From a virus, in the IMG/VR virus record IMGVR_UViG_3300025872_000053, positions 1-64,000 of that record: a stretch of DNA of 64,000 nucleotides. One strand, given 5' to 3'. The position numbers and the translations under genes are program-made. How positions within the stretch are numbered: the first letter of the stretch is position 1; every line of letters starts with the position of its first letter. The notes beneath the pieces were generated by a model. It saw only the letters and a program-made list of their open reading frames with translations. It was not told where the DNA came from and did no database searches. This document shows, one piece after another, positions 1-64,000 of the stretch.

Positions 1-78
1 AATCTTTTAGCATACCAACAGTTATGGTTTTCATATCTGTTCTGTTTGCCCAGCTAATGATTGTTTCTGCTATCATAT

Positions 79-699
79 TCATATATCAACATCTTTAATA
101 GGAGCCTGAGACTCTTCTGCAATATGTCCTTCTCTGATCAATTCAATGAACACCTCAAATGTTCTTTGATTCAAATAGGTGAGACTGTTTTGCATGAATG
201 TCATTCTATTTGATCCACTCTTCACAGAGTTTTCCTTCTTTTGATTAACCTCAAGCTCTAATGCCTGAATAAGATCATGTGCAGTGTATTCTCCTTCTCC
301 CAGTATTTTGTTAAATTTAATCTTACACTCATCCTTCTTAACCCTCATAGCACGTGTGCCTTTGAATGTCTTACCGTGATGTGTGAATGTATCAGTACCT
401 GGATAGGCTTTCCACCACATTTCAAAATCACTGTTAGCAGGCTTTTTCCTACTAATCTTTGTCTCTATAGGACTAGAAAGGAAGTCTATAAGAGACTTCC
501 CTTCTAATGTAAGTTTACACTCTTCAGTGATTAAACCTTTCCTAATGAGAGTTTGATAGAGTAGGGATAGCTTAGGGTTCTCATAGCACAATTCTTTTAT
601 GTCACATTCTTGCTCATCAACTAGTGTGAGCAGGAATACAATGTCAAGATTGTAACCTTTTTTGATTATTTCCTCAAAATGGGAGAATGTCAGGTTCAT
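79..699 (-). CDS. hypothetical early protein (206 aa)
   Basis: Intact ORF in minus-strand gene block; no recognizable motif. Confidence 0.5.
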   Translation of the reverse strand: MNLTFSHFEEIIKKGYNLDIVFLLTLVDEQECDIKELCYENPKLSLLYQTLIRKGLITEECKLTLEGKSLIDFLSSPIETKISRKKPANSDFEMWWKAYPGTDTFTHHGKTFKGTRAMRVKKDECKIKFNKILGEGEYTAHDLIQALELEVNQKKENSVKSGSNRMTFMQNSLTYLNQRTFEVFIELIREGHIAEESQAPIKDVDI

Positions 700-861
700 G
701 TTCTGGGGTTTTCTTCTTCACGACAAATATCTTAGCAGCCTCTCTAATATCTTCCAACAGGAATCTAGTTTCCTGTTCCAATTCAAATGCTCTCTCTTGC
801 AAATATACTGAATCTTTCAGAAAGTCCCTTTCAAAATCTTCATTCATAGCTTTAAATTTTA

Positions 862-1422
862 TTAACATGATGCCCAACCAAAGAACACCCATCTACCCTC
901 TCTTTCAGTGGATGATGGTTTGTATGTCACCTTTGCAACCAGTGCATGTGCATCTTTCTCAAGTCTTCTTTCCATCTTGACAGTGGTGGTGCATTGATTC
1001 TTTTCAGAATACTCACGAGCACGCTTTACAGCTTCTCCTTTTGTAACAGCACTAGCTATTCTAGATTCACCACGGTAGACAATGTATGTAAGCACCCATC
1101 TCTTTGTACCAGGAGTTACAACATGCTCCACTTGGCTCTTAGTCTTGTTTTTGTTTTCTATTGGTTCTTGTATGCATACAGCACGAGCACCATCAAACTT
1201 GCTGAGCTTGTCTAGTTGTTCATCGATAAACTGTTCTAGAGATACAGACTTCTTATAGTTTTTGAACTCACGAGTGATGTCACTAAATCCAGCAGAAGAA
1301 TTAATCTGTCCACTGTATCCATCCTGATGTCCATATTCTGCTTCAGCTTGTTCTACAGCTCTATTGTACGCATCTTTAACGTTCTTACCCCTTGAATAGG
1401 TGGTAAATGCTTGTGATCCCAT
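862..1422 (-). CDS. hypothetical protein (186 aa)
   Basis: Intact ORF, tight spacing with neighbours in minus-strand operon. Confidence 0.5.
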   Translation of the reverse strand: MGSQAFTTYSRGKNVKDAYNRAVEQAEAEYGHQDGYSGQINSSAGFSDITREFKNYKKSVSLEQFIDEQLDKLSKFDGARAVCIQEPIENKNKTKSQVEHVVTPGTKRWVLTYIVYRGESRIASAVTKGEAVKRAREYSEKNQCTTTVKMERRLEKDAHALVAKVTYKPSSTEREGRWVFFGWASC

Positions 1423-1434
1423 AAATAATTGATT

Positions 1435-1758
1435 TTAACGGTCAAACATGTCTGGATTTGCATCCGATTCTAATCTACTTATAACATCTTTTCTTTCTTC
1501 CTCCGTAGGAACTACACGAAGCCCATAGTTTAAATCAAACATGCTAAGGATTAGCTTAGCTCTGTTTGTGTTACACTTATACACCTTCTTGATTAGTGGT
1601 AGGGCATATACATTAAAGTCTGTGATTTGCTCACGAGTGAGTGTATTGTTATAATACCACTCTGGATCATCTTTGATATCATCTATTGTCTTTCCAATCA
1701 TTTTCAATTGGAAATCAATAAGATGTGTTGCTAGATTTTCTCTTGTAATCTTCTCCAT
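1435..1758 (-). CDS. hypothetical protein (107 aa)
   Basis: ORF immediately downstream of DNA polymerase; start abuts polymerase stop. Confidence 0.5.
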   Translation of the reverse strand: MEKITRENLATHLIDFQLKMIGKTIDDIKDDPEWYYNNTLTREQITDFNVYALPLIKKVYKCNTNRAKLILSMFDLNYGLRVVPTEEERKDVISRLESDANPDMFDR

Positions 1759-3719
1759 TAGAATAAACTTAATTGGTTAGGATTTACATTCACCTTTCTC
1801 TTCTTTCCTTTATAAAGGATCTTATGAATGATTTTCTCTGCACGCTCTATATAATAATCATAATTGATTCCTGCTGTAGCTACATCAGTAGTCTTTGGTA
1901 GATTATTACAAACTGTACAAACCCATTCACCAGCCTCCACTTGAGAAACATCTGCTGCACCACTATCACTATCATCATTCTTCACCTTGAGCAGCTTCTC
2001 TCCTGTGTTGGATACATAATACCTAATCAGCTTATTGTATATGGTTTTCTCACCTTTAGCTCTATTTAGTCCCTCATAATGAAAGTCTTTACTGGCTTTC
2101 TGTCTTAAGCAGAAGTCAAAGATATTGCTATGATTGACAATAGTATGCTCAATAGGTATATTATGAACATAATATTGTTCGAGAGCCAAAGGCACAATCC
2201 TGGCTGATTTGTTCTTATGTAATTCAAAATCCGTGAGGAAATCCCCTTTCTTTTTAACTTCTCCATCTGTTTTAATTGCTAGATAGTCATTAACTGTTGA
2301 GAATATAATCTTCTTGTAATCAGTGCGTTCTAGTTCATACTGAGTGAGAGTGGACCACCATGCATTAATTGAATTCATTACATCAAGTTGGTCTTTCTTA
2401 ATCAGAATAGTTACGCCATCTGTATTAGCTGATATAACATGTATACCTTTAAGTTCATATGCCTCAATAAGCATCATCAAGCTAAGCTCACCCGTAATAG
2501 TGGTGAACATAGTTAGTTGCCTATCATAAATCCAGTTCTGCATGTCTGAACTTTTACCATAAACACTATTTACTGCAAGCTTTAGGGCACCAACGATACC
2601 TTTAATACGCTTATCAGTTTTTGCTAGTGGTTTTAGCTCAAGACGCTTTTCAAACATCTTTCTATATCCAGAAAGAAACTGTTTACCCAAGTGTGCAGGA
2701 TAACGACCATTGTTAATAATAATAGCAGGATAATAAGAGCTTACATCCCAATCAATAATCTCATATTCATCATCAGCTTCAAACACCTCAGGTTTGTTCT
2801 CTGTGTGTAATCCGCCTTTCATGAATGAATATACATTGTTGTAGAAATGTATTTCCTCTTTAAAGTCATCCTGGATACCAAGATGCATCTTCTTGATCTT
2901 CTTGAGGAACTCTTGTAATGCAGGTGTTTGGAACTGTACATAGTCAGCAATACAGCTTTTTACAGCTATATTCTTTCTAAAAGTTCCCTTTTTGGGAAGT
3001 TCTTTGTAATCAATTCTCTTTTCCTCACAATAATACTTCTTGATCATCTCATCACCAATCTTACTATCTGAATAGTTAAGACATGGAATACCAAACTCTG
3101 ATTCAATATCTAGCCTCAGCTCTATTTGGTTGTTCCCTTTGTACAGAGGATGATTTGTCTCACCAATAGTGACAAGATAGAACTGATATGTAGCCCAGAC
3201 ATCATTAAGACAATATCCTGTTGTAGTTACAATATCATCATGTGTCATTCCTTCTTTAGAATGATGAATAGGCATCTCTTCAATGTTCTCAAGATCCATT
3301 TCAAATTCTAGTCTCTTAAGACTAACACGTCTGTTCTTATTGTCAAAGTGGTGTATCTTAAACAGATCTATCTGTTTGAGTGTCAAGTCTGATTCACGAT
3401 ATTCAGGAAACACATCATAATTAGCATCATGAATAACATCAGCAGCTTTCTGTGCTATTCTAGATGTTATTTCTAGATTGCTCAGCTCATGCCAATGCTC
3501 ATAGTTCCTAAGCACCCACTCAACCACTTGACTATCAAAACGTAAGTTGTTATAACCCACCCAGTAATAGTCTTGATGTTGTTCTGTGAATCTAACAAAT
3601 GCATCTAAATCATTCTGTTCACTATTCACCTTAAACACTCTGTATGGCTCCTGAGGAATGAGACAAACAACCAAGAAGTATTCTTTCAGTGTTTCTATAT
3701 CGTAAATTATTACATTCAT
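1758..3719 (-). CDS. family B DNA polymerase with 3'-5' exonuclease domain (653 aa)
   Basis: Exo I 'YDIET', Exo II 'NNLRFD', Exo III 'YCLNDV'; Pol motif A 'DWDVSSYYPAII' (DxxSLYPS-like), motif B 'KLAVNSVYGK' (KxxxNSxYG), motif C region 'SANTDGV'. Compact size resembles protein-primed-type PolB. Confidence 0.85.
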   Translation of the reverse strand: MNVIIYDIETLKEYFLVVCLIPQEPYRVFKVNSEQNDLDAFVRFTEQHQDYYWVGYNNLRFDSQVVEWVLRNYEHWHELSNLEITSRIAQKAADVIHDANYDVFPEYRESDLTLKQIDLFKIHHFDNKNRRVSLKRLEFEMDLENIEEMPIHHSKEGMTHDDIVTTTGYCLNDVWATYQFYLVTIGETNHPLYKGNNQIELRLDIESEFGIPCLNYSDSKIGDEMIKKYYCEEKRIDYKELPKKGTFRKNIAVKSCIADYVQFQTPALQEFLKKIKKMHLGIQDDFKEEIHFYNNVYSFMKGGLHTENKPEVFEADDEYEIIDWDVSSYYPAIIINNGRYPAHLGKQFLSGYRKMFEKRLELKPLAKTDKRIKGIVGALKLAVNSVYGKSSDMQNWIYDRQLTMFTTITGELSLMMLIEAYELKGIHVISANTDGVTILIKKDQLDVMNSINAWWSTLTQYELERTDYKKIIFSTVNDYLAIKTDGEVKKKGDFLTDFELHKNKSARIVPLALEQYYVHNIPIEHTIVNHSNIFDFCLRQKASKDFHYEGLNRAKGEKTIYNKLIRYYVSNTGEKLLKVKNDDSDSGAADVSQVEAGEWVCTVCNNLPKTTDVATAGINYDYYIERAEKIIHKILYKGKKRKVNVNPNQLSLF

Positions 3720-3958
3720 TTCTTTACTGCTTTCTTTTTAAGAGCTGCTTTCTTTTTTGCTTTCTTTTCTTTTCTTTCATTATGTGCTACTAACAAAGCC
3801 TCAGCTGCTGTAACAACAAGGGTAGAAAGTCTATTATCTTCTAATCCAGCAGCAAGTCCTGCTGCTAACCAATTATCAGGTCCATCTATTACAAAATGTA
3901 CATTGTAATCATCATAAACCTTCATTGTGATGTGCCCCTTCTTTTTAGCCTTTGCCAT
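3716..3958 (-). CDS. small Lys-rich putative DNA-binding protein (80 aa; ORF track extends to 4018 but the MAKAKKKG start at 3958 avoids overlap with the upstream gene)
   Basis: ATGA overlap with polB start (translational coupling); K-rich N- and C-terminal tails (KKKAALKKKAVKK). Confidence 0.5.
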   Translation of the reverse strand: MAKAKKKGHITMKVYDDYNVHFVIDGPDNWLAAGLAAGLEDNRLSTLVVTAAEALLVAHNERKEKKAKKKAALKKKAVKK

Positions 3959-3959
3959 G

Positions 3960-4214
3960 TTATAATCCTTTTGTTTTGTAATATGAATTTCTAACCATAC
4001 CACCAAGCTCCATATCATTAGGAGTGTTTAGTATTGTATCTTCATCTATATGTATAACAACCTTCATTTCATTTTGCCTGTCGTTATTAAAGCAATGTAA
4101 ACAAAGCTGTCCAGCACCTTCAACATAACCTATTCTATAATCAATGTGATCATTGAATCTGTATTGTGTTTCCTTGTCACACAATATACATCTTTCTATT
4201 GGATTGTTTTCCAT
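3960..4214 (-). CDS. CxxC...CxxC zinc-ribbon protein (84 aa)
   Basis: 'CILCDKET...CLHCFNND' paired CxxC motifs. Confidence 0.5.
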   Translation of the reverse strand: MENNPIERCILCDKETQYRFNDHIDYRIGYVEGAGQLCLHCFNNDRQNEMKVVIHIDEDTILNTPNDMELGGMVRNSYYKTKGL

Positions 4215-4217
4215 GTT

Positions 4218-4412
4218 TCATTTTCTTTTTGGTGAATAATAGTATTTCTTTAACCATTCAAATGGTGACATTGCATTAAAAGGACCACCAAACACTGGAT
4301 ACTCTTCCTTCAAATACTCTTTCTCTATATCCTCCCATGTTTCATATAGTCCATCCTTAGCATCATCATTCATTACTTCTGTTAGTAGTTTCTTTTGTTG
4401 TTCTTTATCCAT
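4218..4412 (-). CDS. hypothetical protein (64 aa)
   Basis: Short ORF filling gap in operon. Confidence 0.4.
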   Translation of the reverse strand: MDKEQQKKLLTEVMNDDAKDGLYETWEDIEKEYLKEEYPVFGGPFNAMSPFEWLKKYYYSPKRK

Positions 4413-4463
4413 AATGTGTTATTTAAAGGACAAAATCCGTATTATATTACCTTTTATGATACT

Positions 4464-5048
4464 TTATTTAAGTTTAGGGACAAGTTTGAATCCTAATACA
4501 TCTAACACTTTTAGAACAGTGGAATGTAAAGGATTCCCTTCTCCTTTCTCAATTTGGTGTATTGTCTTTTCTGATACACCAACCAGTTCTGCTAAATCTT
4601 CTTGTGTTATCTTTAGGTTCTTTCTCCTATTTCTTACAAATGTGTGTAAATTGGACAACTCATTCACCTCATTTTTTACACCCTGTAGAATGTCATTTAG
4701 TTTCTGTTGTTCTTCAAGTATCTCTTGCTGTAACTTTTTAATAGCAGCACCTTCATATCTAGTAACATTAAATAGATTACAACCAGCACTCTCATAAAAC
4801 TGAATCCAAAACTTCTCTTTTGCTAGTAAATCACCCTCGTTACATTCCTCAAGAACATCTATCAATGGACACAAACCTTGTTCCCTTAGCTCCATAACCC
4901 AAAGATTAACAGACTCGTTGTGTGAGAATGTTAAATGAGTTTTAGCTCTTGACATACCAGAACTACTCTTACCTATATATCTGTAATCATCTGTCTTAGG
5001 ACACCTGAGCCCATATATTAAGCACTGATTCATGTTACAAATATACAT
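4464..5048 (-). CDS. GIY-YIG endonuclease fused to C-terminal XRE-type HTH (homing-endonuclease-like, 194 aa)
   Basis: N-term 'IYGLRCPKTDDYRYIGKSS' (GIY-(x10)-YIG); C-term 'LKITQEDLAELVGVSEKTIHQIEKGEGNP' HTH; architecture like I-TevI (catalytic domain + linker + HTH). Confidence 0.7.
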   Translation of the reverse strand: MYICNMNQCLIYGLRCPKTDDYRYIGKSSSGMSRAKTHLTFSHNESVNLWVMELREQGLCPLIDVLEECNEGDLLAKEKFWIQFYESAGCNLFNVTRYEGAAIKKLQQEILEEQQKLNDILQGVKNEVNELSNLHTFVRNRRKNLKITQEDLAELVGVSEKTIHQIEKGEGNPLHSTVLKVLDVLGFKLVPKLK

Positions 5049-5069
5049 GTAATTCGAAATAAATCCGAA

Positions 5070-5294
5070 TTATACTACTGATTTTGGCAATAATGATTCA
5101 CCTGCTGTAGGATTACCATATATCTTTATATCATTCTGATCCACTGTTCTAACATCTCCTGTATTGTACAATCTGACAATAAACTGTGGATTGGAATGAA
5201 TAGATCCTGCTATCATAAATAGTACAACACCATATCCTAATGGTGTTTCTACATCAAAAGGATTCATAATTTCATGTATGGTTTGGTACATCAT
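5070..5294 (-). CDS. hypothetical protein (74 aa)
   Basis: ORF only. Confidence 0.35.
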   Translation of the reverse strand: MMYQTIHEIMNPFDVETPLGYGVVLFMIAGSIHSNPQFIVRLYNTGDVRTVDQNDIKIYGNPTAGESLLPKSVV

Positions 5295-5501
5295 AGCTCA
5301 AACTTTATGAATTCATCAATATAATCGTCCTTGGTAGCCTCACATCTATCACATTTTACGTGAGCTTTTATACTGTAAACATACATAATTCTCCATTTAT
5401 GGCCTAATAATTTGCATCTAATTAACTTGATTAGTCTTTTCATGGCTTAAATTTGGTGGTTTGGTTTAATTTGCATATATTGCACGCCTAAATGTTTAAT
5501 T

Positions 5502-5660
5502 ATGCAAGAAAAAGTATTAGGTATTCTTAGACACGCTTTTACATTTATTGGTGGTCTTGTTATAGCTAAAGGCTACATTGATGAATCTCTTTATGTAGAA
5601 TTGTCTGGTGCACTACTCACCCTTATTGGTGGTGTGTGGTCTGTACTGTCTAAGAAATAA
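5502..5660 (+). CDS. small 2-TM membrane protein (52 aa, MQEKVLGILRHAFTFIGGLVIAKGYIDESLYVELSGALLTLIGGVWSVLSKK), holin-like; not in ORF track (<60 aa)
   Basis: Two hydrophobic Gly-rich segments, charged C-terminus; own intrinsic terminator immediately downstream; lone plus-strand gene inside minus-strand block. Confidence 0.45.
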   Translation: MQEKVLGILRHAFTFIGGLVIAKGYIDESLYVELSGALLTLIGGVWSVLSKK

Positions 5661-5684
5661 TCCACAATCTATGAAAAACAATAA

Positions 5685-5716
5685 GGGAGCACATTACATG
5701 CTCCCTTTTTGCTTTT
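5685..5716. terminator. bidirectional Rho-independent terminator
   Basis: Stem gggagca/tgctccc (7 bp), 7-nt loop, followed by TTTTTgcTTTT on plus strand and a T-rich run on the minus strand; sits between convergent genes 5502..5660(+) and 5715..5918(-). Confidence 0.7.
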
Positions 5717-5918
5717 AGGAGAGACGCTTTAGTCTAATGACCATCTTTCTAGTTCCATCTGAAGGAACATAGATGAATCTGTCTCTCTCAACTACCAAAT
5801 TCCTCTGTGCTTTCTTTTCACTGAAAATAGCATCAATTAACTTACTGGCTAAAACAAAATGTTTTCTCTCAATTGGTGAGTAATTGTGCTCTTTGGAATA
5901 AACTGATAGTGTTGACAT
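5715..5918 (-). CDS. hypothetical protein (67 aa)
   Basis: ORF ending at terminator. Confidence 0.4.
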   Translation of the reverse strand: MSTLSVYSKEHNYSPIERKHFVLASKLIDAIFSEKKAQRNLVVERDRFIYVPSDGTRKMVIRLKRLS

Positions 5919-6102
5919 ATATATGGATTTATTGGTGACTATTAACAGTCAGCGAGCTGGTCCCTATAGAAACAAGCTACAGCTATTAGTCTTTCAACAA
6001 GCTGTAATTCGTTCTCTTTGGCTAGCTCTATTACATCATTAACTGTCTCATACTCATCTCCTGATAAGTCAAGAATAGAATCGATTAGTAATTCTCTCAT
6101 GA

Positions 6103-6384
6103 TTAGAAGTATAATGTGACACTGTTATTGTTATGTAAAACTACTCTTTTAACATTAGCTATGTCAAATGACCAACCTTTAGGAAGTTCTATTCCCTTTT
6201 TAGCTACACGTGTAGATGTTGGGTTGTCTCTCATTTTCATAACCTTTATGTAAAGAGATGCTTTTGGTCTATTCCACAAACTAGAATATTTCTTAGCTAT
6301 TTCACTAACTGATACTCCTTTGTGCAATTCCTTAACTAGTGTCTGATTCTGAAGGTCTGTGTAAAAATTGATTTTTCTTTTCAT
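6103..6384 (-). CDS. hypothetical protein, possible HTH (93 aa)
   Basis: 'GVSVSEIAKKY' helix-turn-helix-like segment; weak. Confidence 0.4.
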   Translation of the reverse strand: MKRKINFYTDLQNQTLVKELHKGVSVSEIAKKYSSLWNRPKASLYIKVMKMRDNPTSTRVAKKGIELPKGWSFDIANVKRVVLHNNNSVTLYF

Positions 6385-6385
6385 T

Positions 6386-6934
6386 TTATTTAATTTTAGC
6401 TATACAAAACATGTTTGATGTGTCTCTGTAAGGTGTATAAATATATACTCCTCCATTGTGTGTTTCATACACAGTGTGTAAAATAGGATGCTGTGACTGA
6501 ATTTCTTTAATCACTTTCTCACCACGTGTTTTAAAGAATGTAGCTAGTGATTCTATATCTTTAATACGTCTAGAGAATGTCATAATGAAGTTCTTTTTAA
6601 ACTTAGCAATATGCTCCTTCATATAACGTGCTGTTACGCAATAATCTAAATCATATAGAGTATCATCCAAATCTGGATTAGCGTGTAATATGTCACCAAT
6701 TTTGTACTGAAAGTTATGATTGTCAACAATTTGCATTTGTTTAACAGCTGTCTCTAAATCTCTTTCATATACAATGATGTTCTTAAAGCCATTCTCTTTA
6801 CATTTAGCTAAATACTCATTAATATCTGGACCAGCTAGTCCTACAATATTATTGAATTTAAAATGACTGAATAAAAATTCTCTTACAGCTATTTTCTTAG
6901 CTGCTTCTAAGTAAGTTTCTTTTTTCTTTGCCAT
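6386..6934 (-). CDS. hypothetical protein, weak class-I methyltransferase-like features (182 aa)
   Basis: 'NIVGLAGPD' (motif-I-like) and 'NIIVYERD' (motif-II-like); not conclusive. Confidence 0.45.
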   Translation of the reverse strand: MAKKKETYLEAAKKIAVREFLFSHFKFNNIVGLAGPDINEYLAKCKENGFKNIIVYERDLETAVKQMQIVDNHNFQYKIGDILHANPDLDDTLYDLDYCVTARYMKEHIAKFKKNFIMTFSRRIKDIESLATFFKTRGEKVIKEIQSQHPILHTVYETHNGGVYIYTPYRDTSNMFCIAKIK

Positions 6935-6945
6935 GCTTTCAATGT

Positions 6946-7248
6946 TTAAATGTGAGAAGATAAAACTCTTTTATTTAACTTCTTTGCTTTCTTGATGTTT
7001 CTACGTTTTATAACTAATTCTTCAGGAGAAATCTCATTATTTACAATAAGCTTTGCATGCATTTTACATGGTACAAAGCCTGCTGTTGTTCTTGCAATAC
7101 TAATTTGATCATCATTACGCACATCTTCTCCTGTCTCATACATTATCTTAATGTCTGATAAATATTCTTGTATACAACAGTCTGGATATCCAAATATTTC
7201 TCCGTATTCTTTTATTTGATCTTCAGTTGCTTCGCAAAATATACACAT
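6946..7248 (-). CDS. Cys-rich small protein with basic C-terminus (100 aa)
   Basis: CIFC...CC...C...H pattern; KRRNIKKAKKLNKR tail. Confidence 0.45.
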   Translation of the reverse strand: MCIFCEATEDQIKEYGEIFGYPDCCIQEYLSDIKIMYETGEDVRNDDQISIARTTAGFVPCKMHAKLIVNNEISPEELVIKRRNIKKAKKLNKRVLSSHI

Positions 7249-7286
7249 AAGTAATTGATTTTAAGCTGTTTAAAGAAAAGAAAAAG

Positions 7287-7311
7287 CCCCAGGAATCACT
7301 CCTGAGGCTGT
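7287..7311 (-). terminator. candidate intrinsic terminator for minus-strand transcript
   Basis: Imperfect 9-bp stem (agccccagga / tcctgaggct) followed on minus strand by TTTTTCTTTTCTTT. Confidence 0.4.
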
Positions 7312-7522
7312 TTTCCACCATTAAACCACCAATTGTTAACCAAAATATGTTGCTTGTCTTCCATGGAGCATAGAAACACGTAATGTATCACACCATTCTT
7401 GGAATGATAGTTGCTCCTCAGGAAGCGTTGTACGAAATCTTTGAATATGTTGTTGTTTAGGCATAGGCTCATCAGCCAAACCTAAATAGATTAGAATTGC
7501 TTTCATTGTTTAATTGATTTAA

Positions 7523-8023
7523 TTAGTCAAAACTGTCTTCTGTGTGTGTATCATATTCTTCTTCATCATCATCATCATCCTCGTCATATTCATCCTCTAG
7601 ATCAGCATATGATATGGTCACCTTGTTATTGTATAATACTGGTGACAACATGTTCTCATCATCCTCATCCTCATGATAATCCACCTCAATAAGAACATAC
7701 CCATCATAGCCCTCTATTATCCTATTGAAATGTCTCACCTCAATATCACATAACTCATCACACCATTCACCCTCATCAAACCAGCCTATTTGCTCTGGTG
7801 TGGCAAGAATCACCTCATTTTGTGGTAAATTAGGATTGACAAGATCAATTATATATGGCTCTACAGGATAGCCATTGATTTTAACATATTCCTCCTCATT
7901 AGCAGGAACTCTGTCTAGCTTAACTATTTCTTTATACCTTGGTTGCTGTACAATGAACAACATTCCCTTCTCAAGCTTGAGAGGTTTGTAGCTCTTGAAC
8001 ACCATTAGTGCTTCAATAAACAT
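7523..8023 (-). CDS. highly acidic protein (166 aa, poly-D/E C-terminus)
   Basis: C-terminal 'DEDDENM...EDEYDEDDDDDEEEYD'; composition reminiscent of DNA-mimic/anti-restriction proteins. Confidence 0.5.
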   Translation of the reverse strand: MFIEALMVFKSYKPLKLEKGMLFIVQQPRYKEIVKLDRVPANEEEYVKINGYPVEPYIIDLVNPNLPQNEVILATPEQIGWFDEGEWCDELCDIEVRHFNRIIEGYDGYVLIEVDYHEDEDDENMLSPVLYNNKVTISYADLEDEYDEDDDDDEEEYDTHTEDSFD

Positions 8024-8550
8024 AACTGATTGGTTTATATGGTTTTAAAAAGTTTTGCTACACTCTGGCAGTAGCCTCCCACCTGATTAGATTAATTCCA
8101 AATTCAAAACCACCGAGAATGGTAAAGGGGAAAGAATAAGCCATCTAATCTATGTCTAACCCAACCCTGGTGCAAGGGTACAAGGGAATGTGAACTCCCC
8201 CTTTTCAATAGTCGAACTAATAACCTCTGCCTGCTCTTTCCATGAGCTTGAGCCTATATTGCTCAAGCCATGTTAAGAACTTCAATATCTTTTTCATAAG
8301 CCTATTATTAATAGCCAATACTGTCTAAATGATCAACATTAGCTGTAACATGTACAAATCCACTCTTGACATACATATCAAAGAAGAAATGTGCTACTTG
8401 TTTAAAGGAATAAAACTCTGTTGGTGTAAGTGAAATGGTTTTCATTTGATTATAATTGAAATGGTTAATAATGCTATATTAATGTTGGAACAAAAAAGAG
8501 CCCCATATGGACATACAGGGCGAATAACTCTTAAAACTCAACTGACTGAC

Positions 8551-8751
8551 TTATAATGATTTAGACTCTTTCCATGTCATATATGAGAGAAACGAACTCC
8601 CATATCCTGCAAATACAAGAATACTAAGAACATAAGCTTCTTCAACATACATAGGTCTATTATCCTTAAGAATAATAAGCATAAGAATAGTGGTTGTCAA
8701 GAAGAACATAATAACGCTGTAAACTAATAAAGACTGGTTGGTATTTTTCAT
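8551..8751 (-). CDS. small 2-TM membrane protein (67 aa; internal Met start of ORF 8551..8892)
   Basis: 'LLVYSVIMFFLTTTILMLIIL' and 'AYVLSILVFAGYGSSFLSYM' hydrophobic helices; upstream part of track ORF looks non-coding. Confidence 0.35.
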   Translation of the reverse strand: MKNTNQSLLVYSVIMFFLTTTILMLIILKDNRPMYVEEAYVLSILVFAGYGSSFLSYMTWKESKSL

Positions 8752-8930
8752 GTTAATAGGTTTTAGCACAAAGATAAGGAAAAAAGAATTGAGAGGACTG
8801 ATTACCCTCTCTGTACCGTTGTGCTGGTTGAAGCATCTATTCCCCACTACCTGATCCGTAGACCATACGCGTGGTTCGGTTGTTATTAACACATAAAGCC
8901 TGTGAATAGAATGATTGAGCTCTATATGTG

Positions 8931-9272
8931 CTAGCTAGTTTTGCTAATAGATTGAAATTTAACCATATGTGCATAAGAACTATCTTCATTATCATAAAAA
9001 TAGCCATTAAGCTCTTGTATGAAATCAGTGGTGGATGATATATCAATGAACGTAAGAACTGTAATACATGTATCATGACCAATCATATCCTCCTTAATAT
9101 AATCCTTACAATATGACTTATCAATCCATTCAGAAATCTTACGAGACCAATTTGTATCGTATTCAGAATGTGAATAAAGTTTATTAGTGAACTTAGCTTG
9201 GTCAACAGCTGAGAACGTGTGAATATACACCCTCATACAGCCATTCATTAATCTATCGAAAATAACAGTCAT
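8931..9272 (-). CDS. hypothetical protein (113 aa)
   Basis: ORF only. Confidence 0.4.
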   Translation of the reverse strand: MTVIFDRLMNGCMRVYIHTFSAVDQAKFTNKLYSHSEYDTNWSRKISEWIDKSYCKDYIKEDMIGHDTCITVLTFIDISSTTDFIQELNGYFYDNEDSSYAHMVKFQSISKTS

Positions 9273-9949
9273 AACTAATTGGTTTTAATTGGTTTGTGTA
9301 AATAAATGAGCCCCACAAGCAGGAATCGAACCTGCACAACATTCATATATGTCAGTAGAAAAACATATATAACGTAAGAACCCCTAAATTCTACTATTTA
9401 GTGTTCCCTTAATAGAACTGTCGCTCTATTACTGATCCAATCTGTGGGAAATAAGTTTAATGAAAATACAACCCACTGTTGCCTAGATTGTATTCTCTAT
9501 GTGTTCCATGTGCAACAGAAATCCCTCTGCACTCAGAATGTAATAAGTTCTCATAGTGTAAAGAATCATCAATGCTTACTGCATGAGAGGATTATACATA
9601 CCTTATTACAATCTGTCAGCCCTTGGGAAGCTGAAATGGTGCATTAAAAAGCCCAACATAGAAATGTCAGGCGTTATCGGTTGCAATATTTTTGTGCAGC
9701 TGGAGGGACTCGAACCCTCATTTCCTTTGTTAATAACCATGTAAACATGGCATCTCTCCCTTATCTTTTACATTTCCATAATGTAGAGAGCCAACTGCAT
9801 ATTAAAGCTATATCTATTGTCTGTATAATGTGTTATTGATGATGTCTGAATATAGTAGTAATAGGCATGAGATGATGACACACCCTCCTATTTACATCCA
9901 TAATTCACCCACCCAATTCAACATAATCTGTTGATTCCCACCCTTATAT

Positions 9950-9990
9950 ATAACAAAAGAACTCCCCACGCTGTTGTGAGGAGTTCAATT
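9950..9990 (-). terminator. Rho-independent terminator after gene 9994..10398
   Basis: Minus strand reads aactcc-tcacaacagcgtgg-ggagtt followed by cttttgtt. Confidence 0.55.
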
Positions 9991-9993
9991 GAA

Positions 9994-10398
9994 TTAGATG
10001 GCAACAGAAAGCAAGCTGTTGATAGCAGATTCTGTCAAGCCTGCACTCTTTGCTTGTGCACTAACTGCTTGCTTAATCTCTATGTCAAGAGTTGCTGTGT
10101 CTACGTGAGCAGATGTTAGAGCTTCTTTGTTTGGGAAGATGCTCAATGCTTGTAGTCTGTCGTTAAGAACTGGTGTTCCGTCTGCATTAACCATTGGTTG
10201 ACCATTTGCGTCAAGTTGACCAATCTGTCTAACTGCACCAATAGCATAGAATGGAAACTTTACGTCTTCCTGCTTTGTCCAACCAAGACCATTCATTTGG
10301 CTCTTGTGGATGAAAAGTCTTTCTCCTAATGCTGTGTAACCTGTGAAGTTACCTTTTCCTGTTGAGAAGTTACCGCTGTGGATTGCAAAATTCTTCAT
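9994..10398 (-). CDS. hypothetical protein (134 aa), first gene of minus-strand block, monocistronic
   Basis: Flanked by divergent control region upstream and intrinsic terminator downstream. Confidence 0.55.
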   Translation of the reverse strand: MKNFAIHSGNFSTGKGNFTGYTALGERLFIHKSQMNGLGWTKQEDVKFPFYAIGAVRQIGQLDANGQPMVNADGTPVLNDRLQALSIFPNKEALTSAHVDTATLDIEIKQAVSAQAKSAGLTESAINSLLSVAI

Positions 10399-10951
10399 TT
10401 GCTTTTCGATTTAAAATGTTAATAATAAAAGAGTAGGGGGACTATCCCACTCCCAATTTGTCCATAGGGTCTGCAGCTTGGAGTAGCCCTCTCTCCCTTC
10501 TATACGGTACACCCCCATATTTGGAAAAAAATTTTTGCGCAGGTCTGTAGTGTGTTCTAGAGGAACTTGGGACATCCATGAAAAATAAATTTGGTTTGTA
10601 TATCCCCTAGGGGTTAATTTTGAGGGCGGAGGGTGGGAATGTTTATTAACCTCCTTAATATAGAATAGCTATGGTATGGATCATTGGTGTTTTGTTTGTT
10701 CTTCTTCTAGCTTTGTTCATGGGCTTTAAGGGATGTTCTCAGGTGGATATTGGTTTAGAGATTAATACGTTTCAGTCTCCCTTTTATAAGATTGGAATAT
10801 TCTCTGATAGACACATGTTGGAAGATGGTAGTTTTGAGGACGAAGTGACAATTGGTTTGTTCTTTGTTAACATTGTGTTTGTGTTCTGGAAGCCTAACGA
10901 TTAATTTGAGCATAATATAGCATTAGTGTTTACAAATAACATAAATGGTTA

Positions 10952-10982
10952 TTTGCCAGTGTTTTATTTATCCCTACCTTTG
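10952..10982 (+). promoter_or_regulatory. Bacteroidetes sigma-A-type promoter candidate for virion-gene operon
   Basis: TTTG (10952..10955) - 19 nt - TAccTTTG (10975..10982), matching TTTG-N19-21-TAnnTTTG consensus; ATG of first ORF at 10995 (short leader, no SD, typical for Bacteroidetes). Confidence 0.55.
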
Positions 10983-10994
10983 TATTAATTACGT

Positions 10995-11357
10995 ATGGAA
11001 CCAACAGTTAAAAAGACAATTGTACAGAAGCTCAAGAAGGCTGAGACAGATGTGTTTCAGGCAGCACAGAGGTATTATTCCATTCTGTCTGCTGTGAACA
11101 GTCTCAATCTGACAGAGAGGGAGTTACAGTTGGTAGCTTTTACAGCTGTTAAGGGAAACATTTCTTATGGTAATATAAGAGAAGAGTTTTGTGAGAAGTA
11201 TAAGAGTTCTCCTCCTACGATTAATAATATTATTTCTAAGCTGAAGAAGGTGGGGGTGTTGGTGAAGGATGGAAGTAAGATAAAGGTTAATCCTGTAATT
11301 ACGCTTGATTTTGAGAATGATGTAGTGTTGGAAGTTAAAATTACAAGCAATGGATAA
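10995..11357 (+). CDS. hypothetical protein (120 aa)
   Basis: First ORF of plus-strand operon. Confidence 0.5.
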   Translation: MEPTVKKTIVQKLKKAETDVFQAAQRYYSILSAVNSLNLTERELQLVAFTAVKGNISYGNIREEFCEKYKSSPPTINNIISKLKKVGVLVKDGSKIKVNPVITLDFENDVVLEVKITSNG

Positions 11358-11775
11358 GCCTATAAGCATGTCTGTTAAGGACTATCTCATCAGGATGATG
11401 TCTGTGAAGATGATGCTCAGTGAGAAGACTATTGAGGCAGTTGTGAACCATCAGTTTCAGAGTGCCAATGTAGCTCTTCAAGAGAATAACAGCTTGGAAA
11501 TCAGTGGGTTTGGTAAGTTTTATTTCAACCAGAAGAAGGCGCAGAAGAGGATGGAGAAGATGTTGAGTAAGGCTGAGCTGTTTGCAAAGCAGGCAGCAGA
11601 CGAGTCACTGTCAGAGCAGAGAAGAAATTCGGCAGCAGTGAAGCTGGCAAACACACTAGCTGGTATAGAAGTTTTAAAACCAAAATTACAAACCAATGAA
11701 AATCAATCTGTTACAGATCTACGAGGGGTGGAAGAATCACTTGATCCCTGCGTCAGATATGAAGGAGCAGATTAA
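11350..11775 (+). CDS. HU/IHF-family DNA-binding protein (141 aa)
   Basis: 'LSEKTIEAVVNHQFQSANVALQENNSLEISGFGKFYF' aligns with HU '[37 protein letters not shown]' incl. GFGxF arm motif. Confidence 0.6.
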   Translation: MDKPISMSVKDYLIRMMSVKMMLSEKTIEAVVNHQFQSANVALQENNSLEISGFGKFYFNQKKAQKRMEKMLSKAELFAKQAADESLSEQRRNSAAVKLANTLAGIEVLKPKLQTNENQSVTDLRGVEESLDPCVRYEGAD

Positions 11776-11794
11776 ATCTGTTAGTGAGAGCAGG

Positions 11795-12022
11795 ATGGCT
11801 ATCTGTAAGGAGTGCCACTACTACTCAGAGAACAGGAAGAAGGATGGTAAATACACCACCTCTAGACCAGATGTACATTGTACAAATTGTGGATGTACAC
11901 TGGCTGCCAAGACTAAATGTCTGTCTTGTAACTGCCCAATGAAATATTGGAAAGCTTTGATGACAGATGATCAGTATGACGAAATAAGAAACACCCTAGG
12001 GGAAGATGATGGCGAAGGATAA
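11795..12022 (+). CDS. Cys-rich zinc-binding protein (75 aa; internal start of track ORF 11696..12022)
   Basis: MAICKECHYY...HCTNCGCTLAAKTKCLSCNCP; ATG 19 nt after upstream stop. Confidence 0.45.
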   Translation: MAICKECHYYSENRKKDGKYTTSRPDVHCTNCGCTLAAKTKCLSCNCPMKYWKALMTDDQYDEIRNTLGEDDGEG

Positions 12023-12302
12023 ACAAGTCACTATTAAGAAGATTCACTTGGACAGTCTTATAGGTATACTGGTCGACCTTTATGATAAGGGGGTGGATTA
12101 TGTTGACATTATAGGATTGAATGACAAGATTCAGGACACCATAGGTATTTCCTTCTCGAAGGAGTATATGAACACAGAGCTAAGAGAAAACTTTGACAAT
12201 ATTCCCACTACAAACAAAAAGGAAACTGACAGTAGTGATGAGAATGTTAAAGCTAAAATAAATATTAAACTGTCGGATGACGACTTAAACCAACTGTTAT
12301 GA
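12006..12302 (+). CDS. hypothetical protein (98 aa)
   Basis: ORF, overlapping coupling with neighbours. Confidence 0.45.
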   Translation: MMAKDKQVTIKKIHLDSLIGILVDLYDKGVDYVDIIGLNDKIQDTIGISFSKEYMNTELRENFDNIPTTNKKETDSSDENVKAKINIKLSDDDLNQLL

Positions 12303-12481
12303 ACCCAGTAGTAGAAGCATGGATTGTTATTGAGAAATTAGGAGCTCTTGTTGCCACACCAGGTGTGTCAGAAGAAGTGAAGATTGCAGCCAACGAACAA
12401 ATTGAGAAACTTCTAAAGGACGTTGTTGCTCCAAGTCTTTCAAAACTATCAGCTAAGGAAGCAGGGCTCTTGATTAAATAA
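12299..12481 (+). CDS. hypothetical protein (60 aa)
   Basis: ATGA coupling. Confidence 0.4.
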   Translation: MNPVVEAWIVIEKLGALVATPGVSEEVKIAANEQIEKLLKDVVAPSLSKLSAKEAGLLIK

Positions 12482-12487
12482 TGGCCT

Positions 12488-12778
12488 ATGAAAAGGAAAC
12501 CAAACTATCACAAGCAAATCATGACTCTTCTGGAGGATTTGCACAAAACCTATCCTGATTATAACATGGGTAGGCATCTTTCCACAGCGTTAGATGGTTA
12601 TGGAGAAGTGTGGGGATTGTCAGACAAAGAGTTTGTGTTCCTGCTAGAGAAGTATAAAACAAGGATGGAATTAGATATTCCTCATATAGCAGACAATGAG
12701 GAGCTTGATCAGATACTGAGAGAGGGGATGGATTTAGACAGTCTGTTTAAAGAAGAAGAAGATGGCGACAGCTATTAA
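12488..12778 (+). CDS. hypothetical protein (96 aa)
   Basis: ORF. Confidence 0.45.
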   Translation: MKRKPNYHKQIMTLLEDLHKTYPDYNMGRHLSTALDGYGEVWGLSDKEFVFLLEKYKTRMELDIPHIADNEELDQILREGMDLDSLFKEEEDGDSY

Positions 12779-13100
12779 AAAAACTACATATATTAATGCA
12801 GAGCTTGATTGGGCAGAGCAACAGCTTACGTCCTGGAAAGCTTATGTGGATGCAAATCCCTTGCATGAACTAAAAGACAGAATTGAATGGAAGCCTACAG
12901 CTAAAGGAGGAATGTTACCTATGGTGATAGCCTCTATTGAAGCACAGGGTAAGTTCATTCAGGAGACAATGAAGAACTATCTAGCTCTTCTTGAGGTGGT
13001 TGATAAGCTACGTAAAATAGAAGAAGCTAAGGTGGAAGTGAGGGGAAAGGGAGAACTTAGCTCAATGGCTGAAGATTTCCTGAAAAGTAGGAGATCATGA
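12762..13100 (+). CDS. hypothetical coiled-coil protein directly upstream of terL (possible small terminase subunit)
   Basis: Position and ATGA overlap with terminase; no motif. Confidence 0.35.
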   Translation: MATAIKKTTYINAELDWAEQQLTSWKAYVDANPLHELKDRIEWKPTAKGGMLPMVIASIEAQGKFIQETMKNYLALLEVVDKLRKIEEAKVEVRGKGELSSMAEDFLKSRRS

Positions 13101-15133
13101 GCATAATTCAAAGTGTGGATTATAAAGACTGGTTCATTAACCAGAAGCGCATTCCTGACAAAGAGAGTGAGGAGTTTAGAGACTTTTTTAACTTTCATAA
13201 GGATTTGTGCTTAAATGGATGTATGATGAATGGGGTGTATATCAACCCCTTTTTATATTGGCACTTGAACATCTGGCACACAGAAGTGGATGTCATAGAT
13301 GAGAGAGGTAGAATCAGCCAACAATATGCAAATCCACTGCTTCGTGATAATGAGTGGATAGTAACCAACGAAATAGATAAGGCTCAACAGGAGAAGAAAG
13401 GGCTAGTTATTCTAGGAATTAGACGTTTTGCTAAGTCTGTTCTTGAGGCTAGTTATATAGCATGGGGAGCTACGTTTGATGAAAACAGTCAGAATATTAT
13501 TGCTGGATTGAATGCTCCAGATATAAAACTGATTACAGATAAGATTGACAAGGGATTAAACTTCCTTCCAGAAGCTTGGAGATGGCAGAGAATTGAGGAT
13601 AATTGGAAGAACCAAGTGACTTTAGGTATTAAAACAAAGGGAGGAGAAAGGATACCGTTCTCCCAAATCCTTATACGTAACCTTGATGAGGGTAATAATG
13701 AGGAAGCTATTGCAGGTACAAAACCAAGAAAACTAATTATTGATGAGATTGGTAAAGGGAATTTTCTCAGAGGATTTCAGGCAGCTGTGCCTGGTTTCAC
13801 CACACCTTTTGGATGGGGTTGCTCTCCTATTCTTACAGGTACAGGCGGTGATATGAAGAAATTCATGGATGCAAAGAGCTTAATGTTCGATGTAGACAAC
13901 TTTAACTTTCTTACATACAATAATGAAAAAGATACAACTAGAGTACATGGACTATTCATCTCCTACAAATATAGGATGGAAGCTAAAGAAGACTCCAGCC
14001 TTGGTGCGTTTCTTGAGCAACCAACTGATAGCGATTTGCACAATATCCCTATGCTGGTTAGCAATGAGGAAAAAGCAAAACAAATAACTACAACCAACCT
14101 TGAAAGATTAAAGAAGGCTGGAGATAGGGTGGCATATCTTAAAGAAAAGATGTACTACCCATTGGAAGTTGATGATATATTCCTTAACGAGGACACTAAT
14201 ATATTTGATATTGAAGCTGCCAAGAGGCAGAAGACTAGGATTCTTCAGAATGACCGTACAGGTACTTCTGTTGTTCTGTTCTCTGATGGAGAGAAGATAG
14301 GGCATGAGTTTTCAGACAAACAGCCCATTACAAACTTCCCTCTCAAGAACAGCGATCTGAAGGATGCTCCTGTTGTAATATATGAGTTCCCTGTAGCAAA
14401 TCCTCCTTATGGATTGTATGTTGCAGGAGTTGACCCATATAGGCAAGGACAATCTGCATATAGCTCATCTTTAGGTGCTGTGTATATTTATAAAAGAATG
14501 CATGACCTAACAGGTGAGAAATATCAAGATATGTTCGTAGCTTCGTATGTAGCTAGACCTGATAAGAAGGAAACTTGGGAAGAACAAGCTAGATTGCTTA
14601 TCAAGTATTACAATGCTAGAACGCTCTGTGAAAATGATGATATCTCCTTCATAGAATATATGAAAGCAAAAGGAGACGCTCACTATCTTGAGAAACAACC
14701 TCAATGGTTGATGGAGATTGTACCAAACACCACAGTTAAACGTGAATATGGTATACATAGAAGTTCTCAAAAGATAATTGACTATCTTCACAACTGCTTG
14801 AAGAAGTATTTGGAAGAAGTTATACACACAGAGAAGGACGATAATGGAAACCTGATTAGAGAGATAACAGGCGTGAGCAAGGTGTTTGATCCTGTTCTTC
14901 TAGAGGAGATAATACAATACCATGATCAAGGAAACTTTGACCGTATTGTAGCAGCAGAACTAGCAATAGCACAGGCTCTCAAACTTGACCCAATTATGGG
15001 TAGAGTTGGAGGAAGCGGTGATGAAAGAGTGAAAGCATTATTCACAAACAGAGGTGGTGGTATAAAATTGTTTGACACAAAATCACCAGGAATGTTTGGA
15101 TCAAGTAAATACAAACGTAAACTTTTTACATAA
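13097..15133 (+). CDS. terL: terminase large subunit (678 aa)
   Basis: Deviant Walker A 'GIRRFAKS', Walker B 'KLIIDEIG', nuclease-domain 'VAGVDPY'; immediately precedes portal. Confidence 0.8.
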   Translation: MSIIQSVDYKDWFINQKRIPDKESEEFRDFFNFHKDLCLNGCMMNGVYINPFLYWHLNIWHTEVDVIDERGRISQQYANPLLRDNEWIVTNEIDKAQQEKKGLVILGIRRFAKSVLEASYIAWGATFDENSQNIIAGLNAPDIKLITDKIDKGLNFLPEAWRWQRIEDNWKNQVTLGIKTKGGERIPFSQILIRNLDEGNNEEAIAGTKPRKLIIDEIGKGNFLRGFQAAVPGFTTPFGWGCSPILTGTGGDMKKFMDAKSLMFDVDNFNFLTYNNEKDTTRVHGLFISYKYRMEAKEDSSLGAFLEQPTDSDLHNIPMLVSNEEKAKQITTTNLERLKKAGDRVAYLKEKMYYPLEVDDIFLNEDTNIFDIEAAKRQKTRILQNDRTGTSVVLFSDGEKIGHEFSDKQPITNFPLKNSDLKDAPVVIYEFPVANPPYGLYVAGVDPYRQGQSAYSSSLGAVYIYKRMHDLTGEKYQDMFVASYVARPDKKETWEEQARLLIKYYNARTLCENDDISFIEYMKAKGDAHYLEKQPQWLMEIVPNTTVKREYGIHRSSQKIIDYLHNCLKKYLEEVIHTEKDDNGNLIREITGVSKVFDPVLLEEIIQYHDQGNFDRIVAAELAIAQALKLDPIMGRVGGSGDERVKALFTNRGGGIKLFDTKSPGMFGSSKYKRKLFT

Positions 15134-17718
15134 TGGCAATAATAAGATATACGAAAGACGCTACTATCAGATACGCCTATCTGAACATTTTTCCTGATCA
15201 ATTTAAAACTGAGAAGGAGAAAAAAGATGAGAGCTGGATTAAAAACACAATGGACTATTTTGCCAACAAAGCTTATGCTGAGTATGTAAAAAATAGAGAT
15301 ACGTTTGTAAAGAACTATGACCTTGTAAAAGGTATTCTTCGTATGGAGGATTTCTATCAAGAACCTCAAGTGAGAAGCTTCACTGATATGCTCACAGCTG
15401 ACCTACAGTTACCTGCATATGTGAAACACTACTCTATCATCACCACGCCAATTAACGAGCTTGTTGGAGAGATAACAAAGCGTCCTGATGGTTTCAGGAT
15501 TAAAGCATTTGATGAAGACAGCCAGTCTGAAGAACTTGAATTTAAAACAGATATTCTTCAAAACTACGTTATCACTCAAGCTAAACAAAAGATACAAGAG
15601 AATCTTGCTCTTCAGGGACAAGAGATAGATGAAGAACAACTTCAACAGATGACTCTTGAGGAAGTGAAAGATGAACTTGATTCTTACACTTCAGCAGCAG
15701 AGAAGTGGGCTAACCACATTCTTACAGCTACAAAAGCTGAGTTCAATATCAAAGAGAAGTCTGAAGATGCCTTCAGAGACATGTTGATATCTGCTCGTGA
15801 ATACTACCACATCTATGAGGATAACTCAAAGGTGGGATATAACATTGAAGTGGCTAACCCTAAGAACACTTGGTTCTTAACAACACCAGATAGAAAATAC
15901 ATTTCTGATCCAACAGGTAGAGCACAAGGTGCTTATGCTGCTGGTACAGTGCAAGTGATGGAGCTTTCTGAAATTATTGAAAGTGTTCCTGATCTTACAA
16001 AGGAAGAAATAGACCATCTAAGAAGTTCTCTCCAAGACTACGGACTTATTAATGTTCGTGAATCCAACCTAGGTAACCCTAACGTAACACCAGGCATTGA
16101 TTCAGTGACATACGATACGTATGATCCACTAGTTCTTCAAACTCGTATGATTATCGAAAGTGAAATGAAGGAGAACAATGATGGTCTAAAAGATTTCTTA
16201 GGACTAACATCAAATGTGTCTTCATTTGGATACAAGTATGTAGTGGTGAGATGTTATTGGTTGAGTAAGAAGAAGATAGGTAAGCTTATCTACTTGGATG
16301 AATTAGGAAACGAACAGTCTACATTAGTAGATGAAAACTACAAGAGTGGAACTATTCCTACAGAACAAAGCTTAGAGTGGGGATGGATTAATCAGTGGTA
16401 TCAGGGAATTAAGGTTGGACCAGATATCTATCACATCAAACCATTCAAGCTTCTTAACTATTGTCCAATCATTGGTATTAATTATGAAGTGAAGAACACT
16501 GAGGCTAAGAGTCTTGTAGACTTGATGAAACCTTTCCAAGTGTTGTATAACGTATGTATGAACCAGCTTTACAAACTCCTTGAGAAAGAAGTGGGTAAGG
16601 TTTATCTAACATCTATTAGACACGTTCCTGTTCCAAAGGATGGTGATGCACAAGATGCTCTTGACATTTGGGAAATGGAAGCTAGAAATAGAGGTGTGGT
16701 ATTTATTGATGACTCTCCTGAGAACCTCAAGAGCCCAAGCTCATTCAATCAGTTTAGAGATATTGATCTTACACGTACGCAGGAGATTCAATCTAGATAT
16801 CAACTTGCTATGCAGTTGAAGAATGAGTGTTGGGAATTGATTGGTATGACAAGACAAAGACTTGGTTCTGTTACAGCTAGTGAGTCTGCTACAGGTACAC
16901 AAGCTGCAATTCAACAATCATATGCTCAAACAGAACCATTGTTTGTAGCACATGAATATGTTCTTGGTCAATTGTACCAAGCAATCATTGATGCTTCTTT
17001 GTATGTAGAAAGTAAGAAGCCTCAGTCAACTATTTCATATATCACTTCAGATGGAGAGTCTGCATTTGTACAAGTGAATGGTACAGATCTTAAGTTCCGT
17101 GATTTGAAAGTGTTTGCAACTAATAGACCTGAAGATAAGAAATCATTTGAAGAAATCAGAAGCTTGTCTCAAGCTGTTATTCAGAACGGTGGTTCTCTAC
17201 ATGACATCATTGAGCTTTACTCTACTGATTCATTGAGACAAATGAAGAAGGTATTCAAGCAGCTTAAGGATAGACAACAGCAGTTGGAAGATCAGAAGAT
17301 GCAACAGCAACAGCAGCAAATGGAGCAACAAGCTCAAATTGCACAAGCTCAATTGGAACAAGCACAGCTTGCTAATGAGCAGAAAATTGCAAATGACAAC
17401 TACCAGAAAGAGCTTGACAGAATCAACAAGAAAGAGATTGCTATCATTCAAGCTACAGGATTTGGTAGAGTGGAGAGTGAAGATGCTAATGCAAACGCTG
17501 TTCCTGATGTGTTAGAGGCAAGTAAGTTTGCTAGTGAGGAAGCTGCTGCAGCTAAAGACTATCAACTTAAGATGTCAGACATACAGAATAAGAACAGACT
17601 TGCTGCTGAAAAGCTACAGCTCGAAAGAGAAAAGCTACAGCTAGCTAGAGAAAACCAAGCAAACGATCTAGCTATTGCTAAGGAGAATGCTAAAGGTAGG
17701 AACAAAAAATCTAAATAA
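15133..17718 (+). CDS. portal protein (861 aa) with Gln-rich coiled-coil C-terminus
   Basis: Position directly after terL, size, start overlapping terL stop; C-terminal QQQQQQMEQQAQIAQAQ coiled coil. Confidence 0.6.
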   Translation: MAIIRYTKDATIRYAYLNIFPDQFKTEKEKKDESWIKNTMDYFANKAYAEYVKNRDTFVKNYDLVKGILRMEDFYQEPQVRSFTDMLTADLQLPAYVKHYSIITTPINELVGEITKRPDGFRIKAFDEDSQSEELEFKTDILQNYVITQAKQKIQENLALQGQEIDEEQLQQMTLEEVKDELDSYTSAAEKWANHILTATKAEFNIKEKSEDAFRDMLISAREYYHIYEDNSKVGYNIEVANPKNTWFLTTPDRKYISDPTGRAQGAYAAGTVQVMELSEIIESVPDLTKEEIDHLRSSLQDYGLINVRESNLGNPNVTPGIDSVTYDTYDPLVLQTRMIIESEMKENNDGLKDFLGLTSNVSSFGYKYVVVRCYWLSKKKIGKLIYLDELGNEQSTLVDENYKSGTIPTEQSLEWGWINQWYQGIKVGPDIYHIKPFKLLNYCPIIGINYEVKNTEAKSLVDLMKPFQVLYNVCMNQLYKLLEKEVGKVYLTSIRHVPVPKDGDAQDALDIWEMEARNRGVVFIDDSPENLKSPSSFNQFRDIDLTRTQEIQSRYQLAMQLKNECWELIGMTRQRLGSVTASESATGTQAAIQQSYAQTEPLFVAHEYVLGQLYQAIIDASLYVESKKPQSTISYITSDGESAFVQVNGTDLKFRDLKVFATNRPEDKKSFEEIRSLSQAVIQNGGSLHDIIELYSTDSLRQMKKVFKQLKDRQQQLEDQKMQQQQQQMEQQAQIAQAQLEQAQLANEQKIANDNYQKELDRINKKEIAIIQATGFGRVESEDANANAVPDVLEASKFASEEAAAAKDYQLKMSDIQNKNRLAAEKLQLEREKLQLARENQANDLAIAKENAKGRNKKSK

Positions 17719-18248
17719 TGTTTGATAAACTCATAGATCTGCTCACTTCGTGGTGGAATTACATCATACCTGCTGTAATTGTTCCTAGCTATGAACAAGC
17801 AGTTCTATTGAGGAATGGTAAGTTTAAGAAGGTACTGGAACCAGGGTTCCACGTGAAACTTCCAATATTTGATGAGGTGATAAGTCAGCACGTTGTAATT
17901 ACAACCTTGAGTTTAGCAGCCCAATCGCTCTATACAAAGGATCGTCAGAACATTGTGGTGAAAGGAGTTATCAAGTATAAGATAGCTGATGTGAAGGTTT
18001 TCCTTCTTGAGGTGTTTGATGCTCAGGATGCTTTGGCTGACATGACACAGTCTATCATTAAGAACATTGTAATATCCTTACCGTTAGAACAGTGTATTGA
18101 TCCTGAGATTGATAACATCCTCACTAAAAAGGTGAGGGTAGAAGCTAGAAAATGGGGTGTTGACATTCAACAAGTCACCCTTACAGACATAGCTCCTATA
18201 CGCAGTTTCAGGATAATAAATGACTCTATACTAAACAAACTTGATTAG
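17718..18248 (+). CDS. SPFH/band-7 (stomatin/HflKC-like) domain protein (176 aa)
   Basis: 'EQAVLLRNGKF...GFHVKLPIFDEV...YTKDRQNIVVKGVIKYKIADVKVF...ARKWGVDIQQVTLTDIAP' matches SPFH blocks (ERAVVFRLGK / PFIDxV / TKDNVxVxVDAVVYYRV / WGIxVxRVEIKDI); N-terminal hydrophobic segment. Confidence 0.7.
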   Translation: MFDKLIDLLTSWWNYIIPAVIVPSYEQAVLLRNGKFKKVLEPGFHVKLPIFDEVISQHVVITTLSLAAQSLYTKDRQNIVVKGVIKYKIADVKVFLLEVFDAQDALADMTQSIIKNIVISLPLEQCIDPEIDNILTKKVRVEARKWGVDIQQVTLTDIAPIRSFRIINDSILNKLD

Positions 18249-18366
18249 AGTAAAAAATAATAATGCTATATTATCCCGAATATTGGGTGATATAGTGTTC
18301 TATGTCTTTGTTAATAACTAATTCTAATATACTTTTACGCTGAAAACCAAATAAATAGAACTACAT

Positions 18367-19623
18367 ATGGCCGAAAATCTAGATACTCCATCATTTGGAA
18401 ACTTTAGCATTGAGAACACAATGGAAATGGGAATGGGTAATGCAGATCTTTTAAACGATCTCATGTCTCCTGAAACTGCCACAGGTTCTCCTGATGACAT
18501 TAAAACAATTGATGAACCTGCTCCTCCAGCTCCTGAAAAGAAAGCTGCAAAAGCTGCTTCTGCTCCTCAGGAAGAAAAGAAGGAAGAAGAGAATGTTGAC
18601 ATACAGAGTTTTCTGTATGGAGATGATAATGAGGAAGAGGAAGAAGAGGAAGTGGTTGATAAACAACAAGTTAAGAAAACTCCTGAAGCTAAACCTGAAG
18701 AATCTTCAGATGAGGAAGAAGGTGAAGAAGAACAAGTTAGTCAATTCACAGCTCTATCTAGAGACCTTTTCAAACTAGGTGTCTTTTCAAAAGATGATGA
18801 GGAAGAGGATACACCAATATCCACTCCTGAGGAATTTCTTGAGAGATTCAACCTAGAAAAGAAAAAAGGTGCAATTGAGGTGGTGAATAATTTCATTGGT
18901 CAGTTTGGTGAAGATTACCAACAAGCCTTTGATGCCATCTTTGTAAAGGGTGTTAACCCTAAGGATTATTTCGGCACATATAATCAAATACAGAGTTTTT
19001 CAGAAATGGATCTGTCACAAGAGAATAATCAGGTGGCAGTTATTAAACAAGCTCTAGCAGACCAAGGCTTTGATGCTGAGGACATTACAACAGAAGTGGA
19101 GCGTCTGAAAAACTATGGTGATCTCGAAACTGTTGCTACAAAACACCATAAGGTGCTTGTTAAGAAGGAAGCTGCAAAGCTCCAACAAATGGAACAGGAA
19201 AGAGAATCACAATTAAAACAACAACAAGCGTACAAACAGCAATACGTTGCTAATGTACAAACGGTTTTACAGGATAAGCTCAAACAAAAAGAGTTTGATG
19301 GTATTCCTCTAAACCCAAAACTTGCTAGCGAACTACAAGATTTCCTTCTAGTAGATAAGTACAAGACATCCTCTGGAGAAACACTCACAGACTTTGACCG
19401 TACAATACTAGAACTGAAGCGTCCTGAAAATCATGAAATGAAGGTGAAGGTTGCTCTTCTACTCAAGATAATTGAGAAAGATCCAACACTATCCACAATT
19501 CAGAAGACAGGAATTACCAAAAAATCAAATGATCTTTTTGGTGAGGTAGCTAGACAAGCTTCCAAATCTTCAGTGAAATCTAGCAGTGGTAAATCAAGCA
19601 AGCCTAATTCTTGGTTCCTTTAA
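18367..19623 (+). CDS. scaffolding protein (418 aa, acidic/coiled-coil)
   Basis: Poly-E runs, coiled-coil middle, located between portal and major capsid gene. Confidence 0.55.
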   Translation: MAENLDTPSFGNFSIENTMEMGMGNADLLNDLMSPETATGSPDDIKTIDEPAPPAPEKKAAKAASAPQEEKKEEENVDIQSFLYGDDNEEEEEEEVVDKQQVKKTPEAKPEESSDEEEGEEEQVSQFTALSRDLFKLGVFSKDDEEEDTPISTPEEFLERFNLEKKKGAIEVVNNFIGQFGEDYQQAFDAIFVKGVNPKDYFGTYNQIQSFSEMDLSQENNQVAVIKQALADQGFDAEDITTEVERLKNYGDLETVATKHHKVLVKKEAAKLQQMEQERESQLKQQQAYKQQYVANVQTVLQDKLKQKEFDGIPLNPKLASELQDFLLVDKYKTSSGETLTDFDRTILELKRPENHEMKVKVALLLKIIEKDPTLSTIQKTGITKKSNDLFGEVARQASKSSVKSSSGKSSKPNSWFL

Positions 19624-19659
19624 TTTTATTTATAACCTTTAATTTAAAAGATAACACAA

Positions 19660-21213
19660 ATGGCAATTCAAACAATCCCAGGTTTAACTGGATTTACGTA
19701 TGCTAGGGTGGCTTCTATGGATAAGCGTGCTGTTGGTAAGCTTACCGATGCTAACCACCTGGAGAGCTTCCACTCAACTGAGCCAGCTGATTATGACAAA
19801 AAGATCATCAGCCTTTACACTCAGAGCTCCCTCTATAGCAATGACTTCTTGGACATGATCAACAAGTCAACCCCTTATTACATTGACAACAACAGTGATG
19901 CATGGAAATGGCAAGTTGCAGTTCCATACAAGTTCCCAAAGATCATTGATGTACCTACTTCTACAGCTGAGCTGTCTAAGCCTGGTATTGATGGTCAAGA
20001 ATTCCAATTGGTACTTGATACCAATGAGTTCTCTAAGAACGCTATCGTTTCTGTTGGTTCTCGTCAGTATGGTCCTCGTTTCTATGTTATCAAGGATCCA
20101 GTTCCTTGGAACATGGGCTTCCTTTATTCTTTCACTCTTATCAGTGACAATCCTACTGTAGATTTCGTATCTTCTACTTTCTTGCAGTATGGTATTGAAC
20201 TTGAGCTTGTAGATGCTGCTATTGGTGAGTTCGATCAAGATTTGCTTGGTCTTCCTCGTCTTGGTGAGCAAATCACTATGTTTGAATCTTTAGGTTCTGC
20301 ATATGGTTTCGAGCACAAGATCACTGAGTGGGCTGATGACAAAATGATGCGTGATGCTTCTGGTAAGCCTCTTGACATCCTTGTTTATGCTCCACAGCGT
20401 AGGAATCAACTTCCTCTTACAAGAAACGATGTTAAATGGGAACCATTCATCGAGTTCTGGATGCGTAAGTCTATGCTTGAATTGAAAGTTAAGCGTATGA
20501 TTTGGGCTAAGCCAGGCACTGTTAAAACAAATGGTAGCAAGCAAGAATTGAAGCGTACTTCTGCTGGTGTTTATCACAGAATGCGTAACAACGGTAACTT
20601 GGTACAATACAATCGTGGTGAATTCTCTGCTAACTTGATTCGTTCTGTATTTGGTGATTTGTTCTACAGAAGGGTTGATGTTAAAGATCGTAGAGTTAAA
20701 ATGTACACTAACGAAGCTGGTTTTGACGTATTCCAACAAGCTTTGAAGAATGACGCTTTGAACAGTGGTCTTACCTTCATGGCTGATTCTGGAAATCGTT
20801 ATATGCAAGGCGAAGGTCAGCACATCACTTATAACTTTGCATTCGATGCAATGGTTACTCGTGAGACTGGTCGTGTTGAGTTGATTCACTTGAAAGAGTT
20901 GGATCTTCCACAATCTAACCTTGAATTCGGTCAGAACAAGAAATCTACTCCTGTATTCATGGTATTTGATGTATCTCCAATGAGCGATGGTTCAATGGTG
21001 AACAACATCCGTGAAGTAAGAATGAAGGGTGCACCTTCAATGACTTGGGGATATATTGATGGAACTCGTCACCACTTAGGCTTTGCTAAGTCTCAGGGTA
21101 TGAGCTCTGCTAACAAGTTCCCTGGTTATGAGATTTGGATGAAAGACCGTTGCGATGTATTCATTGAGGATTTGTCTCGTACAGTTCTTATTGAGGAAAT
21201 CCCACAGTTCTAA
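19660..21213 (+). CDS. major capsid protein (517 aa)
   Basis: Gene following scaffold; followed by strong structured/terminator region typical of a highly expressed capsid gene. Confidence 0.6.
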   Translation: MAIQTIPGLTGFTYARVASMDKRAVGKLTDANHLESFHSTEPADYDKKIISLYTQSSLYSNDFLDMINKSTPYYIDNNSDAWKWQVAVPYKFPKIIDVPTSTAELSKPGIDGQEFQLVLDTNEFSKNAIVSVGSRQYGPRFYVIKDPVPWNMGFLYSFTLISDNPTVDFVSSTFLQYGIELELVDAAIGEFDQDLLGLPRLGEQITMFESLGSAYGFEHKITEWADDKMMRDASGKPLDILVYAPQRRNQLPLTRNDVKWEPFIEFWMRKSMLELKVKRMIWAKPGTVKTNGSKQELKRTSAGVYHRMRNNGNLVQYNRGEFSANLIRSVFGDLFYRRVDVKDRRVKMYTNEAGFDVFQQALKNDALNSGLTFMADSGNRYMQGEGQHITYNFAFDAMVTRETGRVELIHLKELDLPQSNLEFGQNKKSTPVFMVFDVSPMSDGSMVNNIREVRMKGAPSMTWGYIDGTRHHLGFAKSQGMSSANKFPGYEIWMKDRCDVFIEDLSRTVLIEEIPQF

Positions 21214-21220
21214 TAACCTC

Positions 21221-21360
21221 TCTAGAGATAGTATCTCTAGACAATTCCTACCGAGAAGAGCCCTCCTCCCTACCTCCCACCTTTGGAGGGCTCTCCTCAA
21301 ACTACAGATGGATGGATTGGGGTGTCTCCCAGTCGCATTCCCTTCGATGGGACCCATCTG
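21221..21360 (+). other. GC-rich multi-hairpin structured element downstream of capsid gene
   Basis: Perfect inverted repeat tctagagata-g-tatctctaga (21221..21241); 10-bp stem agagccctcc/ggagggctct (21257..21294); cagatgg...ccatctg with internal atgggacccat palindrome (21305..21360); ~55% GC in a ~35% GC genome. Confidence 0.55.
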
Positions 21361-21391
21361 CAAATTAAAACCAAGTTAAAATAAACTACAT

Positions 21392-22360
21392 ATGGGTAAG
21401 ACAGGAAAAATCTCCACTATTAAGAAGGAGTATAATAGCTCACAGTTGCAGACAATGCAAAGCGGTTTGGCTCAAAAAGGTCTAACAAGAATCCCTGGTA
21501 CAGGCGTATTCAAGTATCCTTACAAAGAACTTGATGGTCAGTATAGAACAGGATTAGATCCACAAGCTGCATACATTAGAAGAATTGGTGATCCTACTGA
21601 AAGAGAAATTGAGATTGAGCGTGTAACAGCTCTTCGTGACAAGCTTCAAGATGCCCTTGGTGGTATTGATCTTGGACCACGTTCTAAGTTTTGGAACTAT
21701 GGACTCTCAACTTCTACAGATGACGTGCTGCATGTACAACCAGTAAAACTTGTAGATGGAGATAATTATTTCGATCTTTCTGTTCCTCTACAGGAACTAG
21801 CGTTTGCTTGGTTACGTGTTCACCCAACAATTGCAAGCTCTTATCAAGCTTGGGAGCGTGGTGAGTTTCCAGCAGAAACACAGTTCTATGTAGCTGATGA
21901 AGATATTGAAAATGCAGTGATGTTTAAGAAGAAACAACTTATCAATAAAGCTATTGTTAAGTTTGATTCTATGACTCCTGAGAAAAAGAGAAAGGTTGCT
22001 CGTTTATTAGGTTTACCAGTGACAGAAGATACAAAAGAAGAAGCTGTGTATAATCAAGTGGACAATCTTCTCAAACAAACAGAATTCAAGAATGGTAAAT
22101 ACCAAGGTCTCAATCCAGTTGAGATATTTGGAAGATTTGCAGATATGAAGGAAAACTTACTCCATATTAAAGACTTAGTTAAGCAAGCTTTGTCACATTC
22201 GGTTTATAGAATTAAACCTAATGGAAGAATATACGAAGGTGAATATGAAGTGGCTATTGATGAAGAGGAATTGGTAAAGTTCCTTGCAGATGAGGATAAT
22301 CAAGATGAATTACTCACCCTAGAACAAAAATTAAAAAGTAAAAAATTAGCTTCTGTATGA
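21392..22360 (+). CDS. virion-associated hypothetical protein (322 aa)
   Basis: ORF in head/connector gene region. Confidence 0.5.
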   Translation: MGKTGKISTIKKEYNSSQLQTMQSGLAQKGLTRIPGTGVFKYPYKELDGQYRTGLDPQAAYIRRIGDPTEREIEIERVTALRDKLQDALGGIDLGPRSKFWNYGLSTSTDDVLHVQPVKLVDGDNYFDLSVPLQELAFAWLRVHPTIASSYQAWERGEFPAETQFYVADEDIENAVMFKKKQLINKAIVKFDSMTPEKKRKVARLLGLPVTEDTKEEAVYNQVDNLLKQTEFKNGKYQGLNPVEIFGRFADMKENLLHIKDLVKQALSHSVYRIKPNGRIYEGEYEVAIDEEELVKFLADEDNQDELLTLEQKLKSKKLASV

Positions 22361-23088
22361 TACCTGTAGATAGTTTGTTGTACAAGATAGATCAGAAACT
22401 AAATAAGCTATCAACCAACGAACATCAGCAGATAGTATTAGAAGATAAAATCTTGGCTTTGAATGAAGCTCAGATTAAATTAATAAAGCAAAAGGTTGAT
22501 GGTATAAGTACTGTTTCTGGTCTGGGATTGGATGCCTTTAAGAAAAGGTATGAAGATCTCCAGAGTTTAGTAGAATCTTATAATCATCAACCTCTTGATC
22601 TTACTCTAATGAACGAAGAGGTTCACCAATATGCAGCATCATTGCATGCATTGACTCCTAAATATATGTTTTATTTAGATAGTTACATATTGGCTGATAA
22701 AGGAAGATGTAAGGACAGGGTGATATGGGTTAATAGAGATTTAGCAAAGCATGGTGATTTGCAATTCATTTTGAATAACGATCATTACAAACCATCTTTT
22801 GAATATCAAGAAACCTTTAACTTCTTATCATCTGATCAGATAAGTGTCTTTACAGATGGTACGTTCATACCAACTAAAATTTACATAATGTACATGAGGT
22901 ATCCTCAGTATATTAACAAAGAGGGATACATCATGCTTGATGGTACACCATCATTCAATCAAGACTGCGAACTTGAGACTTATCTAGAGGATGAACTTCT
23001 AGACTTGACAGTTCAAAACCTTGCAATGTACACCGAAAATCAGTCTGCTGTCCAGAGTTCAATCTATAGGATACAGACAAACGAATAA
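22357..23088 (+). CDS. virion-associated hypothetical protein (243 aa)
   Basis: ATGA coupling with upstream gene. Confidence 0.5.
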   Translation: MIPVDSLLYKIDQKLNKLSTNEHQQIVLEDKILALNEAQIKLIKQKVDGISTVSGLGLDAFKKRYEDLQSLVESYNHQPLDLTLMNEEVHQYAASLHALTPKYMFYLDSYILADKGRCKDRVIWVNRDLAKHGDLQFILNNDHYKPSFEYQETFNFLSSDQISVFTDGTFIPTKIYIMYMRYPQYINKEGYIMLDGTPSFNQDCELETYLEDELLDLTVQNLAMYTENQSAVQSSIYRIQTNE

Positions 23089-23115
23089 GTTTTTTAATCA
23101 TTAAAATAGCACAAA

Positions 23116-24273
23116 ATGGCTGATTTTTCATTAACTACGCTCTTCGTAGTTCCAGTAGGAAACTCTCTACCTAGCTCTGGTTCTACGCAAGACTTGACCG
23201 CAGGTCAATTTGGTATCTTTAGGAGTGATTACAGTGTTGCAAACGCTGGTAACATCGCTGCTAAACCATACTTCTATTTAGCTCAAGGTAGAACAAACAC
23301 ATATCTTCAAGGTTCAAAGCGTTCTGATAAGATCGCTGGTTGCGTTGATGGTAGCTGTAAATCTAACGTTACTGAGTGGTACAAAGTAAGTGGTTGTCCT
23401 CTTCCTGCTACCCAAGTAACAGATGTATCTGGTTGGAATGTACAGTGTGGTGATATCGTAACACTTACACTTCGTGCACACTCTTCTTACCTTGATACTT
23501 TGTATTTCAATGGTTTCACTCGTTCTGTAACAGTTCAAGCTCCTTGTTGCGAGTGTGGTGGTGACCCTTGTACTAATGTTGATGTACCTGCATTGATTGA
23601 TCAGTTCATCTATCAATTGACTCTTCAGGCTCCTGGTAACAACCCAGACAACATCAACTTCAACGATTTCTATCAATTCCAAAGAATTGGTAACGATCAA
23701 AATGCTATCCTCCGTATTTCTGGTAAGCCTCTTACCAAGTATGGTCAGCCTTGTGACGTTGCTGCATTCCCTTGGGAGTATGACAGAATGTGGTTCCGTA
23801 CTTTCGTGTACAGTGGACCAGCTACTACTGCTGACTTCATCGTAGCAGATGCTTGTAACATTGTTGCTGATGCTCAAGTTATTCAGCGTGCTTCTTATCC
23901 TTCAGGTACTTCTGATGAGATCAAGCAGCTCGAGAAGAACTTCTATAGCTATCAAGCAGGTTACTTGAAGCATCTTTACAGAATGGCAGGTTACAACGAG
24001 AACTTTGAGTCTTGGGTTTCTGACGGTACTACCTATGATACCTTCTACATCAAGTTCAACGAATATGACAAATCTGCTTATTCTTGGGGTGACTACATCA
24101 AGGAAGATAGCACTGTAATCATTGCTGCTCCTCAAGCTTTGAGTGCTGCAATTCAGGCTGTTCTTGAGGCTGGTCTTGGTCTTGTTGCTGATGATAATGC
24201 TTGTGTAAGCACTACATCTACAACTACCACTGTATGGCCTACAACTTCAAGCACTACCACTCTTGTTCCTTAA
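23116..24273 (+). CDS. structural protein with poly-Thr C-terminal tail ending ...TTTLVP (385 aa); possible auxiliary capsid/decoration or tube protein
   Basis: Own terminator downstream; Cys-rich middle; C-terminal STTSTTTTVWPTTSSTTTLVP. Confidence 0.5.
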   Translation: MADFSLTTLFVVPVGNSLPSSGSTQDLTAGQFGIFRSDYSVANAGNIAAKPYFYLAQGRTNTYLQGSKRSDKIAGCVDGSCKSNVTEWYKVSGCPLPATQVTDVSGWNVQCGDIVTLTLRAHSSYLDTLYFNGFTRSVTVQAPCCECGGDPCTNVDVPALIDQFIYQLTLQAPGNNPDNINFNDFYQFQRIGNDQNAILRISGKPLTKYGQPCDVAAFPWEYDRMWFRTFVYSGPATTADFIVADACNIVADAQVIQRASYPSGTSDEIKQLEKNFYSYQAGYLKHLYRMAGYNENFESWVSDGTTYDTFYIKFNEYDKSAYSWGDYIKEDSTVIIAAPQALSAAIQAVLEAGLGLVADDNACVSTTSTTTTVWPTTSSTTTLVP

Positions 24274-24302
24274 TAAGAGGTAGAAACAATATCATATAAC
24301 CT

Positions 24303-24350
24303 AAGCCAGAGGGTGAGAGGATCTTCTCAAATCCTCTGGCTTATTTATTT
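24303..24350 (+). terminator. Rho-independent terminator
   Basis: 10-bp stem aagccagagg/cctctggctt, loop 20 nt, followed by ATTTATTT. Confidence 0.6.
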
Positions 24351-24358
24351 AGAAGAAC

Positions 24359-24922
24359 ATGGCAGACTTGAAATTAGATTTTTTAGTAATTCCTACATAC
24401 AACGTACAAACGTTGGGTATTGCTGATGCATCAACTTACCCAGCAGCTCCTCCTGTTAGCTCTCCTACAATAGAGATAGATGTTCCAGGATTTGGTCTAG
24501 TCAGCCTTCCATTTAACATAAATGACTTCAACATTTACACTACTGCTTCATTAGGAATAACTTCAGTTGGTGATCCTCTGTTACCACTTCCTGATGGAGT
24601 TTATTATATTAAATACTCTGTTGCTCCTGCATATCAGAACTTTGTGCAGAAAACAATAATGCGTGTTGATCAACTTCAAGAGAAGTTTGATAGTGCATTC
24701 ATGAAGCTTGATATGATGGAATGTGATGCAGCTATTAGAAAACAACAGATGGTTGATCTAAACAGCATCTATTACTTCATACAAGGATCTATTGCTGCTG
24801 CAAATAATTGTGCTATTGATACAGCTAATAAACTGTACAATCAAGCAAATATGATGTTAAACCAATTCATAGCAAATAGGTGTAATTGCTATGGTAACAA
24901 TTATGTAAACAATTTCTATTAA
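24359..24922 (+). CDS. hypothetical structural protein (187 aa)
   Basis: ORF. Confidence 0.5.
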   Translation: MADLKLDFLVIPTYNVQTLGIADASTYPAAPPVSSPTIEIDVPGFGLVSLPFNINDFNIYTTASLGITSVGDPLLPLPDGVYYIKYSVAPAYQNFVQKTIMRVDQLQEKFDSAFMKLDMMECDAAIRKQQMVDLNSIYYFIQGSIAAANNCAIDTANKLYNQANMMLNQFIANRCNCYGNNYVNNFY

Positions 24923-24923
24923 T

Positions 24924-25067
24924 ATGGCAAACTGTAGAAACTGCGGTGTTAAAGTTGGATGTGGCTGTCAATTGATAAACGGTCTATGTTCAGCTTGCAA
25001 CAATGCTATTAAACAAGCTACTAAAAGAATAAAGAATGTTATATCCAAGGCTTACAAATTGCGTTGA
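24924..25067 (+). CDS. Cys-rich micro-protein (47 aa, MANCRNCGVKVGCGCQLINGLCSACNN...), not in ORF track
   Basis: 6 Cys in first 25 aa, style similar to CxxC N-termini of neighbouring fiber genes; overlaps start of 25036 ORF in another frame. Confidence 0.3.
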   Translation: MANCRNCGVKVGCGCQLINGLCSACNNAIKQATKRIKNVISKAYKLR

Positions 25068-25302
25068 TTGTTCTAGCGTTCCTGCATTGCTTGCAGATAT
25101 TGATTGCAAGCTTACAGAACTAGCTAAGAATGAATATAACAATATTGTGTTTCAATTAAACTGGCCTGTTCCAGGAACAGTGATTTGGGATCTTCTCAAC
25201 TACAAAAGAATACTTACTTACAAGTATTGTAGCCCAGAATATGCTGGATCATATTCCATAGAAAGAATAGCTAGTAGAGTTAAAATATTAATCAATAAAT
25301 AA
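25036..25302 (+). CDS. hypothetical Cys-containing protein (88 aa)
   Basis: ORF. Confidence 0.4.
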   Translation: MLYPRLTNCVDCSSVPALLADIDCKLTELAKNEYNNIVFQLNWPVPGTVIWDLLNYKRILTYKYCSPEYAGSYSIERIASRVKILINK

Positions 25303-25311
25303 ATTATACAA

Positions 25312-26439
25312 ATGTCTTGTTCAAACTGTTACAACGGATGCACTGAGATTGTCTCAGATAGGTGTGTGAGATATACAGGATTAGATGTACCTGCTCTAGG
25401 TATTCTATCAGGTGATTCTCTATCACTCGTAGAATCTTCTTTAATAGAGTTTCTTACATCCACTTTAAATGGTGTAGGAATCAAACCTATTGTTGATCCT
25501 CTAATCATCTGTAATCTTGTTCAACAATATCTTCCTGATTGTGGTGAGTTTACATTGAATGACTACATTACAGCTCTCATCAAAGCTGCTTGTGATCTGC
25601 AGGTACAAGTTGATTTACTTGCTGCTGACATCACAACATTGAATGCTGATTATGATGTAGACTGTTTAGTAGGTGTTACGCCTTCTTCAGACACACATGC
25701 TGTGTTGCAAGCAGTTATTACAAAGCTTTGTGACATAGATGTAGAACTTGCAGCTCTTGCTTTAGATGTTGATACCAACTATGTAAAGCTTGCAGATCTT
25801 AATACATTAATTGCTGCTTACCTTGCTAGTGTATCTCCTGATGGTACAAAGTATTACACCAAGATGGTTCCTTATACAGTGGTTGAATACTACGGACCTC
25901 TTACAGGAAACTTTGATGTAACAGGTGCAGGACTAGGTGACTGGGAGAAAATCTACCTCTGTAATGGTAACAATGGAACACCTGACAAACGTGGTAGAGC
26001 TGCTGTGGGTGCTATTGTTGGTGTAGGTGGTGGAGCTCTTGATCCAGTAGTGGATCCAGCAACCCCTACAAACCCTAACTATGCTCTCAATGGAACAGCT
26101 GGTGCAAACACTGTGTCTTTGAACACTTCTCAACTTCCTTCACATACACATGGTGTCACTGTAATTGATGCTGGACACACCCACTTTACATTAGCAGATG
26201 CTGTTGATACAACTGGTGTTCTTCCTACAAATACAACAAGTATTGCTAAAGAAAGCTCATTTGGTACATCAGGAGAAGAATATGCAATGCGTTCATCTGC
26301 TTTGAGTGGAGCAAGTTTAGGTTTAACAAGTGCCTCTGGTTCAAATATTAGCGTTTCAATTGCTAACACTGGAAGTGGAAGCCCACATAGCAACATTCAA
26401 CCTGTTCTTGCTTGCTATTATATTATGTACATTCCTTAA
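25312..26439 (+). CDS. tail fiber protein with C-terminal phage tail-collar domain (375 aa)
   Basis: 'GDWEKIYLCNGNNGTPDKRGRAAVG' (LPDLRGR-like) and 'LPSHTHGVTVIDAGHTHF' (LPxHxH) collar-domain signatures; Cys-rich N-terminal anchor domain. Confidence 0.7.
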   Translation: MSCSNCYNGCTEIVSDRCVRYTGLDVPALGILSGDSLSLVESSLIEFLTSTLNGVGIKPIVDPLIICNLVQQYLPDCGEFTLNDYITALIKAACDLQVQVDLLAADITTLNADYDVDCLVGVTPSSDTHAVLQAVITKLCDIDVELAALALDVDTNYVKLADLNTLIAAYLASVSPDGTKYYTKMVPYTVVEYYGPLTGNFDVTGAGLGDWEKIYLCNGNNGTPDKRGRAAVGAIVGVGGGALDPVVDPATPTNPNYALNGTAGANTVSLNTSQLPSHTHGVTVIDAGHTHFTLADAVDTTGVLPTNTTSIAKESSFGTSGEEYAMRSSALSGASLGLTSASGSNISVSIANTGSGSPHSNIQPVLACYYIMYIP

Positions 26440-26457
26440 CAAATAAACTCTAAATAA

Positions 26458-26787
26458 ATGGCTTGTACTCCAGGTTCACCATGTAATCCATTGGTTGTCA
26501 ACACTGTATATCCAAAGAAGTGTAACAACGGATGGTTTGCTGGCTATCCAATATCAACAAATTTAATATGTTATAATGGTCCAAATCTGCCAAATACAGG
26601 TGTCAATACTAATGATAACCTGAATCTGGTTTTAGAAAAGATTGACGCAGAGTTGGATCCAGTAACCTTAGCAGAAACATTATTACAAACAATTGCAACA
26701 AATGTTTCCCTTCTTACAGCTTTCTGTGAGATAGCTAACCTTTGTGCCTCTTACACAACCACAACTACCACCACGGTAGCACCATAA
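26458..26787 (+). CDS. small fiber-anchor-domain protein ending in TTTTTTTVAP (109 aa)
   Basis: N-terminal domain paralogous to N-terminus of gene 61809.. ('TGVNTNDNLNLVLEKIDAELDP' vs 'TGINTNDNLQTALEKIDAKFAD'). Confidence 0.55.
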   Translation: MACTPGSPCNPLVVNTVYPKKCNNGWFAGYPISTNLICYNGPNLPNTGVNTNDNLNLVLEKIDAELDPVTLAETLLQTIATNVSLLTAFCEIANLCASYTTTTTTTVAP

Positions 26788-26797
26788 ATTATCAAAA

Positions 26798-26855
26798 ACC
26801 CTGTTTTGTTGGTTTTACAGGGTATCTCCTGGGGTTTCTACCCTGGGAGTTTTTG
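26798..26855 (+). terminator. tandem hairpins / intrinsic terminator
   Basis: accctgt...acagggt stem (26798..26823) then ctcctgggg-tttcta-ccctgggag (26826..26849) followed by TTTTTgTTT. Confidence 0.6.
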
Positions 26856-26907
26856 TTTAAATTATAACCAATTTGGTTATTACAGATAATCTATTTGGTT
26901 AAATAAA

Positions 26908-26940
26908 TTTGGAGAATTTCAAAAATTGTTCGTACCTTTA
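26908..26940 (+). promoter_or_regulatory. candidate promoter for 26968.. transcription unit
   Basis: TTTG (26908..26911) - 21 nt - TAccTTTa (one mismatch to TAnnTTTG). Confidence 0.3.
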
Positions 26941-26967
26941 CTGTAATTTTAACTAAAATCTAGTCCA

Positions 26968-28218
26968 ATGGTAGGGAACCAGCATCTCTTAGAACAGTTG
27001 CAACAAATGCTAAACTGGAAGAAAAGTAAAAAGTTTTATGCAGAAAAACTAGGGATTACAGAAGATGAGGTGGATGCGTTATTAAAAGAAATTAGAAAGA
27101 GTGAGGTGGTAAGAAATGAGGCAGAGGTTTCACATTACATAGATCAGCTTGAAGAAGCTGTTGTAAGATTTGAGGAAGATTTAATCAAGGGTACAGGTGA
27201 GATAGTGTTCAATAGTCCAGAAGAAATTCGTTCTCTGGAGGATCTTATTGAAAAGTGTAAGATTGATACAAGTAAGTGGGAAATAACTAAATATGTCCAG
27301 AACTACTGGGGAAATGGTTCAAATCCACATTGGCAAGTAAAGGCTTGGCTTGGTAAGAAAACTGAAGGTCAGGTGTTTCAAAATGCTTTTGTAGATTTCT
27401 TGAATGAATACAAACCATGTTCTCCAGATATCGTTGCTCCTAAATACATCACTGGGAAAAGCGAAGCTTGTCTTGTGATTAACAAACAAGATTCACATCT
27501 CAACAAGTATGATGTTTATGGTGATAACAACATAAACGATAGATTTGGTGGTATACTTGAGAAGGTGGAAATAATTTTGAACCAAGCTACTCTGTCAAAT
27601 AATCTCGAAAAACTAATTTACATCATTGGATCGGATGAGTTTAATAGTGAGTTCACAAACACTACAACAAAAGGAACTCCACAAACTAACATCCTACCAT
27701 ATCATGAATCCTTCCAAAGGATCTGTGAATATGAAGTTCAAATGATCTCCCTCCTGTTACAGAATGCAAATAACGTAGATGTTGTATATGTAGCAGGAAA
27801 CCATGATGAGTATGTAGGATGGCATCTAATAACATGGTTGCAAACCTACTTTAGAAACACTGATAGGTTAACATTTGATTGTTCTCCTAGATATAGAAAA
27901 TACATAAGCTTTGGAGAAAGTGCGTTAATGTTCAATCATGGAGATGCAATAAAGCCAGCAAAGCTAGCTGCAATCTTTCCAATGGAATATAGAGATGAAT
28001 GGTCTTATCATACCAACTTCTACATATTCACAGGAGATAAACATCATGAGTTGAGTCAGGATTTTAATGGAATCAAGTTTTATCAAATTCCAGCTTTTTC
28101 TAGTGCTAAAAGTTCATGGGATGAAAAGAATGGATACACGTGTGCGAAGGCTGAAGTTACTGCATTCCTAATAGAAGAAGATAACGGAATGACAAACATA
28201 TTCAAACAATATTTATAA
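26968..28218 (+). CDS. calcineurin-like metallophosphoesterase-domain protein (416 aa)
   Basis: 'QDSHL' (DxH), 'YGDNNIND', 'VAGNHDEY' (GNHD/E), 'FNHGD', 'FTGDKHHE' in canonical order. Confidence 0.6.
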   Translation: MVGNQHLLEQLQQMLNWKKSKKFYAEKLGITEDEVDALLKEIRKSEVVRNEAEVSHYIDQLEEAVVRFEEDLIKGTGEIVFNSPEEIRSLEDLIEKCKIDTSKWEITKYVQNYWGNGSNPHWQVKAWLGKKTEGQVFQNAFVDFLNEYKPCSPDIVAPKYITGKSEACLVINKQDSHLNKYDVYGDNNINDRFGGILEKVEIILNQATLSNNLEKLIYIIGSDEFNSEFTNTTTKGTPQTNILPYHESFQRICEYEVQMISLLLQNANNVDVVYVAGNHDEYVGWHLITWLQTYFRNTDRLTFDCSPRYRKYISFGESALMFNHGDAIKPAKLAAIFPMEYRDEWSYHTNFYIFTGDKHHELSQDFNGIKFYQIPAFSSAKSSWDEKNGYTCAKAEVTAFLIEEDNGMTNIFKQYL

Positions 28219-28943
28219 TGTCAACATTAAGAAAATTAGTTTCAGATGTACGCTCAATGCATAAGTTGTTGTCAACAGACAACCTTATCACTGATAGAGC
28301 TATTGCATCTGAAGTTAAGAATAATTCTCTTTTACTAATCAAAAGAGAAACAAACCTCAGGAAGCTTTGGGCTACTGATACTTTGTTTACCACCATTCCT
28401 TGTTTAGAAATGGTGCAAGTTCCTATTTCTGAATGTTGTGACTTTGCTGATCCTTGTACTGTCTCAAGGAGCAAGTATAAACTCCCTCGTATAGCAGAAG
28501 GTAACTATCAATACATCATCCAAGGTGTATATTCTATCAATGCTATGAGTGGAAGAGGAACTAAGTTTAAAGAAATCACAGTGAACAGATATGTTAACTT
28601 GATTAAGCTTCCAATTGTAAAAAGAGAAACCTACTACTGGATAATGAATGGATATCTATATGTTAGCAATCCACTTCTTCAGACAGTAAGAATTTCTGCT
28701 TTGTTTGAGGAAGATGTTCCTAATGAGATTATGTTTCCAGAATGTGATTGTGGAAAAGAATATACAAACGAAGAATGGTGCAAGAATCCATTGGATAAAC
28801 CATATGCTGTTCCTGGGTACTTAGAGAAGCAAGTTCTAGAACTTACTTCACAAAAATTGTTAGCAACATATTTCAGAATTAAAACAGATATGACCCAGGA
28901 TGGCGTAGATGGTCAAGCACCAAATGCTAAACCAACTAGCTAA
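28218..28943 (+). CDS. hypothetical tail-region protein (241 aa)
   Basis: ORF, overlapping start with upstream stop. Confidence 0.5.
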   Translation: MSTLRKLVSDVRSMHKLLSTDNLITDRAIASEVKNNSLLLIKRETNLRKLWATDTLFTTIPCLEMVQVPISECCDFADPCTVSRSKYKLPRIAEGNYQYIIQGVYSINAMSGRGTKFKEITVNRYVNLIKLPIVKRETYYWIMNGYLYVSNPLLQTVRISALFEEDVPNEIMFPECDCGKEYTNEEWCKNPLDKPYAVPGYLEKQVLELTSQKLLATYFRIKTDMTQDGVDGQAPNAKPTS

Positions 28944-29419
28944 TGAGAGTAAAAATAGACTGGAGAAGTTCAAGTAGAGAAAACTATAACAACTTCTGTA
29001 AGAAACATCCTGAGGTAAAGATTTCATTTGATGAGTGGAAAAACATTGTTTACACATTCAACGAGTCTTTCAAAAATTACATATTAGAAACTGGAGAGCG
29101 AGCAAAGCTCCCTTTTGGATTTGGTGAGTTTTCTATCAACAAAAAGAAGAGAAGAAAGATGAAAGGTGTTGATGGAAAAGAGTTTGTCAATCTTCCTATA
29201 GACTGGCAAAGAACTAAAGAGAAAGGAAAGGTTATTTACAACTTCAACTATCATACAGAAGGTTACTTTTTTGGATGGGTTTGGTTTAAAGAAACAGCTA
29301 GACTCAAACATACAGATCTTTGGTATTTCAAACCATCAAGAACTACCTCCAGACTTCTATCGCACTACATAAAAACCAACGACAAATATCAACATATTTA
29401 TCGTGAATGGAAAAAATAA
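28943..29419 (+). CDS. hypothetical protein (158 aa)
   Basis: ORF. Confidence 0.5.
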   Translation: MRVKIDWRSSSRENYNNFCKKHPEVKISFDEWKNIVYTFNESFKNYILETGERAKLPFGFGEFSINKKKRRKMKGVDGKEFVNLPIDWQRTKEKGKVIYNFNYHTEGYFFGWVWFKETARLKHTDLWYFKPSRTTSRLLSHYIKTNDKYQHIYREWKK

Positions 29420-29424
29420 TATAG

Positions 29425-30399
29425 ATGTCAAATTACTATAAGTATAATTTTATCAGCCCTGAACCAGTCTACTCTACTGTTAAGGAGGAACTTAAATCCT
29501 ACTTTGATACAGGAGCAGTGGATGACTTGATGTTCCCTACTTATCTAGACAAATGTCTTAGAAAGTTAGGAAGAGCAACTTATGTAATTAGCGAACAAAT
29601 CTTGTACATTGAAGACTTTGAAGCTAGGCTTCCAGACAACTTCTATGCTGCAAGAGAAGCGTGGATGTGTACAGAGATTCCTCAGGATCCTTACCAAACA
29701 CCAAACTCTTTTTATTCTCAAGCTGTTGACCAAACCACTATTCAGGTTAGTCCTGTTATTTCTGGAGGTCAACCTTGTACTAACTTAAACTGTACAAACC
29801 CTGGTTGTGATGGAACATGTATGCCTGAACTTATTCAAGCTGTGTTCAAAACAAATCAGCAAATGACAAGATCTTTCCAAAGATCATATTTGTTGAAACC
29901 AGGAACAATATCTGCAAGAGGTAATTGTGATGTTAGTTATACAGATGCTTGGGAATTTGTAAGTGCCCCTGCACCATTACACGAATTCACTCCTGGATCT
30001 GCAGGATATGATTCATTCGACATAAGAGGTAATAAATTTGTTACCAATTTTAGAAATGGTGTTGTACATCTTATATTCTATGCTACAGCATATGATGGTA
30101 ATGATAACCAAATGATTCCAGATAACTTTCGTATCAGGGAATATATTGAAGCATTCATTAAATATAAAGTTTTTGAAACTCTGGCAAATCAAATAAATGA
30201 TGAAACGTTTGATCAAATCCAAAAGAAGTTAGGTTACTATAAAAACCTTTCTGACGAAGCTTTCATAATGGCAGACATCGAGATCAAGAAACAAGATGCC
30301 TGGACTAAGCAACGCAGAATTAAGAATGACCTTAATAGGTTTAATATGTATGAACTTCCAAACAGAGTAGGTAGATATGGCTGGAGAAGGAACAACTAA
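29425..30399 (+). CDS. hypothetical tail-region protein (324 aa)
   Basis: ORF; 23-nt overlap with next gene. Confidence 0.5.
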   Translation: MSNYYKYNFISPEPVYSTVKEELKSYFDTGAVDDLMFPTYLDKCLRKLGRATYVISEQILYIEDFEARLPDNFYAAREAWMCTEIPQDPYQTPNSFYSQAVDQTTIQVSPVISGGQPCTNLNCTNPGCDGTCMPELIQAVFKTNQQMTRSFQRSYLLKPGTISARGNCDVSYTDAWEFVSAPAPLHEFTPGSAGYDSFDIRGNKFVTNFRNGVVHLIFYATAYDGNDNQMIPDNFRIREYIEAFIKYKVFETLANQINDETFDQIQKKLGYYKNLSDEAFIMADIEIKKQDAWTKQRRIKNDLNRFNMYELPNRVGRYGWRRNN

Positions 30400-33300
30400 T
30401 ATAATTCAGGAGAGAACTGCTGCTCAAACAGGGTTGAACCTTGACAGAACTGTTAATCAGATTCCTAAAGGTCAATTAACCTATGCATTGAATGCTGCTG
30501 TTGAAAACTTTGACTCAAACTCTGTTAACTATCAGAATGAGCCAGGTAACGAGCTATGTCTAAACTTTCCTGAAGACTATCATCTTATAGGCACACACTT
30601 CATTAATGAACAGGCTAAACATATATTCTTCCTTACTAACCCTTCTACAGGAGATAGTGAGATTGGTTATATGGATAATAATGATTGTGTCTACCGTAAA
30701 TATATAAGTGGTAAATGTCTTAACTTTAATATTGACTATCCGATACACAAAGCTGTACATAAGATTACAAACTGTACAACAGAAATATATTGGACAGATG
30801 GTTTGAATCCACGTAGGTTCCTTGACCTAAACAACCTTCCTTACATCACTTCTCCAGGACTCACAGGTTGTGATCCTATTGTTACACCTGAACTTGATTG
30901 TAACAAACTCAAGGTTCAACCAAATTTTAATATTCCTCAAATAAACATAACTGGTGTAAACAATACAGGAAACCTAGTAGCAGGTACCTACCAGTTTGCT
31001 ATTCAATATAGTGATGCTTCAGGAGATCCCTACACATCCTATTACTCAGTGACTAACCCCACTTCTATAGGAAATGTTGATATTACCACTCCTGATTTCA
31101 ATTATTCTGTAGGACAGGCTATTGAATTAGCAATTAACAATCTAGATGTCACTGGATATTTCCAGTATTTTAATATAGCTGTAATAAAGACAGTTAATGC
31201 AATCTCCTCAGTGGAGCTTGTTGGAACATACTATATTGACCAAGCATCTAGAGATATAACATACACTGGTCAGAATCAAACTCAAATAAGACTTACACTT
31301 AATGATGTATTTGAGAAGTTTCCATATTATGATATTGCACAAGATCTTACATCTGTTCAGGATGTATTAGTTTGGGATAATCTTACATCAATAGATAGAG
31401 TTAACTATCAGAAGATAGCTAACGGCATAACATTAAACTGGCAGACTTATAAGCTTCCTGCAGATGAAAACTATGCAGACAATGCAAACTCTGCTAATCT
31501 AAGAGGTTATCTTCGTGATGAGGTGTATGCTTTTGAAATAGTGTTTCTACTAGGAAACGGTAAACAAACTGATGGTTTTCATATTCCTGGTAGAGCAAAG
31601 AACTTTAATGAGTTTTCTCAACCAGATGTTCCAAATACCAATCCTGATTTTGTTGGGGATGGTACAAGTGCTCCATATTGGAAGATATATAACACAGCTT
31701 CTGTATTAGGAGTTGGTGCAGGAGAACCAATTGGTAATGCAACACCATATCAATATGGTGAATTTGCATATTGGGAATCAACAGAAACATATCCTTGTAA
31801 TGAAGAAGTGTGGGGAGACTTAGCTAATCAACCAATTAGACATCATAAGTTTCCTGATGTATTAGTTAGTCCAATATTTGAAAGTGGTACACCTACAATT
31901 GAATATGATGGAACATACAGTGGATTAACTATTGAAAATAGATCAGTGTTTCCAATAGGTGTTAGATTTGATGCTAATCAAATAAAACAACTAATCGAAT
32001 TCTCTGGTCTTACAGATGAACAAAAGAGCAACATTGTTGGGTTCAAGATTGTAAGAGGAAACAGAAACACAAATAAATCTGTCGTAGCAAAAGGTATATT
32101 GAGAAATGTGGGTGAGTATGAAAGAGAAGGAAATACATTCTACTTTCCTAACTATCCATATAATGACCTTAGGGTTGACCCTTTCCTTTTGAAAGAAAAC
32201 AATGCATACGATGCTGTATGTAGGGAGTATAAAATCACTGTAACTAATGTTGCTGGTACAACAATTAGCTACTATAATTGTGATACAAATGAATTAAGTA
32301 CAGAGGTGGTAGCTTCTGCAACCACTGTTAATCTTTGTTCTACAACTTTCCCTACTCTATCAGCTCCTTCTGATGGTACAATAGAAGCTACAGACTATGG
32401 TGTTTGGAGACTTTGTTCTAAAGTTGCTGGTTTATTCACAGGAAATACATTTGAATATCTTCCTCCAGATCAAGCTGCACCAACTACAGCTTTTGTACCT
32501 TCTGGTATAACTTCTCCATTTTGCGTAGTTGTAAACTCTGTAACCAAACCAATATTTGTAAGTGGAACTGGAAGGTTTGAAATTACACTTCTACAAGAAA
32601 TAAAGAATGGTGTTTTAAATTGCACAGTTAGTGATGATAACTTGGATGCATTCAACAACACCAACTCTCCATACAGATATGTATTCAACTCACCAGACAC
32701 ATCGTTTGGTAGTCCTTTCTTAGGAAATGTTTTGAAACTTGAGAATGCAATCTATGGAAGAGGTAATGCACATTTTGTACAAGTTAGTAAGAATGCAAAT
32801 TATAAACTCATCACTATAGAAGCTCAAGAGGATGCTCTTGCATCTAGTGAAGAGATAGCAGATACTACAACTCCTTTTGATGTACCAGCAATGTTTGCTG
32901 CATATCAATCCTATCTGACTATTTATATCAATGGTATAACTAGAAAGAACTATGCTAAGTCTTACAACTCTATAGCAGAGTATGACTATTCTATAGCAAT
33001 TAATAATGATTTAGGTGTTAAGCAAAGACAAATTGATATAGCTCAATACTTAATTCCTGGTGTTCAGAATGTTGGAGATAACTTAAACATTAATAACTTT
33101 AACAGAGAATCCTCTGTATACATAAAGACAATAGACACTAGAGATGGAAACTCTGTCTCAAGCTTACCTTATCCTGATAATACACCAAACGCATTAATAG
33201 GAGGAACCACTCCTGTTATTCAGGATAAATCAAGATATACATTATCTGAAATAGGAAACTGTCTAAATCCAGAAAAAGAATTTGAAATATCCACTATAAC

Positions 33301-35494
33301 TTATTATGGATCAATTAAGAATATATTTGACAACCAATGGGGTCAGATTTATTCTTATGAAACAATTGACACTGGTTGTCAAGTGATATTCAATTCTGTA
33401 ACATCTAGAATCATTACAGCTTTTGGAGGAGATACATTTATTAACAAGTTCTCTTTCAAAACAAAACTTCCATTCTTTATAGATAATAGAGTGGGTGCTC
33501 CTGATGATAGTGATGTGTTCTATGATGAGATAGGTAATGTAGCCTATCCAAAATATTGGCACTCAGCTAGATCAATTCTTTATAACTACACAACAGTCTT
33601 AACTTCACCTGCTGTCACATTAAAAAATATCATATCAATCAAAGCTCACAACTTTGATTGTCCAAATGCTCAGATAGAAGGATCTCCTGGAAGAACTTAT
33701 TATGATGGAAGCTTCTACCTATTTGCTTATGGTATTCCTACATTCTATTGTGAATCAAATGTTAACGTAGATTTACGCCAAGCATTTAATAATAGAGAAG
33801 GTGATTTCTTCCCACACGTGAGTACAGGTATTCCTGATCAGTGGGTACAAGAAAGTAATGTTCCTATTGCGTTTGACAATACGTACTATTATAACCCAAC
33901 ATATTCTAAACAGAATACAGAGAATTCGTTCACACATCTTCCTGTAAACTGGGACAACAACCAATGTTATACAAACTTCCCATTCAGGGCTATCTATTCT
34001 GATAGACAGCAGAGCTTTGTTGATAATGAAGTGAACAACTGGTTGATATACAGACCTATAAGCTTCTTTGATTTCCCACAGAACTATGGAAAGCTTACAA
34101 GCTTAGACGGTATTCAGAATAGAGCAATCCTTGCTAGGTTTGAGAATAAATCATTGTTATACAATACGTTGTTGACAATTGATACAAGCAATCCTCAAGC
34201 AGCTTATGTAGGAAATGACTCACTATTTAGAAGTGCACCTCCAATAGACTTTGCAGAAACAGACTTGGGATATGTAGGAAGTCAGCACAAGATGCTTCTA
34301 AAAATACCACAAGGACAGGTTACTGTAGATGCTAAGAGAGGTCAGGTGTTCTTGATTGCTGGTAATCAAGCTACAGATTTGTCAGGCTTTGGTTCAGGAT
34401 TGAATAGGTTCTTTACAGATCATTTAGCATTTGAAATACTTAGATATTTCCCTAATGTTCCTGTAGACAATCATTTCAATGCTATAGGTTTACATGGTGT
34501 ATACGATAGTAAGTTTGATAGAGTTATTATCACCAAGCTTGATTATATTCCTTTGAGAAATGACATCAAGTATGATGCTACAACTAACGAGTTTTATTTT
34601 GAGACTGAGTATGTAATGCCTAGTGAGACTTTGTATTACAGTGTGGTTCGTACTGTTGTTGATTTGACAGATACTAACTATTTCTGCAACAAGTCTTGGT
34701 CACTATCATTCAACTTCAATACAATGAGTTGGATAAGTTTCCATAGCTATATTCCTAACTTCTACATTGCTGAAAATAACTTCTTCTATTCTGGATTGAA
34801 TGGTAGCTGTGATGTAGAAGCACTTGCTGCTGAGATTGTACCAACAACTACAACAACTACAACACTTGCTCCAACAACAACCACTACAACTACATTACCG
34901 CCTCCTAATTGTGCTCTAGCAGGAACAATAGAATTGTTGAACTGTGAACTAGTTGGTACAGCAGAACGTATCAGTCCTTTGAATTGTGACTTGGCAGGAA
35001 CTGCAGAAGCAATATATCCTACTACTACCACAACAACTACTACAGTGTTAGATTGTGCATTAGGTGGAACAGCTGAGGCTATTGCTCCAGAACCTACAAC
35101 TACCACTACCACTACAACGTTACCTCCTGAGTTTTTCTTTTTAGCATTTACTCCTGAGGGAACTGCTCAAAGATGTTCTGATTTAGGTGAGGGTTGTACA
35201 AGTTGTGGACCTTACTATGGAGCACCTGGTTCTACTTTATCTGAAGGACTTGCTTTGTATCAAGATGAAACATTGACAACTCCTGCAGCAAATGGTTATT
35301 ATAATGACTGCTGTAATTATTGGGTTTGTACTGGAGGCGTGTTTGGTAGTGGAGGAACTTGCGATTGTTATTTTGAAGGAACTGCTGAGAAGATAGAACC
35401 TACAACAACAACCACAACTACAACAGTTCTTGATTGTGATCTGGCTGGTAATGCTGAACAAACTAACCCTCCACCACCTCCTCCTACACCTTAA
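30377..35494 (+). CDS. large tail/host-recognition protein (1705 aa) with C-terminal poly-Thr linker array and Cys-rich terminal module
   Basis: C-terminus: four T7-8 linkers alternating with 'LDC(A/D)L(A/G)G(T/N)AE' peptides, 9-Cys module, ends PPPPPPTP. Confidence 0.55.
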   Translation: MAGEGTTNIIQERTAAQTGLNLDRTVNQIPKGQLTYALNAAVENFDSNSVNYQNEPGNELCLNFPEDYHLIGTHFINEQAKHIFFLTNPSTGDSEIGYMDNNDCVYRKYISGKCLNFNIDYPIHKAVHKITNCTTEIYWTDGLNPRRFLDLNNLPYITSPGLTGCDPIVTPELDCNKLKVQPNFNIPQINITGVNNTGNLVAGTYQFAIQYSDASGDPYTSYYSVTNPTSIGNVDITTPDFNYSVGQAIELAINNLDVTGYFQYFNIAVIKTVNAISSVELVGTYYIDQASRDITYTGQNQTQIRLTLNDVFEKFPYYDIAQDLTSVQDVLVWDNLTSIDRVNYQKIANGITLNWQTYKLPADENYADNANSANLRGYLRDEVYAFEIVFLLGNGKQTDGFHIPGRAKNFNEFSQPDVPNTNPDFVGDGTSAPYWKIYNTASVLGVGAGEPIGNATPYQYGEFAYWESTETYPCNEEVWGDLANQPIRHHKFPDVLVSPIFESGTPTIEYDGTYSGLTIENRSVFPIGVRFDANQIKQLIEFSGLTDEQKSNIVGFKIVRGNRNTNKSVVAKGILRNVGEYEREGNTFYFPNYPYNDLRVDPFLLKENNAYDAVCREYKITVTNVAGTTISYYNCDTNELSTEVVASATTVNLCSTTFPTLSAPSDGTIEATDYGVWRLCSKVAGLFTGNTFEYLPPDQAAPTTAFVPSGITSPFCVVVNSVTKPIFVSGTGRFEITLLQEIKNGVLNCTVSDDNLDAFNNTNSPYRYVFNSPDTSFGSPFLGNVLKLENAIYGRGNAHFVQVSKNANYKLITIEAQEDALASSEEIADTTTPFDVPAMFAAYQSYLTIYINGITRKNYAKSYNSIAEYDYSIAINNDLGVKQRQIDIAQYLIPGVQNVGDNLNINNFNRESSVYIKTIDTRDGNSVSSLPYPDNTPNALIGGTTPVIQDKSRYTLSEIGNCLNPEKEFEISTITYYGSIKNIFDNQWGQIYSYETIDTGCQVIFNSVTSRIITAFGGDTFINKFSFKTKLPFFIDNRVGAPDDSDVFYDEIGNVAYPKYWHSARSILYNYTTVLTSPAVTLKNIISIKAHNFDCPNAQIEGSPGRTYYDGSFYLFAYGIPTFYCESNVNVDLRQAFNNREGDFFPHVSTGIPDQWVQESNVPIAFDNTYYYNPTYSKQNTENSFTHLPVNWDNNQCYTNFPFRAIYSDRQQSFVDNEVNNWLIYRPISFFDFPQNYGKLTSLDGIQNRAILARFENKSLLYNTLLTIDTSNPQAAYVGNDSLFRSAPPIDFAETDLGYVGSQHKMLLKIPQGQVTVDAKRGQVFLIAGNQATDLSGFGSGLNRFFTDHLAFEILRYFPNVPVDNHFNAIGLHGVYDSKFDRVIITKLDYIPLRNDIKYDATTNEFYFETEYVMPSETLYYSVVRTVVDLTDTNYFCNKSWSLSFNFNTMSWISFHSYIPNFYIAENNFFYSGLNGSCDVEALAAEIVPTTTTTTTLAPTTTTTTTLPPPNCALAGTIELLNCELVGTAERISPLNCDLAGTAEAIYPTTTTTTTTVLDCALGGTAEAIAPEPTTTTTTTTLPPEFFFLAFTPEGTAQRCSDLGEGCTSCGPYYGAPGSTLSEGLALYQDETLTTPAANGYYNDCCNYWVCTGGVFGSGGTCDCYFEGTAEKIEPTTTTTTTTVLDCDLAGNAEQTNPPPPPPTP

Positions 35495-35523
35495 TAACAT
35501 TTTTAAAATATAAAATAAAAACT

Positions 35524-36027
35524 ATGGCACAAACAGTATTGATAACACTAACAACTGCAGGAGCTGATACAGGACCCTTTGACTTGTATTCAGATGCTGA
35601 TAGTTATGTTACACCATTTGAAAATAATGTACCGAAAGCATCATTAGTTTCAGGATATACATCAACAGTAGTTCCTGATCTTGCTACAATTATTAGAGTG
35701 CAATCTGATGGTACTTGTACTAATTACATTGATCTAACTATTGTTACAACCACTACTACAACCACAACAGCAGCACCTGTTTATGCATTCTCAGGATCTG
35801 GATATAGCAATGTAGATGAAAATGCTGCTTGTTCTGATGCAATCTTGAATAACAGAACACTAACTTCTGACTGTGCAGTGATTGCTCCAGGTTGTGTAAT
35901 ATTTACAAATCCTTTGGGAACTAATCCGCTTCTTGGTAACTCCTATGTATTGATAGGTGGTGCAGGAAACTTTGATTTAGATCCTCTAACTGGTGTTGTA
36001 TTAGGTGCTTCAGCAATTCAATGTTAA
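35524..36027 (+). CDS. small virion protein with internal T8 linker (167 aa)
   Basis: N-terminus paralogous to next gene (MAQTVLITLTTAG.. vs MAKTIVIRLTKSG..); 'TTTTTTTTAAP'. Confidence 0.5.
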   Translation: MAQTVLITLTTAGADTGPFDLYSDADSYVTPFENNVPKASLVSGYTSTVVPDLATIIRVQSDGTCTNYIDLTIVTTTTTTTTAAPVYAFSGSGYSNVDENAACSDAILNNRTLTSDCAVIAPGCVIFTNPLGTNPLLGNSYVLIGGAGNFDLDPLTGVVLGASAIQC

Positions 36028-36033
36028 TAATAA

Positions 36034-36906
36034 ATGGCTAAAACAATTGTCATAAGGCTAACTAAGTCTGGCAGCAGAACAAGTACATTCTCCATTTCTG
36101 ACGATTTGGGGAATGTGCTTGCATCTGATGTTCCAAAGGAGGAACTTATCACTGGGTTAGCACTCAGTGTTGCAGATTCTGTGAAGGTGGTTATATTGTC
36201 TTCTACAGGAATAAACTGTTGTAATAAACGATGGAACATTCCTGTAACAACAATTACCACACCAGAACTTGCTGCTATTAACTATCAACAAGTTAATACA
36301 GCATCTATTTGGACACATCTGAAGAATCCTGTGATATACAATACGTTCTATGGATGTATCAACCCATACATCATAGAATATCCTTTTGCATATCAATACT
36401 ATGATGAGATTCTTCAGAATGTAAAAGACTATACAAAAGCCTACAAGTATCTACCTGATCAGTTTGGTGTGTTTGATGATAGTAGAAAGGTAGAAACAGA
36501 CAATCAGTATTTCAACAAAGCTATTCTTTATAACGGTCAGCAGTGTTCTGGTATATTGGAACTTGTTCCAAAACCAATGAATAACCTAAAGGAATACATG
36601 AAATATCCTATATATAATGCTGAGAGTAAGACAATTACATTCACTAAGAGTGATAACTTCTATCAGTATAATACATTCTGGTCGTTAGTTAAAAATAAAT
36701 CCATACCTTTGTTTACTGTTAGTTGTGAATCACTATCAATAGACAAAATTGTAAACCAGTCTAATATGGACTACGGAAAGAGATCCTTTAAGAAGGAACC
36801 TCTAAGAGCAAAAGAACTGAAGGTGAGACATATATTAGACAACAAGTCTGACGCACATTTGGTAAGTCAGTTTATCTTTACACCTGCTCAAATCTCTTAC
36901 AAATAA
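36034..36906 (+). CDS. hypothetical virion protein (290 aa)
   Basis: N-terminal domain paralogous to 35524 gene. Confidence 0.5.
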   Translation: MAKTIVIRLTKSGSRTSTFSISDDLGNVLASDVPKEELITGLALSVADSVKVVILSSTGINCCNKRWNIPVTTITTPELAAINYQQVNTASIWTHLKNPVIYNTFYGCINPYIIEYPFAYQYYDEILQNVKDYTKAYKYLPDQFGVFDDSRKVETDNQYFNKAILYNGQQCSGILELVPKPMNNLKEYMKYPIYNAESKTITFTKSDNFYQYNTFWSLVKNKSIPLFTVSCESLSIDKIVNQSNMDYGKRSFKKEPLRAKELKVRHILDNKSDAHLVSQFIFTPAQISYK

Positions 36907-39900
36907 TGGCTAAGAAACTCACATCCACAAAAGCTAAGAAAATCCTTCATGACAAAACTGTTCATGGGAAACCTCTTACAGATAAACAACGTAGGTTCTT
37001 TGGAGCTATTGCTAGTGGTGCAATTCCACAAGCACAGAATGGTATTGAAGGAACAATGGGTGGATTGACAGACATTGGATTCAATTACAATGGTGCATGG
37101 GGTGGAACAATGCAAGATGGTGGATTAACATTTCTTGAACCTACAAGTAGAAAGTTACCAAAAGGATATGTTATTCCATACAACACTCCTAGTACAGAGT
37201 TAGCAATGTCTATAGGTGGAGTGGGTAATGAACCAGCTTATTTGATTCCCTCATTTAAGTATGGTAGACTTTTAGAAGATCCTGTAGCTGAGTTTAGAAA
37301 AACAGGAGAACATCTTGGTGGTCCATTTAAAACATATCAAGAAGCTGATGAGTGGGAAAGAACAGTGAGACATCCTTATGTTGAGAAGGGTCAGTCTATT
37401 CCTACTCCTTTAAAGAGATGGGGAAAAGATTTTGCAATGGGTGGTGGTATTCCTGGTGCTGTAGGATTCACGTACGCACGTACAGCTGGTGCTGCTCCTG
37501 CTAATGGTCCTTATGCTAAGAAGACAAAGGCTAGTGCACAAGATGGAAAGAACGTAGAATATATGGAACTTCCTGAAATAACAGTGGTAGGTTCAAAAGA
37601 TAAAGGTACTAGAGACTTCTACAATAACTTAATAGATACATTTTCAAAAGGAAGAAACACAAATAATCCTTTTGTAAATCAGCAAGTGATGGGTAATTAT
37701 TTAGGAGTAATGAATCTTGGTAAAGAGTATGGATTTCCTAAAGTGAAGCCTGAAACAAAATCAGGTATATATAAAAATGCAAAAGGACATTATAATCCTC
37801 TTACAAAAACTATATATGCTAACAATCCTGATACATGGCTTTCAGAAATGGCTCACCATGTACAAATGAAAGATAATGTAGTTGGTAAAGGAGTTCAGTG
37901 GTTAACAAATGATTTACCAGCTTATTTAGAAAAACCTATGATGGAACTTAGGAATGCGTTTAAATATGGAATAAATGCAACTCCGCTTGACTATTCTGAA
38001 GATGATTTTTTTGAGTGGTCTCAATCAACACCATATTCAAAAAAAGGAACTGTAGAACATGAAGCTCATAGTGTAATTGAACCTATGCTAAAAGAGAAAA
38101 TTAAAAACGCTCGTAAAGATTATAAAAATAGTCCTGTTTCAGAAGCTAGTAAAAAAAGATTTCGTTATGAAAAAAGAAATCTACAGAACGGTGGTGAAAT
38201 GAAATACTACCAAGAAGGATTAGATTTCAAACCTAAGACAATCAGTCAAGATGGTTCTATTCTCACTCCTTATGGACAATGGGAATACCCTGGTGAGATA
38301 ACAACCATCCCATCTAACGAAATAACAATGCAAGGTGTTCCTTATCCTGTTCTCGGTATATCAGATATAGGAGATGTGCAAATGATGTATCCTGGACAGG
38401 ATTACACATTTGATGGTAAAAGCGTGACAGAATATCCTATGATGCAGGGAGGTGGTTCACTTCCTACAAGAGGCGATAGTTTAAGAGTGTACAATGCTCA
38501 ACTTGCACTTAATAATTTTTACAATAAGGAAGTTAAGGCTGGTAGATTGAAAAAAAGCACTCAGCTACCTTTTGATGTATATCCAAAGATTTTTGATAAT
38601 GAATTAACTTCTAGAAACCTAGAGTTCTATCGTGAAACGATATCAGACAGAAAAAGAAGAGATCAACGTGGTGGTGGATATTTTGATGACCAGTATAAAA
38701 AGTATTTTAACCTAACTCCTGAACAAGTTAAAAAGTTAGAAAATCAAGGACTTGGTATAACTAAAAGTAGCACTCCAAATGTAGAGTATTATAGAGATCT
38801 AATAACACCTATGCAAAATTTAGCATCTCCTTTTGCAGTGTTTGATAAACGTATAAAACCGCAAAGAGTAATTGGATATTCTCCTGCTTCTGGTGATGTA
38901 GGAGATTATCCAGGAGGAGAGGTGAGTGTCTATGACTATGACCCTCTTGCTGTAAAACCTTATGACTTAAGAACTCCCCAAGAAAAAATTGAATGGGAGA
39001 AACGATATGGAAAACCTAAAAAAGAAAAACCAGATCAATTTGGTTTAACAAAAGAAGACTATATAACAGCACGTAAGAGTAAGTTTGTACCAACACCAGG
39101 TAATAAGAAGGGTGATGGTTATTATGAATTGAAAAAAGACGGAAAGCCTTATAAAATTTATACATCATCTGGTGGAAACAGTTGGGTGGATGTACCTAGT
39201 AAACCTGCACCAGTTAAGAAAACTGAACAACCTAAACTACAACCATTAGAACCTATTAAGAAAATAGAACAACCTAAACCTGTTGAAAAGAAACAGAATG
39301 TATACGAAGGAACTCCTGTATACTCTGCAACAGTTGGATCTGGTGGACCAAGTGCTCTTGTAGGATTTGCTAATCAGAAAGGTGATACAACATTCATCAA
39401 ACCTGAAGACTATGAAAGGTTTGGTGTTCCTAAATATGGTAGGGAGTATATAGAAAAAGCAACTAATAAGTTTAGAGATGGTGGCATTAGTGTAAATGAA
39501 GCTGATGCACAACCAATAAAGAAATTAGACCAACTACTCAATTTTACAAATTATAACGACATGGCAAAAGCTAAAAAGGGTAAGAAATTACCAAAAGCTC
39601 AATTTGGAATTCCTAGTGAGTACAATTTAAACTTGGCTCAGTATGATCCAAAGACTCAGATGTTTAATTCTCCAACTGGTAGAATAAGCATGTATGACAC
39701 TACGAGCCTAGGATTTACAAACACTGGTTCAAAGATGGGAGCTTTTACTAATATCAATGATGTCAACAATGCTCTTGGTGATATGGGAGGAATTGGAGGA
39801 GCATCTACACAAATATTAGGCGGAGTGCAACAATTGTTGGAAGAAAGAAAACAAAGGCAGAAAACCAAACAGTTTGCTGCACTTAGTGATGTTGCTGTAC

Positions 39901-42269
39901 AAGCTGCTACATCTAAACCTGTAGGTATACAGCGTAAATATGTACGTCCAGAAGATATGTTAGTTAATCCTGGTGAGGTGAGTTCTCCTTATGGAACAGG
40001 ATATGATTTCCTTCAGGCGGAATCAGGAGCACTAATTGGTGGTAATCCTACAGAGATACAGAATATGTATAATCCTGGTACACTATATTCAGACTTAGGA
40101 TATGAACCTCTTGAAGATAGTAACCAAGTTAAACAGTTTGAACATGGAGGAAAAGCTCAGTTTGGAACTGTACAAGCTGGTCAACTTGGTAGCACGTTTG
40201 GTAGCTTCCTTGGTGGAGGTGGTGGACAACAATCAGGTGCTGGTACAATAGGTAGTGCTGTTGGTGGTATTGCTGGAAACCTTTTGCTTCCAGGAATTGG
40301 TGGTCCTATTGGTAGTGCTTTAGGTGGTCTTGTTGGTGGTGCTATTGGTGGACAGTCTCAGAGGAAGATGGAACAAATGCAAATGAGAGCTCAAGGTAAC
40401 TTGGGAACAGCAGCATTACAACAATCTTTACAAGGACAGTTCTCTGCATATATGGAAGATGGTGGTGAGCTTAAATACTTAAGTCATGATTGGCAGCCAC
40501 AAGTGATTACTAAGTTTGGTGAATATGATGTAAAAGATTTGTTGAAAGCTCCAAAGGATGCTGATATGCTCAGAGCTGGTGGTCATCTAAAAGAATACAC
40601 TCCTCCTAGTGAAAGTGCTATGTCTACAGAAAGACCTGATTTTCAAATGGGTGGAGAACTTCAAACACACTGGGGTGGATATGCAGAAACTATTTCTGAA
40701 AACCCATACCTACCAGATGGTGGTGAAACTGTAATGTTTAGAGGACAATCTCACGAAGAATCTGATGGTAAAGGAAGAACAGGTATTGGTATTACATATG
40801 GTAATAATCCTGTAGAAGTGGAAAGAGGTGAGCCTGCTGTAAAGCTTAAAGATGGTGGAACAGGACAAGACAGTATGGTAGTATTTGGTAATATGAAGAT
40901 TCCTTCATACGGAGCATCTGAACTTAATGATCCAAAAGCTAAAGGTATGAAGTTTAAAAGATATGCTGAAGACTTGAGTAAGATTGAGAACAAAGCTAAC
41001 AAGGTGAGTGACAAAGCATTAAAACTAATTGATGAAACTGATGGAGATGATCAGTTTGGTTTACTTTCTCTATCTACAGCTAATATTATGATGAAAGGAT
41101 CTGACATGAAACTTAAAGATGCAGCTATGAAAAAGCAACTTGCTGCTGGTATTCAAAGTGCTATTCTAGATACAGCAGAAGAATTAGGAATAGAGAACGA
41201 TGCTCTGGCTAAGGGTAAGATTAAATCTGCTAAGGGTGGAGGTAAATTCACTTCTGCTCAGGTAGGAATAAATCAACCTTTGACACCAATTCTTCCTGTA
41301 AATACATATTACAAAGTTCCAGTTAGAGAGAATGAGGTTATGAAAACTACTCCTGCTGTAGAAGAATTAATAAAACAACAACAGGCACAAGTTCCTCCAG
41401 TAAAAAAGAAGTCTTCTAAAGTTGCAAAAGCTGCTGCTACAGCTGCTCCTATAAAAAGAGAGTTAGCAAAGTTAGACTTTGAACCTAGAGAACTTTCAGA
41501 TATGAGTCCTATTGTAGAGGTGGATTCTTTAAAGACTACAACTCCTGGTATAGAAAAACTTAAAGCATTTGAAGCAGTTCAACCAACAGAAGATAAGTTT
41601 GATCTATTGGATTTTGCAAACATGCTAAGTCCATACACTAGACCACTCTTAAGGAATCCTCTTGACCCAGGTCAGCTTGCTCCAGAGATGATGGCTTTAG
41701 CTACAAATGTTGTAGAACCTGTTCAGGCTCAACAGTTTAGACCAATGTTAGAACAAGCTCCAACTGTGTCTTTCCAAGATCAGTTGAACGAAATACAGGC
41801 TGAAGCAAATGCTGCTAGAAGATTAGTAGGAAATAACCCAGCAGGTCAAGCAGCTATTGCAGCTCAAGCAGCTGCTGCTAAAAACAAGGTGTTGGGAGAA
41901 CAATTGAGAACTAATCAAATGATTCAATTAGAGTCTCGTAGAAGGAATTTGGCTACATTGAATGATGCCACTCTTAAGAATCTTGGTATACTTGACCAGC
42001 AGTTTATGAGACAAGCTCAGGCTAAATCTGCTACAAAAGCACAAGCTCAGGTGGCTCTTAGCTCAATCGCTGATAAGATTGCTAGGAATAAGGCTGAGAC
42101 ATTACAGGCTAATGTTATGTCAAATATGTATCCACAATATACATTTGGTCCTAAGGGTAGAGTGTTTAACACTGGGCTTACCAAGTTTAACATTCCTACT
42201 ATAGCAGAAAATGTTGATAAAAAGATGAGCAGAAATGGCTCTATTGTCAAAGCTATAAAAAACCTCTAA
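36906..42269 (+). CDS. giant internal/ejection-type protein (1787 aa) with glycine-zipper hydrophobic segment
   Basis: 'GSTFGSFLGGGGGQQSGAGTIGSAVGGIAGNLLLPGIGGPIGSALGGLVGGAIGG' (nt ~40195..40360); recurring 'GGE(L/M)K/Q' motifs; Ala/Gln-rich coiled-coil C-terminus; TAAATGG start coupling. Confidence 0.55.
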   Translation: MAKKLTSTKAKKILHDKTVHGKPLTDKQRRFFGAIASGAIPQAQNGIEGTMGGLTDIGFNYNGAWGGTMQDGGLTFLEPTSRKLPKGYVIPYNTPSTELAMSIGGVGNEPAYLIPSFKYGRLLEDPVAEFRKTGEHLGGPFKTYQEADEWERTVRHPYVEKGQSIPTPLKRWGKDFAMGGGIPGAVGFTYARTAGAAPANGPYAKKTKASAQDGKNVEYMELPEITVVGSKDKGTRDFYNNLIDTFSKGRNTNNPFVNQQVMGNYLGVMNLGKEYGFPKVKPETKSGIYKNAKGHYNPLTKTIYANNPDTWLSEMAHHVQMKDNVVGKGVQWLTNDLPAYLEKPMMELRNAFKYGINATPLDYSEDDFFEWSQSTPYSKKGTVEHEAHSVIEPMLKEKIKNARKDYKNSPVSEASKKRFRYEKRNLQNGGEMKYYQEGLDFKPKTISQDGSILTPYGQWEYPGEITTIPSNEITMQGVPYPVLGISDIGDVQMMYPGQDYTFDGKSVTEYPMMQGGGSLPTRGDSLRVYNAQLALNNFYNKEVKAGRLKKSTQLPFDVYPKIFDNELTSRNLEFYRETISDRKRRDQRGGGYFDDQYKKYFNLTPEQVKKLENQGLGITKSSTPNVEYYRDLITPMQNLASPFAVFDKRIKPQRVIGYSPASGDVGDYPGGEVSVYDYDPLAVKPYDLRTPQEKIEWEKRYGKPKKEKPDQFGLTKEDYITARKSKFVPTPGNKKGDGYYELKKDGKPYKIYTSSGGNSWVDVPSKPAPVKKTEQPKLQPLEPIKKIEQPKPVEKKQNVYEGTPVYSATVGSGGPSALVGFANQKGDTTFIKPEDYERFGVPKYGREYIEKATNKFRDGGISVNEADAQPIKKLDQLLNFTNYNDMAKAKKGKKLPKAQFGIPSEYNLNLAQYDPKTQMFNSPTGRISMYDTTSLGFTNTGSKMGAFTNINDVNNALGDMGGIGGASTQILGGVQQLLEERKQRQKTKQFAALSDVAVQAATSKPVGIQRKYVRPEDMLVNPGEVSSPYGTGYDFLQAESGALIGGNPTEIQNMYNPGTLYSDLGYEPLEDSNQVKQFEHGGKAQFGTVQAGQLGSTFGSFLGGGGGQQSGAGTIGSAVGGIAGNLLLPGIGGPIGSALGGLVGGAIGGQSQRKMEQMQMRAQGNLGTAALQQSLQGQFSAYMEDGGELKYLSHDWQPQVITKFGEYDVKDLLKAPKDADMLRAGGHLKEYTPPSESAMSTERPDFQMGGELQTHWGGYAETISENPYLPDGGETVMFRGQSHEESDGKGRTGIGITYGNNPVEVERGEPAVKLKDGGTGQDSMVVFGNMKIPSYGASELNDPKAKGMKFKRYAEDLSKIENKANKVSDKALKLIDETDGDDQFGLLSLSTANIMMKGSDMKLKDAAMKKQLAAGIQSAILDTAEELGIENDALAKGKIKSAKGGGKFTSAQVGINQPLTPILPVNTYYKVPVRENEVMKTTPAVEELIKQQQAQVPPVKKKSSKVAKAAATAAPIKRELAKLDFEPRELSDMSPIVEVDSLKTTTPGIEKLKAFEAVQPTEDKFDLLDFANMLSPYTRPLLRNPLDPGQLAPEMMALATNVVEPVQAQQFRPMLEQAPTVSFQDQLNEIQAEANAARRLVGNNPAGQAAIAAQAAAAKNKVLGEQLRTNQMIQLESRRRNLATLNDATLKNLGILDQQFMRQAQAKSATKAQAQVALSSIADKIARNKAETLQANVMSNMYPQYTFGPKGRVFNTGLTKFNIPTIAENVDKKMSRNGSIVKAIKNL

Positions 42270-42310
42270 CTAATTCAGTTATACCAACTTATGAAAACTC
42301 GTTAGAGCTC

Positions 42311-42341
42311 TTGGTTGTTATAATATTTTAAATTAAATTTG
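42311..42341 (+). promoter_or_regulatory. candidate promoter for giant-gene operon
   Basis: cTTG (42311..) - 20 nt - TAaaTTTG (42334..42341, exact TAnnTTTG), 15 nt before ATG. Confidence 0.35.
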
Positions 42342-42356
42342 CTAACTTAATCTATC

Positions 42357-44939
42357 ATGGCTTCATTTACTGACCAAATAATGCAATTTAACCCCTATGT
42401 TCAGCAATTGCCTGTTGAGGCAATGGCTCAGGTGGGTATGTACAAACAGCAGAAGTATGAAGAGGGAGTACAGAAAGTACAGAGCTATATTGATAATGTA
42501 GCTGGATTAGATGTAACCAAACCTTTACACAAGCAATATCTTCAGTCTAAGCTTAATCAACTAGGTAGTAAGTTAAAAACAGTTGCTGCTGGTGACTTCT
42601 CAAACTTCCAATTGGTTAACTCTGTAGGAGGTATGGCTACTCAGGTGGTAAAAGATCCTGTTGTTCAAAACGCTGTATACTCAACTCAAAAGATAAGAAA
42701 GGGTCAACAAGATAGAGACACTGCTGACAAAGCTGGAAAAGCTTCTCCTGAAAATGACTGGTGGTGGACAAGTCAGATCAATGACTGGATGAACGATAAT
42801 AACCTTAATACTAAGTTTGATAGAGATTATATTGAGTATGTAGACGTTGATTCTAAACTTAGAGAGGTTGCTGAGAAAGTTAAAGAGATAGATAACTCTT
42901 TTGATATTCCTTACCAGAGAGATAAAAATGGTGACTTTGTCCGTGATAAGAATGGTAACCCTGTGATTGATGATGCTATGCTTCGCATCAAGACTAAAGG
43001 TAAGTCTGCTCAAAAGCTACTTGACAATTTCTACTCTAGCTTAGATGAGAGAGAAAAGCAACAGTTGAGCATCACTGGAATGTATCATTACAGAGGAGCA
43101 ACAAAAGACACATTCAAAAAAGATATCCAAGATACATACAACAAGAATAAGAAAATGTTGTCTGATGAGGTGGTTGATTTAGCAGTGGAGCTTAAGAACA
43201 ACACAAATCTTACAGCTACCCAAAGAGCAGAGAAAGAAGCACAGATTAATAGAATAAACAGTGTTCTACAAAGTGGAAGTCTTGAGAATAAACTTCAAAC
43301 AGATCTTTCACAGATAGATAACATCTCTAACTTAAACGATTATAAGTCAAGACTATACACTCAAAAGTATCTGACCAACTTGGCTCAAGATATGTCTTAC
43401 CAAAGCTATATTCAGGAAATCCAGAACAATCCTTATGCTCAGATGAATATGCAAAAGAAGGATTTAGAGTTTAAAGTGAATAGAGCTAGGCAGGAACATT
43501 CAGAGTGGTTAGCTAGTCATAACCTGCAGGTAATGAAGTTCCAAGCTGAGGAAACAGAAAGAGTAAGAAAAGCAATGCTTGAATCTCCTGTTGTAACTCC
43601 TGGAGCTATTTCTACAAGTACAAAGATGCCTACTCTTGCTGAACTTAATACACAAATAGAAGCTGCTGGTCAAGCATCAAAACAGCTTGATTCAGAATAT
43701 GCTTCTCAATTGTTTCCAAAACTATCAGCAGGTGAAAGACAAAAGGCTTTACAAAAGCTTGTTGATGATTATAACATTAATCCAAGAAACATAAAAGATC
43801 CTTTACAAAAAGAATATGTAGAAAGAAAGAGAGGATTTGAAATAGACATTGCACAGAAAAACAACTTGTTTAAAACTGTGCATGAAGGAAGTAAGCAGTT
43901 TGACCAACAGATTGGTAGACTCATGGGGTCTGAAACTGGTGTCAACTTTACAAACGGTCAACAGCTTTACAGCGCAGAAGAACTTTTCTCTGTAGTGAAT
44001 GATGCTAAAAAGTTTATAAAGAGTGAAGTTGCTACCTTTGGAGGAGTTGAACCAAAAGTAACATTTGATGCAGAAGGATTAATGGCTAAGTATAAAGGAA
44101 CTAAGTACGAACCAATTGCAAAAGCTTACGTTAAACGTAATCAGAATCAACCTTTAACTACTTTTGAAAAGTCACTTATTGATAGAGGTATTTCTCTTGA
44201 TAGAAAATATCAACCAGCTCTTGCAGGAGTAGTTAAACAAAAACTTGATTATCAATCAGCTGAGTTAGCTAAGAGAATGCCTGAGTATCAAGTAGCTGTT
44301 GGTACAATAGACTCAAAGAATGAAAATGTCAAGAGACGTATTGACAATCTTTTAGGAAACAAGTTTCGTGAATACGAAGCACTTGGTGCAGTGGATGTTG
44401 AACGTAAAGGACAATTCAACCCTGCTACTATTACAGAGCTTCAGAAGAATCCTAATACAAAATACACTATTGAGAAGAAAGGTGATGGTAGTGCTAATAT
44501 GATTGTTACTGATGGATCAACTACTCAAATAGTTCCAATGACTGCTAATGAATTTGGTTCTTTCTTCCCAGACTATGCACAAACACATCCTTTAAATAGT
44601 ATTAAGTATGCTGTAATGTCATCACCAAATCACACTACAAATCTTGCTGGTGGGAATGATGAGACTGCTGCTGTTAATGCTTATTTCACTGGATACAATA
44701 TTCCTGGTTTAGCAAAAACTGCAATAGCTCCTAAAGTTAGACTAGATGTAGAAGGTAATCCGTTTAATAATGGTGGTCCTAATGATAAGTATAGTGTTAG
44801 AATGTATGTGTATGATGGTAATGTATGGAAGACAGATATTCTTAACCAACAAGGATTCCTTACAGAAGATGGTGTACTTGGAGTAATTAACAATATTGGA
44901 ACAAACACTGTAGAAGATCTACTGAAAAAAAATAGATAA
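42357..44939 (+). CDS. large hypothetical protein (860 aa), first of coupled trio
   Basis: Stop/start TAAATAATGG with following 3969-aa gene. Confidence 0.55.
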   Translation: MASFTDQIMQFNPYVQQLPVEAMAQVGMYKQQKYEEGVQKVQSYIDNVAGLDVTKPLHKQYLQSKLNQLGSKLKTVAAGDFSNFQLVNSVGGMATQVVKDPVVQNAVYSTQKIRKGQQDRDTADKAGKASPENDWWWTSQINDWMNDNNLNTKFDRDYIEYVDVDSKLREVAEKVKEIDNSFDIPYQRDKNGDFVRDKNGNPVIDDAMLRIKTKGKSAQKLLDNFYSSLDEREKQQLSITGMYHYRGATKDTFKKDIQDTYNKNKKMLSDEVVDLAVELKNNTNLTATQRAEKEAQINRINSVLQSGSLENKLQTDLSQIDNISNLNDYKSRLYTQKYLTNLAQDMSYQSYIQEIQNNPYAQMNMQKKDLEFKVNRARQEHSEWLASHNLQVMKFQAEETERVRKAMLESPVVTPGAISTSTKMPTLAELNTQIEAAGQASKQLDSEYASQLFPKLSAGERQKALQKLVDDYNINPRNIKDPLQKEYVERKRGFEIDIAQKNNLFKTVHEGSKQFDQQIGRLMGSETGVNFTNGQQLYSAEELFSVVNDAKKFIKSEVATFGGVEPKVTFDAEGLMAKYKGTKYEPIAKAYVKRNQNQPLTTFEKSLIDRGISLDRKYQPALAGVVKQKLDYQSAELAKRMPEYQVAVGTIDSKNENVKRRIDNLLGNKFREYEALGAVDVERKGQFNPATITELQKNPNTKYTIEKKGDGSANMIVTDGSTTQIVPMTANEFGSFFPDYAQTHPLNSIKYAVMSSPNHTTNLAGGNDETAAVNAYFTGYNIPGLAKTAIAPKVRLDVEGNPFNNGGPNDKYSVRMYVYDGNVWKTDILNQQGFLTEDGVLGVINNIGTNTVEDLLKKNR

Positions 44940-44942
44940 ATA

Positions 44943-47900
44943 ATGGCTATTTTTGATAACGAACTTATTGATAACGTTTCTAATAGAACTCCTGAGAGTC
45001 CTAAACAACTTCTTCCATCTCCTACAGTGAGAGATGTTGATGTTAGTCTTGGTGGTTTTGAAGTATATGGTAATCCAAGTTCTGGAAAAACAGGGTTGAG
45101 CATTGATCAACTTTCTGAGTTTTCTGGAGTTAGAACTAACCAGTCTTCTTTCAGTAGTCCTGTGCAGATGGTTCCAAGAAGTGAGCTTCTTGCAAATCAG
45201 CGTTATTCAAATTATCAAAGAGGTGTAGATCTTGAAAATGTATATGGATTAAGTCAAAGCTGGTACGATCAGCTAGGAAATGGCATCATTAAAATGGGAG
45301 GTCTTGGTGTAGGTACATTCTTACAAAGTTTTGCTACCATCCCAAACACAATGGCTGCTGTTAAGAATGGTAAACTCTCTGACCTATCTGGAGGAACAGA
45401 TGGTTATGAAGCTGCTATTGATAACTGGACAAAGAACTTAGAAGACATCTTCCCAAACTATTACACTCGTGAGGAACAAAAACATCCTTACTTAGCAATG
45501 CTTCCTTTTGCTCCAGGTTCTGCAAACTTCTGGGGTGATAAGGTTATTAAGAATCTTGGTTTTACAGCAGGTGCTATTGGTGGAGCAGTTGCTCAGGATG
45601 CAGCAATAGGTCTTGTAACAGAGGGTGTTGGAGCAGTTCCATTAATCTCTGCTCAATTAGGTAAAGCTGCTCTTTTCTTAAATAAGATATTCACTGGAAC
45701 AAATAATGTAGAGAAGGCACTTGATATAGCAAAAGCATCAGGTGTTGCTGCTGATACAATACTAGATGTTAAAAAGCTAGGTGATATTGCTGCATATACA
45801 AAAGTTGCTGATGGGTTTAGATATGGTATGGCTTTATATGGATCAGCAAGAACTGAGGCTGCTATTGAAGCTAGAGATTCCTATCGCACTGTAAGAGAAG
45901 ATCTTTTAAAACAATATAAAATTGAGAATGCTGGTGTTGATCCTACAGGAGAAGATGCTGAGCAAATCGAAGATTATGCAACCAGTGCAATGAATACCAG
46001 ATTTGGTATTAACATGGCACTACTGACAGCATCTAATGCTATTCAGTTTGGAAACTTATTTAAATCATTTACATCTGCAAACAAAGCTGTTTCAGGTCAA
46101 CTTACAAGAGAACTTGAAGATATCGGTAAGATAGGTTTGAAGGAAGGATCAAAAGATGTATTTGAAGCAAAGGTTGCTACAGGATTAAAAGATAGAATCT
46201 GGGAATCTGTTAGACCAAAGATGGCAAACATCCTAGTAGAAGGTGTATATGAAGAAGGTGGTCAATATGCTGCTGAGAAAGGTGTGTATGATTATTACAC
46301 AAGAAAGTATAAGAACCTATCTAATCCAAAGAATAAAGAAAACTGGGACACTGTAAATGAAACAATAAGTTCTACACTTACAGGATTAAAGAATCAGTTT
46401 GGTACTTCAGAAGGATTGGAGAACATGATGGTGGGTGCAATTAGTGCTCTCATCACAGGTGGTATAATGGGAAGAGTTGATGCAGCTAAAGGACAAGGAA
46501 AAGAAGCACGTTTACAAAGCTCAGTTAATCTTCTTAACCAATACGGACTCACTGGAATATTGTCTAACCAATATGACAATACATTAAGTTCTGCTGCTAT
46601 TGCTAAAGAGATGGATGAAGCTGCAAAGACTGGTGACATCTTTAAATATAAGAATCTTAAGAACGACATGTTCTTCAACTTTGTACAATCACGTATTCCT
46701 TCAGGAATGCACGATGTTACAATTGAACAGTTGAGGATGTTAAAAGATTTGGACAAAACTGAATTTGAGAAGTCATTTGGTATGGACTTCAATTCTTCTA
46801 ATAAGTCCACTGTAAATGAATATGTAGATTCACTAATCAATGAAGCTAATCAAATTAAGAAGATTAGTGATTCAATTGATTTCACATTCAAGAATCCTTT
46901 CAAGAAGATAGATAATCCAACCACTGAAGAGCAGGCTGGTGAAACAATGAACTTCATGCTGTTTAATCAGTGGAAGACAGAACTTACCTATCTTGCAGCA
47001 AAGGTTCCACATGTAAACAACAGACTTAGCTCTGTACAAGAAAGTGTTAGCAATCTTGCTCCTGCTGTTACAAATGACTTATTAGCTCAGTTGACTAACA
47101 AGGAACTTCTTAAAGATCTTAGTGCATCTTATGAGGAAAGAGCTAATCAGTTAAATAAAACTATTACAGACTTTACATCTCCTCAAGATAGAAAGAGTAT
47201 AAAGGATCAAGTTAAAGCATTGCGTACAGCTTCTGAGAGAATCAATCTTGGTTTGAAAGATGGTGTAGACAATAAGCTATTTGATTACTTACTTAATTTT
47301 GAACTTAATAATCAAGATCCAAAAGCTGATAGACAAGTTGGTCCAGAAAAGTCTGTTGACTTGTTTAATTATGGTCATGATATCAACAGGCTTAATGCTT
47401 TGAAAGATAGAGTGGTTGATTTGTATGACAACCTCACTAGTGAAGAAGGATTTAACAAGTTCATGGAACAAGGAGAAGAATTACGTTCTGGTGCTGTTCC
47501 TGAGGAAGAAACTAAAGAAGAGGTTGTTGAAGTTAAAGAAGGTCCTAAGTTTACAAACAAGGCTGGTGTTAAAGAAACATTTGAGGAAGGTAGAGAATAT
47601 GAAATCCCTGTAAGTAAGAAGGCTAGAGTTAGGAAAGTGGGTGCTGATAGATTCAAAGTAACTCTACCTGATGGTACAGCTACATTCTATCCTACAAGAG
47701 AAGAAGCAGTTGCTGCAGCTGCTGAAGTAAATGAAGAATTTGGTAACCTTCAGAAAGTGAAAGTGCTTGGTATCAATGATGATGGTACAGTGAAGGTTGA
47801 AGATATTAATGGTGATATATACAATCTTGATCCATCTAAGTTTGATGGATATGAAAAGATAATGAGTGCTCAGGAGAAGTTGATGAAGGATAAAAGTGAT

Positions 47901-50900
47901 ATTGAAGCTGAGCAGGCAGAACTTGAAAAGTCTTCTGGTTCTATAGGAACAGACACTCTTGATAACGATATTAAGAAGATTGTTATTGAGGATCCTAAGA
48001 AGGATGCTAATATATTATATACATCTGATACAGGAGCATCTGAAGATTGGGAAGCAGGTAATCTTAAGGCTTATTCTATTAGGAGAATTGAGTTTCTTAA
48101 TAACGTGAAACTTATGTCTAATAGAGGAAGACTTAAAGTAATTCTTGTCACTCCTAAACAAAAGATTCCTGGATTGGAGAATCTTCCAAGTCTTGCATTT
48201 GAAGGACTAGGTGTTACAGAAGATCAATTTAGTGATCCAACTGTAGGACTAGTTGCTGCAATATATGTAGAACAAGATGGTAATGATTACTATTATGTGA
48301 ATGTTGCTGGTAGAAGACTTGCAAAGGTTGGAGAACCAGTAGATATTGAGTCTATTGTATTTGGTACAATGCCTACAGCATCTCTTACATGGAGCAATGG
48401 AAAGCCTAGATATAGGTCTAGTCAAAAGACTGAAGCTGAGGAAATGTCTAAGAGATGGCAGGCTAAAAGAGATGAGTTGTTCAATGCTCCTGAAGGAACA
48501 TTCCAAGCTTACTCTTTTTCTGTAAGCAAAGGTATTCCTGAGGTGAATGATTACTATGATGTAAATGCTGTAGGAGACAATCTTATTCCTGAGAATATGA
48601 TTCCTACACAGGAAGGACTTATTCAAATATCAACTACAGGGTTTGTTGCTCATCAGGGTGAGAACGTATCTATCCCTGCAGGTAGACCAGCTCTTCAGTT
48701 TGGTGAAACTTTAATGTTCCTTAATAACAGGAAATTTACAAAGCAAGAGGCTGAAACAATATTTGAATTATTGAATCGCATCTCTAATGAGATAAAGGAT
48801 CAGTCTGATGCTAATGAGAAGATAAAGATTAACAAGAAGATTGCAAGATTTCTTCAGAACGTCTTATACTGGAGAAAGTCTCCTTCTACCAAAGGTAATC
48901 AACTGTACATTGATACAGACGGAATGAACTTGTTCTTTGGTGGTAAAGCTTATGACTTAACAAACCTTGAAGCTAGCAGAGATGAATTGATTGCTCAGAT
49001 TCAAGAGATGTATAATAATGTGAACAACGAAACTTTAAAAGCATTTGGAGAACCGTTCACAGAATACTATATGAAAGATGGTAAGGTTGTTACAAATGAA
49101 TGGACAAACTACCAAACATATCTTCTTTCATCATCTTTCCCTGATGGTTCAGCTAGATCTGAAAAACAAATTCCTCTTTCTACAGCTGTAGCTAAACCTA
49201 CAGAAGCTGTTCCATACAACTTCAAACAGAAGTATGCAATCCTCCAAGGATTAGATCTTCCTGTTGTATCTGTTAAGAAGGAAGAAGTTAAACCTACAGA
49301 ACCTACTCCTGGAGCTCCTAGTGCTGTAAAGGTTGGTGACTATGTGTTAGATGGTCAAACAAAGAATACATATCAATTAACTGCTGGTCCTGTTGAGTTT
49401 ACAGCAGATATTGATGCAGATGATAATATATCAGTTAGTGTTGAATCTAATGATGTAGTTAGAAATGTTGCTTCTAACAAAGAAACTATGGCTACCATCA
49501 TTGAATCTCTCAAAAAACAAGAAAGGTTTGATGCTGCTAAAGATGAAGAGCAACTTGCTCTTGATTTTATTGCATTAAGAATCACAGCAGATTTAAAGAA
49601 ACAGAAGTCTGAACAAGCTCCTACAACAGCAGCTGTATTACAGCCAGATGTTTCTCCTCTTGCACAAGCACAAGGAACAGCTAGAACAGAGCCTGTTGTT
49701 ACAGCAACTCCTGTTTCTGATATAGAAGCTAAGAAAGCTGACATAGAAAAGAGAAGACAAGAAGAATTAAAAAGTGTCGAACCATATAAAGCAGTATTTG
49801 ATGCTGTTAAAAAAGCAAATGTAGACACAGATAGTGTAGAGTCTTTAAACAAAATAAAACAAGATGCTATTGATTTAAAGATAATTGATGCATCAGCAGG
49901 TAATAGTTTTGTAAGAAGCAATGGTTCTAAATTTACATCTGAAGAGAATGTTTTTGTAATTGAACCAACTAATAAAATCAATGCTAAGTATGACGCAGAG
50001 TTAGCTGCTTTAGAAGAAAAACCTGCTGCACCTAAGAACTTTGGTGGAACCAAACCTCCTGCAAATAGTGAATATAGAAGAGTGGGTACTTTAGGAATAG
50101 ATAGAATCAGTGATGCAGAGATTGAGTTGTTTAAGATATGGGCTGCTGATAAAGTTCCTGGTATTCCTTATGAGGTGATGGAGAGCATTCTTACAACACA
50201 CGATGGTGAGAAAGCATGGGGTGCATTTGAAAATGGTGTTGCTAAGTTTTACAAGTCTGCAGCTAGAGGTACAGAATACCACGAGATATTTGAGGGTATA
50301 TGGAAAGGATTCCTTTCTCCAGAAGAAAGACAAGCTATTCTAGATGAGTTTAAATCTAAGAAGGGTGAGTTCAAAGATAGGCAGTCTGGTAAGATGATTG
50401 CATATGTAGATGCTACAGATCAGCAAGCTAAAGAAAGAATTGCTGATGACTTTGCAGATTTTAAAGTGGGTAAGCTCCCAGCTCGCTCCTTAGGAGAAAG
50501 AATAGTTAAGTTCTTCAGAAGCATTATTGAATTTGTAAAGCAGTTTGTAAACAAACCTTCTAGAAAGGAAGAATTGTTCAAAGCTATTGATACAGGTAGA
50601 TTTAAAGAAAGCGTTCTTCCAGAAAGTGTAAAGAATGACTTTTCTGAATACAGAGCTGTAGAAGGATTGAATGAAAAACAAACCAGAGAGTTTGTTGAGG
50701 ACATCACTGCTAGAGCTTTCCAAATTATATTCAGAACTAATACATCATTGTTCTCCCCAGAGAAACTTACAGCTCCTCAGATATTTGATGACATAAAAGC
50801 TCAATATGAAGAAGAGGGTAAGTTAGAGATTCTTGGAGAGAAAGCATGGAGTGAACTTGTTGGAAAGACAAAAGACTTCTTGCGTACGTTCAAGATTGAG

Positions 50901-53900
50901 TTTGATGACAATGCTCAAGTGAACATTAATGACGAGAATTATAACAACCGTCTATATGCTCCAGAGGCATTCTCTGTAGATTTCAAGAAACAATCTCCTT
51001 ATCCAGTGAAGCTTTTGTTGGGAACACTAACAGAAGCAGTTGCTACAAACCAAGAGAATTCTAATGGCTTGGAACTTCCAAAGCTAAAGAACTCAAGTAT
51101 AATAGGATTGAAGCTATTGAACTTTAGCAGAGCGTTTGTAACTGTACTTGATAAACTTTCTAACACAACAAAGGTTGGAAAGATGATTGATAAGCTAGTT
51201 GACCTAGCTAAATACGACAGTAACTATGTACGTTTGTTCACTCGTCTGAAGGGAACATTGAAAGATAATGAAGGTAATGCAATAATTGATTTCTCTAAGT
51301 TTGAACCTCAAGATTGGAGATTGTTCATTAACTTCTATCAAACTTTCACCAAACAGAAACCAGAAGCTTTGATTCAGTATTTGGATGGAGGAGAAGTGTA
51401 TACAGCTCCTGCTAATTTATTCACTGTAATTAAGCAAACTCAAAAGGGTTGGACAGAGAACATGAAGGCTCTTTCAAAAGATCCTAGTTCTTTAATCACT
51501 TACAATAGTACAGATAAGGTTTATAAAGTTAAAGATCTTAAGGATGTTCCTGTAACATCTCCTCAAGAGATGGTTGAGTTTTTGTCAAGAATAGGTATTG
51601 ATTTTCCAATTGATGTGTTCTTGAAGCTAAGAGAAAAGCAGCAGAAAGAATTTATTACAGCTGTAGGCTCACTTCATACATATCTTCAGAAGGTAGATGA
51701 GGTGATGAGTGTGAAAGGAGAAACTTTAAATGTAGGTGGTCAGTTAGTTAAACTTGCAGAACTATATGTAAGAGTGACCAATCCTTCTCATGAAAACACT
51801 TATAGAAACGTAGAGGACAAACAAACAAATGCATTTGCTGACAGTAATGCTCCATCTGTATTTGAAAGTGAGTTCAATGATGCTAATACATTAGATGAAC
51901 TTCTTGAAGCTAGACCAGAACTTAAAGATGTATTCTCTAAGAACAGCGTGGTTCTTAAGAAGGGAGGATTATTCTTTGATAAAAACGGAAAGAGAATAAA
52001 GTCAGTTAAGGTTAAATACATCCAGGGTGTAAGAGATAATGATAACAAAAAAGGAACTTCTACAGACAGACTTGGTTTAAACACCAGATCTATGTTGGAA
52101 ATTAACCAAAACCTTAATGGTGATTACTATGTTCTTATTCCTGCAGATAGCTCTACAGAGTGGATGATGAACTTGGGTAATGTTGTATCATTTGAAGATA
52201 TTGAATCTGGTGATGCATGGCCTACAATCTACAGCATATTCAGAGGTTATCTAGAAGATGAGATTGCTTTAGCAAAAGCTGATAGAAGACAACTTAATAA
52301 TGTTGGTAGCAGAGCACAAGAGCTTAGGTTCTTTAAAGATATTCTTCCTATAGGTATTCTTGGCAGAATCAATGATATGATTTTGAACAATGAGTCTAAT
52401 GAAAATATCAATACATACATTGATGAAAACATTTCTGAAATCAATGAGTCTGTTAAGAATCTGATTTCTGAACAAGCAAACGAAGTTAATCTCAATCCTT
52501 CTCAGCTAGACAGCAACTTCTTAAAGAAAGAGAAGTTAGGTAAAGATCTTTCTCCAAAGGAACTTGAGAGCGTTAAAAACTTCTTGGCTGTAAACTATAT
52601 CATAAACAACATAGAATACCACAAGGTATTGTTTGGTGATCCTTATCAGTTTGAATTAAAGAACGGTAAGCTTGATGAAACTAAACGTATCAAGTCTTTC
52701 CTTTCTCCAAGAAGATTAACTGTAGATTTCCCAGAGCTTAACTCTGCATTGAATGTAGATTATAACAAAGCAGGAAACATTGCTCTTGATCCTGAGGAAC
52801 TAGGATATCACATGTTCAAACCATTTACTAATACAGTTACTCTTAGTGATGTGAAGGTAGTTGGTAGTTTGGCTAACCTTAATCCTGCGTATGCTAAAAC
52901 TAATGAAGCAGATGCTGCTTCTTGGATTGCAGATAATACATACAGAGAGGTTAAGATTAAGAATGGTCAGTGGACTGATGAAGCAGAAGCTTGGCATCAG
53001 CATGAAATGGCTTACACTAGACTTAAGCTTCATGAGAAAGGATTGTATCAATATAAGAACAATCGTCTTAGAGAGCAAGATGCTATTGAAGCTGCTAAAC
53101 CAAGTCCTAAATATGTAACAGAGGTTCTTAAACCTATTGTATCTGGAAACAAATTTAACAAGACAAACTTTGATCTTGTACTAGATAAGTTCTCTCAGAT
53201 GCCTTTATATTATAGCATGGTTGAAGGAACTAACCTTGAGGCTCTTTACATGAAAATGTTTAAAGAGAAGATTGGTTATGTTATTATGGAAAGTGGTAGA
53301 AAGGTTGGTAAAGAAGGAACATATAAGTTGTACAATAATGATGGTACACTTAATCAAAAACCTTTCAACAATCTTGTTCAAGTTCCATGGAAAGCTTATG
53401 GTATACAAGTGGAGAATGCTTTTGAAGGAGCTAAGTCTCAGACTAGAGGTTCTCAGCTTATGAAGATTGCAACACTAGATTTGTTTGATAATGGTAAAGC
53501 TAGTCCAGAAGCAAAAGAACAATACAACAGACACAAGAAAATACAAGATGCTCTTCATAGAAATGGATACATTGAGCTATTGAAGAAGCTTGGGATCAAA
53601 GATCTTGGTGATAGTTATGAGCTTGTTGACAAAGCAAGTGTTTCACAACTTCTTGAGCGTGAGATGCTTAGAAGAGAATTGTCTGACAATGCTAAAGATA
53701 CAGTGAGACTTGATGATAAAGGACAGTTTAGAATTCCTTTTGAAGCATCTAATGCTTATGTACAAATAAGAAACATTCTATTCTCTTTGGTAGACAAGTC
53801 TCTTGTTTCTCCAAAGATGAATGGTAGCTCTCACGTACAGGTTCCTGCTACAGGATGGGAAAGTTCTGCAGAAGGAAGATCTCTTGCTATAAAGAGAGAT

Positions 53901-56852
53901 GATAAGTGGGTTAAGATTAGTAGAGGTGAGTTTGAAAAGCTTTCTGATGAAGAGAAATCAAAGGTGGCTCTTACAGACACATCATTGAAGTTCTATACAA
54001 AGGATGCTCCTTATTCTGAGATTCTTCTTCCACATTGGTTCAAAGAGAAGTTTGCTAATTCTAGATTCTCTACAGACGAGCAGCTTTTGGACTATCTCAA
54101 TAAACCAGAGAATCAATCTATCCTTAGAGGTATTGGTTTCCGTATTCCTACACAGGCTCTTAGTTCTGTAGAAGTATTCAAGGTGAAAGGTTTCCTTCCA
54201 CAATCTATGGGAGCTACAGTGGTTGTTCCTTCTGAAATTACTACCAAGGCAGGATCTGACTTTGATATAGATAAATTGAATATGTATTTAAAGAATACAT
54301 ATGTAACTAAATCAGGTGATATCAAGCAAGTTCCATTCTTTGGAATTGGTGAAGAGGGAATGAATAAAGCAAAAGAGTTTATCAAAGCTCAAGACTTGAC
54401 TGGTGATAACGGTCAAAGAACTGAAGAGGCTCTTGAGGATGATATCAATACACTAGCAGAGAGACTATACAAACAATCTCTTGAGAACGAATACTATGAA
54501 TCTTTGGAAGCTATTATTACACTTCCTGAGAACTTTGAAAGACTTATCACTCCTGTAAGTGATGGTGGTTTGAAGAAGATTGCTGACAAGCTTGATGATC
54601 TTAGAAATGAAAAAGAAGAGAACATCAAGAATAAACTTATCAGTAGAAAGTTCATGGATTCAGTGAGACATGCTTTTGTTACTGGTAAGAAGTGGGTAGG
54701 TATTGCTGCTGTAAATATTACAGGTCAATCTCTTACACAGAAATCAGAAGTGTATATTGATCCTACAAAGTTTGCAGCTGCAGGTGGAAAAGATATGTTC
54801 TTCTTAGGAGATGGTAAAGTTGCTCTTCCTCATAACACTGTAAAGATAAACGGTGAGGAAAGAATATCTATCTCTGGTGTATATGATTATACAGGTAAGA
54901 AACTTATCTCTGATGGTCTATCTGGATATGCTACATCTTTTGTGGACGTTGCTAAAGATCCATACATACTTAAGGTTATTCAAAGTGATCTTGCTGTAGG
55001 TACATTTATGTTCTTACAAAGGATTGGAGTTCCTATTGAGACAGCAGCAATGTTCATGAATCAGCCTATCATCTCTGAGTATTTAAAGATGCTTGATGAT
55101 AGAGGAACTAAAAATTTATTTACAAAAGGTGCTATATTAGATATACAAGATAGGTTTGTAACAACAGGACGTGGTATCGAATTTGCAGAAATAAGTTTAG
55201 GTACATTAGAAGATAATATTAGTGAATACTATTCTGGAAAAGAACTTAGTCCAGCAAAGAATGCAGAACAACATAAGATATTCTTTGAGTTCTTGAAGTA
55301 TGCTAAGATGGCTGAGTTTAGCTTCAAGCTTACACAGGCATCTAACTATGACACTACTAAGTTTAAGAGTGGTGATACATTATTCAAGAAACAAACAAGA
55401 ACTGATGTTGCTAGAGAGGTGAATATATTCTCTTCTGTAGATAAGATTCTTGACAACAACTTTATTGGTGAACAAGCTAATCTTTTAGACAAAGCTGCTG
55501 AATCACTTGGTGAGATTCTTAAGCTTGACAAAGATCAGTTTACAATCATAACTAACTCAGTGTTAAAGAGTTATGCTGAGAACGAATACCTATCTGCTGA
55601 TAAGTATGAAAAGATAGCAAACAAACTCAAAGCGTCATTCCTTGATTACATTATTCAAATCAAGAGCGGAATCAACACTGAGATTAAAGATCTATTGGTA
55701 GAAAAAGGAACTTCTGTAGCAGACAAACTTGCTCTTGCTAAGAAGAATCATCCTGAGGTTACTATTCTGAAGGATCTTCAGATAGAAGGTTCTGATAGAG
55801 TGGATGGTGCAAAGAGTATTAAGCTTGCTGCAAACATTAAAGAAGCTTATGACGAGAACTACTATACAGGATTAATGAGAGAGATGAGAGATAATCCTGC
55901 CACTAGAGATTTGTATTATGATATTGTGGTGTTGGCAATGTTGCAAGGAACATACCAGTCTGCCATCTCTATAAAGAACATTATTCCTATTGAAGACTTC
56001 AGTGAGAACATTGCTCCTATCATATCAACCTTGATAGCAGACACAGATGTACAAGCTTTCTCTGAAGGATGGTTCCAAAGAAACAACTGGAAGGATAATG
56101 ATGTATGGAAGACTGTTAGTCCTAGATTCTTTCCTGCAGGAGAAGATGCTCCTATAGGAGAAGATCAGTATGGTAACGATATATATCAGTATGTTTCCAC
56201 TGCATACTTCCCTAATATTACAGAAGGACTTGGAATTAAATCTGTTGATAGAAAGATTCTTGCACTAAGTGATGCATTTAATTCTTTTGATATAAATGCT
56301 GACTTTGTTCTTGTTCCTAGAGTGATTGATCAGAACGGTGAGCAAATTGATATGAAGACAGGACAAACAATCACACCATCAATGTTTGCTCAAAGAAAAG
56401 CAAAAGGTGATCTTTCTCTGAAAGAAGTGTATGGATATAAAAAGGTTAAGTTTAAAAATGGTCAACCATTAACTTATACAGAAATGTATAAGGGTGAGCC
56501 TATAACAAAATATGTGTATAAGCTCATCAACTTATATGGTGATGGAGCTCTTGCTTCTGAATACTATCTAGACTTCCAACCATCTGTTCTTGATAATGGT
56601 ACAGTGAAGATAGCTAATGAGATTCCTGATGCAGACATTCTTAATTACTTTGCTCCAAAACAAGCTGCTGAGGAATTAGCTGTTGCAAACCTTGACGCTT
56701 TAGAAGAGTTTAGTGATGAAAGAAAACAAGAAATTATAACTAACTTTGCTGCAAAACATAAGATGACAGAGGAGCAAGCTAAGGAATATATCAACCAAGC
56801 TCTTCAGAAGGATAAAGAAAACACAATAGCTAAACTTAAAGAATGTTATTAA
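44943..56852 (+). CDS. giant protein (3969 aa) with multisubunit-RNAP beta-prime-like catalytic segment; candidate virion RNA polymerase
   Basis: aa ~3066-3117 'FRIPTQALSSVEVFKVKGFLPQSMGATVVVPSEITTKAGSDFDIDKLNMYL' vs RPB1/beta-prime 'NRQPSLHKMS...YNADFDGDEMNMHVP' (R.P(S/T)...DFDxDx(M/L)NM(H/Y)); DFDID at nt 54258..54272; N-terminal P-loop-like 'GNPSSGKTG'; Gly/Ala-rich hydrophobic segment near N-term. Confidence 0.55.
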   Translation: MAIFDNELIDNVSNRTPESPKQLLPSPTVRDVDVSLGGFEVYGNPSSGKTGLSIDQLSEFSGVRTNQSSFSSPVQMVPRSELLANQRYSNYQRGVDLENVYGLSQSWYDQLGNGIIKMGGLGVGTFLQSFATIPNTMAAVKNGKLSDLSGGTDGYEAAIDNWTKNLEDIFPNYYTREEQKHPYLAMLPFAPGSANFWGDKVIKNLGFTAGAIGGAVAQDAAIGLVTEGVGAVPLISAQLGKAALFLNKIFTGTNNVEKALDIAKASGVAADTILDVKKLGDIAAYTKVADGFRYGMALYGSARTEAAIEARDSYRTVREDLLKQYKIENAGVDPTGEDAEQIEDYATSAMNTRFGINMALLTASNAIQFGNLFKSFTSANKAVSGQLTRELEDIGKIGLKEGSKDVFEAKVATGLKDRIWESVRPKMANILVEGVYEEGGQYAAEKGVYDYYTRKYKNLSNPKNKENWDTVNETISSTLTGLKNQFGTSEGLENMMVGAISALITGGIMGRVDAAKGQGKEARLQSSVNLLNQYGLTGILSNQYDNTLSSAAIAKEMDEAAKTGDIFKYKNLKNDMFFNFVQSRIPSGMHDVTIEQLRMLKDLDKTEFEKSFGMDFNSSNKSTVNEYVDSLINEANQIKKISDSIDFTFKNPFKKIDNPTTEEQAGETMNFMLFNQWKTELTYLAAKVPHVNNRLSSVQESVSNLAPAVTNDLLAQLTNKELLKDLSASYEERANQLNKTITDFTSPQDRKSIKDQVKALRTASERINLGLKDGVDNKLFDYLLNFELNNQDPKADRQVGPEKSVDLFNYGHDINRLNALKDRVVDLYDNLTSEEGFNKFMEQGEELRSGAVPEEETKEEVVEVKEGPKFTNKAGVKETFEEGREYEIPVSKKARVRKVGADRFKVTLPDGTATFYPTREEAVAAAAEVNEEFGNLQKVKVLGINDDGTVKVEDINGDIYNLDPSKFDGYEKIMSAQEKLMKDKSDIEAEQAELEKSSGSIGTDTLDNDIKKIVIEDPKKDANILYTSDTGASEDWEAGNLKAYSIRRIEFLNNVKLMSNRGRLKVILVTPKQKIPGLENLPSLAFEGLGVTEDQFSDPTVGLVAAIYVEQDGNDYYYVNVAGRRLAKVGEPVDIESIVFGTMPTASLTWSNGKPRYRSSQKTEAEEMSKRWQAKRDELFNAPEGTFQAYSFSVSKGIPEVNDYYDVNAVGDNLIPENMIPTQEGLIQISTTGFVAHQGENVSIPAGRPALQFGETLMFLNNRKFTKQEAETIFELLNRISNEIKDQSDANEKIKINKKIARFLQNVLYWRKSPSTKGNQLYIDTDGMNLFFGGKAYDLTNLEASRDELIAQIQEMYNNVNNETLKAFGEPFTEYYMKDGKVVTNEWTNYQTYLLSSSFPDGSARSEKQIPLSTAVAKPTEAVPYNFKQKYAILQGLDLPVVSVKKEEVKPTEPTPGAPSAVKVGDYVLDGQTKNTYQLTAGPVEFTADIDADDNISVSVESNDVVRNVASNKETMATIIESLKKQERFDAAKDEEQLALDFIALRITADLKKQKSEQAPTTAAVLQPDVSPLAQAQGTARTEPVVTATPVSDIEAKKADIEKRRQEELKSVEPYKAVFDAVKKANVDTDSVESLNKIKQDAIDLKIIDASAGNSFVRSNGSKFTSEENVFVIEPTNKINAKYDAELAALEEKPAAPKNFGGTKPPANSEYRRVGTLGIDRISDAEIELFKIWAADKVPGIPYEVMESILTTHDGEKAWGAFENGVAKFYKSAARGTEYHEIFEGIWKGFLSPEERQAILDEFKSKKGEFKDRQSGKMIAYVDATDQQAKERIADDFADFKVGKLPARSLGERIVKFFRSIIEFVKQFVNKPSRKEELFKAIDTGRFKESVLPESVKNDFSEYRAVEGLNEKQTREFVEDITARAFQIIFRTNTSLFSPEKLTAPQIFDDIKAQYEEEGKLEILGEKAWSELVGKTKDFLRTFKIEFDDNAQVNINDENYNNRLYAPEAFSVDFKKQSPYPVKLLLGTLTEAVATNQENSNGLELPKLKNSSIIGLKLLNFSRAFVTVLDKLSNTTKVGKMIDKLVDLAKYDSNYVRLFTRLKGTLKDNEGNAIIDFSKFEPQDWRLFINFYQTFTKQKPEALIQYLDGGEVYTAPANLFTVIKQTQKGWTENMKALSKDPSSLITYNSTDKVYKVKDLKDVPVTSPQEMVEFLSRIGIDFPIDVFLKLREKQQKEFITAVGSLHTYLQKVDEVMSVKGETLNVGGQLVKLAELYVRVTNPSHENTYRNVEDKQTNAFADSNAPSVFESEFNDANTLDELLEARPELKDVFSKNSVVLKKGGLFFDKNGKRIKSVKVKYIQGVRDNDNKKGTSTDRLGLNTRSMLEINQNLNGDYYVLIPADSSTEWMMNLGNVVSFEDIESGDAWPTIYSIFRGYLEDEIALAKADRRQLNNVGSRAQELRFFKDILPIGILGRINDMILNNESNENINTYIDENISEINESVKNLISEQANEVNLNPSQLDSNFLKKEKLGKDLSPKELESVKNFLAVNYIINNIEYHKVLFGDPYQFELKNGKLDETKRIKSFLSPRRLTVDFPELNSALNVDYNKAGNIALDPEELGYHMFKPFTNTVTLSDVKVVGSLANLNPAYAKTNEADAASWIADNTYREVKIKNGQWTDEAEAWHQHEMAYTRLKLHEKGLYQYKNNRLREQDAIEAAKPSPKYVTEVLKPIVSGNKFNKTNFDLVLDKFSQMPLYYSMVEGTNLEALYMKMFKEKIGYVIMESGRKVGKEGTYKLYNNDGTLNQKPFNNLVQVPWKAYGIQVENAFEGAKSQTRGSQLMKIATLDLFDNGKASPEAKEQYNRHKKIQDALHRNGYIELLKKLGIKDLGDSYELVDKASVSQLLEREMLRRELSDNAKDTVRLDDKGQFRIPFEASNAYVQIRNILFSLVDKSLVSPKMNGSSHVQVPATGWESSAEGRSLAIKRDDKWVKISRGEFEKLSDEEKSKVALTDTSLKFYTKDAPYSEILLPHWFKEKFANSRFSTDEQLLDYLNKPENQSILRGIGFRIPTQALSSVEVFKVKGFLPQSMGATVVVPSEITTKAGSDFDIDKLNMYLKNTYVTKSGDIKQVPFFGIGEEGMNKAKEFIKAQDLTGDNGQRTEEALEDDINTLAERLYKQSLENEYYESLEAIITLPENFERLITPVSDGGLKKIADKLDDLRNEKEENIKNKLISRKFMDSVRHAFVTGKKWVGIAAVNITGQSLTQKSEVYIDPTKFAAAGGKDMFFLGDGKVALPHNTVKINGEERISISGVYDYTGKKLISDGLSGYATSFVDVAKDPYILKVIQSDLAVGTFMFLQRIGVPIETAAMFMNQPIISEYLKMLDDRGTKNLFTKGAILDIQDRFVTTGRGIEFAEISLGTLEDNISEYYSGKELSPAKNAEQHKIFFEFLKYAKMAEFSFKLTQASNYDTTKFKSGDTLFKKQTRTDVAREVNIFSSVDKILDNNFIGEQANLLDKAAESLGEILKLDKDQFTIITNSVLKSYAENEYLSADKYEKIANKLKASFLDYIIQIKSGINTEIKDLLVEKGTSVADKLALAKKNHPEVTILKDLQIEGSDRVDGAKSIKLAANIKEAYDENYYTGLMREMRDNPATRDLYYDIVVLAMLQGTYQSAISIKNIIPIEDFSENIAPIISTLIADTDVQAFSEGWFQRNNWKDNDVWKTVSPRFFPAGEDAPIGEDQYGNDIYQYVSTAYFPNITEGLGIKSVDRKILALSDAFNSFDINADFVLVPRVIDQNGEQIDMKTGQTITPSMFAQRKAKGDLSLKEVYGYKKVKFKNGQPLTYTEMYKGEPITKYVYKLINLYGDGALASEYYLDFQPSVLDNGTVKIANEIPDADILNYFAPKQAAEELAVANLDALEEFSDERKQEIITNFAAKHKMTEEQAKEYINQALQKDKENTIAKLKECY

Positions 56853-56853
56853 C

Positions 56854-59800
56854 ATGGCTTGTATAAATCCAAATAGTCCAGAATTTAAAGCTGCTCTTGA
56901 GAGAACAGGCAATCCTCTATTGGCTGAGATTGAAGTGGATAATGTTTCTCCAAAAACCATGGCATTGATTAAAGATTTTATCAAGCGCATTGGTGTAGAC
57001 ATAAAGTTAGTTAAAGACATTTCTGTAAATGGTATAAAGCAAGATGCTAATGGTGTAGCTCTTATTATGCAGAAGCTTATACAGGTGGTAGAAGGTAAAG
57101 AAGATACAGTACTTCCTGAGGAGGCAATGCACTTTGCTGTTGAGATTATACAGCAGACAGACCCCAAGCTTTTCAATACACTTCTGAAGGAGATTAATGG
57201 TTATAGGATATTACAAGAAGTGATTGATACATATGGAACTGATCCTAACTACCAAACAAAAGATGGTAAGCCTGATATACTAAAGCTTAAGAAAGAAGCT
57301 ATAGCTAAGGTGTTGGCTGAAGTGGTGATTAATAAATCAGAAGGTTTATCTGAGAATGCTAATAACCTTGCTAAGGTGGAGAGCTGGTGGAGAACAATCC
57401 TTGATGCTCTAAAGCGTATATTCCAAAAGTCTGGATTTGACACAGCAGCAATGAAGGTGTTAACTGGAGAAGCTATTGGTACAGTAGATGATATTAGAGC
57501 TGAGGAAGATGCTATATTCCTACAGAAAAGTACATCTCAAGAAGCTGTATATAATAAACTTAAAGACATCCAATCCAAGATTGCTAAAAAGGATGATGGA
57601 TATTACATAGATGGTAAGAAGGTTCCTAGAAGAGTAACTGACTTAGTTAAAGACTGGTACGAAAGAAGATTTAAAGCTAACGATCTTACCAAGTCTGATT
57701 ATCAGAAAGCTGTTGATGATCTCAAAGCTGAGAAAGGTACAGCTGGACATGCTGATATAGAATATGCATTCTCTGTATTTGTAGATGAGGATGGATTCCT
57801 AAGAGATAATCCTTTAGATGATTCTACATACATATCTCAACTCAATCCTTCTAACAGAGACATGTATGACCTCTTAAAAAACAATCTTAAGGATCGTCTT
57901 AATTCTTTTCCTGTAGGAACAAGATTTATGTCTGAGGTGATGGTGTATGATGCTAAACGTGGATTGGCTGGTACAATAGACTTCCTTGCTATCACTCCTG
58001 ATGGAAAGATGAACATCCTTGACTGGAAGTTCATGGATCTTAACGTTGATAAATATGAAGATGTTCCTTGGTATAAAGTGAATGCATGGAGAGAGCAGAT
58101 GGAACAGTACAAACTTATTCTGCAGAACGTTTATGGTGTTAAACCACAAGACTTCCAGCAGACAAGAATGATTCCTATTAAAGCATTCTACTCTCCTGGA
58201 AATGCTAAGCTTGGTGTTCTTCCACAATTGCAGTCAGTTAAAATAGGTGATGTTAATATAAAGAACATCACAGATGACTATCTTATTCCTGTAGGACTTG
58301 AGGGAGAAAGCACAGGAAACAAAAAGATTGATGCTCTTCTAGAAAAACTAAACGCTGTATACAAAAGGATTTCTGAAAAGAAAGCTCTTCCTAGTGAGAA
58401 GTTATCTAAAGCTGAGCAACTTAATTCTTTGTTTACAGCTATACGTCAATTGCAAATGAAGCAAAACTTAAAACCTTTGCTTCGTCAGGCTAATATATTG
58501 AACAAAGAGATTCAGAAAACAATTGATAGATATAAAGAAAACTGGGCTGGTAAAGATCCAAAAGACTTTAAACAATCAGATATTAGTAACTTCTATGAGG
58601 AATTAGAAACAGCAAAGAACTCATTGATTGCTTACACTACACTGAATACAGACCTTAAGTTTTTATTCCAAGGAGAACTTTCTGAGGAAGACAAAGCACT
58701 TAGAGAAGAACTTCGTACTGTAACAGAATCAGCACAAGAACTTGATTCAAACCTTGATGATATATCAGGAGAGTTTGTAAACGATTTTGTTGCTGGATCA
58801 GAAGGAGTTGAGAACTATCTATCTCCTGAGAAAGTTATCAAGGGTATGACCAAGTGGTTTGTTTCTACAACAGGCTTACAGCTCAAGGCATTAGAAACTT
58901 TATATAAGAAAGCAAACAGAGCTTTTGGTTTTGCAGCTATGGACACCATAGATGAAACTAAGAAGCTTGGAACATTGAAAGAAGCTTATGATAAATGGGC
59001 TCAGGCTAAAGGATTAAACAATAAGAACTACTTTGACATTCTTAAAAAGAAGGATAAGAACGAACTTATTGATGAGTTTCAACGTGATTTCTACAGAGAG
59101 CTTAAATCTAAATCTACTGACAAAGACTTTGCTTGGATTAGAGATAACATAGATGCAGCTGAGTACAATAAGTTTTTGAAAGAAAAGCTTCAGGAAGAAC
59201 TTGATAGGATTGATAATAAAGTGAGAGTTGGATCTGAAGAAGATATCAACAGAGAAATATCTAGAGAGAAAGCAAATATTACAAACCTATATAATACATC
59301 TACAGCTGAATCACCTGGTTGGTTTTTGTATGATTTGACAAAGAAGTTCCCTAAGAGAGATAAGTGGGAGTCTGCTGAATGGAAAGAACTTACAAAACCT
59401 GAGAACAAACCTGCATTTGATTTTTACAACTATATCAAAGAAAGGAATGAATATTATCAAGAGATAGGATATATTAGTAAGGCTGAGGCTAGGGTGTTTC
59501 TACCGTTTGTTAGAAAAGGACTAATGGAGAAAATCATCTTTGGTGGTAATGTTACACTTGGTGAACAGTTCCTAAGAGCTATATCTATTGATGAAGGTGA
59601 TATTGGATTTGGTAAAATAGATCCTCTTACAGGTAGATTGATTGATACGATTCCTACATATTTCACAAAAGAGATTGAGGGAGATTTAAGTGAAGACTTG
59701 TTCAGGAATATGGCTCTCTATAATGAGATGGCTATTAGATACAAGTATGTTAGTGATATCGAAGCACAGGCTAGAGCTCTTGTTGCTACAGAAAGAAACA

Positions 59801-61500
59801 AGAAAGCTATTGCTACTTCTATGTTTGGTAAAACTCAATACAAGAACGGTAAGCTTGAATACACTCCAGATAACAACGAGAACACAAAGCTTGTTGAGGA
59901 CATGATGAAGTCTATCATCTATGGACAAAAGTTTATTCAAAGTGAAACCTTTGATCAGCTCCTTGGTACATTAGGTGACTTTGGAGAAAGAGCAAACAAG
60001 AAACTTGGAATGAAGATATTCCCAGAAAACCTTTCTGGAAGACAGATTAGTATTAACAAGGTGCTCAATCAGTTGAACACTACATTCCAATTAAACGCAT
60101 TAGGTCTTAATCCATTGTCTGCACTTTCTAACTTGTTGGGTGGTAATTTCCAGTCTATGATTAATGCTGGAACATATTTTACTAGACAAGACTATTTATC
60201 TACAGAGCTTTGGATGGCAGGAAATAAAATGACTCGTGGTGAGGATAGAGAAAAGATGATTCGTTCAATCGAATACTTCCTTCCTTTCACAGACAGTTAC
60301 AATAGAGAACTTGCTAAAAAGTTATCTCTAAGTAAGTTGAGTCAAGAGAATATACAGGAGTTTCTTATGGTGCTCATGAGGAATTCTGATATGTTTGTTC
60401 AGTCTGCTAACTTCTTTACATTCCTTAAGAACACAATAGTGGATGGTGATAGAGTGGTTAACGTTAGAGAATACCTAAGAGAGCAACCTGAATATCAAGA
60501 TATGTATGCTGGTACACAGGAAGAAAGACAAGCTAGAGCTGATAAGTTTGAAAAGGATGTTAAAGAGCTAGTAGAAAGTAAAGGTGTATTGAAAGTTGCT
60601 GAGGTTAAGAATGGTGAACTTACTATTCCTGGAGTGGATAGAAAATCAGAATCTGTTATTGAACTCAGAAGAAAGGTACAGCAACTTAGTAAAGATGCCC
60701 TTGGTAATCTTACAGAGGATGATATCAGAGCTATCAACCAGAACATATATGGAAAATCATTTATGTTGTTCAAGAACTGGATTCCTCGTCTAGTGGATGT
60801 ACGTTTGGGTAATCTTAAATACAACTCAGCATCTGATGCTTATGAGTGGGGTAGAATGAGAAATGTATTCAGAGTGATATCTGAAGACGTGATTGGCTCA
60901 ATCAACAATCTTACAAACTCCCTGCAAGCAAATGACAAGGGTGTAGAGTTTATGAAAAATCTTTACAAAAAGAAGAAAGAAGAATATGAAACAGAAACTG
61001 GTAAGGAGTTAGATATGACTGAGTCTCAGTTTATTGACCTTACTAGAAAGAACATCAAAGGACAACTTGTAGACTTGATGTTTATGTTAACTATATATGC
61101 TCTCTATCTTGGACTAAAAGCAAATGCTCCAGATGATGATGAGGATGCTGCAGTTAAGAATCAATATAAGTTTATGCTTAGAGCTGCTGACAAGATTAAG
61201 GATGAATTGGCTTACTTCTATGATCCAACTAGTTTGACAAGTCTTGTATCCTCTGGAATATTCCCATCAACAACCTATTTAAATAATTTTAAAAAGCTTA
61301 TTGTAAATTTCAACACTGAAATGTTTGGATTGGTAGTTGGTGATGAGGAGCTTGTAGAGAAAACCAAAGTGATAAAGTACTTGATGAAGACATTCCCTGT
61401 AGCTAATCAGGCAGCTGGAATGCTTCCAATGTTCTATCCAGAGCTTGCTAAAGATCTAGGTATCAGAGCACAGTCTCAGGCTAGACCAGTTAGCCTATAA
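56854..61500 (+). CDS. giant protein (1548 aa) with RecB-family PD-(D/E)xK nuclease-like motif set
   Basis: 'GTID376FL...ILD390WK392F...Q415MEQY419' = D / (D/E)xK / QxxxY in RecB-like order and spacing (nt 57970..58110); start 1 nt after upstream stop. Confidence 0.5.
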   Translation: MACINPNSPEFKAALERTGNPLLAEIEVDNVSPKTMALIKDFIKRIGVDIKLVKDISVNGIKQDANGVALIMQKLIQVVEGKEDTVLPEEAMHFAVEIIQQTDPKLFNTLLKEINGYRILQEVIDTYGTDPNYQTKDGKPDILKLKKEAIAKVLAEVVINKSEGLSENANNLAKVESWWRTILDALKRIFQKSGFDTAAMKVLTGEAIGTVDDIRAEEDAIFLQKSTSQEAVYNKLKDIQSKIAKKDDGYYIDGKKVPRRVTDLVKDWYERRFKANDLTKSDYQKAVDDLKAEKGTAGHADIEYAFSVFVDEDGFLRDNPLDDSTYISQLNPSNRDMYDLLKNNLKDRLNSFPVGTRFMSEVMVYDAKRGLAGTIDFLAITPDGKMNILDWKFMDLNVDKYEDVPWYKVNAWREQMEQYKLILQNVYGVKPQDFQQTRMIPIKAFYSPGNAKLGVLPQLQSVKIGDVNIKNITDDYLIPVGLEGESTGNKKIDALLEKLNAVYKRISEKKALPSEKLSKAEQLNSLFTAIRQLQMKQNLKPLLRQANILNKEIQKTIDRYKENWAGKDPKDFKQSDISNFYEELETAKNSLIAYTTLNTDLKFLFQGELSEEDKALREELRTVTESAQELDSNLDDISGEFVNDFVAGSEGVENYLSPEKVIKGMTKWFVSTTGLQLKALETLYKKANRAFGFAAMDTIDETKKLGTLKEAYDKWAQAKGLNNKNYFDILKKKDKNELIDEFQRDFYRELKSKSTDKDFAWIRDNIDAAEYNKFLKEKLQEELDRIDNKVRVGSEEDINREISREKANITNLYNTSTAESPGWFLYDLTKKFPKRDKWESAEWKELTKPENKPAFDFYNYIKERNEYYQEIGYISKAEARVFLPFVRKGLMEKIIFGGNVTLGEQFLRAISIDEGDIGFGKIDPLTGRLIDTIPTYFTKEIEGDLSEDLFRNMALYNEMAIRYKYVSDIEAQARALVATERNKKAIATSMFGKTQYKNGKLEYTPDNNENTKLVEDMMKSIIYGQKFIQSETFDQLLGTLGDFGERANKKLGMKIFPENLSGRQISINKVLNQLNTTFQLNALGLNPLSALSNLLGGNFQSMINAGTYFTRQDYLSTELWMAGNKMTRGEDREKMIRSIEYFLPFTDSYNRELAKKLSLSKLSQENIQEFLMVLMRNSDMFVQSANFFTFLKNTIVDGDRVVNVREYLREQPEYQDMYAGTQEERQARADKFEKDVKELVESKGVLKVAEVKNGELTIPGVDRKSESVIELRRKVQQLSKDALGNLTEDDIRAINQNIYGKSFMLFKNWIPRLVDVRLGNLKYNSASDAYEWGRMRNVFRVISEDVIGSINNLTNSLQANDKGVEFMKNLYKKKKEEYETETGKELDMTESQFIDLTRKNIKGQLVDLMFMLTIYALYLGLKANAPDDDEDAAVKNQYKFMLRAADKIKDELAYFYDPTSLTSLVSSGIFPSTTYLNNFKKLIVNFNTEMFGLVVGDEELVEKTKVIKYLMKTFPVANQAAGMLPMFYPELAKDLGIRAQSQARPVSL

Positions 61501-61582
61501 AAGGGACATTGTATAGCTATATTATGTCTAAAACTTTCTTCTAAGTCATTGAAAATCATTTAAAACAATTAACTTTGTAACT

Positions 61583-61798
61583 ATGCGTATTGCTACAATT
61601 TGCCCAACGTGTGCCACACACATTAACTCTGTGTGTGTGATTTATGATGGTGAGTATCTTGCTAATTTAGATGTAGCTCCAGGAGATACCCTTGAGGATA
61701 TCCTTCTGAAGATTAACAATAGTTGTGCTTGCACTACTACTACAACTACTAGCACTAGTACTTCAACCACCACTACAACTACTACTATAGCACCATAA
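61583..61798 (+). CDS. small fiber-anchor-domain protein ending TTTTTTTIAP (71 aa)
   Basis: CxxC N-terminus + 'PGDTLEDILLKINN' like other anchor-domain paralogs; poly-Thr + IAP C-terminus. Confidence 0.5.
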   Translation: MRIATICPTCATHINSVCVIYDGEYLANLDVAPGDTLEDILLKINNSCACTTTTTTSTSTSTTTTTTTIAP

Positions 61799-61808
61799 CT
61801 TAATATAC

Positions 61809-64000
61809 ATGAACGTTACTTGTGGAGCCACCCCCTGTCCAGTTATACTGAATAGCACCTGCGTATTTTACGAAGGTGCTAATCTCATTTATACAGGCAT
61901 CAATACTAATGATAATCTTCAAACTGCTCTAGAAAAGATAGATGCTAAGTTTGCAGATGCATCAATAGGATACGTGTTTCAAAACGGTATTATTCAAACA
62001 GCACCTGGTCAACCTGTAAAGTTGGGAGGTTCTTTGAATCAAAACACCGTAATTAACAGTGCTGGTTATACATTTGAACTTACAGGTACTATTGAATCAT
62101 CTGCATTCATTACCTCTGGAGGAACATCAAGCCAGTTTGTTAAGGGAGATGGTTCTTTAGATTCTACATCCTATCAGCCTGCTGGTAACTATATCACTGG
62201 TCTCACTGGTGATGGTACAGCATCTGGTCCAGGTAACGTTCCTTTTACATTAGCTACAGTTAACTCAAACCCAGGCACTTATGGATCATCTACATTGATT
62301 CCTGTAGTGACTGTGAATGGTAAGGGATTGGTAACTAATATTACCACCACAGCTGTAAATATTCCTTCTGGCTCAATCATTTTACAAGGAGATGTAACAG
62401 GTGTTGGAACCACAGGTGTTCCTCTTACAACTACACTTGCTACAGTGAATGCCAATGTGTATGGTACAGACACTCCTCTTAAATTTGCTGTAAATGGTAA
62501 GGGATTAGTTACATCAGCTTCTCCTCTCACTGCTTTAGATATAATAGGCATTCTTGGTTATACACCAGTTCCTGATAGTAGAACTATCACGATCAATGGT
62601 GTAACCTATGATTTGTCAGCTAATAGAACTTGGTCTGTAGGAACAGTCACAAGTGTAGATCTTCAAATGCCTTCAGCATTTGCTGTATCTGGTAATCCAA
62701 TCACCTCATCTGGAACTTTAGTAGTAACTGGTACAGGTACTATAAATCAATATGTTAGAGGTGATGGTTCATTAGGAAACTTCCCATCAGGTATTGGTTC
62801 TTCAGGTACCTCAGGTGCTGGAGGTACATCTGGTACTTCTGGTCAAGGTGGTACATCTGGTACTAGCGGTGCAACAGGTGTGTCTGGTACAAGTGGTACT
62901 TCAGGTGGCACAGGTAGTAGTGGTACTTCTGGTATAGGAGGTTCCTCTGGTACAAGTGGACAAGCTGGGTCATCAGGTACATCAGGTGTTTCTGGTGGTT
63001 CTGGTAGCTCAGGATCTTCTGGATCCTCTGGAATAAGCGGAACTTCTGGAACAAGTGGTGGCACAGGAACCAGTGGAACATCTGGTAACAATGGCTCTTC
63101 TGGTACTTCTGGAGGAACAGGAACTAGTGGTACCTCAGGTGACTCTGGTACATCAGGCTTATCTGGTACTAGCGGAACATCAGGTGGAACTGGTACATCA
63201 GGTACAAGCGGAGGTACAGGAACCTCAGGTACTAGTGGAGCTACTGGCTCTAGTGGTACATCAGGTAATAGTGGAACTTCTGGAGACTCTGGTACAAGTG
63301 GAAGTTCTGGTGTATCTGGAACTAGCGGTGATAGTGGGTCTAGTGGTACATCTGGTGCAACAGGTTCTTCTGGAACAAGTGGTATTTCTGGTACTAGTGG
63401 CACGTCTGGTGCTGTTGGTAGCAGTGGTACATCTGGTGAAAGTGGAACTAGTGGTAACAGTGGGACAAGTGGCACAAGTGGTATAAATGGAACTTCTGGT
63501 AATAACGGCACTAGTGGTACTAGTGGAGGTACAGGTACAAGTGGTACTTCTGGAGACAGTGGTTCATCAGGTGTGAATGGAACTAGTGGTACGTCAGGAG
63601 ATAGTGGTAGCTCTGGCACCAGTGGGTCTTCTGGACTTTCTGGTACTAGTGGTCAATCCTCTACAAGCGGTACAAGTGGAAACAGTGGTTCTTCTGGCAC
63701 TTCTGGTTTGTCAGGTAGTTCTGGAACAGCAGGTGAATCTGGTACAAGTGGTAATAATGGCTCCTCTGGAAACAGTGGTACGTCAGGTACAAGTGGTTTG
63801 AATGGTGATGATGGTACATCTGGTACCAGTGGTATTAGTGGTACATCAGGTACCAATGGACAAAATGGTACAAGCGGTACATCTGGCTTGTCAGGTACAA
63901 GTGGAAATAACGGTAGCTCTGGTTCTTCTGGAAACAGTGGAACAAGTGGCACCTCAGGTATAAATGGTGATGATGGAACTTCAGGAACTTCTGGCGTTAG
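61809..64000 (+). CDS. tail fiber with phage-tail-fibre repeats and long Pro-free collagen-like (Gly-X-Y) domain; 3' partial (runs off window), absent from ORF track
   Basis: Open frame from ATG 61809 to window end; N-term anchor domain; two 'T(L)ATVN..GTY....VTVNGKGLVT' repeats (lambda Stf-type 'AGTYTKVTVNAKGLVT'); from ~62791 continuous GTS-GTS-GxG triplets. Confidence 0.7.
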   Translation, partial: MNVTCGATPCPVILNSTCVFYEGANLIYTGINTNDNLQTALEKIDAKFADASIGYVFQNGIIQTAPGQPVKLGGSLNQNTVINSAGYTFELTGTIESSAFITSGGTSSQFVKGDGSLDSTSYQPAGNYITGLTGDGTASGPGNVPFTLATVNSNPGTYGSSTLIPVVTVNGKGLVTNITTTAVNIPSGSIILQGDVTGVGTTGVPLTTTLATVNANVYGTDTPLKFAVNGKGLVTSASPLTALDIIGILGYTPVPDSRTITINGVTYDLSANRTWSVGTVTSVDLQMPSAFAVSGNPITSSGTLVVTGTGTINQYVRGDGSLGNFPSGIGSSGTSGAGGTSGTSGQGGTSGTSGATGVSGTSGTSGGTGSSGTSGIGGSSGTSGQAGSSGTSGVSGGSGSSGSSGSSGISGTSGTSGGTGTSGTSGNNGSSGTSGGTGTSGTSGDSGTSGLSGTSGTSGGTGTSGTSGGTGTSGTSGATGSSGTSGNSGTSGDSGTSGSSGVSGTSGDSGSSGTSGATGSSGTSGISGTSGTSGAVGSSGTSGESGTSGNSGTSGTSGINGTSGNNGTSGTSGGTGTSGTSGDSGSSGVNGTSGTSGDSGSSGTSGSSGLSGTSGQSSTSGTSGNSGSSGTSGLSGSSGTAGESGTSGNNGSSGNSGTSGTSGLNGDDGTSGTSGISGTSGTNGQNGTSGTSGLSGTSGNNGSSGSSGNSGTSGTSGINGDDGTSGTSGV
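62791..64000 (+). repeat. nucleotide-level triplet/nonamer repeat encoding (Gly-Thr-Ser)n collagen-like tract
   Basis: ggtacWtcWggt-type units repeated for >1.2 kb; every third residue Gly. Confidence 0.8.

Follow-up and report, generated by a model that had tools for sequence, protein, structure and literature searches.

A mini-SPFH protein encoded in a variable slot between the portal and putative scaffold genes of an uncultured crAss-like phage

In an uncultured crAss-like phage, the gene that lies between portal and putative scaffold encodes a protein, which we will call mini-SPFH, that consists of the SPFH1+SPFH2 core of a stomatin/HflK-type protein behind one short amphipathic helix. 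The gene is a real gene and is under purifying selection where it is present. The portal/scaffold junction that holds it is a swappable accessory-cargo slot, and the gene itself is dispensable and mobile, an optional element outside the head-assembly machinery. Proteins of this kind, of ~175 residues, form a large, distinct family. The features discussed below are collected in Table 1, in which positions are those of the window, the whole 64,000-nucleotide stretch of DNA that was analyzed.

Table 1. Features of the mini-SPFH gene and of its packaging and head neighborhood
Feature	Position	Strand	Basis or remark
112-aa protein	12762..13100	+	Small-terminase-like by position only; start of packaging gene block
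TerL	13097..15133	+	phrog_6681 E=8.7e-88; directly 3' of 112-aa protein
Portal, P22/crAss type	15133..17718	+	PF16510 E=1.3e-16; phrog_6547 E=4.1e-104
Mini-SPFH gene, 176 aa	17718-18248	+	ATG start; PF01145 E=4.4e-24
N-terminal amphipathic helix, residues 2-16 (FDKLIDLLTSWWNYI), then conserved P18	17721..17765	+	AlphaFold2 model
SPFH alpha/beta core, residues 19-160	17772..18197	+	pLDDT 96-98, secondary structure, Pfam 21-160, Foldseek
C-terminal tail, residues 161-176	18198..18245	+	pLDDT 57-67; without coiled coil
Conserved intergenic control region before scaffold-MCP genes	18249..18366	+	3' border of cargo slot
418-aa acidic protein, putative scaffold	18367..19623	+	By position only, between slot and MCP
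MCP, crAss type	19660..21213	+	PF23898 Crass_capsid E=1.5e-27; phrog_11589 E=1.3e-31

SPFH identity and architecture

The SPFH identity of the product is far beyond chance. The original prediction had named it an SPFH/band-7 protein and had proposed a search with PF01145, and this search recovers it (85.9 bits against a cut-off of 23.6, residues 21-160). Band_7 is the only confident domain match; no other family is found in Pfam or NCBIfam, and PHROGs give only a weak match to phrog_200 ("lipoprotein"), mini-SPFH having no PHROG family of its own. When PDB sequences are searched with a profile, human stomatin ranks first (E=1.5e-13), followed by QmcA, HflC and HflK. An AlphaFold2 model built on an alignment of 71 family members has a pLDDT of 93.6; a model from a shallow alignment (18 sequences, 81-97% identity) reached 64.7 and was discarded for it. 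With Foldseek, the closest PDB structure is again stomatin (E=2e-14, query TM-score 0.77, probability 1.0), and HflK/C, QmcA, prohibitin, erlin and flotillin are aligned as well, with query TM-scores of 0.62-0.77 overall. The median dN/dS of the gene over 39 pairwise comparisons is 0.065, similar to that of the capsid protein (0.057) and the portal (0.050), and we therefore take it to be a real, functional gene.

The amino terminus differs from what had been predicted. In place of a hydrophobic anchor, there is a 15-residue charged amphipathic helix, with a hydrophobic moment of 0.60 and a 19-residue Kyte-Doolittle maximum of 1.31, below the usual threshold of 1.6 for a membrane span. Three of its charges, D3, K4 and D7, show family-wide conservation, and the median number of charged residues among the first 17 positions of a family member is 4. 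On these grounds we reject a transmembrane anchor; mini-SPFH has neither a transmembrane segment nor an export signal. In an HMM alignment, the helix pairs with FTVITFPISIWMCIKII of stomatin. At the other end, the tail carries a motif common to the family, S-x-R-(L/I)-(I/F), with R165 present in 69 of 71 members. The alignments stop at residue 178 of 256 in stomatin and at residue 164 of 305 in QmcA, and nothing in mini-SPFH corresponds to the ~80 residues that follow in stomatin. Because it ends 16 residues past the SPFH domain, mini-SPFH lacks the coiled coil from which SPFH cages are built.

The slot between portal and putative scaffold

The gene lies where the original prediction had put it, between portal and scaffold, the latter being putative and named by position: its sole match is phrog_16294, of unknown function (E=1.6e-9), and Pfam gives nothing above threshold. 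The predicted overlap with the portal stop is also real, the ATG and the TAA sharing one base in TAATG (...AAATAATGTTT...). The 112-residue protein at the start of the packaging block has no match in Pfam or PHROG scans. No second SPFH gene is present in the window (hmmsearch of the family profile against six-frame ORFs), and Pfam and PHROG searches of the flanking ORFs (10995-30399 and 35524-36906) give no match to NfeD, ClpP-type proteins or FtsH. In the window we likewise recognized no lysis gene near the mini-SPFH gene, no tRNA gene, no Rfam match at gathering thresholds and no sign of a temperate lifestyle. Megablast of the 13-23 kb region against 50,697 phage records returned no match, and a scan of the protein against genome contigs found no relative and so gave no clue to a prophage or host.

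To describe the junction, we used loci seeded on the major capsid protein (MCP). At least 596 IMG/VR contigs match the MCP, and the 80 best of these, from metagenome assemblies, yielded 53 distinct sibling loci with capsid proteins 96-100% identical. A mini-SPFH gene fills the slot in 33 of these loci, an unrelated two-ORF insert in 12 and a 73-aa ORF in 1, and 7 are empty; at least nine changes of state are needed on the MCP tree. The two-ORF insert consists of a 78-aa and an ~84-aa protein, one with an HExxH motif and the other acidic, and is joined to the portal by the same TAATG. None of the alternative cargo ORFs has a Pfam, PHROG or PDB match. Thus, the synteny check that had been suggested has a divided outcome: the SPFH gene does recur at the portal/scaffold junction, in the 33 loci, but in the other 20 it is replaced or missing. 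Fixation of the gene throughout the clade, an idea that rested on SPFH-seeded loci, was overturned by the MCP-seeded sample and is rejected.

These observations bear directly on whether mini-SPFH helps to build the head, either as a membrane platform or chaperone for the portal or procapsid, as gp40 serves the T4 portal, or as a stand-in for the prohead protease. The site itself, with a start codon overlapping the portal stop, speaks for such a role, as does the conservation of the coupling in almost all SPFH loci (the portal-to-scaffold gap is 647-653 bp in 38 of 41). Against it, siblings lack the gene, unrelated cargo is coupled to the portal in the same way, and in other crAss-like lineages the gene lies away from the portal. 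Moreover, the closest isolate, Leptolyngbya phage Lbo-JY46, which was the single match of the MCP in a tblastn search of the 50,697 phage records (26% identity), has the order TerL-portal-scaffold-MCP with nothing between portal and scaffold. Because close sibling phages do without the gene, we regard it as an optional extra rather than as a head-building part, and a function in head assembly, largely refuted by this natural absence, seems very improbable. Membrane-associated assembly, which the original prediction had suggested, likewise finds no support, as a slot that is empty or holds other cargo in 20 of 53 siblings implies that head assembly needs no mini-SPFH; in addition, the protein has no transmembrane anchor and no cage-forming coiled coil. 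That the gene sits where a prohead protease is usual carries no functional weight, since the P22/crAss-type head module has no protease. A protease or protease substitute was also considered and is rejected, no protease domain or motif being found in Pfam, PHROG or NCBIfam.

Alternation of presence, absence and replacement among near-identical phages is typical of arms-race loci, and it raises the possibility that the slot holds alternative genes for host interaction and that mini-SPFH is a counter-defense or superinfection-exclusion effector that blocks a membrane-associated defense or a second infection. Consistent with this, the SPFH protein diverges faster than the capsid protein (65-96% versus 94-99% identity). 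However, the selection on the gene is strongly purifying, with no sign of diversification, and late, portal-coupled expression would be odd timing for such an effector. No PADLOC defense model matches mini-SPFH at E<=0.01, although that library models defense rather than anti-defense proteins. We consider this explanation quite improbable.

On its 3' side, the slot is bordered by the control region. A 13-mer, TAATGCTATATTA, at 18261-18273 is essentially invariant in 73 distinct related sequences, the sole exception having C for T at position 7, and the synonymous sites that flank it are saturated. It is retained in empty loci and in those with alternative cargo, and two further exact copies occur within the window. 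An inverted repeat at 18265-18296 could pair as a hairpin, but the support for pairing is weak: 60-90% of sequences retain the outer stem, but the hairpin's left arm falls within the invariant motif. With no real covariation and no T-run after it, we find the hairpin unconvincing as a structured RNA or terminator.

The mini-SPFH family and its possible function

The family, as defined in this analysis, has so far been found on phage-like contigs. An exhaustive profile search gave 5107 matches, 73 of them below 1e-30, and in the best 150 clusters at 50% identity the median protein length is 176 aa, with 154-190 aa spanning the 5th-95th percentile. Its signature is a length of ~170-185 aa, an N-terminal M-F-D/E-K-L-I-D/E...W...P helix, the SPFH core and an S-x-R-L/I C-terminal motif. 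The protein of the window fits this signature in length, helix, core, C-terminal motif and phage-like contig. A homologue search with the diverse-family profile returned the same crAss-like clade only, at 53-86% identity (all but one at least 65%), and a scan with a single member, P0124, found nothing. By tblastn, mini-SPFH has 7 weak matches in the 50,697 phage records, none of them crAss-like. Metagenome pipelines name homologues "HflC"; for mini-SPFH proteins, the annotation "HflC, regulator of protease activity" is an over-call.

Phage genes surround the family in all of the informative contexts sampled outside the clade (L074, L101-L103, L107, L110-L113 and L197/L198), which are otherwise heterogeneous. 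In L112 and L113, from other crAss-like lineages, mini-SPFH lies upstream of a TerS-like gene and TerL; in L112, tRNA genes flank it, and the 110-aa gene that stands between it and TerL is 65% identical (E=1e-55) to the 112-aa protein of the window. In L197/L198, also crAss-like, it lies between CrAss_Ring_1 and a 970-aa virion protein. In four loci of other phages (L101, L102, L074 and L103), it adjoins endolysins, accompanied in L101 and L074 by phrog_2524 proteins, and in L074, a distant member, it is followed by a secreted trypsin-like protease. Other neighbors include GTP cyclohydrolase I, an ATPase/DUF932 pair and small unknown ORFs. Given this heterogeneity, the link to lysis draws on 4 of ~12 informative contexts. 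Rare members have true membrane segments, an inserted two-helix hairpin in P0197 and a C-terminal span in P0152, and these are hints of membrane proximity.

One explanation of these contexts is that mini-SPFH is a virion-associated accessory, packaged as an internal or cargo protein or bound to the portal or ring, that acts on the host membrane at ejection or stabilizes the particle. All three positions known in crAss-like lineages are inside the virion-structural block, and in two of them its start codon overlaps the stop codon of the structural gene before it (the portal here, CrAss_Ring_1 in L197/L198). Further, jumbo phage CBB has a Band_7 protein that carries the annotation "structural protein," and low counts of SPFH proteins have been detected in proteomes of phage preparations, including one of a crude lysate (PMC10892097, PMC6034870). 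Those detections, however, are of full-length SPFH proteins, at very low counts and partly in crude lysates. Outside crAss-like phages, moreover, the gene is found in lysis cassettes or non-structural contexts, and siblings whose capsid proteins are 96-100% and whose portals are 81-90% identical lack it. A place in the virion thus seems unlikely to us.

We favor, tentatively and at slightly less than even confidence, a different reading, in which mini-SPFH is a late, dispensable accessory protein that acts on a candidate client at the cytoplasmic face of the host membrane. Its translation is coupled to that of the portal, and the product would probably be late and scarce, low expression being expected because the gene is portal-coupled and because the control region of the abundant scaffold-MCP genes comes after it. 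The protein would remain cytoplasmic and could dock on the inner leaflet through its amphipathic helix and a face of SPFH1. There, as a small SPFH scaffold, it may corral or shield a membrane-embedded client late in infection. The likeliest clients would be the lysis apparatus, through the timing of holin or spanin, or a membrane protease such as FtsH, and the benefit would be to phage fitness rather than viability. Separately, we note that the crAss-like positions within the structural block would suit a packaged protein equally well as a lysis or membrane protein.

Comparison with known systems

On structural grounds, SPFH proteins are now coming to be seen as cages around membrane proteases and channels. 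Against this background, mini-SPFH defines a minimal SPFH protein, a core domain plus one amphipathic helix, that is spread over hundreds of 50%-identity clusters from uncultured phages. Selection on the gene is strongly purifying, yet of the near-identical genomes in this very abundant clade, which numbers at least 596 IMG/VR contigs, some have the gene and others naturally lack it. The carrying, empty and replaced genomes together make a clean natural experiment on an SPFH core without a cage. The slot also draws attention to a site of accessory-gene exchange within the crAss-like head module, commonly regarded as invariant; mini-SPFH reveals no new kind of head assembly. In our search of the literature, we found no paper that connects Crassvirales with stomatin and no experimental study of a phage SPFH protein; a 2026 preprint mentions, without analysis, a BACPHLIP cd03408 (SPFH-like) match in a gut crassvirus.

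The best match in both sequence and fold is stomatin (9OH9/9Z7U), at 22% identity, and the SPFH1+SPFH2 alpha/beta core is common to mini-SPFH and the prokaryotic stomatins (E. coli QmcA, 8Z5G; Pyrococcus PH1511). By alignment, the N-terminal helix corresponds to the distal part of the stomatin membrane hairpin. Mini-SPFH is, however, ~100 residues shorter than stomatin and lacks the full hydrophobic hairpin, the coiled coil and the C-terminal segment, so that a cage of 16 or 26 subunits cannot form in the known way. Unlike the stomatin-NfeD operons of the QmcA-YbbJ type, its gene has the portal and putative scaffold genes as neighbors and no NfeD partner.

The likeness to HflK/C suggests that mini-SPFH could be a modulator or poison subunit of host SPFH-protease complexes, taking the place of host SPFH proteins or inserting itself into their rings and so altering FtsH- or NfeD-type proteolysis of membrane proteins of phage or host. 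Manipulation of host proteolysis was also among the possibilities raised in the original prediction. The SPFH core fold is shared, its Foldseek matches include the HflK/C and QmcA cages, and the best NCBIfam match is the hflK model (E=6e-18). A core without a coiled coil is how one would expect a cap or dominant-negative subunit to be built, and the trypsin-like protease in L074 may point the same way. But the scores are far below the equivalog cut-offs (65.2 versus 159.4 bits for HflK, TIGR01933; 44.3 versus 134.4 for HflC, TIGR01932), and at 176 aa the protein is much shorter than HflK (419 aa) or HflC (334 aa). It is the product of a single gene rather than of a K/C pair, it has none of their coiled-coil domains, and neither NfeD nor FtsH is encoded nearby. 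In HflK/C, the SPFH domains are periplasmic and enclose FtsH, and mini-SPFH has no transmembrane helix or targeting signal with which to reach the periplasm. We therefore think this mechanism rather unlikely. A broader proposal, similarly doubtful, is that the whole family is a cage-less stomatin/HflK derivative, a diffusible cap or regulator of membrane microdomains that could poison host SPFH cages or gate holin rafts, with the junction serving as an exchange point for late effectors. The effectors at the junction would then be SPFH, a tiny HExxH protein with its acidic partner, or none.

Viral SPFH proteins have usually been discussed by analogy with HflK/C and lambda CII. The full-length examples, in Pectobacterium phage CBB (gp29), Vi01-like phages ("SPFH band 7 lipoprotein"), Stenotrophomonas phage DLP3, Rhizobium phage Pasto and the mimivirus group, are unlike mini-SPFH in being mostly 260-500 aa long, with anchors and helical extensions, and none is known in a crAss-type head module. 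Two others resemble it in architecture and length, although their phage groups and gene neighborhoods differ: A0A6J7WFI0, an uncharacterized 173-aa "HflK" of an uncultured Caudovirales phage (fold TM 0.87-0.88, 29% identity), and a "prohibitin-like protein" encoded directly after TerL in the 45-kb podovirus MW202733, which matches residues 1-169 at 25% identity. As for the slot, the moron or accessory sites of tailed-phage late operons are likewise discrete insertion points with conserved borders and alternative or no cargo, but morons have their own promoter and terminator, whereas here translation of the cargo is coupled to that of the portal.

An SPFH core without anchor or coiled coil

The window derives from an uncultured crAss-like phage. 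It encodes a crAss-type major capsid protein (MCP; PF23898, E=1.5e-27) and, by Pfam/PHROG profile matches, a P22-type portal and a terminase large subunit (TerL), its G+C is ~36%, and it contains a run of giant ORFs (1705, 1787, 860, 3969, and 1548 aa), as is typical for crAss-like genomes. The ATG of the mini-SPFH gene, which encodes the SPFH/band-7 protein considered here, overlaps the portal stop codon by one base (TAATG), and the gene is followed by a 118-bp intergenic region, the gene for a 418-aa acidic protein, named putative scaffold from its position only, and the capsid gene. No second SPFH gene was found in the window. Elsewhere, a reading frame with glycine-rich GTSG-type repeats stays open for at least 732 codons and runs off the end; this repeat frame accounts for a jump in G+C to 0.45 and for many spurious ORFs in other frames, and it probably encodes a tail fiber with a collagen-like or Gly-rich stalk.

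That the gene encodes an SPFH/band-7 protein, as the original prediction held, is confirmed by Pfam, PDB-sequence profile, and fold matches, which agree. A PF01145 search recovered Band_7 over residues 21–160 at 85.9 bits (cut-off 23.6; E=4.4e-24), and a profile of close homologues matched the PDB sequences of human stomatin (E=1.5e-13), QmcA, HflC, and HflK. AlphaFold2 performed poorly on a shallow alignment (pLDDT 64.7) and reached pLDDT 93.6 with 71 diverse family members; the latter model has a helix at residues 2–16, an alpha/beta core at 19–160, and a low-confidence 16-residue tail. Among the Foldseek matches to this model, stomatin scores E=2e-14 with a query TM-score of 0.77; HflK/C, QmcA, prohibitin, erlin, and flotillin fall in the same group.

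In canonical SPFH proteins, as structures of stomatin, HflK/C, QmcA, and flotillin show, the domain is preceded by a membrane anchor and followed by a long coiled coil that builds a closed cage. The window protein lacks both, and also any export signal; it consists of an SPFH core and an amphipathic helix. The N-terminal hydrophobic anchor originally proposed did not hold up, the best 19-residue Kyte-Doolittle mean being 1.31, below transmembrane hydropathy. This segment is strongly amphipathic (moment 0.60), with D3, K4, and D7 conserved and, across the family, a median of four charged positions among the first 17. In an HMM alignment it pairs with the distal part of the hydrophobic hairpin of stomatin, and it resembles what is left of an anchor. 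At the other end, the protein stops 16 residues past the SPFH core, in a tail with a conserved S-x-R-(L/I) motif (R165 is present in 69/71 sequences).

When 1.84 billion cluster representatives were searched exhaustively with a profile, 5107 matched, 980 below 1e-10 and 73 below 1e-30. Length in the best 150 clusters has a median of 176 aa (5th–95th percentile 154–190), and the N-terminal helix M-F-D/E-K-L-I-D/E ... W ... P, together with the C-terminal motif, forms a family-wide signature. PHROGs has no dedicated family (phrog_200 matched weakly), and in BFVD the family is represented by a single protein of 173 aa, encoded by an uncultured phage (TM 0.87). Binning placed one homologue in a Cytophagia MAG, and the closest isolate infects a cyanobacterium. 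Two rare variants have gained membrane segments proper, in P0197 a hairpin of two helices inserted after the first strands and in P0152 a C-terminal span in place of the domain end, which hints that the family works at a membrane. A search of the literature on Crassvirales and SPFH returned a single passing domain match, in a 2026 preprint; both the truncated SPFH architecture as a large phage-borne family and an SPFH protein inside a crAss-type head module are new here.

An exchangeable cargo slot between portal and scaffold

With the SPFH protein as seed, all 73 IMG/VR loci retrieved have the order TerL–portal–SPFH–scaffold–MCP. The idea that the gene is a fixed part of head assembly rested on this seed-biased sample, and a capsid-seeded census overturned it. 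The capsid-seeded search found at least 596 contigs, all relatives being metagenome assemblies, and the best 80 were kept. Sixty-two loci from these 80 span the portal end and scaffold start: 41 carry SPFH, 13 a different insert of ~595 bp, one a 73-aa ORF, and seven a short junction only. Removal of duplicates leaves 53 distinct loci (SPFH 33, other insert 12, 73-aa ORF 1, empty 7). The capsid proteins of the census phages are 96–100% identical to that of the window, and their portals are 81–93% identical in loci containing the whole portal gene; the slot states are interleaved on the capsid-gene tree, with at least nine changes.

In the alternative cargo, the first ORF overlaps the portal stop by TAATG, as SPFH does, and the second has an invariant LHEHFHLKHPDWSE motif (HExxH, zinc-peptidase-like); comparison with Pfam, PHROG, and PDB gave no match for either ORF. 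A conserved element starting with the 13-mer TAATGCTATATTA is kept downstream in every slot variant, empty ones included. Because all variants keep this element and the cargo varies or is absent, the junction qualifies as a defined slot for cargo, and building the head does not require the SPFH protein. An exchangeable slot at this position is likewise new. The nearest cultured relative, the Leptolyngbya phage Lbo-JY46 (TerL 41%, portal 30%, and MCP 26% identical), has the order TerL–portal–scaffold–MCP with no gene in between, and no SPFH match was found across its whole genome.

The original prediction suggested membrane-associated assembly as one of two roles, for which the place of the gene in the head module speaks. 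An assembly factor now seems highly improbable, because 20 of the 53 distinct sibling loci lack the gene, Lbo-JY46 lacks it, and the family elsewhere lies away from the portal; its position at the portal/scaffold junction is not constant among relatives. A counter-defense or exclusion effector could also occupy an exchangeable slot; we regard this as quite unlikely.

Where present, the gene is under constraint similar to its neighbors: its median dN/dS (sibling phages versus window) is 0.065; the capsid gene gives 0.057 and the portal 0.050, with dS near saturation. The SPFH proteins are 65–96% identical, versus 94–99% for the capsid protein, and diverge at about the rate of the portal. Nearly all loci with the gene retain its coupling to the portal, and the portal-to-scaffold gap is 647–653 bp in 38/41. 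The SPFH gene is functional and dispensable, and it is mobile between late-gene regions of phages; the main use of the finding is as a natural presence/absence system. Separately, in one locus (L067, IMGVR_UViG_3300049043_000100) SPFH and scaffold are ~80% identical to those of the window and TerL, portal, and MCP only 42–64%, in short pieces; either the phage is a mosaic or its assembly is riddled with frameshifts.

A conserved, probable control region downstream of the SPFH gene

The 13-mer is essentially invariant in 73 distinct related intergenic sequences, one of which differs by a C in place of the T at position 7; synonymous sites nearby are saturated, unlike the 13-mer. The window holds three exact copies versus ~0.002 expected by chance, and the minus-strand copy is located where the leftward and rightward gene blocks diverge. 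After the 13-mer downstream of SPFH, further blocks follow at fixed spacing (CTCTTTG, TACTTTTAC, AAACCAA, and ACTACAT-ATG). The region probably supplies scaffold–MCP with a phage promoter and a 5'UTR. An inverted repeat, GCTATATTAT-CCCGA...TTGGG-TGATATAGT, keeps its outer CTATAT/ATATAG arms in 60–90% of relatives, shows no real covariation among them, and has no T-run; it may be an RNA hairpin or a DNA operator. The coupling of the SPFH gene to the portal and its position upstream of this highly conserved control region for the abundant scaffold and capsid proteins suggest that its expression would be late and low-level.

Features of the window and of related loci
Feature	Location	Strand	Remarks
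mini-SPFH ORF	window 17718-18248	+	176 aa
Candidate small terminase subunit	window 12762-13100		112 aa, before TerL; from position and conservation
Intergenic region after SPFH	window 18249-18366		13-mer at 18261-18273
Further 13-mer copy	window 8469-8481	+	
Further 13-mer copy	window 10913-10925	-	
Inverted repeat	window 18265-18296		right after SPFH stop; 15-pair stem in terminator scan
GTSG-type repeat frame	window 61803-64000		
Alternative cargo	L117 3102-3570		78-aa acidic ORF and overlapping ~84-aa ORF; same in L118, L120-L123, L125, L127, L131, L133, L154, L172, L173
73-aa ORF slot state	L170 3404-3625		function not assigned
Empty slot	L157 3611-3750 and six other loci		junctions 126-145 bp, downstream element kept
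tRNAs flanking SPFH	L112 520-611 and 1150-1226		
Trypsin-like protease	L074 8533-9162		209 aa

Contexts elsewhere and possible modes of action

The contexts examined for distant members form a small, opportunistic sample, several contigs being too short to inform. In two crAss-like contigs (L112 and L113), the SPFH gene lies upstream of a 110-aa TerS-like gene and TerL; in L112 it sits between tRNA-Met(CAT) and tRNA-Cys(GCA), consistent with a mobile accessory gene residing among tRNA genes. (The candidate small terminase of the window, which has no family match, is conserved far better than its neighbors: it is 65% identical to the pre-TerL gene of L112, where TerL is only 43% identical.) Among unrelated phages, SPFH directly follows TerL in a 45-kb podovirus, adjoins GTP cyclohydrolase I in L111, and in L107 has an ATPase and DUF932 as neighbors. 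Lysis neighborhoods, also in unrelated phages, have the orders Phage_lysozyme–phrog_2524–SPFH–secreted protein (L101/L102), Peptidase_M15_4–phosphoesterase–small ORF–SPFH (L103), and SPFH–secreted trypsin-like protease–Peptidase_M15_3–small ORF–phrog_2524 (L074). The shared context is late or structural gene blocks, plus envelope-lysis genes in four cases, and not the portal.

Several modes of action can be considered. First, the protein could be a packaged accessory virion protein. Phage proteomes include some SPFH proteins at low counts, some carry a structural annotation, and in the crAss-like L197/L198 the gene is flanked by CrAss_Ring_1 and a virion protein of 970 aa; set beside the lysis neighborhoods, this reading is not very likely. 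Second, and tentatively favored here, the SPFH protein would remain in the cytoplasm, bound peripherally to the inner leaflet, and late in infection would serve as a cap or small scaffold for a client embedded in the membrane; the most plausible targets would be a membrane protease or the timing of lysis.

Third, phage SPFH proteins are known and uncharacterized, and the usual analogy in the literature is to HflK/C and lambda CII. Metagenome pipelines label family proteins 'HflC, regulator of protease activity', an over-call, given the missing anchor and coiled coil and a score for the window protein far below both the HflK and the HflC equivalog thresholds. An HflK/C-like modulator, or poison subunit, of host SPFH–protease complexes seems unlikely, and a strict HflK/C mimic particularly so, because the SPFH domains of HflK/C are periplasmic and the window protein has no route there. 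In L074, a high-GC phage contig, the protease right after mini-SPFH has a signal-peptide-like N terminus and precedes a Peptidase_M15_3 endolysin; this SPFH-plus-protease pairing recalls stomatin–NfeD operons, from which it differs in protease class.

Follow-up and report, generated by a model that had tools for sequence, protein, structure and literature searches.

Several predicted virion proteins of an uncultured phage end in, or are interrupted by, runs of seven or eight threonines, and the question is what such runs may do for the virion. The DNA that we analysed (the window, 64,000 nt) is from a distant crAss-like phage, whose host is probably Gram-negative. We observed nine runs of at least seven threonines in the window, in five coding-strand genes, where about 8e-5 would be expected from composition. 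Across 80 related loci, every run of five or more threonines (176/176) was on the coding strand, and the lengths clustered sharply at 7 and 8 residues (81 and 36 runs). When 78 unrelated phage fibre loci (0.93 Mb) were scanned for Thr runs none was found, whereas 0.96 Mb of this clade contained 127. The poly-Thr sequences quoted in the initial annotation were all present, at 24273, 26787 and 61798, in gene 35524 and in the 1705-aa protein.

The proteins that carry the runs are Cys-rich (5-33 Cys); the giant proteins at 36906-61500 (8164 aa) had no run and two Cys. The carriers are predicted by homology to be outward-facing parts of the virion: a capsid auxiliary protein, small fibre-like proteins and the distal extension of the tail muzzle. 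The one lineage without tags that we examined, whose capsid protein (71% identity) is tail-less, had no coding-strand S/T run of six or more in the 21 kb sampled. This fits a trait that relies on a shared factor, short of proof.

A repeated unit of fixed length

All features of the window described below lie on the plus strand. The repeated element is a unit of 10-11 residues, (T/S)7-8 - hydrophobic - x - Pro, in which the closing tripeptide varies freely (VAP, AAP, IAP, LP, LI, GP, TP). What had been described as C-terminal tags are the terminal units of a string of such units, conserved as terminal. Thr codons are mixed within the runs (ACA/ACT/ACC/ACG), and the runs are therefore not clean simple-sequence repeats. 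The expectation that they would be prone to slippage and in-frame length variation was not borne out, since the codons are mixed and run length was invariant over 80 homologues; it is the number of whole units that varies, differing between alleles of 93-95% identity. A fixed run length with freely varying codons indicates selection at the protein level.

The tail of the capsid auxiliary protein

The first C-terminal tag is borne by a 385-aa protein (23116..24273), which we identified as a capsid auxiliary protein homologue from its AF2 model (pLDDT 77.6, pTM 0.74). The top and sole significant PDB match of this model in Foldseek was 7qof_a (E 3.8e-9, prob 1.0), a 333-aa chain of the crAss001 capsid whose length agrees with gp36. 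An hhalign match at the C-terminal end was weak but colinear. In crAss001, gp36 forms the outer capsid layer, with nine copies per asymmetric unit (PMC10172136).

The tail, CVSTTSTTTTVWPTTSSTTTLVP (24202..24270), consists of two S/T units each closed by hydrophobic-x-Pro. The initial annotation had read its end as a poly-Thr tag, ...TTTLVP, ending at 24273; that sequence is there, though as part of two mixed S/T units (TTSTTTT-VWP and TTSSTTT-LVP) and not as pure poly-Thr. A comparison of C-termini across relatives showed that the tags are conserved: the length and pattern of this tail were kept in 80 homologues (80-99% identity), in contrast to the variable 20 residues upstream. Each Thr position of the tail uses three to four synonymous codons with the amino acid invariant. 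Homologues at 35-80% identity also have S/T-rich tails of ~20 aa ending in hydrophobic-x-P. The tail is predicted to be disordered (AF2 pLDDT ~30). Its Trp, Leu and final Pro are invariant, with a terminal L-I/V-P, and homologues that lack the S/T run end in hydrophobic-x-Pro all the same (...PLIP, ...PIIP, ...PIVP, ...PLTP). In this protein, the invariant Trp and the L-I/V-P ending point to a tail that makes a contact, more than to one that is free and glycosylated.

The modular extension of the tail muzzle protein

The 1705-aa protein (30377..35494) is a homologue of the tail muzzle protein (Pfam crAss_MUZ PF25731, E 3e-34; PHROG virion structural protein), which in crAss001 is a hexamer located at the tail tip (PMC10172136). 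Its T runs are confined to the last 220 aa, within a modular C-terminal extension that resembles beads on a string (34844..35491) and follows a conserved FYIAENN...EIVP boundary. The extension begins with two tandem units, T7-LAP and T7-LPP (34844..34903), and three tandem single-Cys peptides, NCALAGTIE, NCELVGTAE and NCDLAGTAE (34910..35008). These are followed by a T8 run with VLD after it (35021..35044), a CxLxGTAE peptide (DCALGGTAE, 35054..35077), a T8 run with LPP after it (35096..35119) and a small Cys-rich globular module between linkers (35120..35365). The last segment (35366..35458) holds a CxFxGTAE peptide, a T8 run followed by VLD (35402..35425) and a final DCDLAGNAE peptide, and the protein ends in NPPPPPPTP. 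Four T7-8 linkers and 'LDCxLxGxAE' peptides had been noted here before; both elements are present, with the runs numbering five (34844, 34874, 35021, 35096 and 35402) and the CxLxG(T/N)AE-type peptides six. No family was found for the module at 35120..35365. By eye only, this module looks like the Cys-closed distal modules of relatives.

The extension is hypervariable. Among 80 relatives, the part beyond the FYIAENN boundary ranged from nothing (29 aa from FYIAENN to the stop codon, in L431) to more than 1000 aa, and combined T/S linkers with CxLxGTA peptides and various small Cys-rich domains. One to five copies of the motif C-x-(L/I)-x-G-(T/E)-A occurred, at the start and at the very end of the extension. 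Downstream modules, like unit number, differ among near-identical relatives. The units of relatives link independently swapped modules, in agreement with the earlier proposal of a flexible spacer.

Small anchor proteins and the giant fibre

The 109-aa protein (26458..26787) consists of a Cys-rich fibre-anchor domain and one terminal unit, T7-VAP (26755..26784), followed by the stop codon. Its N-terminal motif is shared with the N-terminus of the giant fibre (blastp E 2e-9), and the same anchor domain joins the 109-aa protein, the 71-aa protein and the giant fibre (blastp 2e-9 and 3.5e-4). The carriers had been called unrelated virion proteins, which is true only in part: it does not hold for the 109-aa and 71-aa proteins. 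Homologues of the 109-aa protein have the same N-domain and then one to four units, with a Cys-closed distal domain present or absent. Stub alleles persist across lineages whose N-domains are 68-98% identical, with differing Thr codons, and stub and domain-bearing alleles share a homologous 3' flank that starts at the stop codon. A bare terminal unit is the end of a string without a protein module, a state that selection maintains and that did not arise by recent truncation. Relatives also encode mini-proteins of 45-80 aa that contain nothing but an anchor peptide and units.

The 71-aa protein (61583..61798) has the fibre-anchor domain and a terminal tag, T6-STSTS-T7-IAP (61733-61795). Relatives (L030, L049 and L058) continue from a linker of the same type into a Cys-rich domain. 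The giant fibre gene starts at 61809 and runs off the window (61809..64000); on a matching contig its product is 2849 aa. It has no T7 unit; a collagen-like stretch of GTS/GSS repeats, ~1500 aa long, precedes repeats of the NTAVG type. The NTAVG repeats resemble, by eye, those of adhesin heads.

The 167-aa protein (35524..36027) is a two-domain protein, in which a 73-aa N-domain and a Cys-closed C-domain are joined by an internal T8-AAP linker (35746-35778). In its homologues the N-domain and linker are retained, followed either by the stop codon or by unrelated C-domains. The N-domain is also common to the adjoining gene at 36034-36906 (E 4.8e-5). In their general layout the 109-, 71- and 167-aa proteins are like the small crAss001 head fibres gp21 and gp29, in which a short N-terminal part binds the capsid and the distal domain is small (PMC10172136). 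No sequence similarity to gp21 or gp29 was detected (E > 0.05), and the crAss001 fibres and gp36 had no S/T units.

Glycosylation genes in the closest relatives

No enzyme gene was found inside the window; all of those described here are on the contigs of relatives, where glycosylation genes come after the giant fibre gene. A contig with an identical 71-aa gene runs on into glycosyltransferase (GT) genes. Another, with a 97%-identical capsid protein, encodes a GT4, an FkbM methyltransferase, a sulfotransferase, an APS kinase and a 1138-aa fusion of methyltransferase, GT4 and TibC-type protein O-heptosyltransferase domains. The C-terminal domain of the fusion scored 274.9 bits against TIGR04414 (an NCBIfam equivalog with a cut-off of 200) and matched TibC at E 2.8e-50. 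It keeps Asp110, Thr226, Lys230, Trp305 and all four iron-finger Cys; the sugar-binding Arg286 of TibC is replaced by Thr, and Pro300 by Ser. A possible extra GT-A-like segment with DSD motifs was noticed in the fusion by eye only. Relatives of the fusion's GT4 domain number at least 556 in IMG/VR, against at least 593 for the capsid protein, with the TibC-type domain confirmed on only a handful of those loci.

We also found a 338-aa core protein with 2629 homologues and an invariant DxD motif. It models as a GT-A glycosyltransferase (AF2 pLDDT 92), every top Foldseek match being a GT6, GT8 or GT24 enzyme. In 35 of 62 loci its gene lay between tag-bearing ORFs no more than 1.5 kb away, and in a further 18 such an ORF was found on one side. 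These flanking ORFs are anchor-plus-tag mini-protein genes. The GT-A/GT4/sulfotransferase block was present on only 45 IMG/VR contigs; these leave out several genomes that have T-rich muzzle extensions and seem complete.

Comparison with known systems

The wording of the units is identical to that of Ser/Thr/Pro-rich interdomain linkers in bacterial extracellular proteins, including Thr-rich linkers punctuated by Pro and the polyserine and Pro-Thr boxes of carbohydrate-active enzymes. A search of 185,579 genomes for T7-(V/I/M)AP-T7 gave 114 stretches, and most of the 80 listed stretches that we inspected were in linkers of large proteins from Acidimicrobiia, other Actinomycetota, Streptococcus and Granulicatella. 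As secreted proteins of Actinomycetota and Firmicutes often have this wording, the linker is of a known kind, and as in bacteria the phage units are placed between modules in varying copy number. Unlike the bacterial linkers, the phage units have a run length fixed at 7-8 and are carried by virion proteins made and assembled in the cytoplasm; they are also conserved as C-terminal ends and form the sole exposed part of 45-80-aa proteins.

In mycobacteriophages, the glycan acceptors are reportedly C-terminal Ser/Thr-rich extensions. Phages Che8, Corndog and Myrna use their own glycosyltransferases to modify capsid and tail/tail-tube proteins (PMC12363180). The present case is similar in having phage glycosyltransferase genes beside those of Ser/Thr-rich virion proteins. 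It differs in that the phage is crAss-like with a probably Gram-negative host, and in the enzymes (TibC-type, GT-A of GT8-like fold, GT4, sulfotransferase). The C-terminal domain of the fusion resembles the BAHT family of autotransporter O-heptosyltransferases (TibC/AAH) in passing the equivalog cut-off and keeping the catalytic Asp110; it differs in being fused to methyltransferase and GT4 domains, in its phage origin and in the absence of an autotransporter.

Role of the threonine units

On balance, we favour the view that the Thr units form extended stalks, to which the phage's own enzymes attach O-glycans in the cytoplasm. The tags would probably be sugar-attachment stalks of a mucin-like coat, because genes for protein-glycosylating enzymes adjoin the tag genes in the closest relatives. 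The main competing view, which we consider possible but on the whole doubtful, is that the units are plain, unmodified hydrophilic spacers, kept extended and free of aggregation by a Pro every 10-11 residues. They would hold small binding modules off the virion, with terminal units as short bristles or harmless leftovers, and the phage glycosyltransferases would act elsewhere (on the giant fibre, host envelope glycans or DNA). The linker behaviour of the units is directly seen, and since T7-8-VAP is ordinary wording for secreted bacterial linkers, such units can space without modification. The giant fibre is a plausible other acceptor, and for the TibC-type domain a more conventional candidate, its gene and that of the domain being a few kb apart, separated by the glycosylation genes. 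GT4 homologues also occur in unrelated phages, and Microcystis phage Mel-JY01, which has a TibC-like domain, showed no S/T run of six or more in its first 50 kb (structural genes included). Against plain spacers, the terminal units have a fixed length and their protein sequence is subject to purifying selection, and the GT-A gene is bracketed by tag genes in most loci; genes for just an anchor and units are hard to justify if eight threonines are inert.

Docking is improbable as a general role. Here the Thr run would form a beta-strand (Thr favours beta structure) and hydrophobic-x-Pro would plug the pocket of a neighbour, stapling capsid auxiliary proteins or fixing fibres. The invariant residues of the capsid-protein tail argue for it in that protein only, along with the ending that persists in the absence of any S/T run. 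A docking strand would not be expected between modules or in tandem arrays of 2-10 or more copies, nor with a freely variable closing tripeptide; AF2 gave the tail no structure, although a monomer model is blind to inter-chain contacts. We think it slightly less probable still that the peptide is a by-product of ACN repeats serving as recombination or slippage hot spots for fibre diversity. Conserved linker repeats are known to promote domain exchange in other phage receptor-binding genes, and here too module boundaries fall at units, whose number differs between close alleles. Against this, codons that are mixed and differ between orthologous runs leave the runs with low DNA identity, run length is not polymorphic, and terminal units are conserved though nothing lies downstream to exchange. 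Least probable is modification by the general O-glycosylation system of a Bacteroidota host, as the initial annotation had suggested. Muzzle homologues are found in Cellulophaga and Flavobacterium phages, and a few phage-like contigs were binned with Bacteroidia and Sediminibacterium MAGs; but tailed-phage virions assemble in the cytoplasm, and the isolate with the most similar capsid protein is a phage of a cyanobacterium. The host system targets the motif D(S/T)(A/I/L/V/M/T) in noncytoplasmic proteins, once the glycan has been flipped to the periplasm (PMC8550257, PMC12871550). This motif touches no S/T run, which largely refutes the host route, whereas an acceptor role is supported circumstantially by the phage-encoded enzymes of the closest relatives.

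For glycosylation by the phage itself, we infer both the presence of glycan and the role of the tags as acceptors. Every link between enzymes and tags comes from gene adjacency and co-occurrence in a single phage family, roughly one evolutionary event. Internal units act as extended spacers between small, independently exchangeable Cys-rich modules; phage glycosyltransferases would add O-glycans to the Thr hydroxyls in the cytoplasm, either ahead of assembly or in its course. The candidate enzymes are the GT-A encoded between tag-bearing mini-protein genes and the methyltransferase/GT4/TibC-type protein O-heptosyltransferase fusion; the GT, methyltransferase, sulfotransferase and APS-kinase genes of the window's sub-lineage may contribute further. 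A bare tag would then display a glycan instead of a protein domain. The linker wording is already known, and the novelty is its context, with phage glycosyltransferase genes beside the tag genes. If this reading is true, the virion would carry a mucin-like brush.

The structural module and its carrier phage

From 13 kb onward, the + strand encodes the structural module of a distant crAss-like phage: the terminase (13097), the portal (15133), the major capsid protein of the Crass type (19660), ring proteins (28218 and 29425), a 1705-aa muzzle protein (30377) and four giant proteins (36906-61500), all on this strand. An SPFH/Band 7 domain protein (17718-18248, Pfam E 4e-24) lies between the portal gene and the 418-aa gene preceding the capsid gene. 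A 416-aa protein (26968-28218), matching a PHROG annotated as DNA repair exonuclease (E 2e-47), is encoded amid the structural genes, with fibre genes on one side and the ring proteins on the other.

A near-identity DNA search with the capsid region found no close isolated phage. By protein, the nearest isolates were Leptolyngbya phage Lbo-JY46 and the Cellulophaga phages phi17:2 and phi4:1. In metagenomes the family is very common, with more than 3600 homologues of the 385-aa protein (23116-24273) alone, and the contigs that carry them top out near 110-120 kb.

Threonine runs occur as whole units

The threonine-rich sequences quoted in the initial annotation were all present. Some of its descriptions needed correction: the muzzle protein (30377-35494) contained five T7-8 runs instead of four, plus six peptides of the CxLxG(T/N)AE type, and the tail of the 385-aa protein (24202-24270), described as a Tn tag, consists of two S/T units. 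The wording of a unit is T7-8, then a hydrophobic residue, then A, P, E or T, then P; across relatives it takes the broader form (T/S)7-8-hydrophobic-x-Pro. We observed nine runs of at least seven threonines in the window (about 8e-5 expected). Across 80 related loci, all 176 runs of at least five threonines were on the coding strand, with length modes of 7 and 8. No such runs were seen in 78 unrelated fibre loci, which had been fetched with the C-terminal chaperone-like domain of the giant fibre, a domain common to many unrelated phages. A chance origin of the runs is excluded.

The runs had also been regarded as simple-sequence repeats prone to length variation. We found that their codons are mixed and their length is invariant, and that whole units of 30-33 bp are the only thing varying in number among relatives; neither the homogeneous DNA repeat nor the length polymorphism in close relatives that defines a simple-sequence contingency locus was seen. 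Run length does not slip, while unit number does change.

The capsid auxiliary protein homologue has a conserved, predicted disordered tail

The 385-aa protein had no Pfam match and only a weak hhalign match to gp36 of crAss001, and a PDB sequence search with this and the 109-aa protein (26458-26787) gave nothing useful. Its AF2 model (pLDDT 77.6) had a single significant PDB match by Foldseek, 7qof_a (E 3.8e-9, probability 1.0, TM 0.50/0.56), and shows the two-domain fold of gp36. The matched chain, of 333 aa in the crAss001 capsid, is gp36, an auxiliary protein of the outer capsid layer. By analogy with crAss001, the 385-aa protein would occupy the same outer layer. We also considered this family as a homologue of crAss001 gp35, for which hhalign gave no match.

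The last 19 residues (367-385) were modelled at a pLDDT of about 30, and this tail is predicted to lack a fixed structure. Alignment of C-termini across relatives, which had been proposed as a check, showed it to be conserved: tail length is invariant in the 80 best homologues (80-99% identity), while the preceding 20 residues vary. Each threonine position in it uses 3-4 synonymous codons with the amino acid unchanged. Homologues down to about 35% identity again have S/T-rich tails, about 20 residues long and closed by hydrophobic-x-Pro, and some lineages are without one. One such relative (L162, Logan SRR31200892_11832) has a 71%-identical auxiliary protein lacking the tail; no S/T run of at least six was found on the coding strand in 21 kb of its structural genes, and its fibre homologues have domains joined without T units. 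The absence of both tail and runs suggests that the trait is switched on or off genome-wide.

Units join exchangeable modules in fibres and muzzle

The units are low-complexity S/T runs punctuated by proline, and they sit between independently folding, exchangeable modules. The proposed spacer role was thus borne out, since the same units join the modules exchanged in relatives. We conclude that the units are the string in a beads-on-a-string design, and that the "C-terminal tag" is the last unit of such a string, maintained by selection.

The small tag-bearing proteins matched nothing in Pfam or PHROGs. The carriers had been called unrelated; this does not hold for the 109-aa and 71-aa (61583-61798) proteins, which have a fibre-anchor domain in common, found also in the giant fibre starting at 61809. 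Homologues of the 109-aa and 167-aa (35524-36027) proteins have the same N-domain, then one to four units, then either a stop or unrelated small Cys-ended domains. Stub and domain-bearing alleles of the 109-aa gene have a common 3' flank from the stop codon onward. Two hairpins lie in this flank (26788-26860), AAAACCCTG...CAGGGT followed by a terminator-like stem at 26826-26849 with a T tail, and they are kept directly after the stop in all alleles, whatever precedes it.

Relatives' contigs also encode mini-proteins of 45-80 aa in two families, with the anchor IGWS..NLLWQISKQLE or KPKVGNW..ECC (L124-L161 and L484-L565), that contain one to three T units and nothing else besides the anchor; paralogues with these anchors bear real distal domains. 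The IGWS...NLLWQISKQLE protein had no tblastn match in isolated phages. The exact ending T7-(V/I)AP-stop was found in 41 IMG/VR stretches, behind many different N-terminal parts, and some of its carriers are proteins of 45-60 aa made of a short anchor peptide plus the unit.

The muzzle protein is a homologue of the one that forms the tail tip in crAss001. What follows a conserved FYIAENN boundary differs widely in its relatives, from no sequence at all up to stretches of over 1000 aa that combine linkers, CxLxGTA peptides and various Cys-rich modules. The single-Cys peptides, C-x-(L/I)-x-G-(T/E)-A-(E/V), occur in 1-5 tandem copies (34910-35458 in the window; L404-L483 in relatives) and in many relatives are placed at the start and the very end of the extension; neither a family nor a function was found for them. 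It is only a guess that they act as inter-chain disulfide or bundling elements, given a hexameric muzzle.

The wording of the unit extends beyond phages. T7-(V/I/M)AP-T7 was found in 114 stretches of bacterial genomes, and the matches listed were mostly large proteins of Acidimicrobiia, other Actinomycetota, Streptococcus and Granulicatella. Because of this distribution, we regard T7-8-VAP as ordinary linker language for extracellular proteins, a wording common to the phage units and the Thr/Pro linkers of secreted bacterial proteins. Freshwater Acidimicrobiia/Ilumatobacteraceae MAGs and oral proteins of Streptococcus and Granulicatella accounted for a striking share of the long arrays (L290-L369); in a recurrent protein of the latter two genera, the array follows immediately on a conserved ...RSDMQIDYVRVWQP segment. 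Low-GC phage-like contigs with the unit were binned with Bacteroidia (L291, L312), Sediminibacterium (L345, a 112-kb contig) and Chthoniobacter (L352). The binning with Bacteroidia or Sediminibacterium MAGs is a weak hint at the host.

The giant fibre and the distribution of cysteine

The ORF running from 61809 off the right end of the window (64000) is the start of a 2849-aa fibre, which continues on locus L086:10227-18776. Its anchor is the same Cys-rich domain as in the small proteins; about 1500 aa of collagen-like GTS/GSS repeats follow, then dozens of NTAVG repeats, which by eye look like adhesin-head repeats, and a C-terminal chaperone-like domain. The fibre repeats account for the abrupt rise in GC, which reaches 0.45 at 62-64 kb.

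Tag carriers have 5-33 cysteines each, against 2 in the 8164 aa of the giant proteins (36906-61500), which have no run. Cysteine is nearly absent also from the capsid protein (1) and the 418-aa protein (18367-19623; 0), and is abundant (5-33 each) in the auxiliary capsid protein, the fibres and the muzzle protein. The contrast between tag carriers and giant proteins fits an outside/inside division. From gene order and size only, the giant proteins would correspond to the ejected cargo and putative RNA-polymerase subunit of crAss001. The scarcity of cysteine may reflect that proteins leaving through the tail have to unfold.

Relatives encode predicted glycosylation enzymes

A Pfam scan of the window's genes revealed no recognisable glycosyltransferase. 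Phage-encoded glycosyltransferases turned up past the right end of the window, on contigs of its closest relatives. On the contig with an identical 71-aa gene, the 2849-aa fibre is followed by a GT-A-like gene and then a GT4/methyltransferase gene. The contig with a 97%-identical capsid protein has a block of GT-A-like, GT4, FkbM methyltransferase, sulfotransferase, APS kinase and nucleotidyltransferase-like genes, of which the GT-A-like/GT4 pair spans L089:10001-11555. The glycan-modification region (L089:10001-18698 and L484:4235-5881, in these loci's own coordinates; contig IMGVR_UViG_3300005805_000058) lies about 6-25 kb past the window's right end in the equivalent genome. The sulfotransferase has weak NoeE similarity, and a phage that has it together with an APS kinase may make a sulfated glycan. 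The 218-aa GT-A-like protein gave no meaningful profile match to the PDB and stayed below threshold for Pfam Glycos_transf_2; its putative GT-A identity is weak.

On the strand opposite to the block, at L089:15282-18698, is a 1138-aa methyltransferase/GT4/GT9-like fusion. Its last domain scored 274.9 bits against TIGR04414 (cut-off 200) and matched PDB 4rap_A by phmmer (E 2.8e-50); judged by sequence, it is a predicted protein O-heptosyltransferase of the TibC/AAH type (BAHT). When the alignment was read against the list of TibC catalytic and binding residues (PMC4358343), the catalytic Asp110 and the four iron-finger cysteines were conserved, as were three of the four ADP-heptose-binding residues (Trp305, Thr226 and Lys230), with Arg286 aligned to Thr. 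BAHT enzymes act on beta-helical passenger domains of autotransporters; here an autotransporter is absent, and the candidate acceptors are the T units or the repeats of the giant fibre. The fusion's GT4 domain has relatives as widely spread as the capsid protein; the GT-A/GT4/sulfotransferase block is much rarer. In isolated phages, tblastn with the GT4 protein and the fusion gave distant or partial matches only.

Past the lysis cassette of the contig with the 97%-identical capsid protein, the genes come in this order: a 236-aa fibre, a 50-aa anchor-plus-T8VAPE stub, a 338-aa protein (L484:4683-5699) and a pair of mini-proteins (71-72 aa) whose tails are T units. For the 338-aa protein there are 2629 homologues and there was no family match at the sequence level. 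Its AF2 model (pLDDT 92) gave 133 PDB matches at E <= 0.001, the top 50 all being GT6/GT8/GT24-type enzymes. It has the GT-A fold with an invariant DxD motif (D108-x-D110), and models as a GT-A glycosyltransferase. Tag ORFs lay within 1.5 kb on both sides of the gene at 35 of 62 loci and on one side at another 18; homologues at or below 37% identity mostly had none nearby. An independent NCBI contig has the same arrangement.

Probable glycosylation by phage enzymes, or unmodified spacers

The initial annotation had suggested O-glycosylation of the tags as practised by Bacteroidetes. The virions of tailed phages assemble in the cytoplasm. The general O-glycosylation substrates of Bacteroidota are noncytoplasmic proteins with the motif D(S/T)(A/I/L/V/M/T) (PMC8550257, PMC12871550), and no such motif touches any S/T run. 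The motif result, together with the compartment in which virions assemble, makes the host system very unlikely. Mycobacteriophages glycosylating their virions with their own enzymes offer a precedent, as described in PMC12363180; the closest relatives of the window likewise encode predicted glycosyltransferases on their contigs.

We consider it probable that the stalk units are O-glycosylated by phage enzymes. Arguing for this are the bracketing of a GT-A gene by tag genes, the family-wide occurrence of phage glycosyltransferases, one of a protein-modifying family, and the unit itself with its conservation, its linker role and the predicted surface identity of its carriers. Against it, the TibC-type domain has a rival acceptor in the giant fibre, and Mel-JY01, tried as an independent case of a TibC-like domain implying tags, proved negative, having the domain and no tags in its first 50 kb. 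That the units are unmodified spacers would agree with their wording in bacterial linkers; we think this unlikely. Small weights go to docking strands for fibre assembly, against which the units also occur between modules, and to DNA-level roles, against which the codons are mixed.

Glycosylation by phage enzymes can be taken a step further, and this we propose tentatively: the portable peptide (T)7-8-hydrophobic-x-Pro may be a dedicated glycosylation tag across a widespread crAss-like family. Phage enzymes, the TibC-type fusion and the GT-A enzyme among them, would load the tags with a methylated, possibly sulfated glycan in the cytoplasm. A mucin-like coat would thereby cover the capsid, with as many as 540 tails if its copy number is that of crAss001, along with the fibres and the tail tip, and the minimal 45-aa anchor-plus-tag proteins would be fibres whose working end is sugar, not protein.

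Overall, the unit belongs to a familiar class of linker, found here in a new setting, and its connection with protein glycosylation encoded by the phage can be tested. Should the tags be unmodified, the finding is an ordinary one, of a phage borrowing the Thr/Pro linker idiom of secreted bacterial proteins for modular fibres, and the comparative data still map the sites of module exchange in fibres and muzzle. If they carry glycan, virion glycosylation would reach beyond a few mycobacteriophages into a crAssphage-related family that is abundant in the environment. It would also give the TibC family of protein glycosyltransferases a use in phages, provide a very short transferable O-glycosylation tag with possible use in glyco-engineering, and bear on how these phages stick to surfaces, avoid proteases and are recognised.

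Follow-up and report, generated by a model that had tools for sequence, protein, structure and literature searches.

A widespread N-terminal domain shared by fibre-like genes of an environmental crAss-like phage is a probable virion-attachment module with exchangeable distal parts

Results

Four fibre-like genes in two clusters

The window is the whole stretch of DNA that was analysed, 64,000 nucleotides of IMG/VR record IMGVR_UViG_3300025872_000053 (positions 1 to 64,000), and the features given here with start and end positions lie on its plus strand. Gene A (25312..26439, 375 aa) encodes an N-terminal anchor (residues 1-50, 25312-25461; domain HMM E=1e-20, cross-validated E 5e-3 to 7e-5), a helical stalk with Cys, and a C-terminal fibre-tip domain (residues 213-374, 25948-26433) with SHTHG/GHTHF motifs. 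A sequence-only reading of this DNA had called the distal part a tail-collar domain; residues 213-374 do match PHROG tail-fibre/tail families (E 1.6e-15 and 3e-16), but the collar assignment comes down to a weak Gp10_C match below the Pfam threshold (E=0.024, 16 bits against a cutoff of 27), and PF07484 is not reported. Orthologues of gene A in two related loci, L053 and L054, are 371-373 aa long. Gene B (26458..26787) is a stub of 109 aa, recognized from its ORF, shuffle tests and the domain HMM, and its anchor (residues 1-68, 26458-26661) holds a Cys-containing insert of about 20 aa, KKCNNGWFAGYP. A helical segment of about 30 aa with two Cys (FCEIANLC) precedes the C-terminal TTTTTTTVAP (26755-26784), so that the distal part is more than the poly-Thr it had been taken for. 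A terminator-like hairpin (10-bp stem, 6 GC pairs) and T-run lie directly 3' of gene B (26826..26849).

Gene C (61583..61798), a stub of 71 aa recognized in the same ways, consists of an anchor (residues 1-47, 61583-61723), the residues SCAC, and a Thr/Ser tract with IAP at its end (61733-61795). Gene D (61809..64000) encodes a giant fibre of at least 730 aa that is open at the window end. Its anchor (residues 1-50, 61809-61958), found with the domain HMM, is followed by a fibre-repeat region up to residue 327 and a collagen-like (G-x-y)n tract from about position 62790 (about residue 328) to the window end; this ORF matches the Pfam Collagen triple-helix family (PF01391) at E=3.8e-47 in 6 stretches, as well as PHROG tail-fibre families, and its orthologues in 47 IMG/VR loci range from 479 to 3,499 aa. 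All four ORFs are present as first described, although the span 25312-62000 then assigned to the family contains mostly unrelated genes, with the members confined to two small clusters.

Genes A and B lie directly downstream of the capsid and auxiliary-capsid genes, and genes C and D about 35 kb away from gene 24359. This gene (24359..24922) encodes a protein of 187 aa with a beta-sandwich, a three-helix bundle and a Cys-rich C-terminus (CNCYGNNY), a fold like that of tail hub protein A (THA); Foldseek did not find THA itself. It is followed by a conserved micro-protein of 47 aa with six Cys (24924..25067), called as a gene in L053, and by an ORF of 88 aa with four Cys (25036..25302) that is conserved in L053. 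Protein 23116, in the auxiliary-capsid position, also ends in a Thr tract, and Thr-rich C-terminal tails occur at the extreme ends of several other virion proteins in this lineage.

The source is an uncultured environmental crassvirus-like (crAss-like) podophage, judging from its gene content. The window encodes a terminase, a portal, a Crass-type capsid, paralogous ring proteins, a muzzle and giant probable cargo (RNAP-like) proteins, as in virions of the Crassvirales type. Terminase, portal and major head PHROGs are matched in the window, and the Pfam families Crass_capsid, CrAss_Ring_1, CrAss_Ring_2 and crAss_MUZ are matched by the orthologues in L053 and L054. Moreover, tblastn with the window portal returns matches in the cultured phage Lbo-JY46 and many crAss-like phages, and phrog_9863 is matched by both window gene 28218 and crAss001 gp40. 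A DNA-level search of GenBank phages with both anchor-gene clusters gave no match, nor did tblastn with the capsid-region protein 23116, and phmmer searches with 24359, 25036 and 23116 against PDB sequences returned noise only. A literature search on Lbo-JY46 and on descriptions of freshwater crass-like fibres yielded nothing relevant.

The four N-termini are homologous

Genes A to D have a homologous N-terminal domain of about 50 aa in common, as the sequence-only reading had claimed. Local alignments evaluated with 2,000 shuffles per pair gave z=14.9 for 26458 and 61809, z=9.5 for 61583 and 61809, z=5.4 for 25312 and 61809, z=4.6 for 25312 and 26458, and z=3.7 both for 25312 and 61583 and for 26458 and 61583. 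Circularity was avoided in a second test by building profiles from database sequences of one subtype only, and each of these single-subtype HMMs ranks the same four genes at the top of the 356 window ORFs. The D-type HMM, for example, finds 26458 at 7e-12, 61583 at 1e-8 and 25312, the most divergent of the four members, at 5e-3. The micro-ORF at 24924-25067, once suggested as a further relative, drops out of the family (z about 0 in the shuffle test, HMM E=8.6). A repeat of the loop-helix half of the anchor inside 25312 was considered and rejected, with shuffling z values of -0.7 to 2.9.

Positions conserved throughout the family are one floating Cys, C10, C18, (V/I)xYxG, L26, G30, D35, L37 and L41-x-K-(I/L). 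The motifs proposed at first need adjustment accordingly: CxxC is present in 25312 and 61583 but is Cx5C in 26458 and Cx4C in 61809, and L.KI(D/N), thought to occur in all four, is absent from 25312, L41-x-K-(I/L) being the family-wide form. Only three Cys are conserved, the first of them floating between positions 3 and 7, and a mixed-subtype alignment of anchors is without any conserved stretch of 7-10 columns. The implied zinc-finger-like motif does not fare well, given that CxxC spacing is seen in 2 of the 4 genes and that no zinc-finger Pfam family matches the anchors; a zinc finger or zinc ribbon with four ligands and knuckle spacing was rejected on the same grounds and because three Cys are conserved. 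The conserved Cys might instead form disulfides, and metal binding by an anchor trimer may occur. An AF2 model (pLDDT 67, moderate confidence) predicts a helix from residue 37 to residue 50 and little order in the N-terminal part, as would be expected of a segment that folds on its partner. Searches of the anchor against Pfam, PHROGs and NCBIfam gave no match, a profile search against the PDB gave noise only, and Foldseek with the moderate-confidence model gave no match at E<1.

A large family with one N-terminus and many distal parts

The anchor is an undescribed and very widespread sequence family of a well-known kind. An exhaustive HMM search found 1,595 cluster representatives at E<=1e-3, of which 394 reach E<=1e-10 (clusters counted at 50% identity, about 1,600 in all), correcting a word-indexed protein search that had returned only proteins of 126 aa or less, which is a property of that search. 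Lbo-JY46 carries the domain, which is therefore open to experimental study in a cultured phage; matches in crAssE-Sib were marginal (E=0.03 and 0.3) and were not accepted. The match begins at residue 1 in 203 of the 215 family members examined, and the domain almost always spans residues 1-50 of proteins that range from 60 to more than 3,000 aa. As in the phicrAss001 fibre gp22, it occupies the extreme N-terminus of presumably trimeric fibres, with collagen-like or coiled-coil segments directly after it: collagen-like G-x-y repeats begin 5-10 residues after the anchor helix in members such as P0053, P0055 and P0071, and a heptad coiled coil follows the helix in stubs of 60-61 aa (P0019, P0006).

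Among 109 long members, the N-termini form essentially one cluster while the C-terminal 150 aa fall into 46 unrelated clusters, and similarity to gene 61809 ends at the domain boundary, residues 45-57, in 27 of 47 related loci. Among the distal parts are collagen-like tracts, the Peptidase_S74 chaperone (in one member), BppL_N and tail-fibre PHROGs. Genomes carry several anchor-bearing genes, and four anchor subtypes (A-D) persist, each as an orthogroup of its own. The earlier proposal, in which proteins with interchangeable distal modules share one virion-docking domain, gains strong support from the residue-1 position, the wide range of protein lengths, the one N-terminal against 46 C-terminal clusters, and the boundary at residues 45-57. 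The anchor module is, in our view, very probably a virion-attachment domain with exchangeable distal parts.

Discussion

The tail hub as the probable socket

In phicrAss001, cryo-EM places residues 1-26 of the tail fibre gp22 in the THA2-THB hub; short fibre N-termini dock in these hubs, which are stabilised by disulfides, and the crassvirus plan provides only 12 of them (PMC10172136). On this analogy, the evidence leans towards the anchor being the plug domain of trimeric fibres in environmental crAss-like podophages, with the tail hub as its socket. The anchor loop region, with its floating Cys, C10 and C18, its (V/I)xYxG turn and its G30...D35 loop, would most likely insert into a tail-hub collar made of the 24359 product and small Cys-rich partners. 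The amphipathic helix that comes next, L37-x3-L-x-K-I, would start a three-chain stalk continuing as coiled coil, collagen-like triplets or beta-fibre. Parts distal to about residue 50 would be exchanged by recombination at the domain boundary, so that each locus of a phage would supply 1-3 or more fibres that differ in their receptor-binding ends, and the persistence of subtypes A-D as separate orthogroups suggests that the docking niches are not identical.

The 24359 product is a probable homologue of tail hub protein A, and anchor genes adjoin a THA-like gene in two distant lineages. By position only, the 25036 product is a candidate for tail hub protein B (THB) and the 24924 micro-protein a possible hub accessory; no similarity of 25036 to crAss001 gp39 or to the small ORFs of Lbo-JY46 was found. 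The anchor has no sequence similarity to the N-termini of phicrAss001 gp22, gp21 or gp29, and a scan of the structural region of crAss001 (L052) with the domain HMM gave nothing at E<=1. Given the moderate confidence of the anchor model as well, the analogy with phicrAss001 is a functional rather than a homologous one. Against docking at the hub it can be said that twelve hubs seem too few for at least four different fibres unless virions are mosaic or fibres branch, that genes C and D are remote from the hub gene, and that the sizes of the stubs resemble those of the phicrAss001 head fibres (97 and 122 aa).

Alternative roles for the domain

Some or all paralogues, especially the stubs of 71 and 109 aa, might bind capsid hexon-centre pockets instead, in which case their Thr-rich tails would decorate the head. 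In phicrAss001, residues 1-38 of gp21 (97 aa) and residues 1-58 of gp29 (122 aa) bind these pockets, and most crassviruses are without gp21/gp29 homologues, and uncharacterised proteins may have analogous roles (PMC10172136). The similar sizes of the stubs, the location of genes A and B directly after the capsid and auxiliary-capsid genes, and the Thr tract of 23116 are consistent with this idea. The same domain, however, heads giant collagen-like fibres and proteins of tail-fibre, BppL_N and S74-chaperone families, anchor genes have kept a THA-like neighbour in two distant lineages, and one anchor type is unlikely to suit both hexon pockets and tail hubs. We regard head binding as unlikely.

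Branched receptor-binding complexes, in which one fibre carries others, have precedents in G7C, CBA120 and phiK64-1. It is likewise improbable that one paralogue docks on the particle while the domain joins the others to this primary fibre or to each other. Such an arrangement would accommodate several anchor genes per genome with only 12 hubs, as well as the persistence of subtypes as distinct orthogroups, and 'additional tail fibre proteins' are bound to gp22 in phicrAss001 (PMC10172136). Yet all paralogues have the same module in the same N-terminal position, whereas in known branched systems the primary fibre has a separate acceptor domain, which is not evident here; moreover, a search of the fibres for internal copies of the domain found none, secondary HMM matches being insignificant.

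A quite remote prospect is that the domain nucleates trimerisation or folding from the N-terminus, perhaps as a knot, clamped by metal or disulfides, that brings three chains into register, with attachment residing elsewhere. The three conserved Cys per chain and the collagen-like or coiled-coil segments beginning immediately after the domain would fit this role, but the stubs are conserved without any other attachment part, chain registration in phage fibres usually starts at the C-terminus or relies on chaperones (S74 is present in one member), a residue-1 position is typical of particle-binding domains, and the anchors show variable CxxC spacing and no zinc-finger match.

The stub proteins

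The anchor-only proteins are conserved genes under purifying selection. The database contains about 18 orthologues of gene B, 103-112 aa in length, and gene C has orthologous stubs of 59-106 aa, with dN/dS of 0.06-0.24 across its anchor at saturated dS. The terminator-like hairpin behind gene B likewise speaks for a real gene. They are also the short end of a slot that carries full fibres elsewhere: the gene B slot holds a protein of 212 aa in L053 (anchor, poly-Thr and a distal domain of 85 aa) and a fibre of 682 aa in L054, and the anchor subtype of gene C elsewhere carries distal parts of 131, about 217 and 542-622 aa. Although relatives hold longer fibres in the same slots, and the architecture of the L053 homologue makes gene B of the window look like a deletion right after the linker, the earlier suggestion of shuffling remnants, if taken to mean decaying genes without a function of their own, is extremely unlikely, because dozens of divergent genomes have stub forms whose reading frames are intact and whose T(n)-[VIA]AP ends are conserved, the dN/dS values are low, and a third, independent stub type of 60-61 aa has a coiled-coil tail.

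We favour the stubs being functional minimal members, each an anchor with a flexible Thr-rich linker and no receptor-binding end. They would presumably be trimeric, and most likely they serve as blanks or spacers at docking sites, or as short Thr-rich whiskers. The roles of adaptor or competitor, also suggested earlier, may apply to them too. A bolder and rather doubtful proposal is that they constitute a deliberate 'blank fibre' system, competing for fixed hub sockets or filling non-equivalent ones specified by subtype; if so, stubs would control the valency of each virion and the mix of its receptor-binding fibres. Phage-directed O-glycosylation could target the Thr-rich tails, or the tails could coat the particle as a weak-adhesion brush. 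Ten further window ORFs were scanned and no glycosyltransferases were found among them.

Environmental crAss-like phages, which infect freshwater and marine Bacteroidota and include at least one cyanophage, are abundant and structurally uncharted, and their fibre genes are mostly unannotated. The anchor domain at the start of an ORF flags a candidate fibre or receptor-binding protein of the virion, and its boundary is the point at which host-range modules are swapped; knowing this point helps in annotating genes, in inferring host range and in engineering chimeric fibres. In addition, the link to a THA-like neighbour would extend the φcrAss001 tail-hub architecture to very distant relatives, and the conservation of anchor-only proteins makes the control of fibre stoichiometry a question that can be tested.

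Comparison with known fibre anchors

Compared with the N-terminus of phicrAss001 gp22, the anchor is about twice as long, contains conserved Cys, and exists as at least four paralogues that include anchor-only proteins. The stubs are small proteins like gp21 and gp29, in which the N-terminal 38-58 residues anchor and the short remainder projects outward; unlike the stubs, gp21 and gp29 have folded distal domains in place of poly-Thr, and there is no sequence similarity. In SP6/K1-5/K1E-like phages, a small anchor-only adaptor resembling just the N-terminal part of T7 gp17 carries the tailspikes. The stubs share with this adaptor that they are short, consist essentially of a fibre anchor and are encoded beside full-length fibres or spikes, but they end in a Thr-rich low-complexity tail and not in a docking platform, there is no sign of proteins attaching to the stubs, and each neighbouring fibre comes with its own anchor. 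In the T7 gp17 N-terminus and the head-binding domain of the P22, Sf6 and HK620 tailspikes, a conserved N-terminal part binds the particle and distal receptor-binding modules are swapped. Although the anchor belongs to an unrelated sequence family, with no match to the T7 gp17 N-terminus (Phage_T7_tail), P22 Head_binding or any other Pfam family, and occurs here as multiple paralogues within one genome, it follows the same plan of a conserved N-terminal anchor, a recombination boundary after it, and diverse C-terminal parts.

Homology of the four N-termini

The four ORFs starting at 25312, 26458, 61583 and 61809 (genes A, B, C and D) are present as the sequence-only reading described them, and the resemblance it noticed between their N-termini is significant in shuffling tests (z of 3.7-14.9) and in searches with cross-validated HMMs. 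Pairwise local alignments of the N-termini, evaluated with 2,000 shuffles, give the highest z score for 26458 and 61809 (14.9), followed by 61583 and 61809 (9.5), 25312 and 61809 (5.4), 25312 and 26458 (4.6), and the pairs of 61583 with 25312 and with 26458 (3.7 each). Database homologues were split into subtypes A (25312-like), B (26458-like), C (61583-like) and D (61809-like), and one HMM was built per subtype with the window sequences left out so as to avoid circularity. When these models are searched against all ORFs of 35 aa or more in the window, 356 in number, genes A-D are the exact top four for every subtype, far above noise. Identity is 22-43% between the subtypes, whereas it is about 65-90% within them.

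This confirms the observation overall, with corrections. The conserved core of the N-terminal "anchor", derived from 202 distinct family members, comprises a floating Cys at position 3-7, C10 (100%), C18, (V/I)19, Y21 (100%), G23 (100%), L26, G30, D35 (98%), L37, L41, K43 and I/L44. Because the first conserved Cys floats over positions 3-7, the CxxC spacing is not a family feature, and the L.KI(D/N) motif that had been ascribed to all four genes is missing from 25312. Gene B carries an insert of about 20 aa, KKCNNGWFAGYP, within the anchor domain. The micro-ORF at 24924-25067, for which a related CxxC start had been suggested, does not belong here, giving a chance-level shuffle score and a subtype-HMM E value of 8.6.

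Size and modularity of the anchor family

The anchor domain has no match in Pfam, PHROGs or NCBIfam, and a profile search of PDB sequences returned noise only. When 1.84 billion cluster representatives are searched exhaustively with an HMM, 1,595 proteins score at E<=1e-3, 394 of them at E<=1e-10; the sequence family is apparently both undescribed and very large. Its members span 60-2,057 aa among the matches listed, and the anchor nearly always occupies residues 1-50, the match beginning at residue 1 in 203 of the 215 sequences examined. BLAST clustering of the N-terminal 55 residues puts 105 of the 109 members that reach 300 aa into a single group; their C-terminal 150 residues fall into 46 clusters. 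Pfam puts a name to few distal parts: of 67 members scanned, four have Collagen, two BppL_N and one the Peptidase_S74 chaperone.

A scan of IMG/VR in which the N-terminal 76 aa of gene D served as query yielded 47 loci, mostly on contigs of 50-118 kb, in which a six-frame HMM scan finds one to three adjoining anchor-bearing genes per locus and D-type fibres of 174 to 3,499 aa. Similarity to gene D covers all 76 residues in 17 loci, extends to residue 64 in three, and stops at residue 45-57 in the other 27, which places the exchange boundary at the end of the anchor domain. The proposed reading, a docking domain with interchangeable distal modules, is essentially right. As a principle, N-terminal anchors that stay conserved while their distal modules are swapped belong to textbook phage biology.

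Anchor-only proteins

Genes B (109 aa) and C (71 aa) are stubs consisting of an anchor and a Thr-rich tract. C-type anchors start with MR[IT]A.ICPTC, and C-type stubs, whose Thr/Ser tract ends in IAP, AAP, VAP or LPL and differs widely in length among orthologues, measure 59-106 aa; in other phages the same anchor is joined to real distal parts, whose sizes are 131 aa, about 217 aa and 542-622 aa. The B-type slot holds stubs of 103-112 aa in about 18 database clusters, and a 212-aa protein and a 682-aa fibre, respectively, in the orthologous contigs L053 and L054. The 212-aa protein is laid out as anchor, helical segment, TTTTTSTSTTTTTTTATP and an 85-aa distal domain, and gene B stops exactly after the matching Thr tract. 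Since gene B ends after the tract that precedes the distal domain in L053, poly-Thr is a linker and the stubs are "anchor plus linker". A third type, of 60-61 aa and absent from the window, joins a D-type anchor directly to a three-heptad coiled coil (…LQKLNDTIQELNARIIALEST) and lies between a C-type stub and a giant fibre (10001-10186 in locus L001; also in L002, L003 and, at 9661-9972, L007).

Pairwise dN/dS over the C-type anchor is 0.06-0.24 in five loci, with dS at or near saturation, and a strong terminator-like hairpin lies 3' of gene B. Together with the recurrence of stub forms, these data indicate that the stubs are maintained, expressed-looking genes rather than debris. Conserved anchor-only proteins are a modest novelty, and a testable one.

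Many virion proteins share stretches of 7-8 Thr that lead into [VILA][AP][PL], the window sites being 24190-24270, 26755-26784, 34844-35430, 35746-35780 and 61733-61795. Both stubs end in such a tract, as does the protein in the aux-capsid position (23116-24273). The tract is also at the extreme C-terminus of a 216-aa C-type fibre (L030) and a 124-aa protein (L001), and it serves as an internal linker five times within the C-terminal region of the 1,705-aa protein in the muzzle position and once in 35524-36027.

Phage identity and the putative hub neighbourhood

The window is part of an environmental, uncultured crassvirus-like podophage, as seen from PHROG and portal matches and from crass Pfam domains at syntenic genes; precomputed Pfam annotations of the orthologous contigs give Crass_capsid, CrAss_Ring_1, CrAss_Ring_2 and crAss_MUZ. 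For the portal protein, the best match comes from Leptolyngbya phage Lbo-JY46 (30% identity, 2e-77), and many crAss-like phages match too; no GenBank phage matches the window at the nucleotide level. A long virion operon on the plus strand starts with terminase (13097) and continues with portal (15133), major head protein (19660), a ring homologue (28218; phrog_9863, the family also of φcrAss001 ring protein gp40), ORF 29425, the 1,705-aa protein (30377) and giant ORFs of 1,787, 860, 3,969 (44943-56852) and 1,548 aa. By position, the 3,969-aa ORF and its giant neighbours are probably crassvirus cargo or virion-RNA-polymerase proteins; a PHROG scan of these neighbours gave no match. Two Sediminibacterium sp. 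MAG contigs (Bacteroidota, freshwater; JBBAJX010000014, 59 kb, and JBBAJS010000010, 112 kb) encode D-type fibres with 66-72% identity over 76 aa. These contigs are probably co-binned phage genomes, and they give a weak hint that Sediminibacterium is the host.

Several features were noted in passing. An SPFH/Band-7 domain protein on the plus strand (17718-18248; Pfam 4e-24), directly 3' of the portal gene, is kept in relatives and is unusual for a virion module. A 416-aa protein (26968-28218) matches the PHROG "DNA repair exonuclease" phrog_704 (2e-47) and nothing in Pfam, and sits inside the tail module, between fibres and ring proteins, as it does in L053 and L054. Long Pro/Val/Leu-rich minus-strand ORFs of 258 and 99 aa (62843-63952), opposite the collagen-like (GTS)n tract, were rejected as genes, being repeat-induced artefacts.

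The window order is 23116, 24359, 24924, 25036, genes A and B, 26968 and the ring homologue, and that of φcrAss001 is aux capsid gp36, tail hub proteins THA and THB, and ring gp40. Gene 24359, the proposed THA homologue, is highly conserved (1,573 homologues, the best 120 of which are at least 72% identical), and its AlphaFold model (pLDDT 81.5) has a β-sandwich and three helices, for which Foldseek finds FN3-like domains only. In Lbo-JY46 (PP438436), a homologue of 24359 (XAI97411, E=2e-13) and small ORFs are followed at 1461-6388 by three consecutive anchor-bearing genes, whose products have 156 aa (a weak match, E about 1e-3), 669 aa (tail fibre by annotation) and 814 aa, with anchors at residues of about 22-72 and extra Cys-rich residues upstream. 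In distant crass-like phages the anchor family is linked to a THA-like hub protein, and this cultured cyanophage with its crass-like portal offers an experimentally tractable member.

The small conserved ORFs 24924-25067 (47 aa; six Cys, CxxC...CGC...CxxC) and 25036-25302 (88 aa; four Cys) share 32 nt, which they read in different frames, and are both kept in L053. Their Cys, those of the anchors and those in the Cys-rich C-terminus of 24359 cluster at the hub position. Phage crAssE-Sib (OR575929) has a weak 24359 homologue (25% identity, 6e-4) and two small ORFs (17777-18831), located 3' of a reverse transcriptase and a tail fibre that is a DGR target, whose marginal anchor-like motifs, C...C(I/F)YxG, are not significant (E=0.03 and 0.3).

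Probable docking of the anchor

Comparative considerations suggest that the socket of the anchor is most likely the tail-hub collar, because the adjacency is kept in two distant lineages, 24359 has a THA-like fold and there is crassvirus precedent. In the φcrAss001 cryo-EM structure, residues 1-26 of tail fibre gp22 are bound in each of 12 hubs, a hub consists of two THA (gp38) and one THB (gp39), and disulfides stabilise hubs and rings (PMC10172136). As an alternative, the stubs might be proteins of the head-fibre type instead of hub-docked; in φcrAss001, residues 1-38 of head fibre gp21 and 1-58 of gp29 occupy planar and winged hexon pockets, respectively (PMC10172136).

With the hub as the favoured socket, 12 hubs are few for at least four kinds of fibre; the possibilities include mosaic virions, branching and sockets specific to a subtype. 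That subtypes A-D form separate orthogroups over large distances argues that they would not be freely interchangeable. In many members a few residues separate the anchor helix from collagen-like triplets or a coiled coil, which implies that three anchors come together. The three conserved Cys could form disulfides to Cys-rich hub proteins or a trimeric metal site, or be purely structural. An AF2 model of the isolated anchor (pLDDT 67) shows residues 37-50 as a confident helix and the N-terminal third as poorly ordered. It is compatible with folding on a partner and uninformative about the fold; Foldseek found nothing with it. The family differs from the N-terminal anchors of φcrAss001 gp22, gp21 and gp29, with which it shows no homology, so that our claim is not membership of those families but that the anchor works like them.

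Follow-up and report, generated by a model that had tools for sequence, protein, structure and literature searches.

A predicted single-chain RNA polymerase of the crAss-like virion family fused to a gp47-like cargo module in an uncultured phage

The prediction of a crAss-type virion RNA polymerase dates from 2018, and its structure reportedly followed in 2020-21. A characterised member is gp66 of Cellulophaga phage phi14:2 (PDB 6VR4), a stand-alone protein of 2180 aa with a single-chain two-barrel core. It is packaged in the virion and ejected, its RNA synthesis is Mg-dependent, its three catalytic Asp are all essential, and early transcription is rifampicin-resistant; its Connector spans residues 1095-1238, its bridge helix 1529-1559 and its trigger loop 1598-1636 (10.1101/2020.03.07.982082). 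In Bacteroides phage crAss001, gp47, gp49 and gp50 are cargo proteins, and gp50 is present in the virion (PMC10172136).

Here we analyse a 64,000-nucleotide stretch of viral DNA (the window; positions 1 to 64,000 of IMG/VR record IMGVR_UViG_3300025872_000053). The program-made list of open reading frames and a separate check agree on a complete ORF at 44943..56852 on the plus strand, which starts with ATG and encodes 3969 aa. This ORF very likely represents a single-chain two-barrel DNA-dependent RNA polymerase (RNAP) of the crAss-like virion family, fused to a gp47-like cargo module and a zincin-like motif. A phmmer search against all PDB sequences returns 6VR4 as the single match (E=5.6e-23). 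The family profile gives E=2.8e-97 for crAss001 gp50 and E=6.3e-77 for gp66, the latter match covering gp66 residues 652-2153. With tblastn, 105 phage records are found, all of them crAss-like, and the matches fall on annotated RNAP genes. For the whole protein there is no match in Pfam or PHROGs and none by megablast against phages, and its identity to characterised enzymes is low throughout (21-25%). The 3969-aa protein is a distant relative of an enzyme type that was known before.

With gp66 the protein shares the two-barrel core in one chain, the connector, the bridge helix, the trigger loop and the DFDID motif, which R-x-P precedes by 39 residues. Both proteins also have the conserved Lys and a Cys at the C-terminus, and both genes are directly followed by one of the gp65/gp49 family. 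The 3969-aa protein differs from gp66 in carrying ~1850 extra N-terminal residues and in lacking an N-terminal Cys, which in gp66 is Cys3. With crAss001 it shares the gp47-like module, the zincin-like region, the gp50-like core and the gp49-family downstream protein. In crAss001, gp47, gp50 and gp49 are three separate genes on two strands.

Fusion of a cargo module to the polymerase

The polymerase is extended at its N-terminus by ~1850 aa, which comprise a cargo module like crAss001 gp47 and the zincin-like motif HEIFE. The cargo module (aa ~88-842; 45204..47468, plus strand) has homologs in crAss001 gp47, within its N-terminal part, and in Leptolyngbya phage Lbo-JY46, as a stand-alone protein of 1552 aa. 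By phmmer it aligns with gp47 residues 75-729 and finds Lbo_14935 at E=2e-53; tblastn against phages adds to this evidence. Hydropathy analysis detects moderately hydrophobic Gly-rich segments at aa 115-133 and 228-246, and no strong transmembrane segment in this N-terminal module. The variable middle region that follows (aa ~843-1729; 47469..50129, plus strand) has Pro/Thr/Ala-rich linker-like stretches and just 29-37% identity to the orthologs L002 and L003. No domain is recognised there, as Pfam, PHROG and PDB searches give no match.

The zincin-like region (aa ~1730-1860; 50130..50522, plus strand) was located solely via the gp47 alignment, in which phmmer pairs residues 1754-1814 with gp47 2131-2191. 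It contains Y-H-E-I-F-E at aa 1779-1784, with HEIFE encoded at nt 50280-50294. This is an HExxE variant of the canonical HExxH that crAss001 gp47 (HEAFH, aa 2157) and some relatives keep, and none of the giant ORFs in the window contains HExxH. Foldseek gives no protease match for this region, and the zincin fold is not confirmed because the pLDDT in that part of the model is low. Since Glu replaces the second His of the motif, self-processing is uncertain.

Homology to gp66 spans from aa ~1900 to the C-terminus. The N-terminal, non-catalytic part of the RNAP module (aa ~1900-2709; 50640..53069, plus strand) corresponds to the gp66 region upstream of the first barrel. For an AF2 model of aa 1651-2500, the sole significant Foldseek match is 6VR4 (E=8e-7, 590 columns); the model resembles the N-terminal region of 6VR4, at a pLDDT of only 68.8. 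The cleft-blocking domain of gp66 is not identified in this model, as gp66 196-233 do not map at residue level. From residue 2468 onward, phmmer aligns the protein with gp66 from 782 onward.

The zincin-like motif sits between the two modules, and this location suits a polyprotein. The zincin-like domain or the partner protein encoded downstream would then cut the 3969-aa chain into a gp47-like cargo protein and an ~2100-aa RNAP, before or after ejection, and the functional polymerase would not be the giant chain. The two parts are separate proteins in phi14:2 and crAss001, and cleavage of fused polyproteins has been proposed by Drobysheva et al. (10.1101/2020.03.07.982082). Such processing is possible, with our judgement leaning against it: the motif is HExxE and not HExxH, the zincin fold lacks confirmation by the model, no cleavage site is known, and the fusion persists in hundreds of clusters.

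A large metagenomic clade, uncultured and mostly aquatic, has the intact fusion of ~4000 aa as its normal architecture. An exhaustive search yields 93 full-length relatives of 3693-5650 aa (median 4202 aa), and the family comprises 725 clusters at 50% identity. The ORF is colinear with metagenomic orthologs over residues 1-3905 (L007). A word-index protein search, which returned only proteins of <=1881 aa, had first suggested that the gene is split into two to three ORFs in relatives. This reading is ruled out: the apparent splits in L002 and L008 lie at 100-N scaffold gaps, those in L003 and L007 at single frameshifts, and the exhaustive search recovers intact relatives of 3700-5650 aa.

Fused RNAP genes are also found in Suoliviridae (cr118_1, 4946 aa; cr50_1, 4774 aa; cr125_1, 4502 aa; cr113_1, 4328 aa). 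The initial annotation had placed ~4000 aa at the upper end of sizes for such proteins, with the virion RNAP of coliphage N4 as yardstick. Both points fail, as relatives reach 5650 aa and the Suoliviridae genes 4328-4946 aa. The N4 enzyme (gp50, ~3500 aa) is comparable in biological role, as a giant RNAP that is packaged in the capsid, ejected and transcribes early genes. It has an unrelated, T7-like single-subunit fold and therefore gives no size yardstick for the gp66-type family. Neither N4 nor T7 RNAP occurs among the sequence or structure matches, and the protein does not group with N4-like (Schitoviridae) virion RNAPs. With fused versions of 4000-5000 aa already in GenBank, the polymerase itself conceptually adds little; the window represents a very large uncultured clade in which ~4200 aa is typical and the gp47-like module and the RNAP always form a single chain.

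Gene neighbourhood and lineage

The RNAP gene lies at the end of a crassvirus late (virion) gene block. Genes for TerL, portal, MCP and other virion proteins and for the Crassvirus muzzle protein (PF25731) are found upstream on the same strand, in agreement with the virion-block context initially annotated. An IHF-like gene is part of this context, and crass-associated PHROGs match in the window. Directly downstream (56854..61500, plus strand) follows a partner gene encoding 1548 aa of the gp49/gp65 'RNAP-associated' family. The family of the partner was assigned by profile search only: the profile of partner orthologs matches the protein downstream in cr108_1 with E=8e-47, and iteration extends the match to crAss001 gp49. 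By phmmer, the neighbouring giant ORFs show no match to phi14:2 gp65 and gp67. In this late/cargo block the RNAP stands beside both gp65/gp49-family and gp67/gp47-family sequence, the latter as the fused gp47-like module.

The window and Suoliviridae have a common gene order of muzzle, two Cys-free proteins, giant RNAP, a partner of ~1400-1700 aa and opposite-strand genes, and they share the fused architecture and a terminal Cys pair. They differ in sequence, with ~25% identity in the RNAP core and <=32% to any named Bacteroidota phage, and in their TerL affinity. TerL of the window has its best match in a cyanophage, Lbo-JY46 of Leptolyngbya (40.6%), which is unclassified; next come the Cellulophaga phages phi17:2 and phi4:1, compared with only ~28% to Crassvirales members. 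Probably the phage stands for a lineage that is sister to Crassvirales or outlying. No tRNA or Rfam families were found in the window. Lbo-JY46 is the nearest cultured relative by both TerL and muzzle protein, and no RNAP of the gp66 type is detectable in it. The wider lineage can therefore do without the polymerase. Given that the nearest cultured relative lost or never had it, the polymerase appears as a swappable link between conserved cargo modules.

Homology and gene context together argue for virion packaging and ejection. By analogy with its homologs, the protein would be a late product that enters the capsid as cargo and is later threaded through the tail to reach the host, either before the DNA or together with it. 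After refolding there, it would transcribe early genes without host RNAP, as found experimentally for gp66. A functional RNAP that stays outside the virion and serves middle or late transcription in the cell, as phiKZ and AR9 have in their non-virion RNAPs, is very unlikely.

Two-barrel core and catalytic residues

The first, beta-like double-psi beta-barrel (DPBB1; aa ~2710-2816; 53070..53390, plus strand) carries the invariant K2787. It is followed by a helical Connector between the barrels (aa ~2817-2964, ~148 aa; 53391..53834, plus strand), which maps to the gp66 Connector with Q2822 at gp66 1100 and K2958 at gp66 1232 as anchors in the alignment; the model places helices here (H437-555, model numbering). 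The second, beta-prime-like barrel (DPBB2; aa ~2965-3145; 53835..54377, plus strand) contains R3067-I-P3069 (nt 54141-54149) and the catalytic, Mg-binding D3106-F-D3108-I-D3110-K3111, with gp66 counterparts R1322, P1324, D1361, D1363, D1365 and K1366. The bridge-helix equivalent (aa ~3234-3264; 54642..54734, plus strand) aligns to the gp66 bridge helix with G3253 matching G1548 and A3256 matching A1551, and the model has a long helix at this position (835-865, model numbering). In the trigger-loop equivalent (aa ~3321-3359; 54903..55019, plus strand), which contains a conserved V-D3335-x-A-K-D-P, residues I3322, D3335, P3340 and L3358 match gp66 1599, 1612, 1617 and 1635.

The initial annotation had proposed a beta-prime-like catalytic loop from the motif context, and the phmmer alignment to 6VR4 supports it by setting GFRIPTQALSS...GSDFDIDKLNMYL opposite GYRIPNQGQSS...GSDFDIDKMYVML. 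DFDID lies at aa 3106-3110 (nt 54258-54272) and FRIPTQ at aa 3066-3071, with 39 residues from R3067 to D3106, so position and spacing are as annotated. The fold around DFDID agrees with gp66, and two DPBBs joined by the connector are present in one chain, as is typical of the family, whose connector measures ~140 residues. The second barrel with conserved Lys that was expected upstream is also found: K2787 (gp66 K1065) is unchanged throughout, K2841 and K2958 nearly so. The likeness of the LNMY following the motif to the cellular MNMH is mostly coincidental, since K3111 is the only residue after the motif that is conserved in the family; the corresponding residues are KMYVML in gp66 and KLYIML in gp50.

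Position 4 of the motif, which aligns with gp66 1361-1365, is Ile in place of the Gly of cellular RNAPs. The family is known to have Ile or Val, not Gly, at this position of DFDxD (10.1101/2020.03.07.982082), and DFD[IV]D is found in 92 of the 93 full-length relatives (70 DFDID, 22 DFDVD). Pfam RNA_pol_Rpb1 gives no match, and the cellular beta-prime/RPB1 arrangement of DFDGD and barrels on separate subunits is not seen. At sequence level the protein belongs neither with the eukaryotic RNAi polymerase QDE-1 nor with cellular multisubunit beta/beta-prime; both barrels are in one chain here.

Descent from an RNAP could also have left a catalytically dead protein with a structural or ejection role only, as channel or cargo. 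The crystal structure of gp66 shows a self-inhibited enzyme whose motif adopts a non-canonical conformation (10.1101/2020.03.07.982082), the large N-terminal fusion suggests other roles, and the relative Lbo-JY46 manages without an RNAP. Against this stands the conservation across the alignment of K2787, K2841, K2958, R3067, P3069, GSDFDxDK (aa 3104-3111) and D3335. R3067-x-P3069 and G-S-D-F-D-x-D-K are conserved with both gp66 and crAss001 gp50, and all residues common to gp66 and gp50 are kept in the 3969-aa protein. The three Asp, K3111, R3067, P3069, the DPBB1 lysines and D3335 are thus retained as in active gp66 and gp50. Conservation of catalytic residues in a family that has diverged to ~25% identity implies selection on catalysis, and a dead enzyme is very unlikely. 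A chance DFDID in a giant structural or tail protein without polymerase fold can be dismissed: the Asp content of 6.73% does predict 1.2 DxDxD in 3969 residues, which bears out the caveat raised on first annotation, DIDAD at aa 1489 in the middle region is the only other one in the protein, and Pfam and PHROG are silent, but the 6VR4 match and the profile matches to gp50 and gp66 already refute it. The extended context around DFDID is far beyond chance.

Terminal cysteines of the cargo proteins

The RNAP fusion contains a single Cys in 3969 residues, C3968 (codon 56844..56846, plus strand), and the protein ends ...KLKECY. The only Cys of the 1548-aa partner is C3 (codon 56860-56862; MACINPN...). 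Among the 93 full-length relatives, 89 have a Cys within the last six residues, and essentially all N-terminally complete partner homologs start with MxC or MxxC. The pairing recurs wherever it can be checked, in every genome examined. The four giant ORFs of the window have 2 Cys in 8164 residues versus 1.44% in other late proteins, a Cys-poor composition that is cargo-like. The cargo proteins of the window, phi14:2 and crAss001 are almost Cys-free besides the terminal residues. An intein, a sortase signal and a lipobox were considered for the terminal Cys and rejected, as the 1-5 residues next to the termini neither leave space for such elements nor carry a signal.

The recurrence of the pairing in these sequences suggests a head-to-tail disulfide linkage of ejected proteins. 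More speculatively than for the polymerase itself, we propose, as plausible but short of probable, that ejected cargo proteins of crAss-like phages are joined head to tail by disulfides between single terminal Cys residues. In the window, the bond would link C3968 of the RNAP fusion to C3 of the partner. The corresponding chains would run gp67-Cys1797 to Cys3-gp66-Cys2179 to Cys3-gp65 in phi14:2 and gp47-Cys2339 to Cys5-gp50-Cys2404 to Cys5-gp49 in crAss001. The ejected proteins may travel as a covalently linked train, which would fix the order in which they are threaded through the tail; in the host, the reducing cytoplasm would cleave the disulfides and release them. The structural atlas of crAss001 does not answer what puts megadaltons of cargo protein in order and draws them through the crassvirus tail. 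If true, disulfide concatenation would offer a concrete, testable mechanism for cargo ordering. The terminal-Cys pairing is an unreported feature; neither the key papers nor a full-text literature search mention such a disulfide chain. Where the RNAP and partner proteins are fused, the terminal Cys pair is absent, and gene fusion (peptide bond) and Cys pair (disulfide) may be interchangeable linkers of the same modules.

Homology and fold of the polymerase

The unbroken ORF at 44943..56852 (+) comprises 3969 codons, and its product is a distant member of the known crAss-type virion RNA polymerase (RNAP) family. Comparing the whole protein by phmmer with every PDB chain sequence gave 6VR4 as sole match (E=5.6e-23), which is gp66, the virion-packaged DNA-dependent RNAP of the crAss-like Cellulophaga phage phi14:2 (10.1101/2020.03.07.982082). 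The alignment runs in two blocks, 2468-3121 to gp66 782-1376 and 3178-3383 to 1474-1660, and places the segment RGIGFRIPTQALSSVEVFKVKGFLPQSMGATVVVPSEITTKAGSDFDIDKLNMYL over gp66 RAIGYRIPNQGQSSNDPLQIVGILPEAMGDTIVAYTEIPTKTGSDFDIDKMYVML. A family profile built from 35 metagenomic homologs finds crAss001 gp50 (E=2.8e-97) and gp66 (E=6.3e-77), the latter over residues 652-2153 and reaching the end of both proteins. By tblastn, the C-terminal 1669 aa matched 105 of 50,697 phage records, all crAss-like, at ~25% identity and on genes annotated as RNAP; none of the phage records holds DNA near-identical to the window gene.

For aa 2401-3500, AlphaFold2 gave a confident model (pLDDT 85.8, pTM 0.81). Foldseek of this model against the PDB ranks 6VR4 first (E=3.8e-32, TM 0.65), then QDE-1 (prob 1.0) and then many beta-prime/RPB1 chains; designed or isolated double-psi beta-barrels (DPBBs) turn up as well (8.0, 7.2, 6.5). 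The barrel and the RNAP similarity on which the initial annotation had made its candidate giant virion RNAP depend are therefore found, and the RNAP hypothesis stands. For a weaker model of aa 1651-2500 (pLDDT 68.8), 6VR4 is the only significant structural match (E=8e-7), and the gp66-like body therefore starts at about aa 1900.

The catalytic DFDID lies at aa 3106-3110 (nt 54258-54272), its first Asp 39 residues from the Arg of FRIPTQ (aa 3066-3071); position, spacing and ORF limits agree with the initial annotation. Its caveat that a bare DxDxD should occur about once by chance is borne out as well, with ~1.2 expected at 6.73% Asp and two present in the whole protein, DFDID and DIDAD at aa 1489. 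The bare motif is therefore uninformative and the case rests on context. In gp66 each of the three Asp of 1361-DFDID-1365 is essential, and Ile at the fourth position, which the window motif has, is a hallmark of crAss RNAPs (10.1101/2020.03.07.982082).

Domains were mapped from the published gp66 limits (connector 1095-1238, bridge helix 1529-1559, trigger loop 1598-1636; 10.1101/2020.03.07.982082) and a 25-sequence alignment including gp66 and gp50. DPBB1 spans aa ~2710-2816 with the invariant K2787 (gp66 K1065), followed by the connector at aa ~2817-2964 with Q2822, G2836, Q2838 and K2841 at its start. DPBB2, at aa ~2965-3145, holds R3067-x-P3069 (gp66 R1322, P1324) and G-S-D-F-D-x-D-K 3104-3111; the bridge helix (aa ~3234-3264) contains G3253 and A3256, and the trigger loop (aa ~3321-3359) D3335. 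A second barrel with conserved lysines, which the initial annotation had proposed to look for upstream, is present ~290-400 residues before DFDID. The protein is thus a gp66 homolog of the same fold that keeps the catalytic residues and sits among cargo genes, and both the original observation and its interpretation as RNAP were correct. By analogy with the gp66 and crAss001 work, it would be expressed late, packaged in the capsid cargo zone, partially unfolded for exit via the tail and refolded after ejection; early genes could then be transcribed without host RNAP, probably from a melted or single-stranded template.

An exhaustive phmmer search with window aa 3300-3969 against 1.84 billion representatives returned 725 clusters at E<=1e-3, of which 346 reach E<=1e-30. 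Of the best 150, 93 are full-length and measure 3693-5650 aa (median 4202), and the idea that ~4000 aa lies near the upper end of sizes was wrong; DFD[IV]D is present in 92 of these 93. Relatives with the giant gene split into two or three ORFs are artefacts of 100-N scaffold gaps (L002 7073-7172 and 9866-9965; L008 7521-7620 and 9867-9966) or single frameshifts (L003 ~9900-9920; L007 ~9863). All members returned from a word-index protein database were at most 1881 aa long, and this imitates a split gene. In crAssphage cr108_1 (L009 16526-16817) the annotated RNAP gene is broken within the catalytic motif, one ORF ending ...AKAGSD and the next beginning LYDIDKMY ~290 nt on, which looks like an intron or other intervening element in the active-site codons. 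In some orthologs (L002 14173-14669; P0003, P0010, P0017, P0041) a NADAR domain (PF08719) is inserted close to the RNAP C-terminus, and some homologs of the partner, the 1548-aa gp49/gp65-family protein encoded directly downstream, carry PF18760 (P0231, P0252, P0254, P0255); both domains are absent from the window's proteins.

Cargo modules and gene neighbourhood

About 1850 additional residues precede the RNAP. The N-terminal part of crAss001 gp47, a cargo protein of the virion described as 'RNAP-associated' (PMC10172136), aligns with residues 88-710, and residues 94-842 align with a 1552-aa protein that stands alone in Leptolyngbya phage Lbo-JY46 (E=2e-53). Residues 1754-1814 match gp47 2131-2191, where gp47 has HExxH (HEAFH) in a region termed a zincin-like protease domain (10.1101/2020.03.07.982082), and would form a putative zincin-like region. 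The window protein reads Y-H-E-I-F-E at aa 1779-1784 (HEIFE aa 1780-1784, nt 50280-50294); the change of the second His to Glu recurs in several relatives (L002, L003, P0049, P0053), while others (P0048, P0051) retain HExxH. The ORF thus joins three parts, a gp47-like cargo module, the zincin-like region and a gp66/gp50-like RNAP, and the giant chain may be cleaved near the second of these. Conservation across the family of giant RNAPs is strong at the extreme N-terminus (MAIFDNEL, 44943-44966), where dozens of clusters at 50% identity have MPIFDNEL, MPDFDKDL or similar variants; this end may serve as a packaging signal or be the first to leave in ejection.

Upstream on the same strand are a crass-type TerL, portal, MCP, an IHF-like protein, virion proteins and the Crassvirus muzzle protein (PF25731, E=3e-34). 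After the muzzle gene follow a 1787-aa ORF (36906-42269), an 860-aa ORF (42357-44939) whose product resembles the Lbo-JY46 protein in the same position, the RNAP and its partner, and then a strand switch. The partner family profile matches the protein downstream of RNAP in cr108_1 (E=8e-47), and iteration reaches crAss001 gp49. The Suoliviridae cr113_1, cr125_1, cr50_1 and cr118_1 have an identical order, and their fused RNAP genes measure 4328-4946 aa; the gp47-like/RNAP fusion is a type already in GenBank crassviruses.

TerL is closest to that of Lbo-JY46 (40.6%), then Cellulophaga phi17:2 and phi4:1, with Crassvirales at ~28%, and the window phage is probably an outlying crAss-like lineage. 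Lbo-JY46, the nearest cultured relative (L005 14935-27841; also L014, L015, L016; muzzle E=4e-201), has a gp47-like protein and a 2748-aa protein that combines zincin and gp49-like parts, and these two show the terminal Cys pair. No gp66-type RNAP was detectable across its 125-kb genome with a profile whose E-values for phi14:2, crAss001 and cr118_1 are <1e-70. Among the conserved cargo modules, the polymerase is thus a link that can be left out.

Window 62001-64000 has a G+C of 0.449 versus ~0.36 elsewhere. Its only sizeable ORFs, 62843-63619 (-) and an overlapping + strand ORF, gave no Pfam match, and no tRNA or Rfam family was found there. Within a leftward block whose other ORFs gave no Pfam match, 4464-5048 (-) encodes an Xre-type HTH protein (PF01381, E=8e-12).

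Terminal cysteines of the cargo proteins

The polymerase itself is of modest interest; the pairing of terminal cysteines deserves follow-up. The window RNAP has exactly one Cys, C3968 (codon 56844-56846; C-terminus ...KLKECY*), and the partner exactly one, C3 (codon 56860-56862; N-terminus MACINPN...); these codons lie 16 nt apart, one on either side of the gene junction, at abutting protein ends. In the four giant ORFs downstream of the muzzle, these are the only 2 Cys among 8164 residues, where ~118 are predicted at the 1.44% Cys of other late proteins, and the muzzle protein has 33. The 1787-aa and 860-aa proteins have none, as is the case for their positional equivalents in Suoliviridae, cr108_1 and Lbo-JY46. 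Cys-free giants look like a signature of proteins required to unfold and traverse the tail.

The terminal pattern is repeated in every genome checked. In phi14:2, gp67 ends in its sole Cys (1797), the two Cys of gp66 are Cys3 and Cys2179, and gp65 has Cys3 as sole Cys. In crAss001, gp47 has Cys2339 of 2341, gp50 has Cys5, Cys1334 and Cys2404 of 2412, and the sole Cys of gp49 is Cys5. The 1552-aa protein of Lbo-JY46 has a C-terminal Cys and the following protein only Cys4. The RNAPs of four Suoliviridae and of cr108_1 have the C-termini ...ICNL, ...ECE, ...HCKGE or ...LCK, and their partners start MYKC, MQC, MIC or MANVC. For the 93 metagenomic RNAPs of full length in the best 150, overall Cys frequency is 0.048%; 89 carry a Cys within their last six residues, and an N-terminal Cys occurs in none. 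Essentially all partner homologs with a complete N-terminus begin MxC or MxxC, usually their sole Cys.

Where gp47-like protein and RNAP are separate, Cys flanks the junction on either side; the fused form, to which the window protein belongs, has no Cys at this junction. A lineage with RNAP and partner fused (P0188, 5544 aa; fragment P0174) has 0 Cys throughout the protein. This terminal pairing, absent in fusions, suggests disulfide concatenation of ejected cargo; the simplest reading of these sequences is that cargo proteins may be joined head-to-tail by disulfides interchangeable with a peptide bond. However, a deletion creating the fusion would trivially remove both Cys codons, and from the persistence of a lineage with fused, Cys-free proteins it follows only that proteins already linked covalently can do without the pair. 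The tail of the crAss001 virion is known to contain disulfides (PMC10172136); these terminal cysteines are mentioned neither there nor in the gp66 preprint (10.1101/2020.03.07.982082), nor were they found by full-text searches.

In many full-length relatives (P0070-P0213) a second Cys precedes DFD[IV]D by ~82 residues; the window protein is without it, the equivalent position being near aa 3024.
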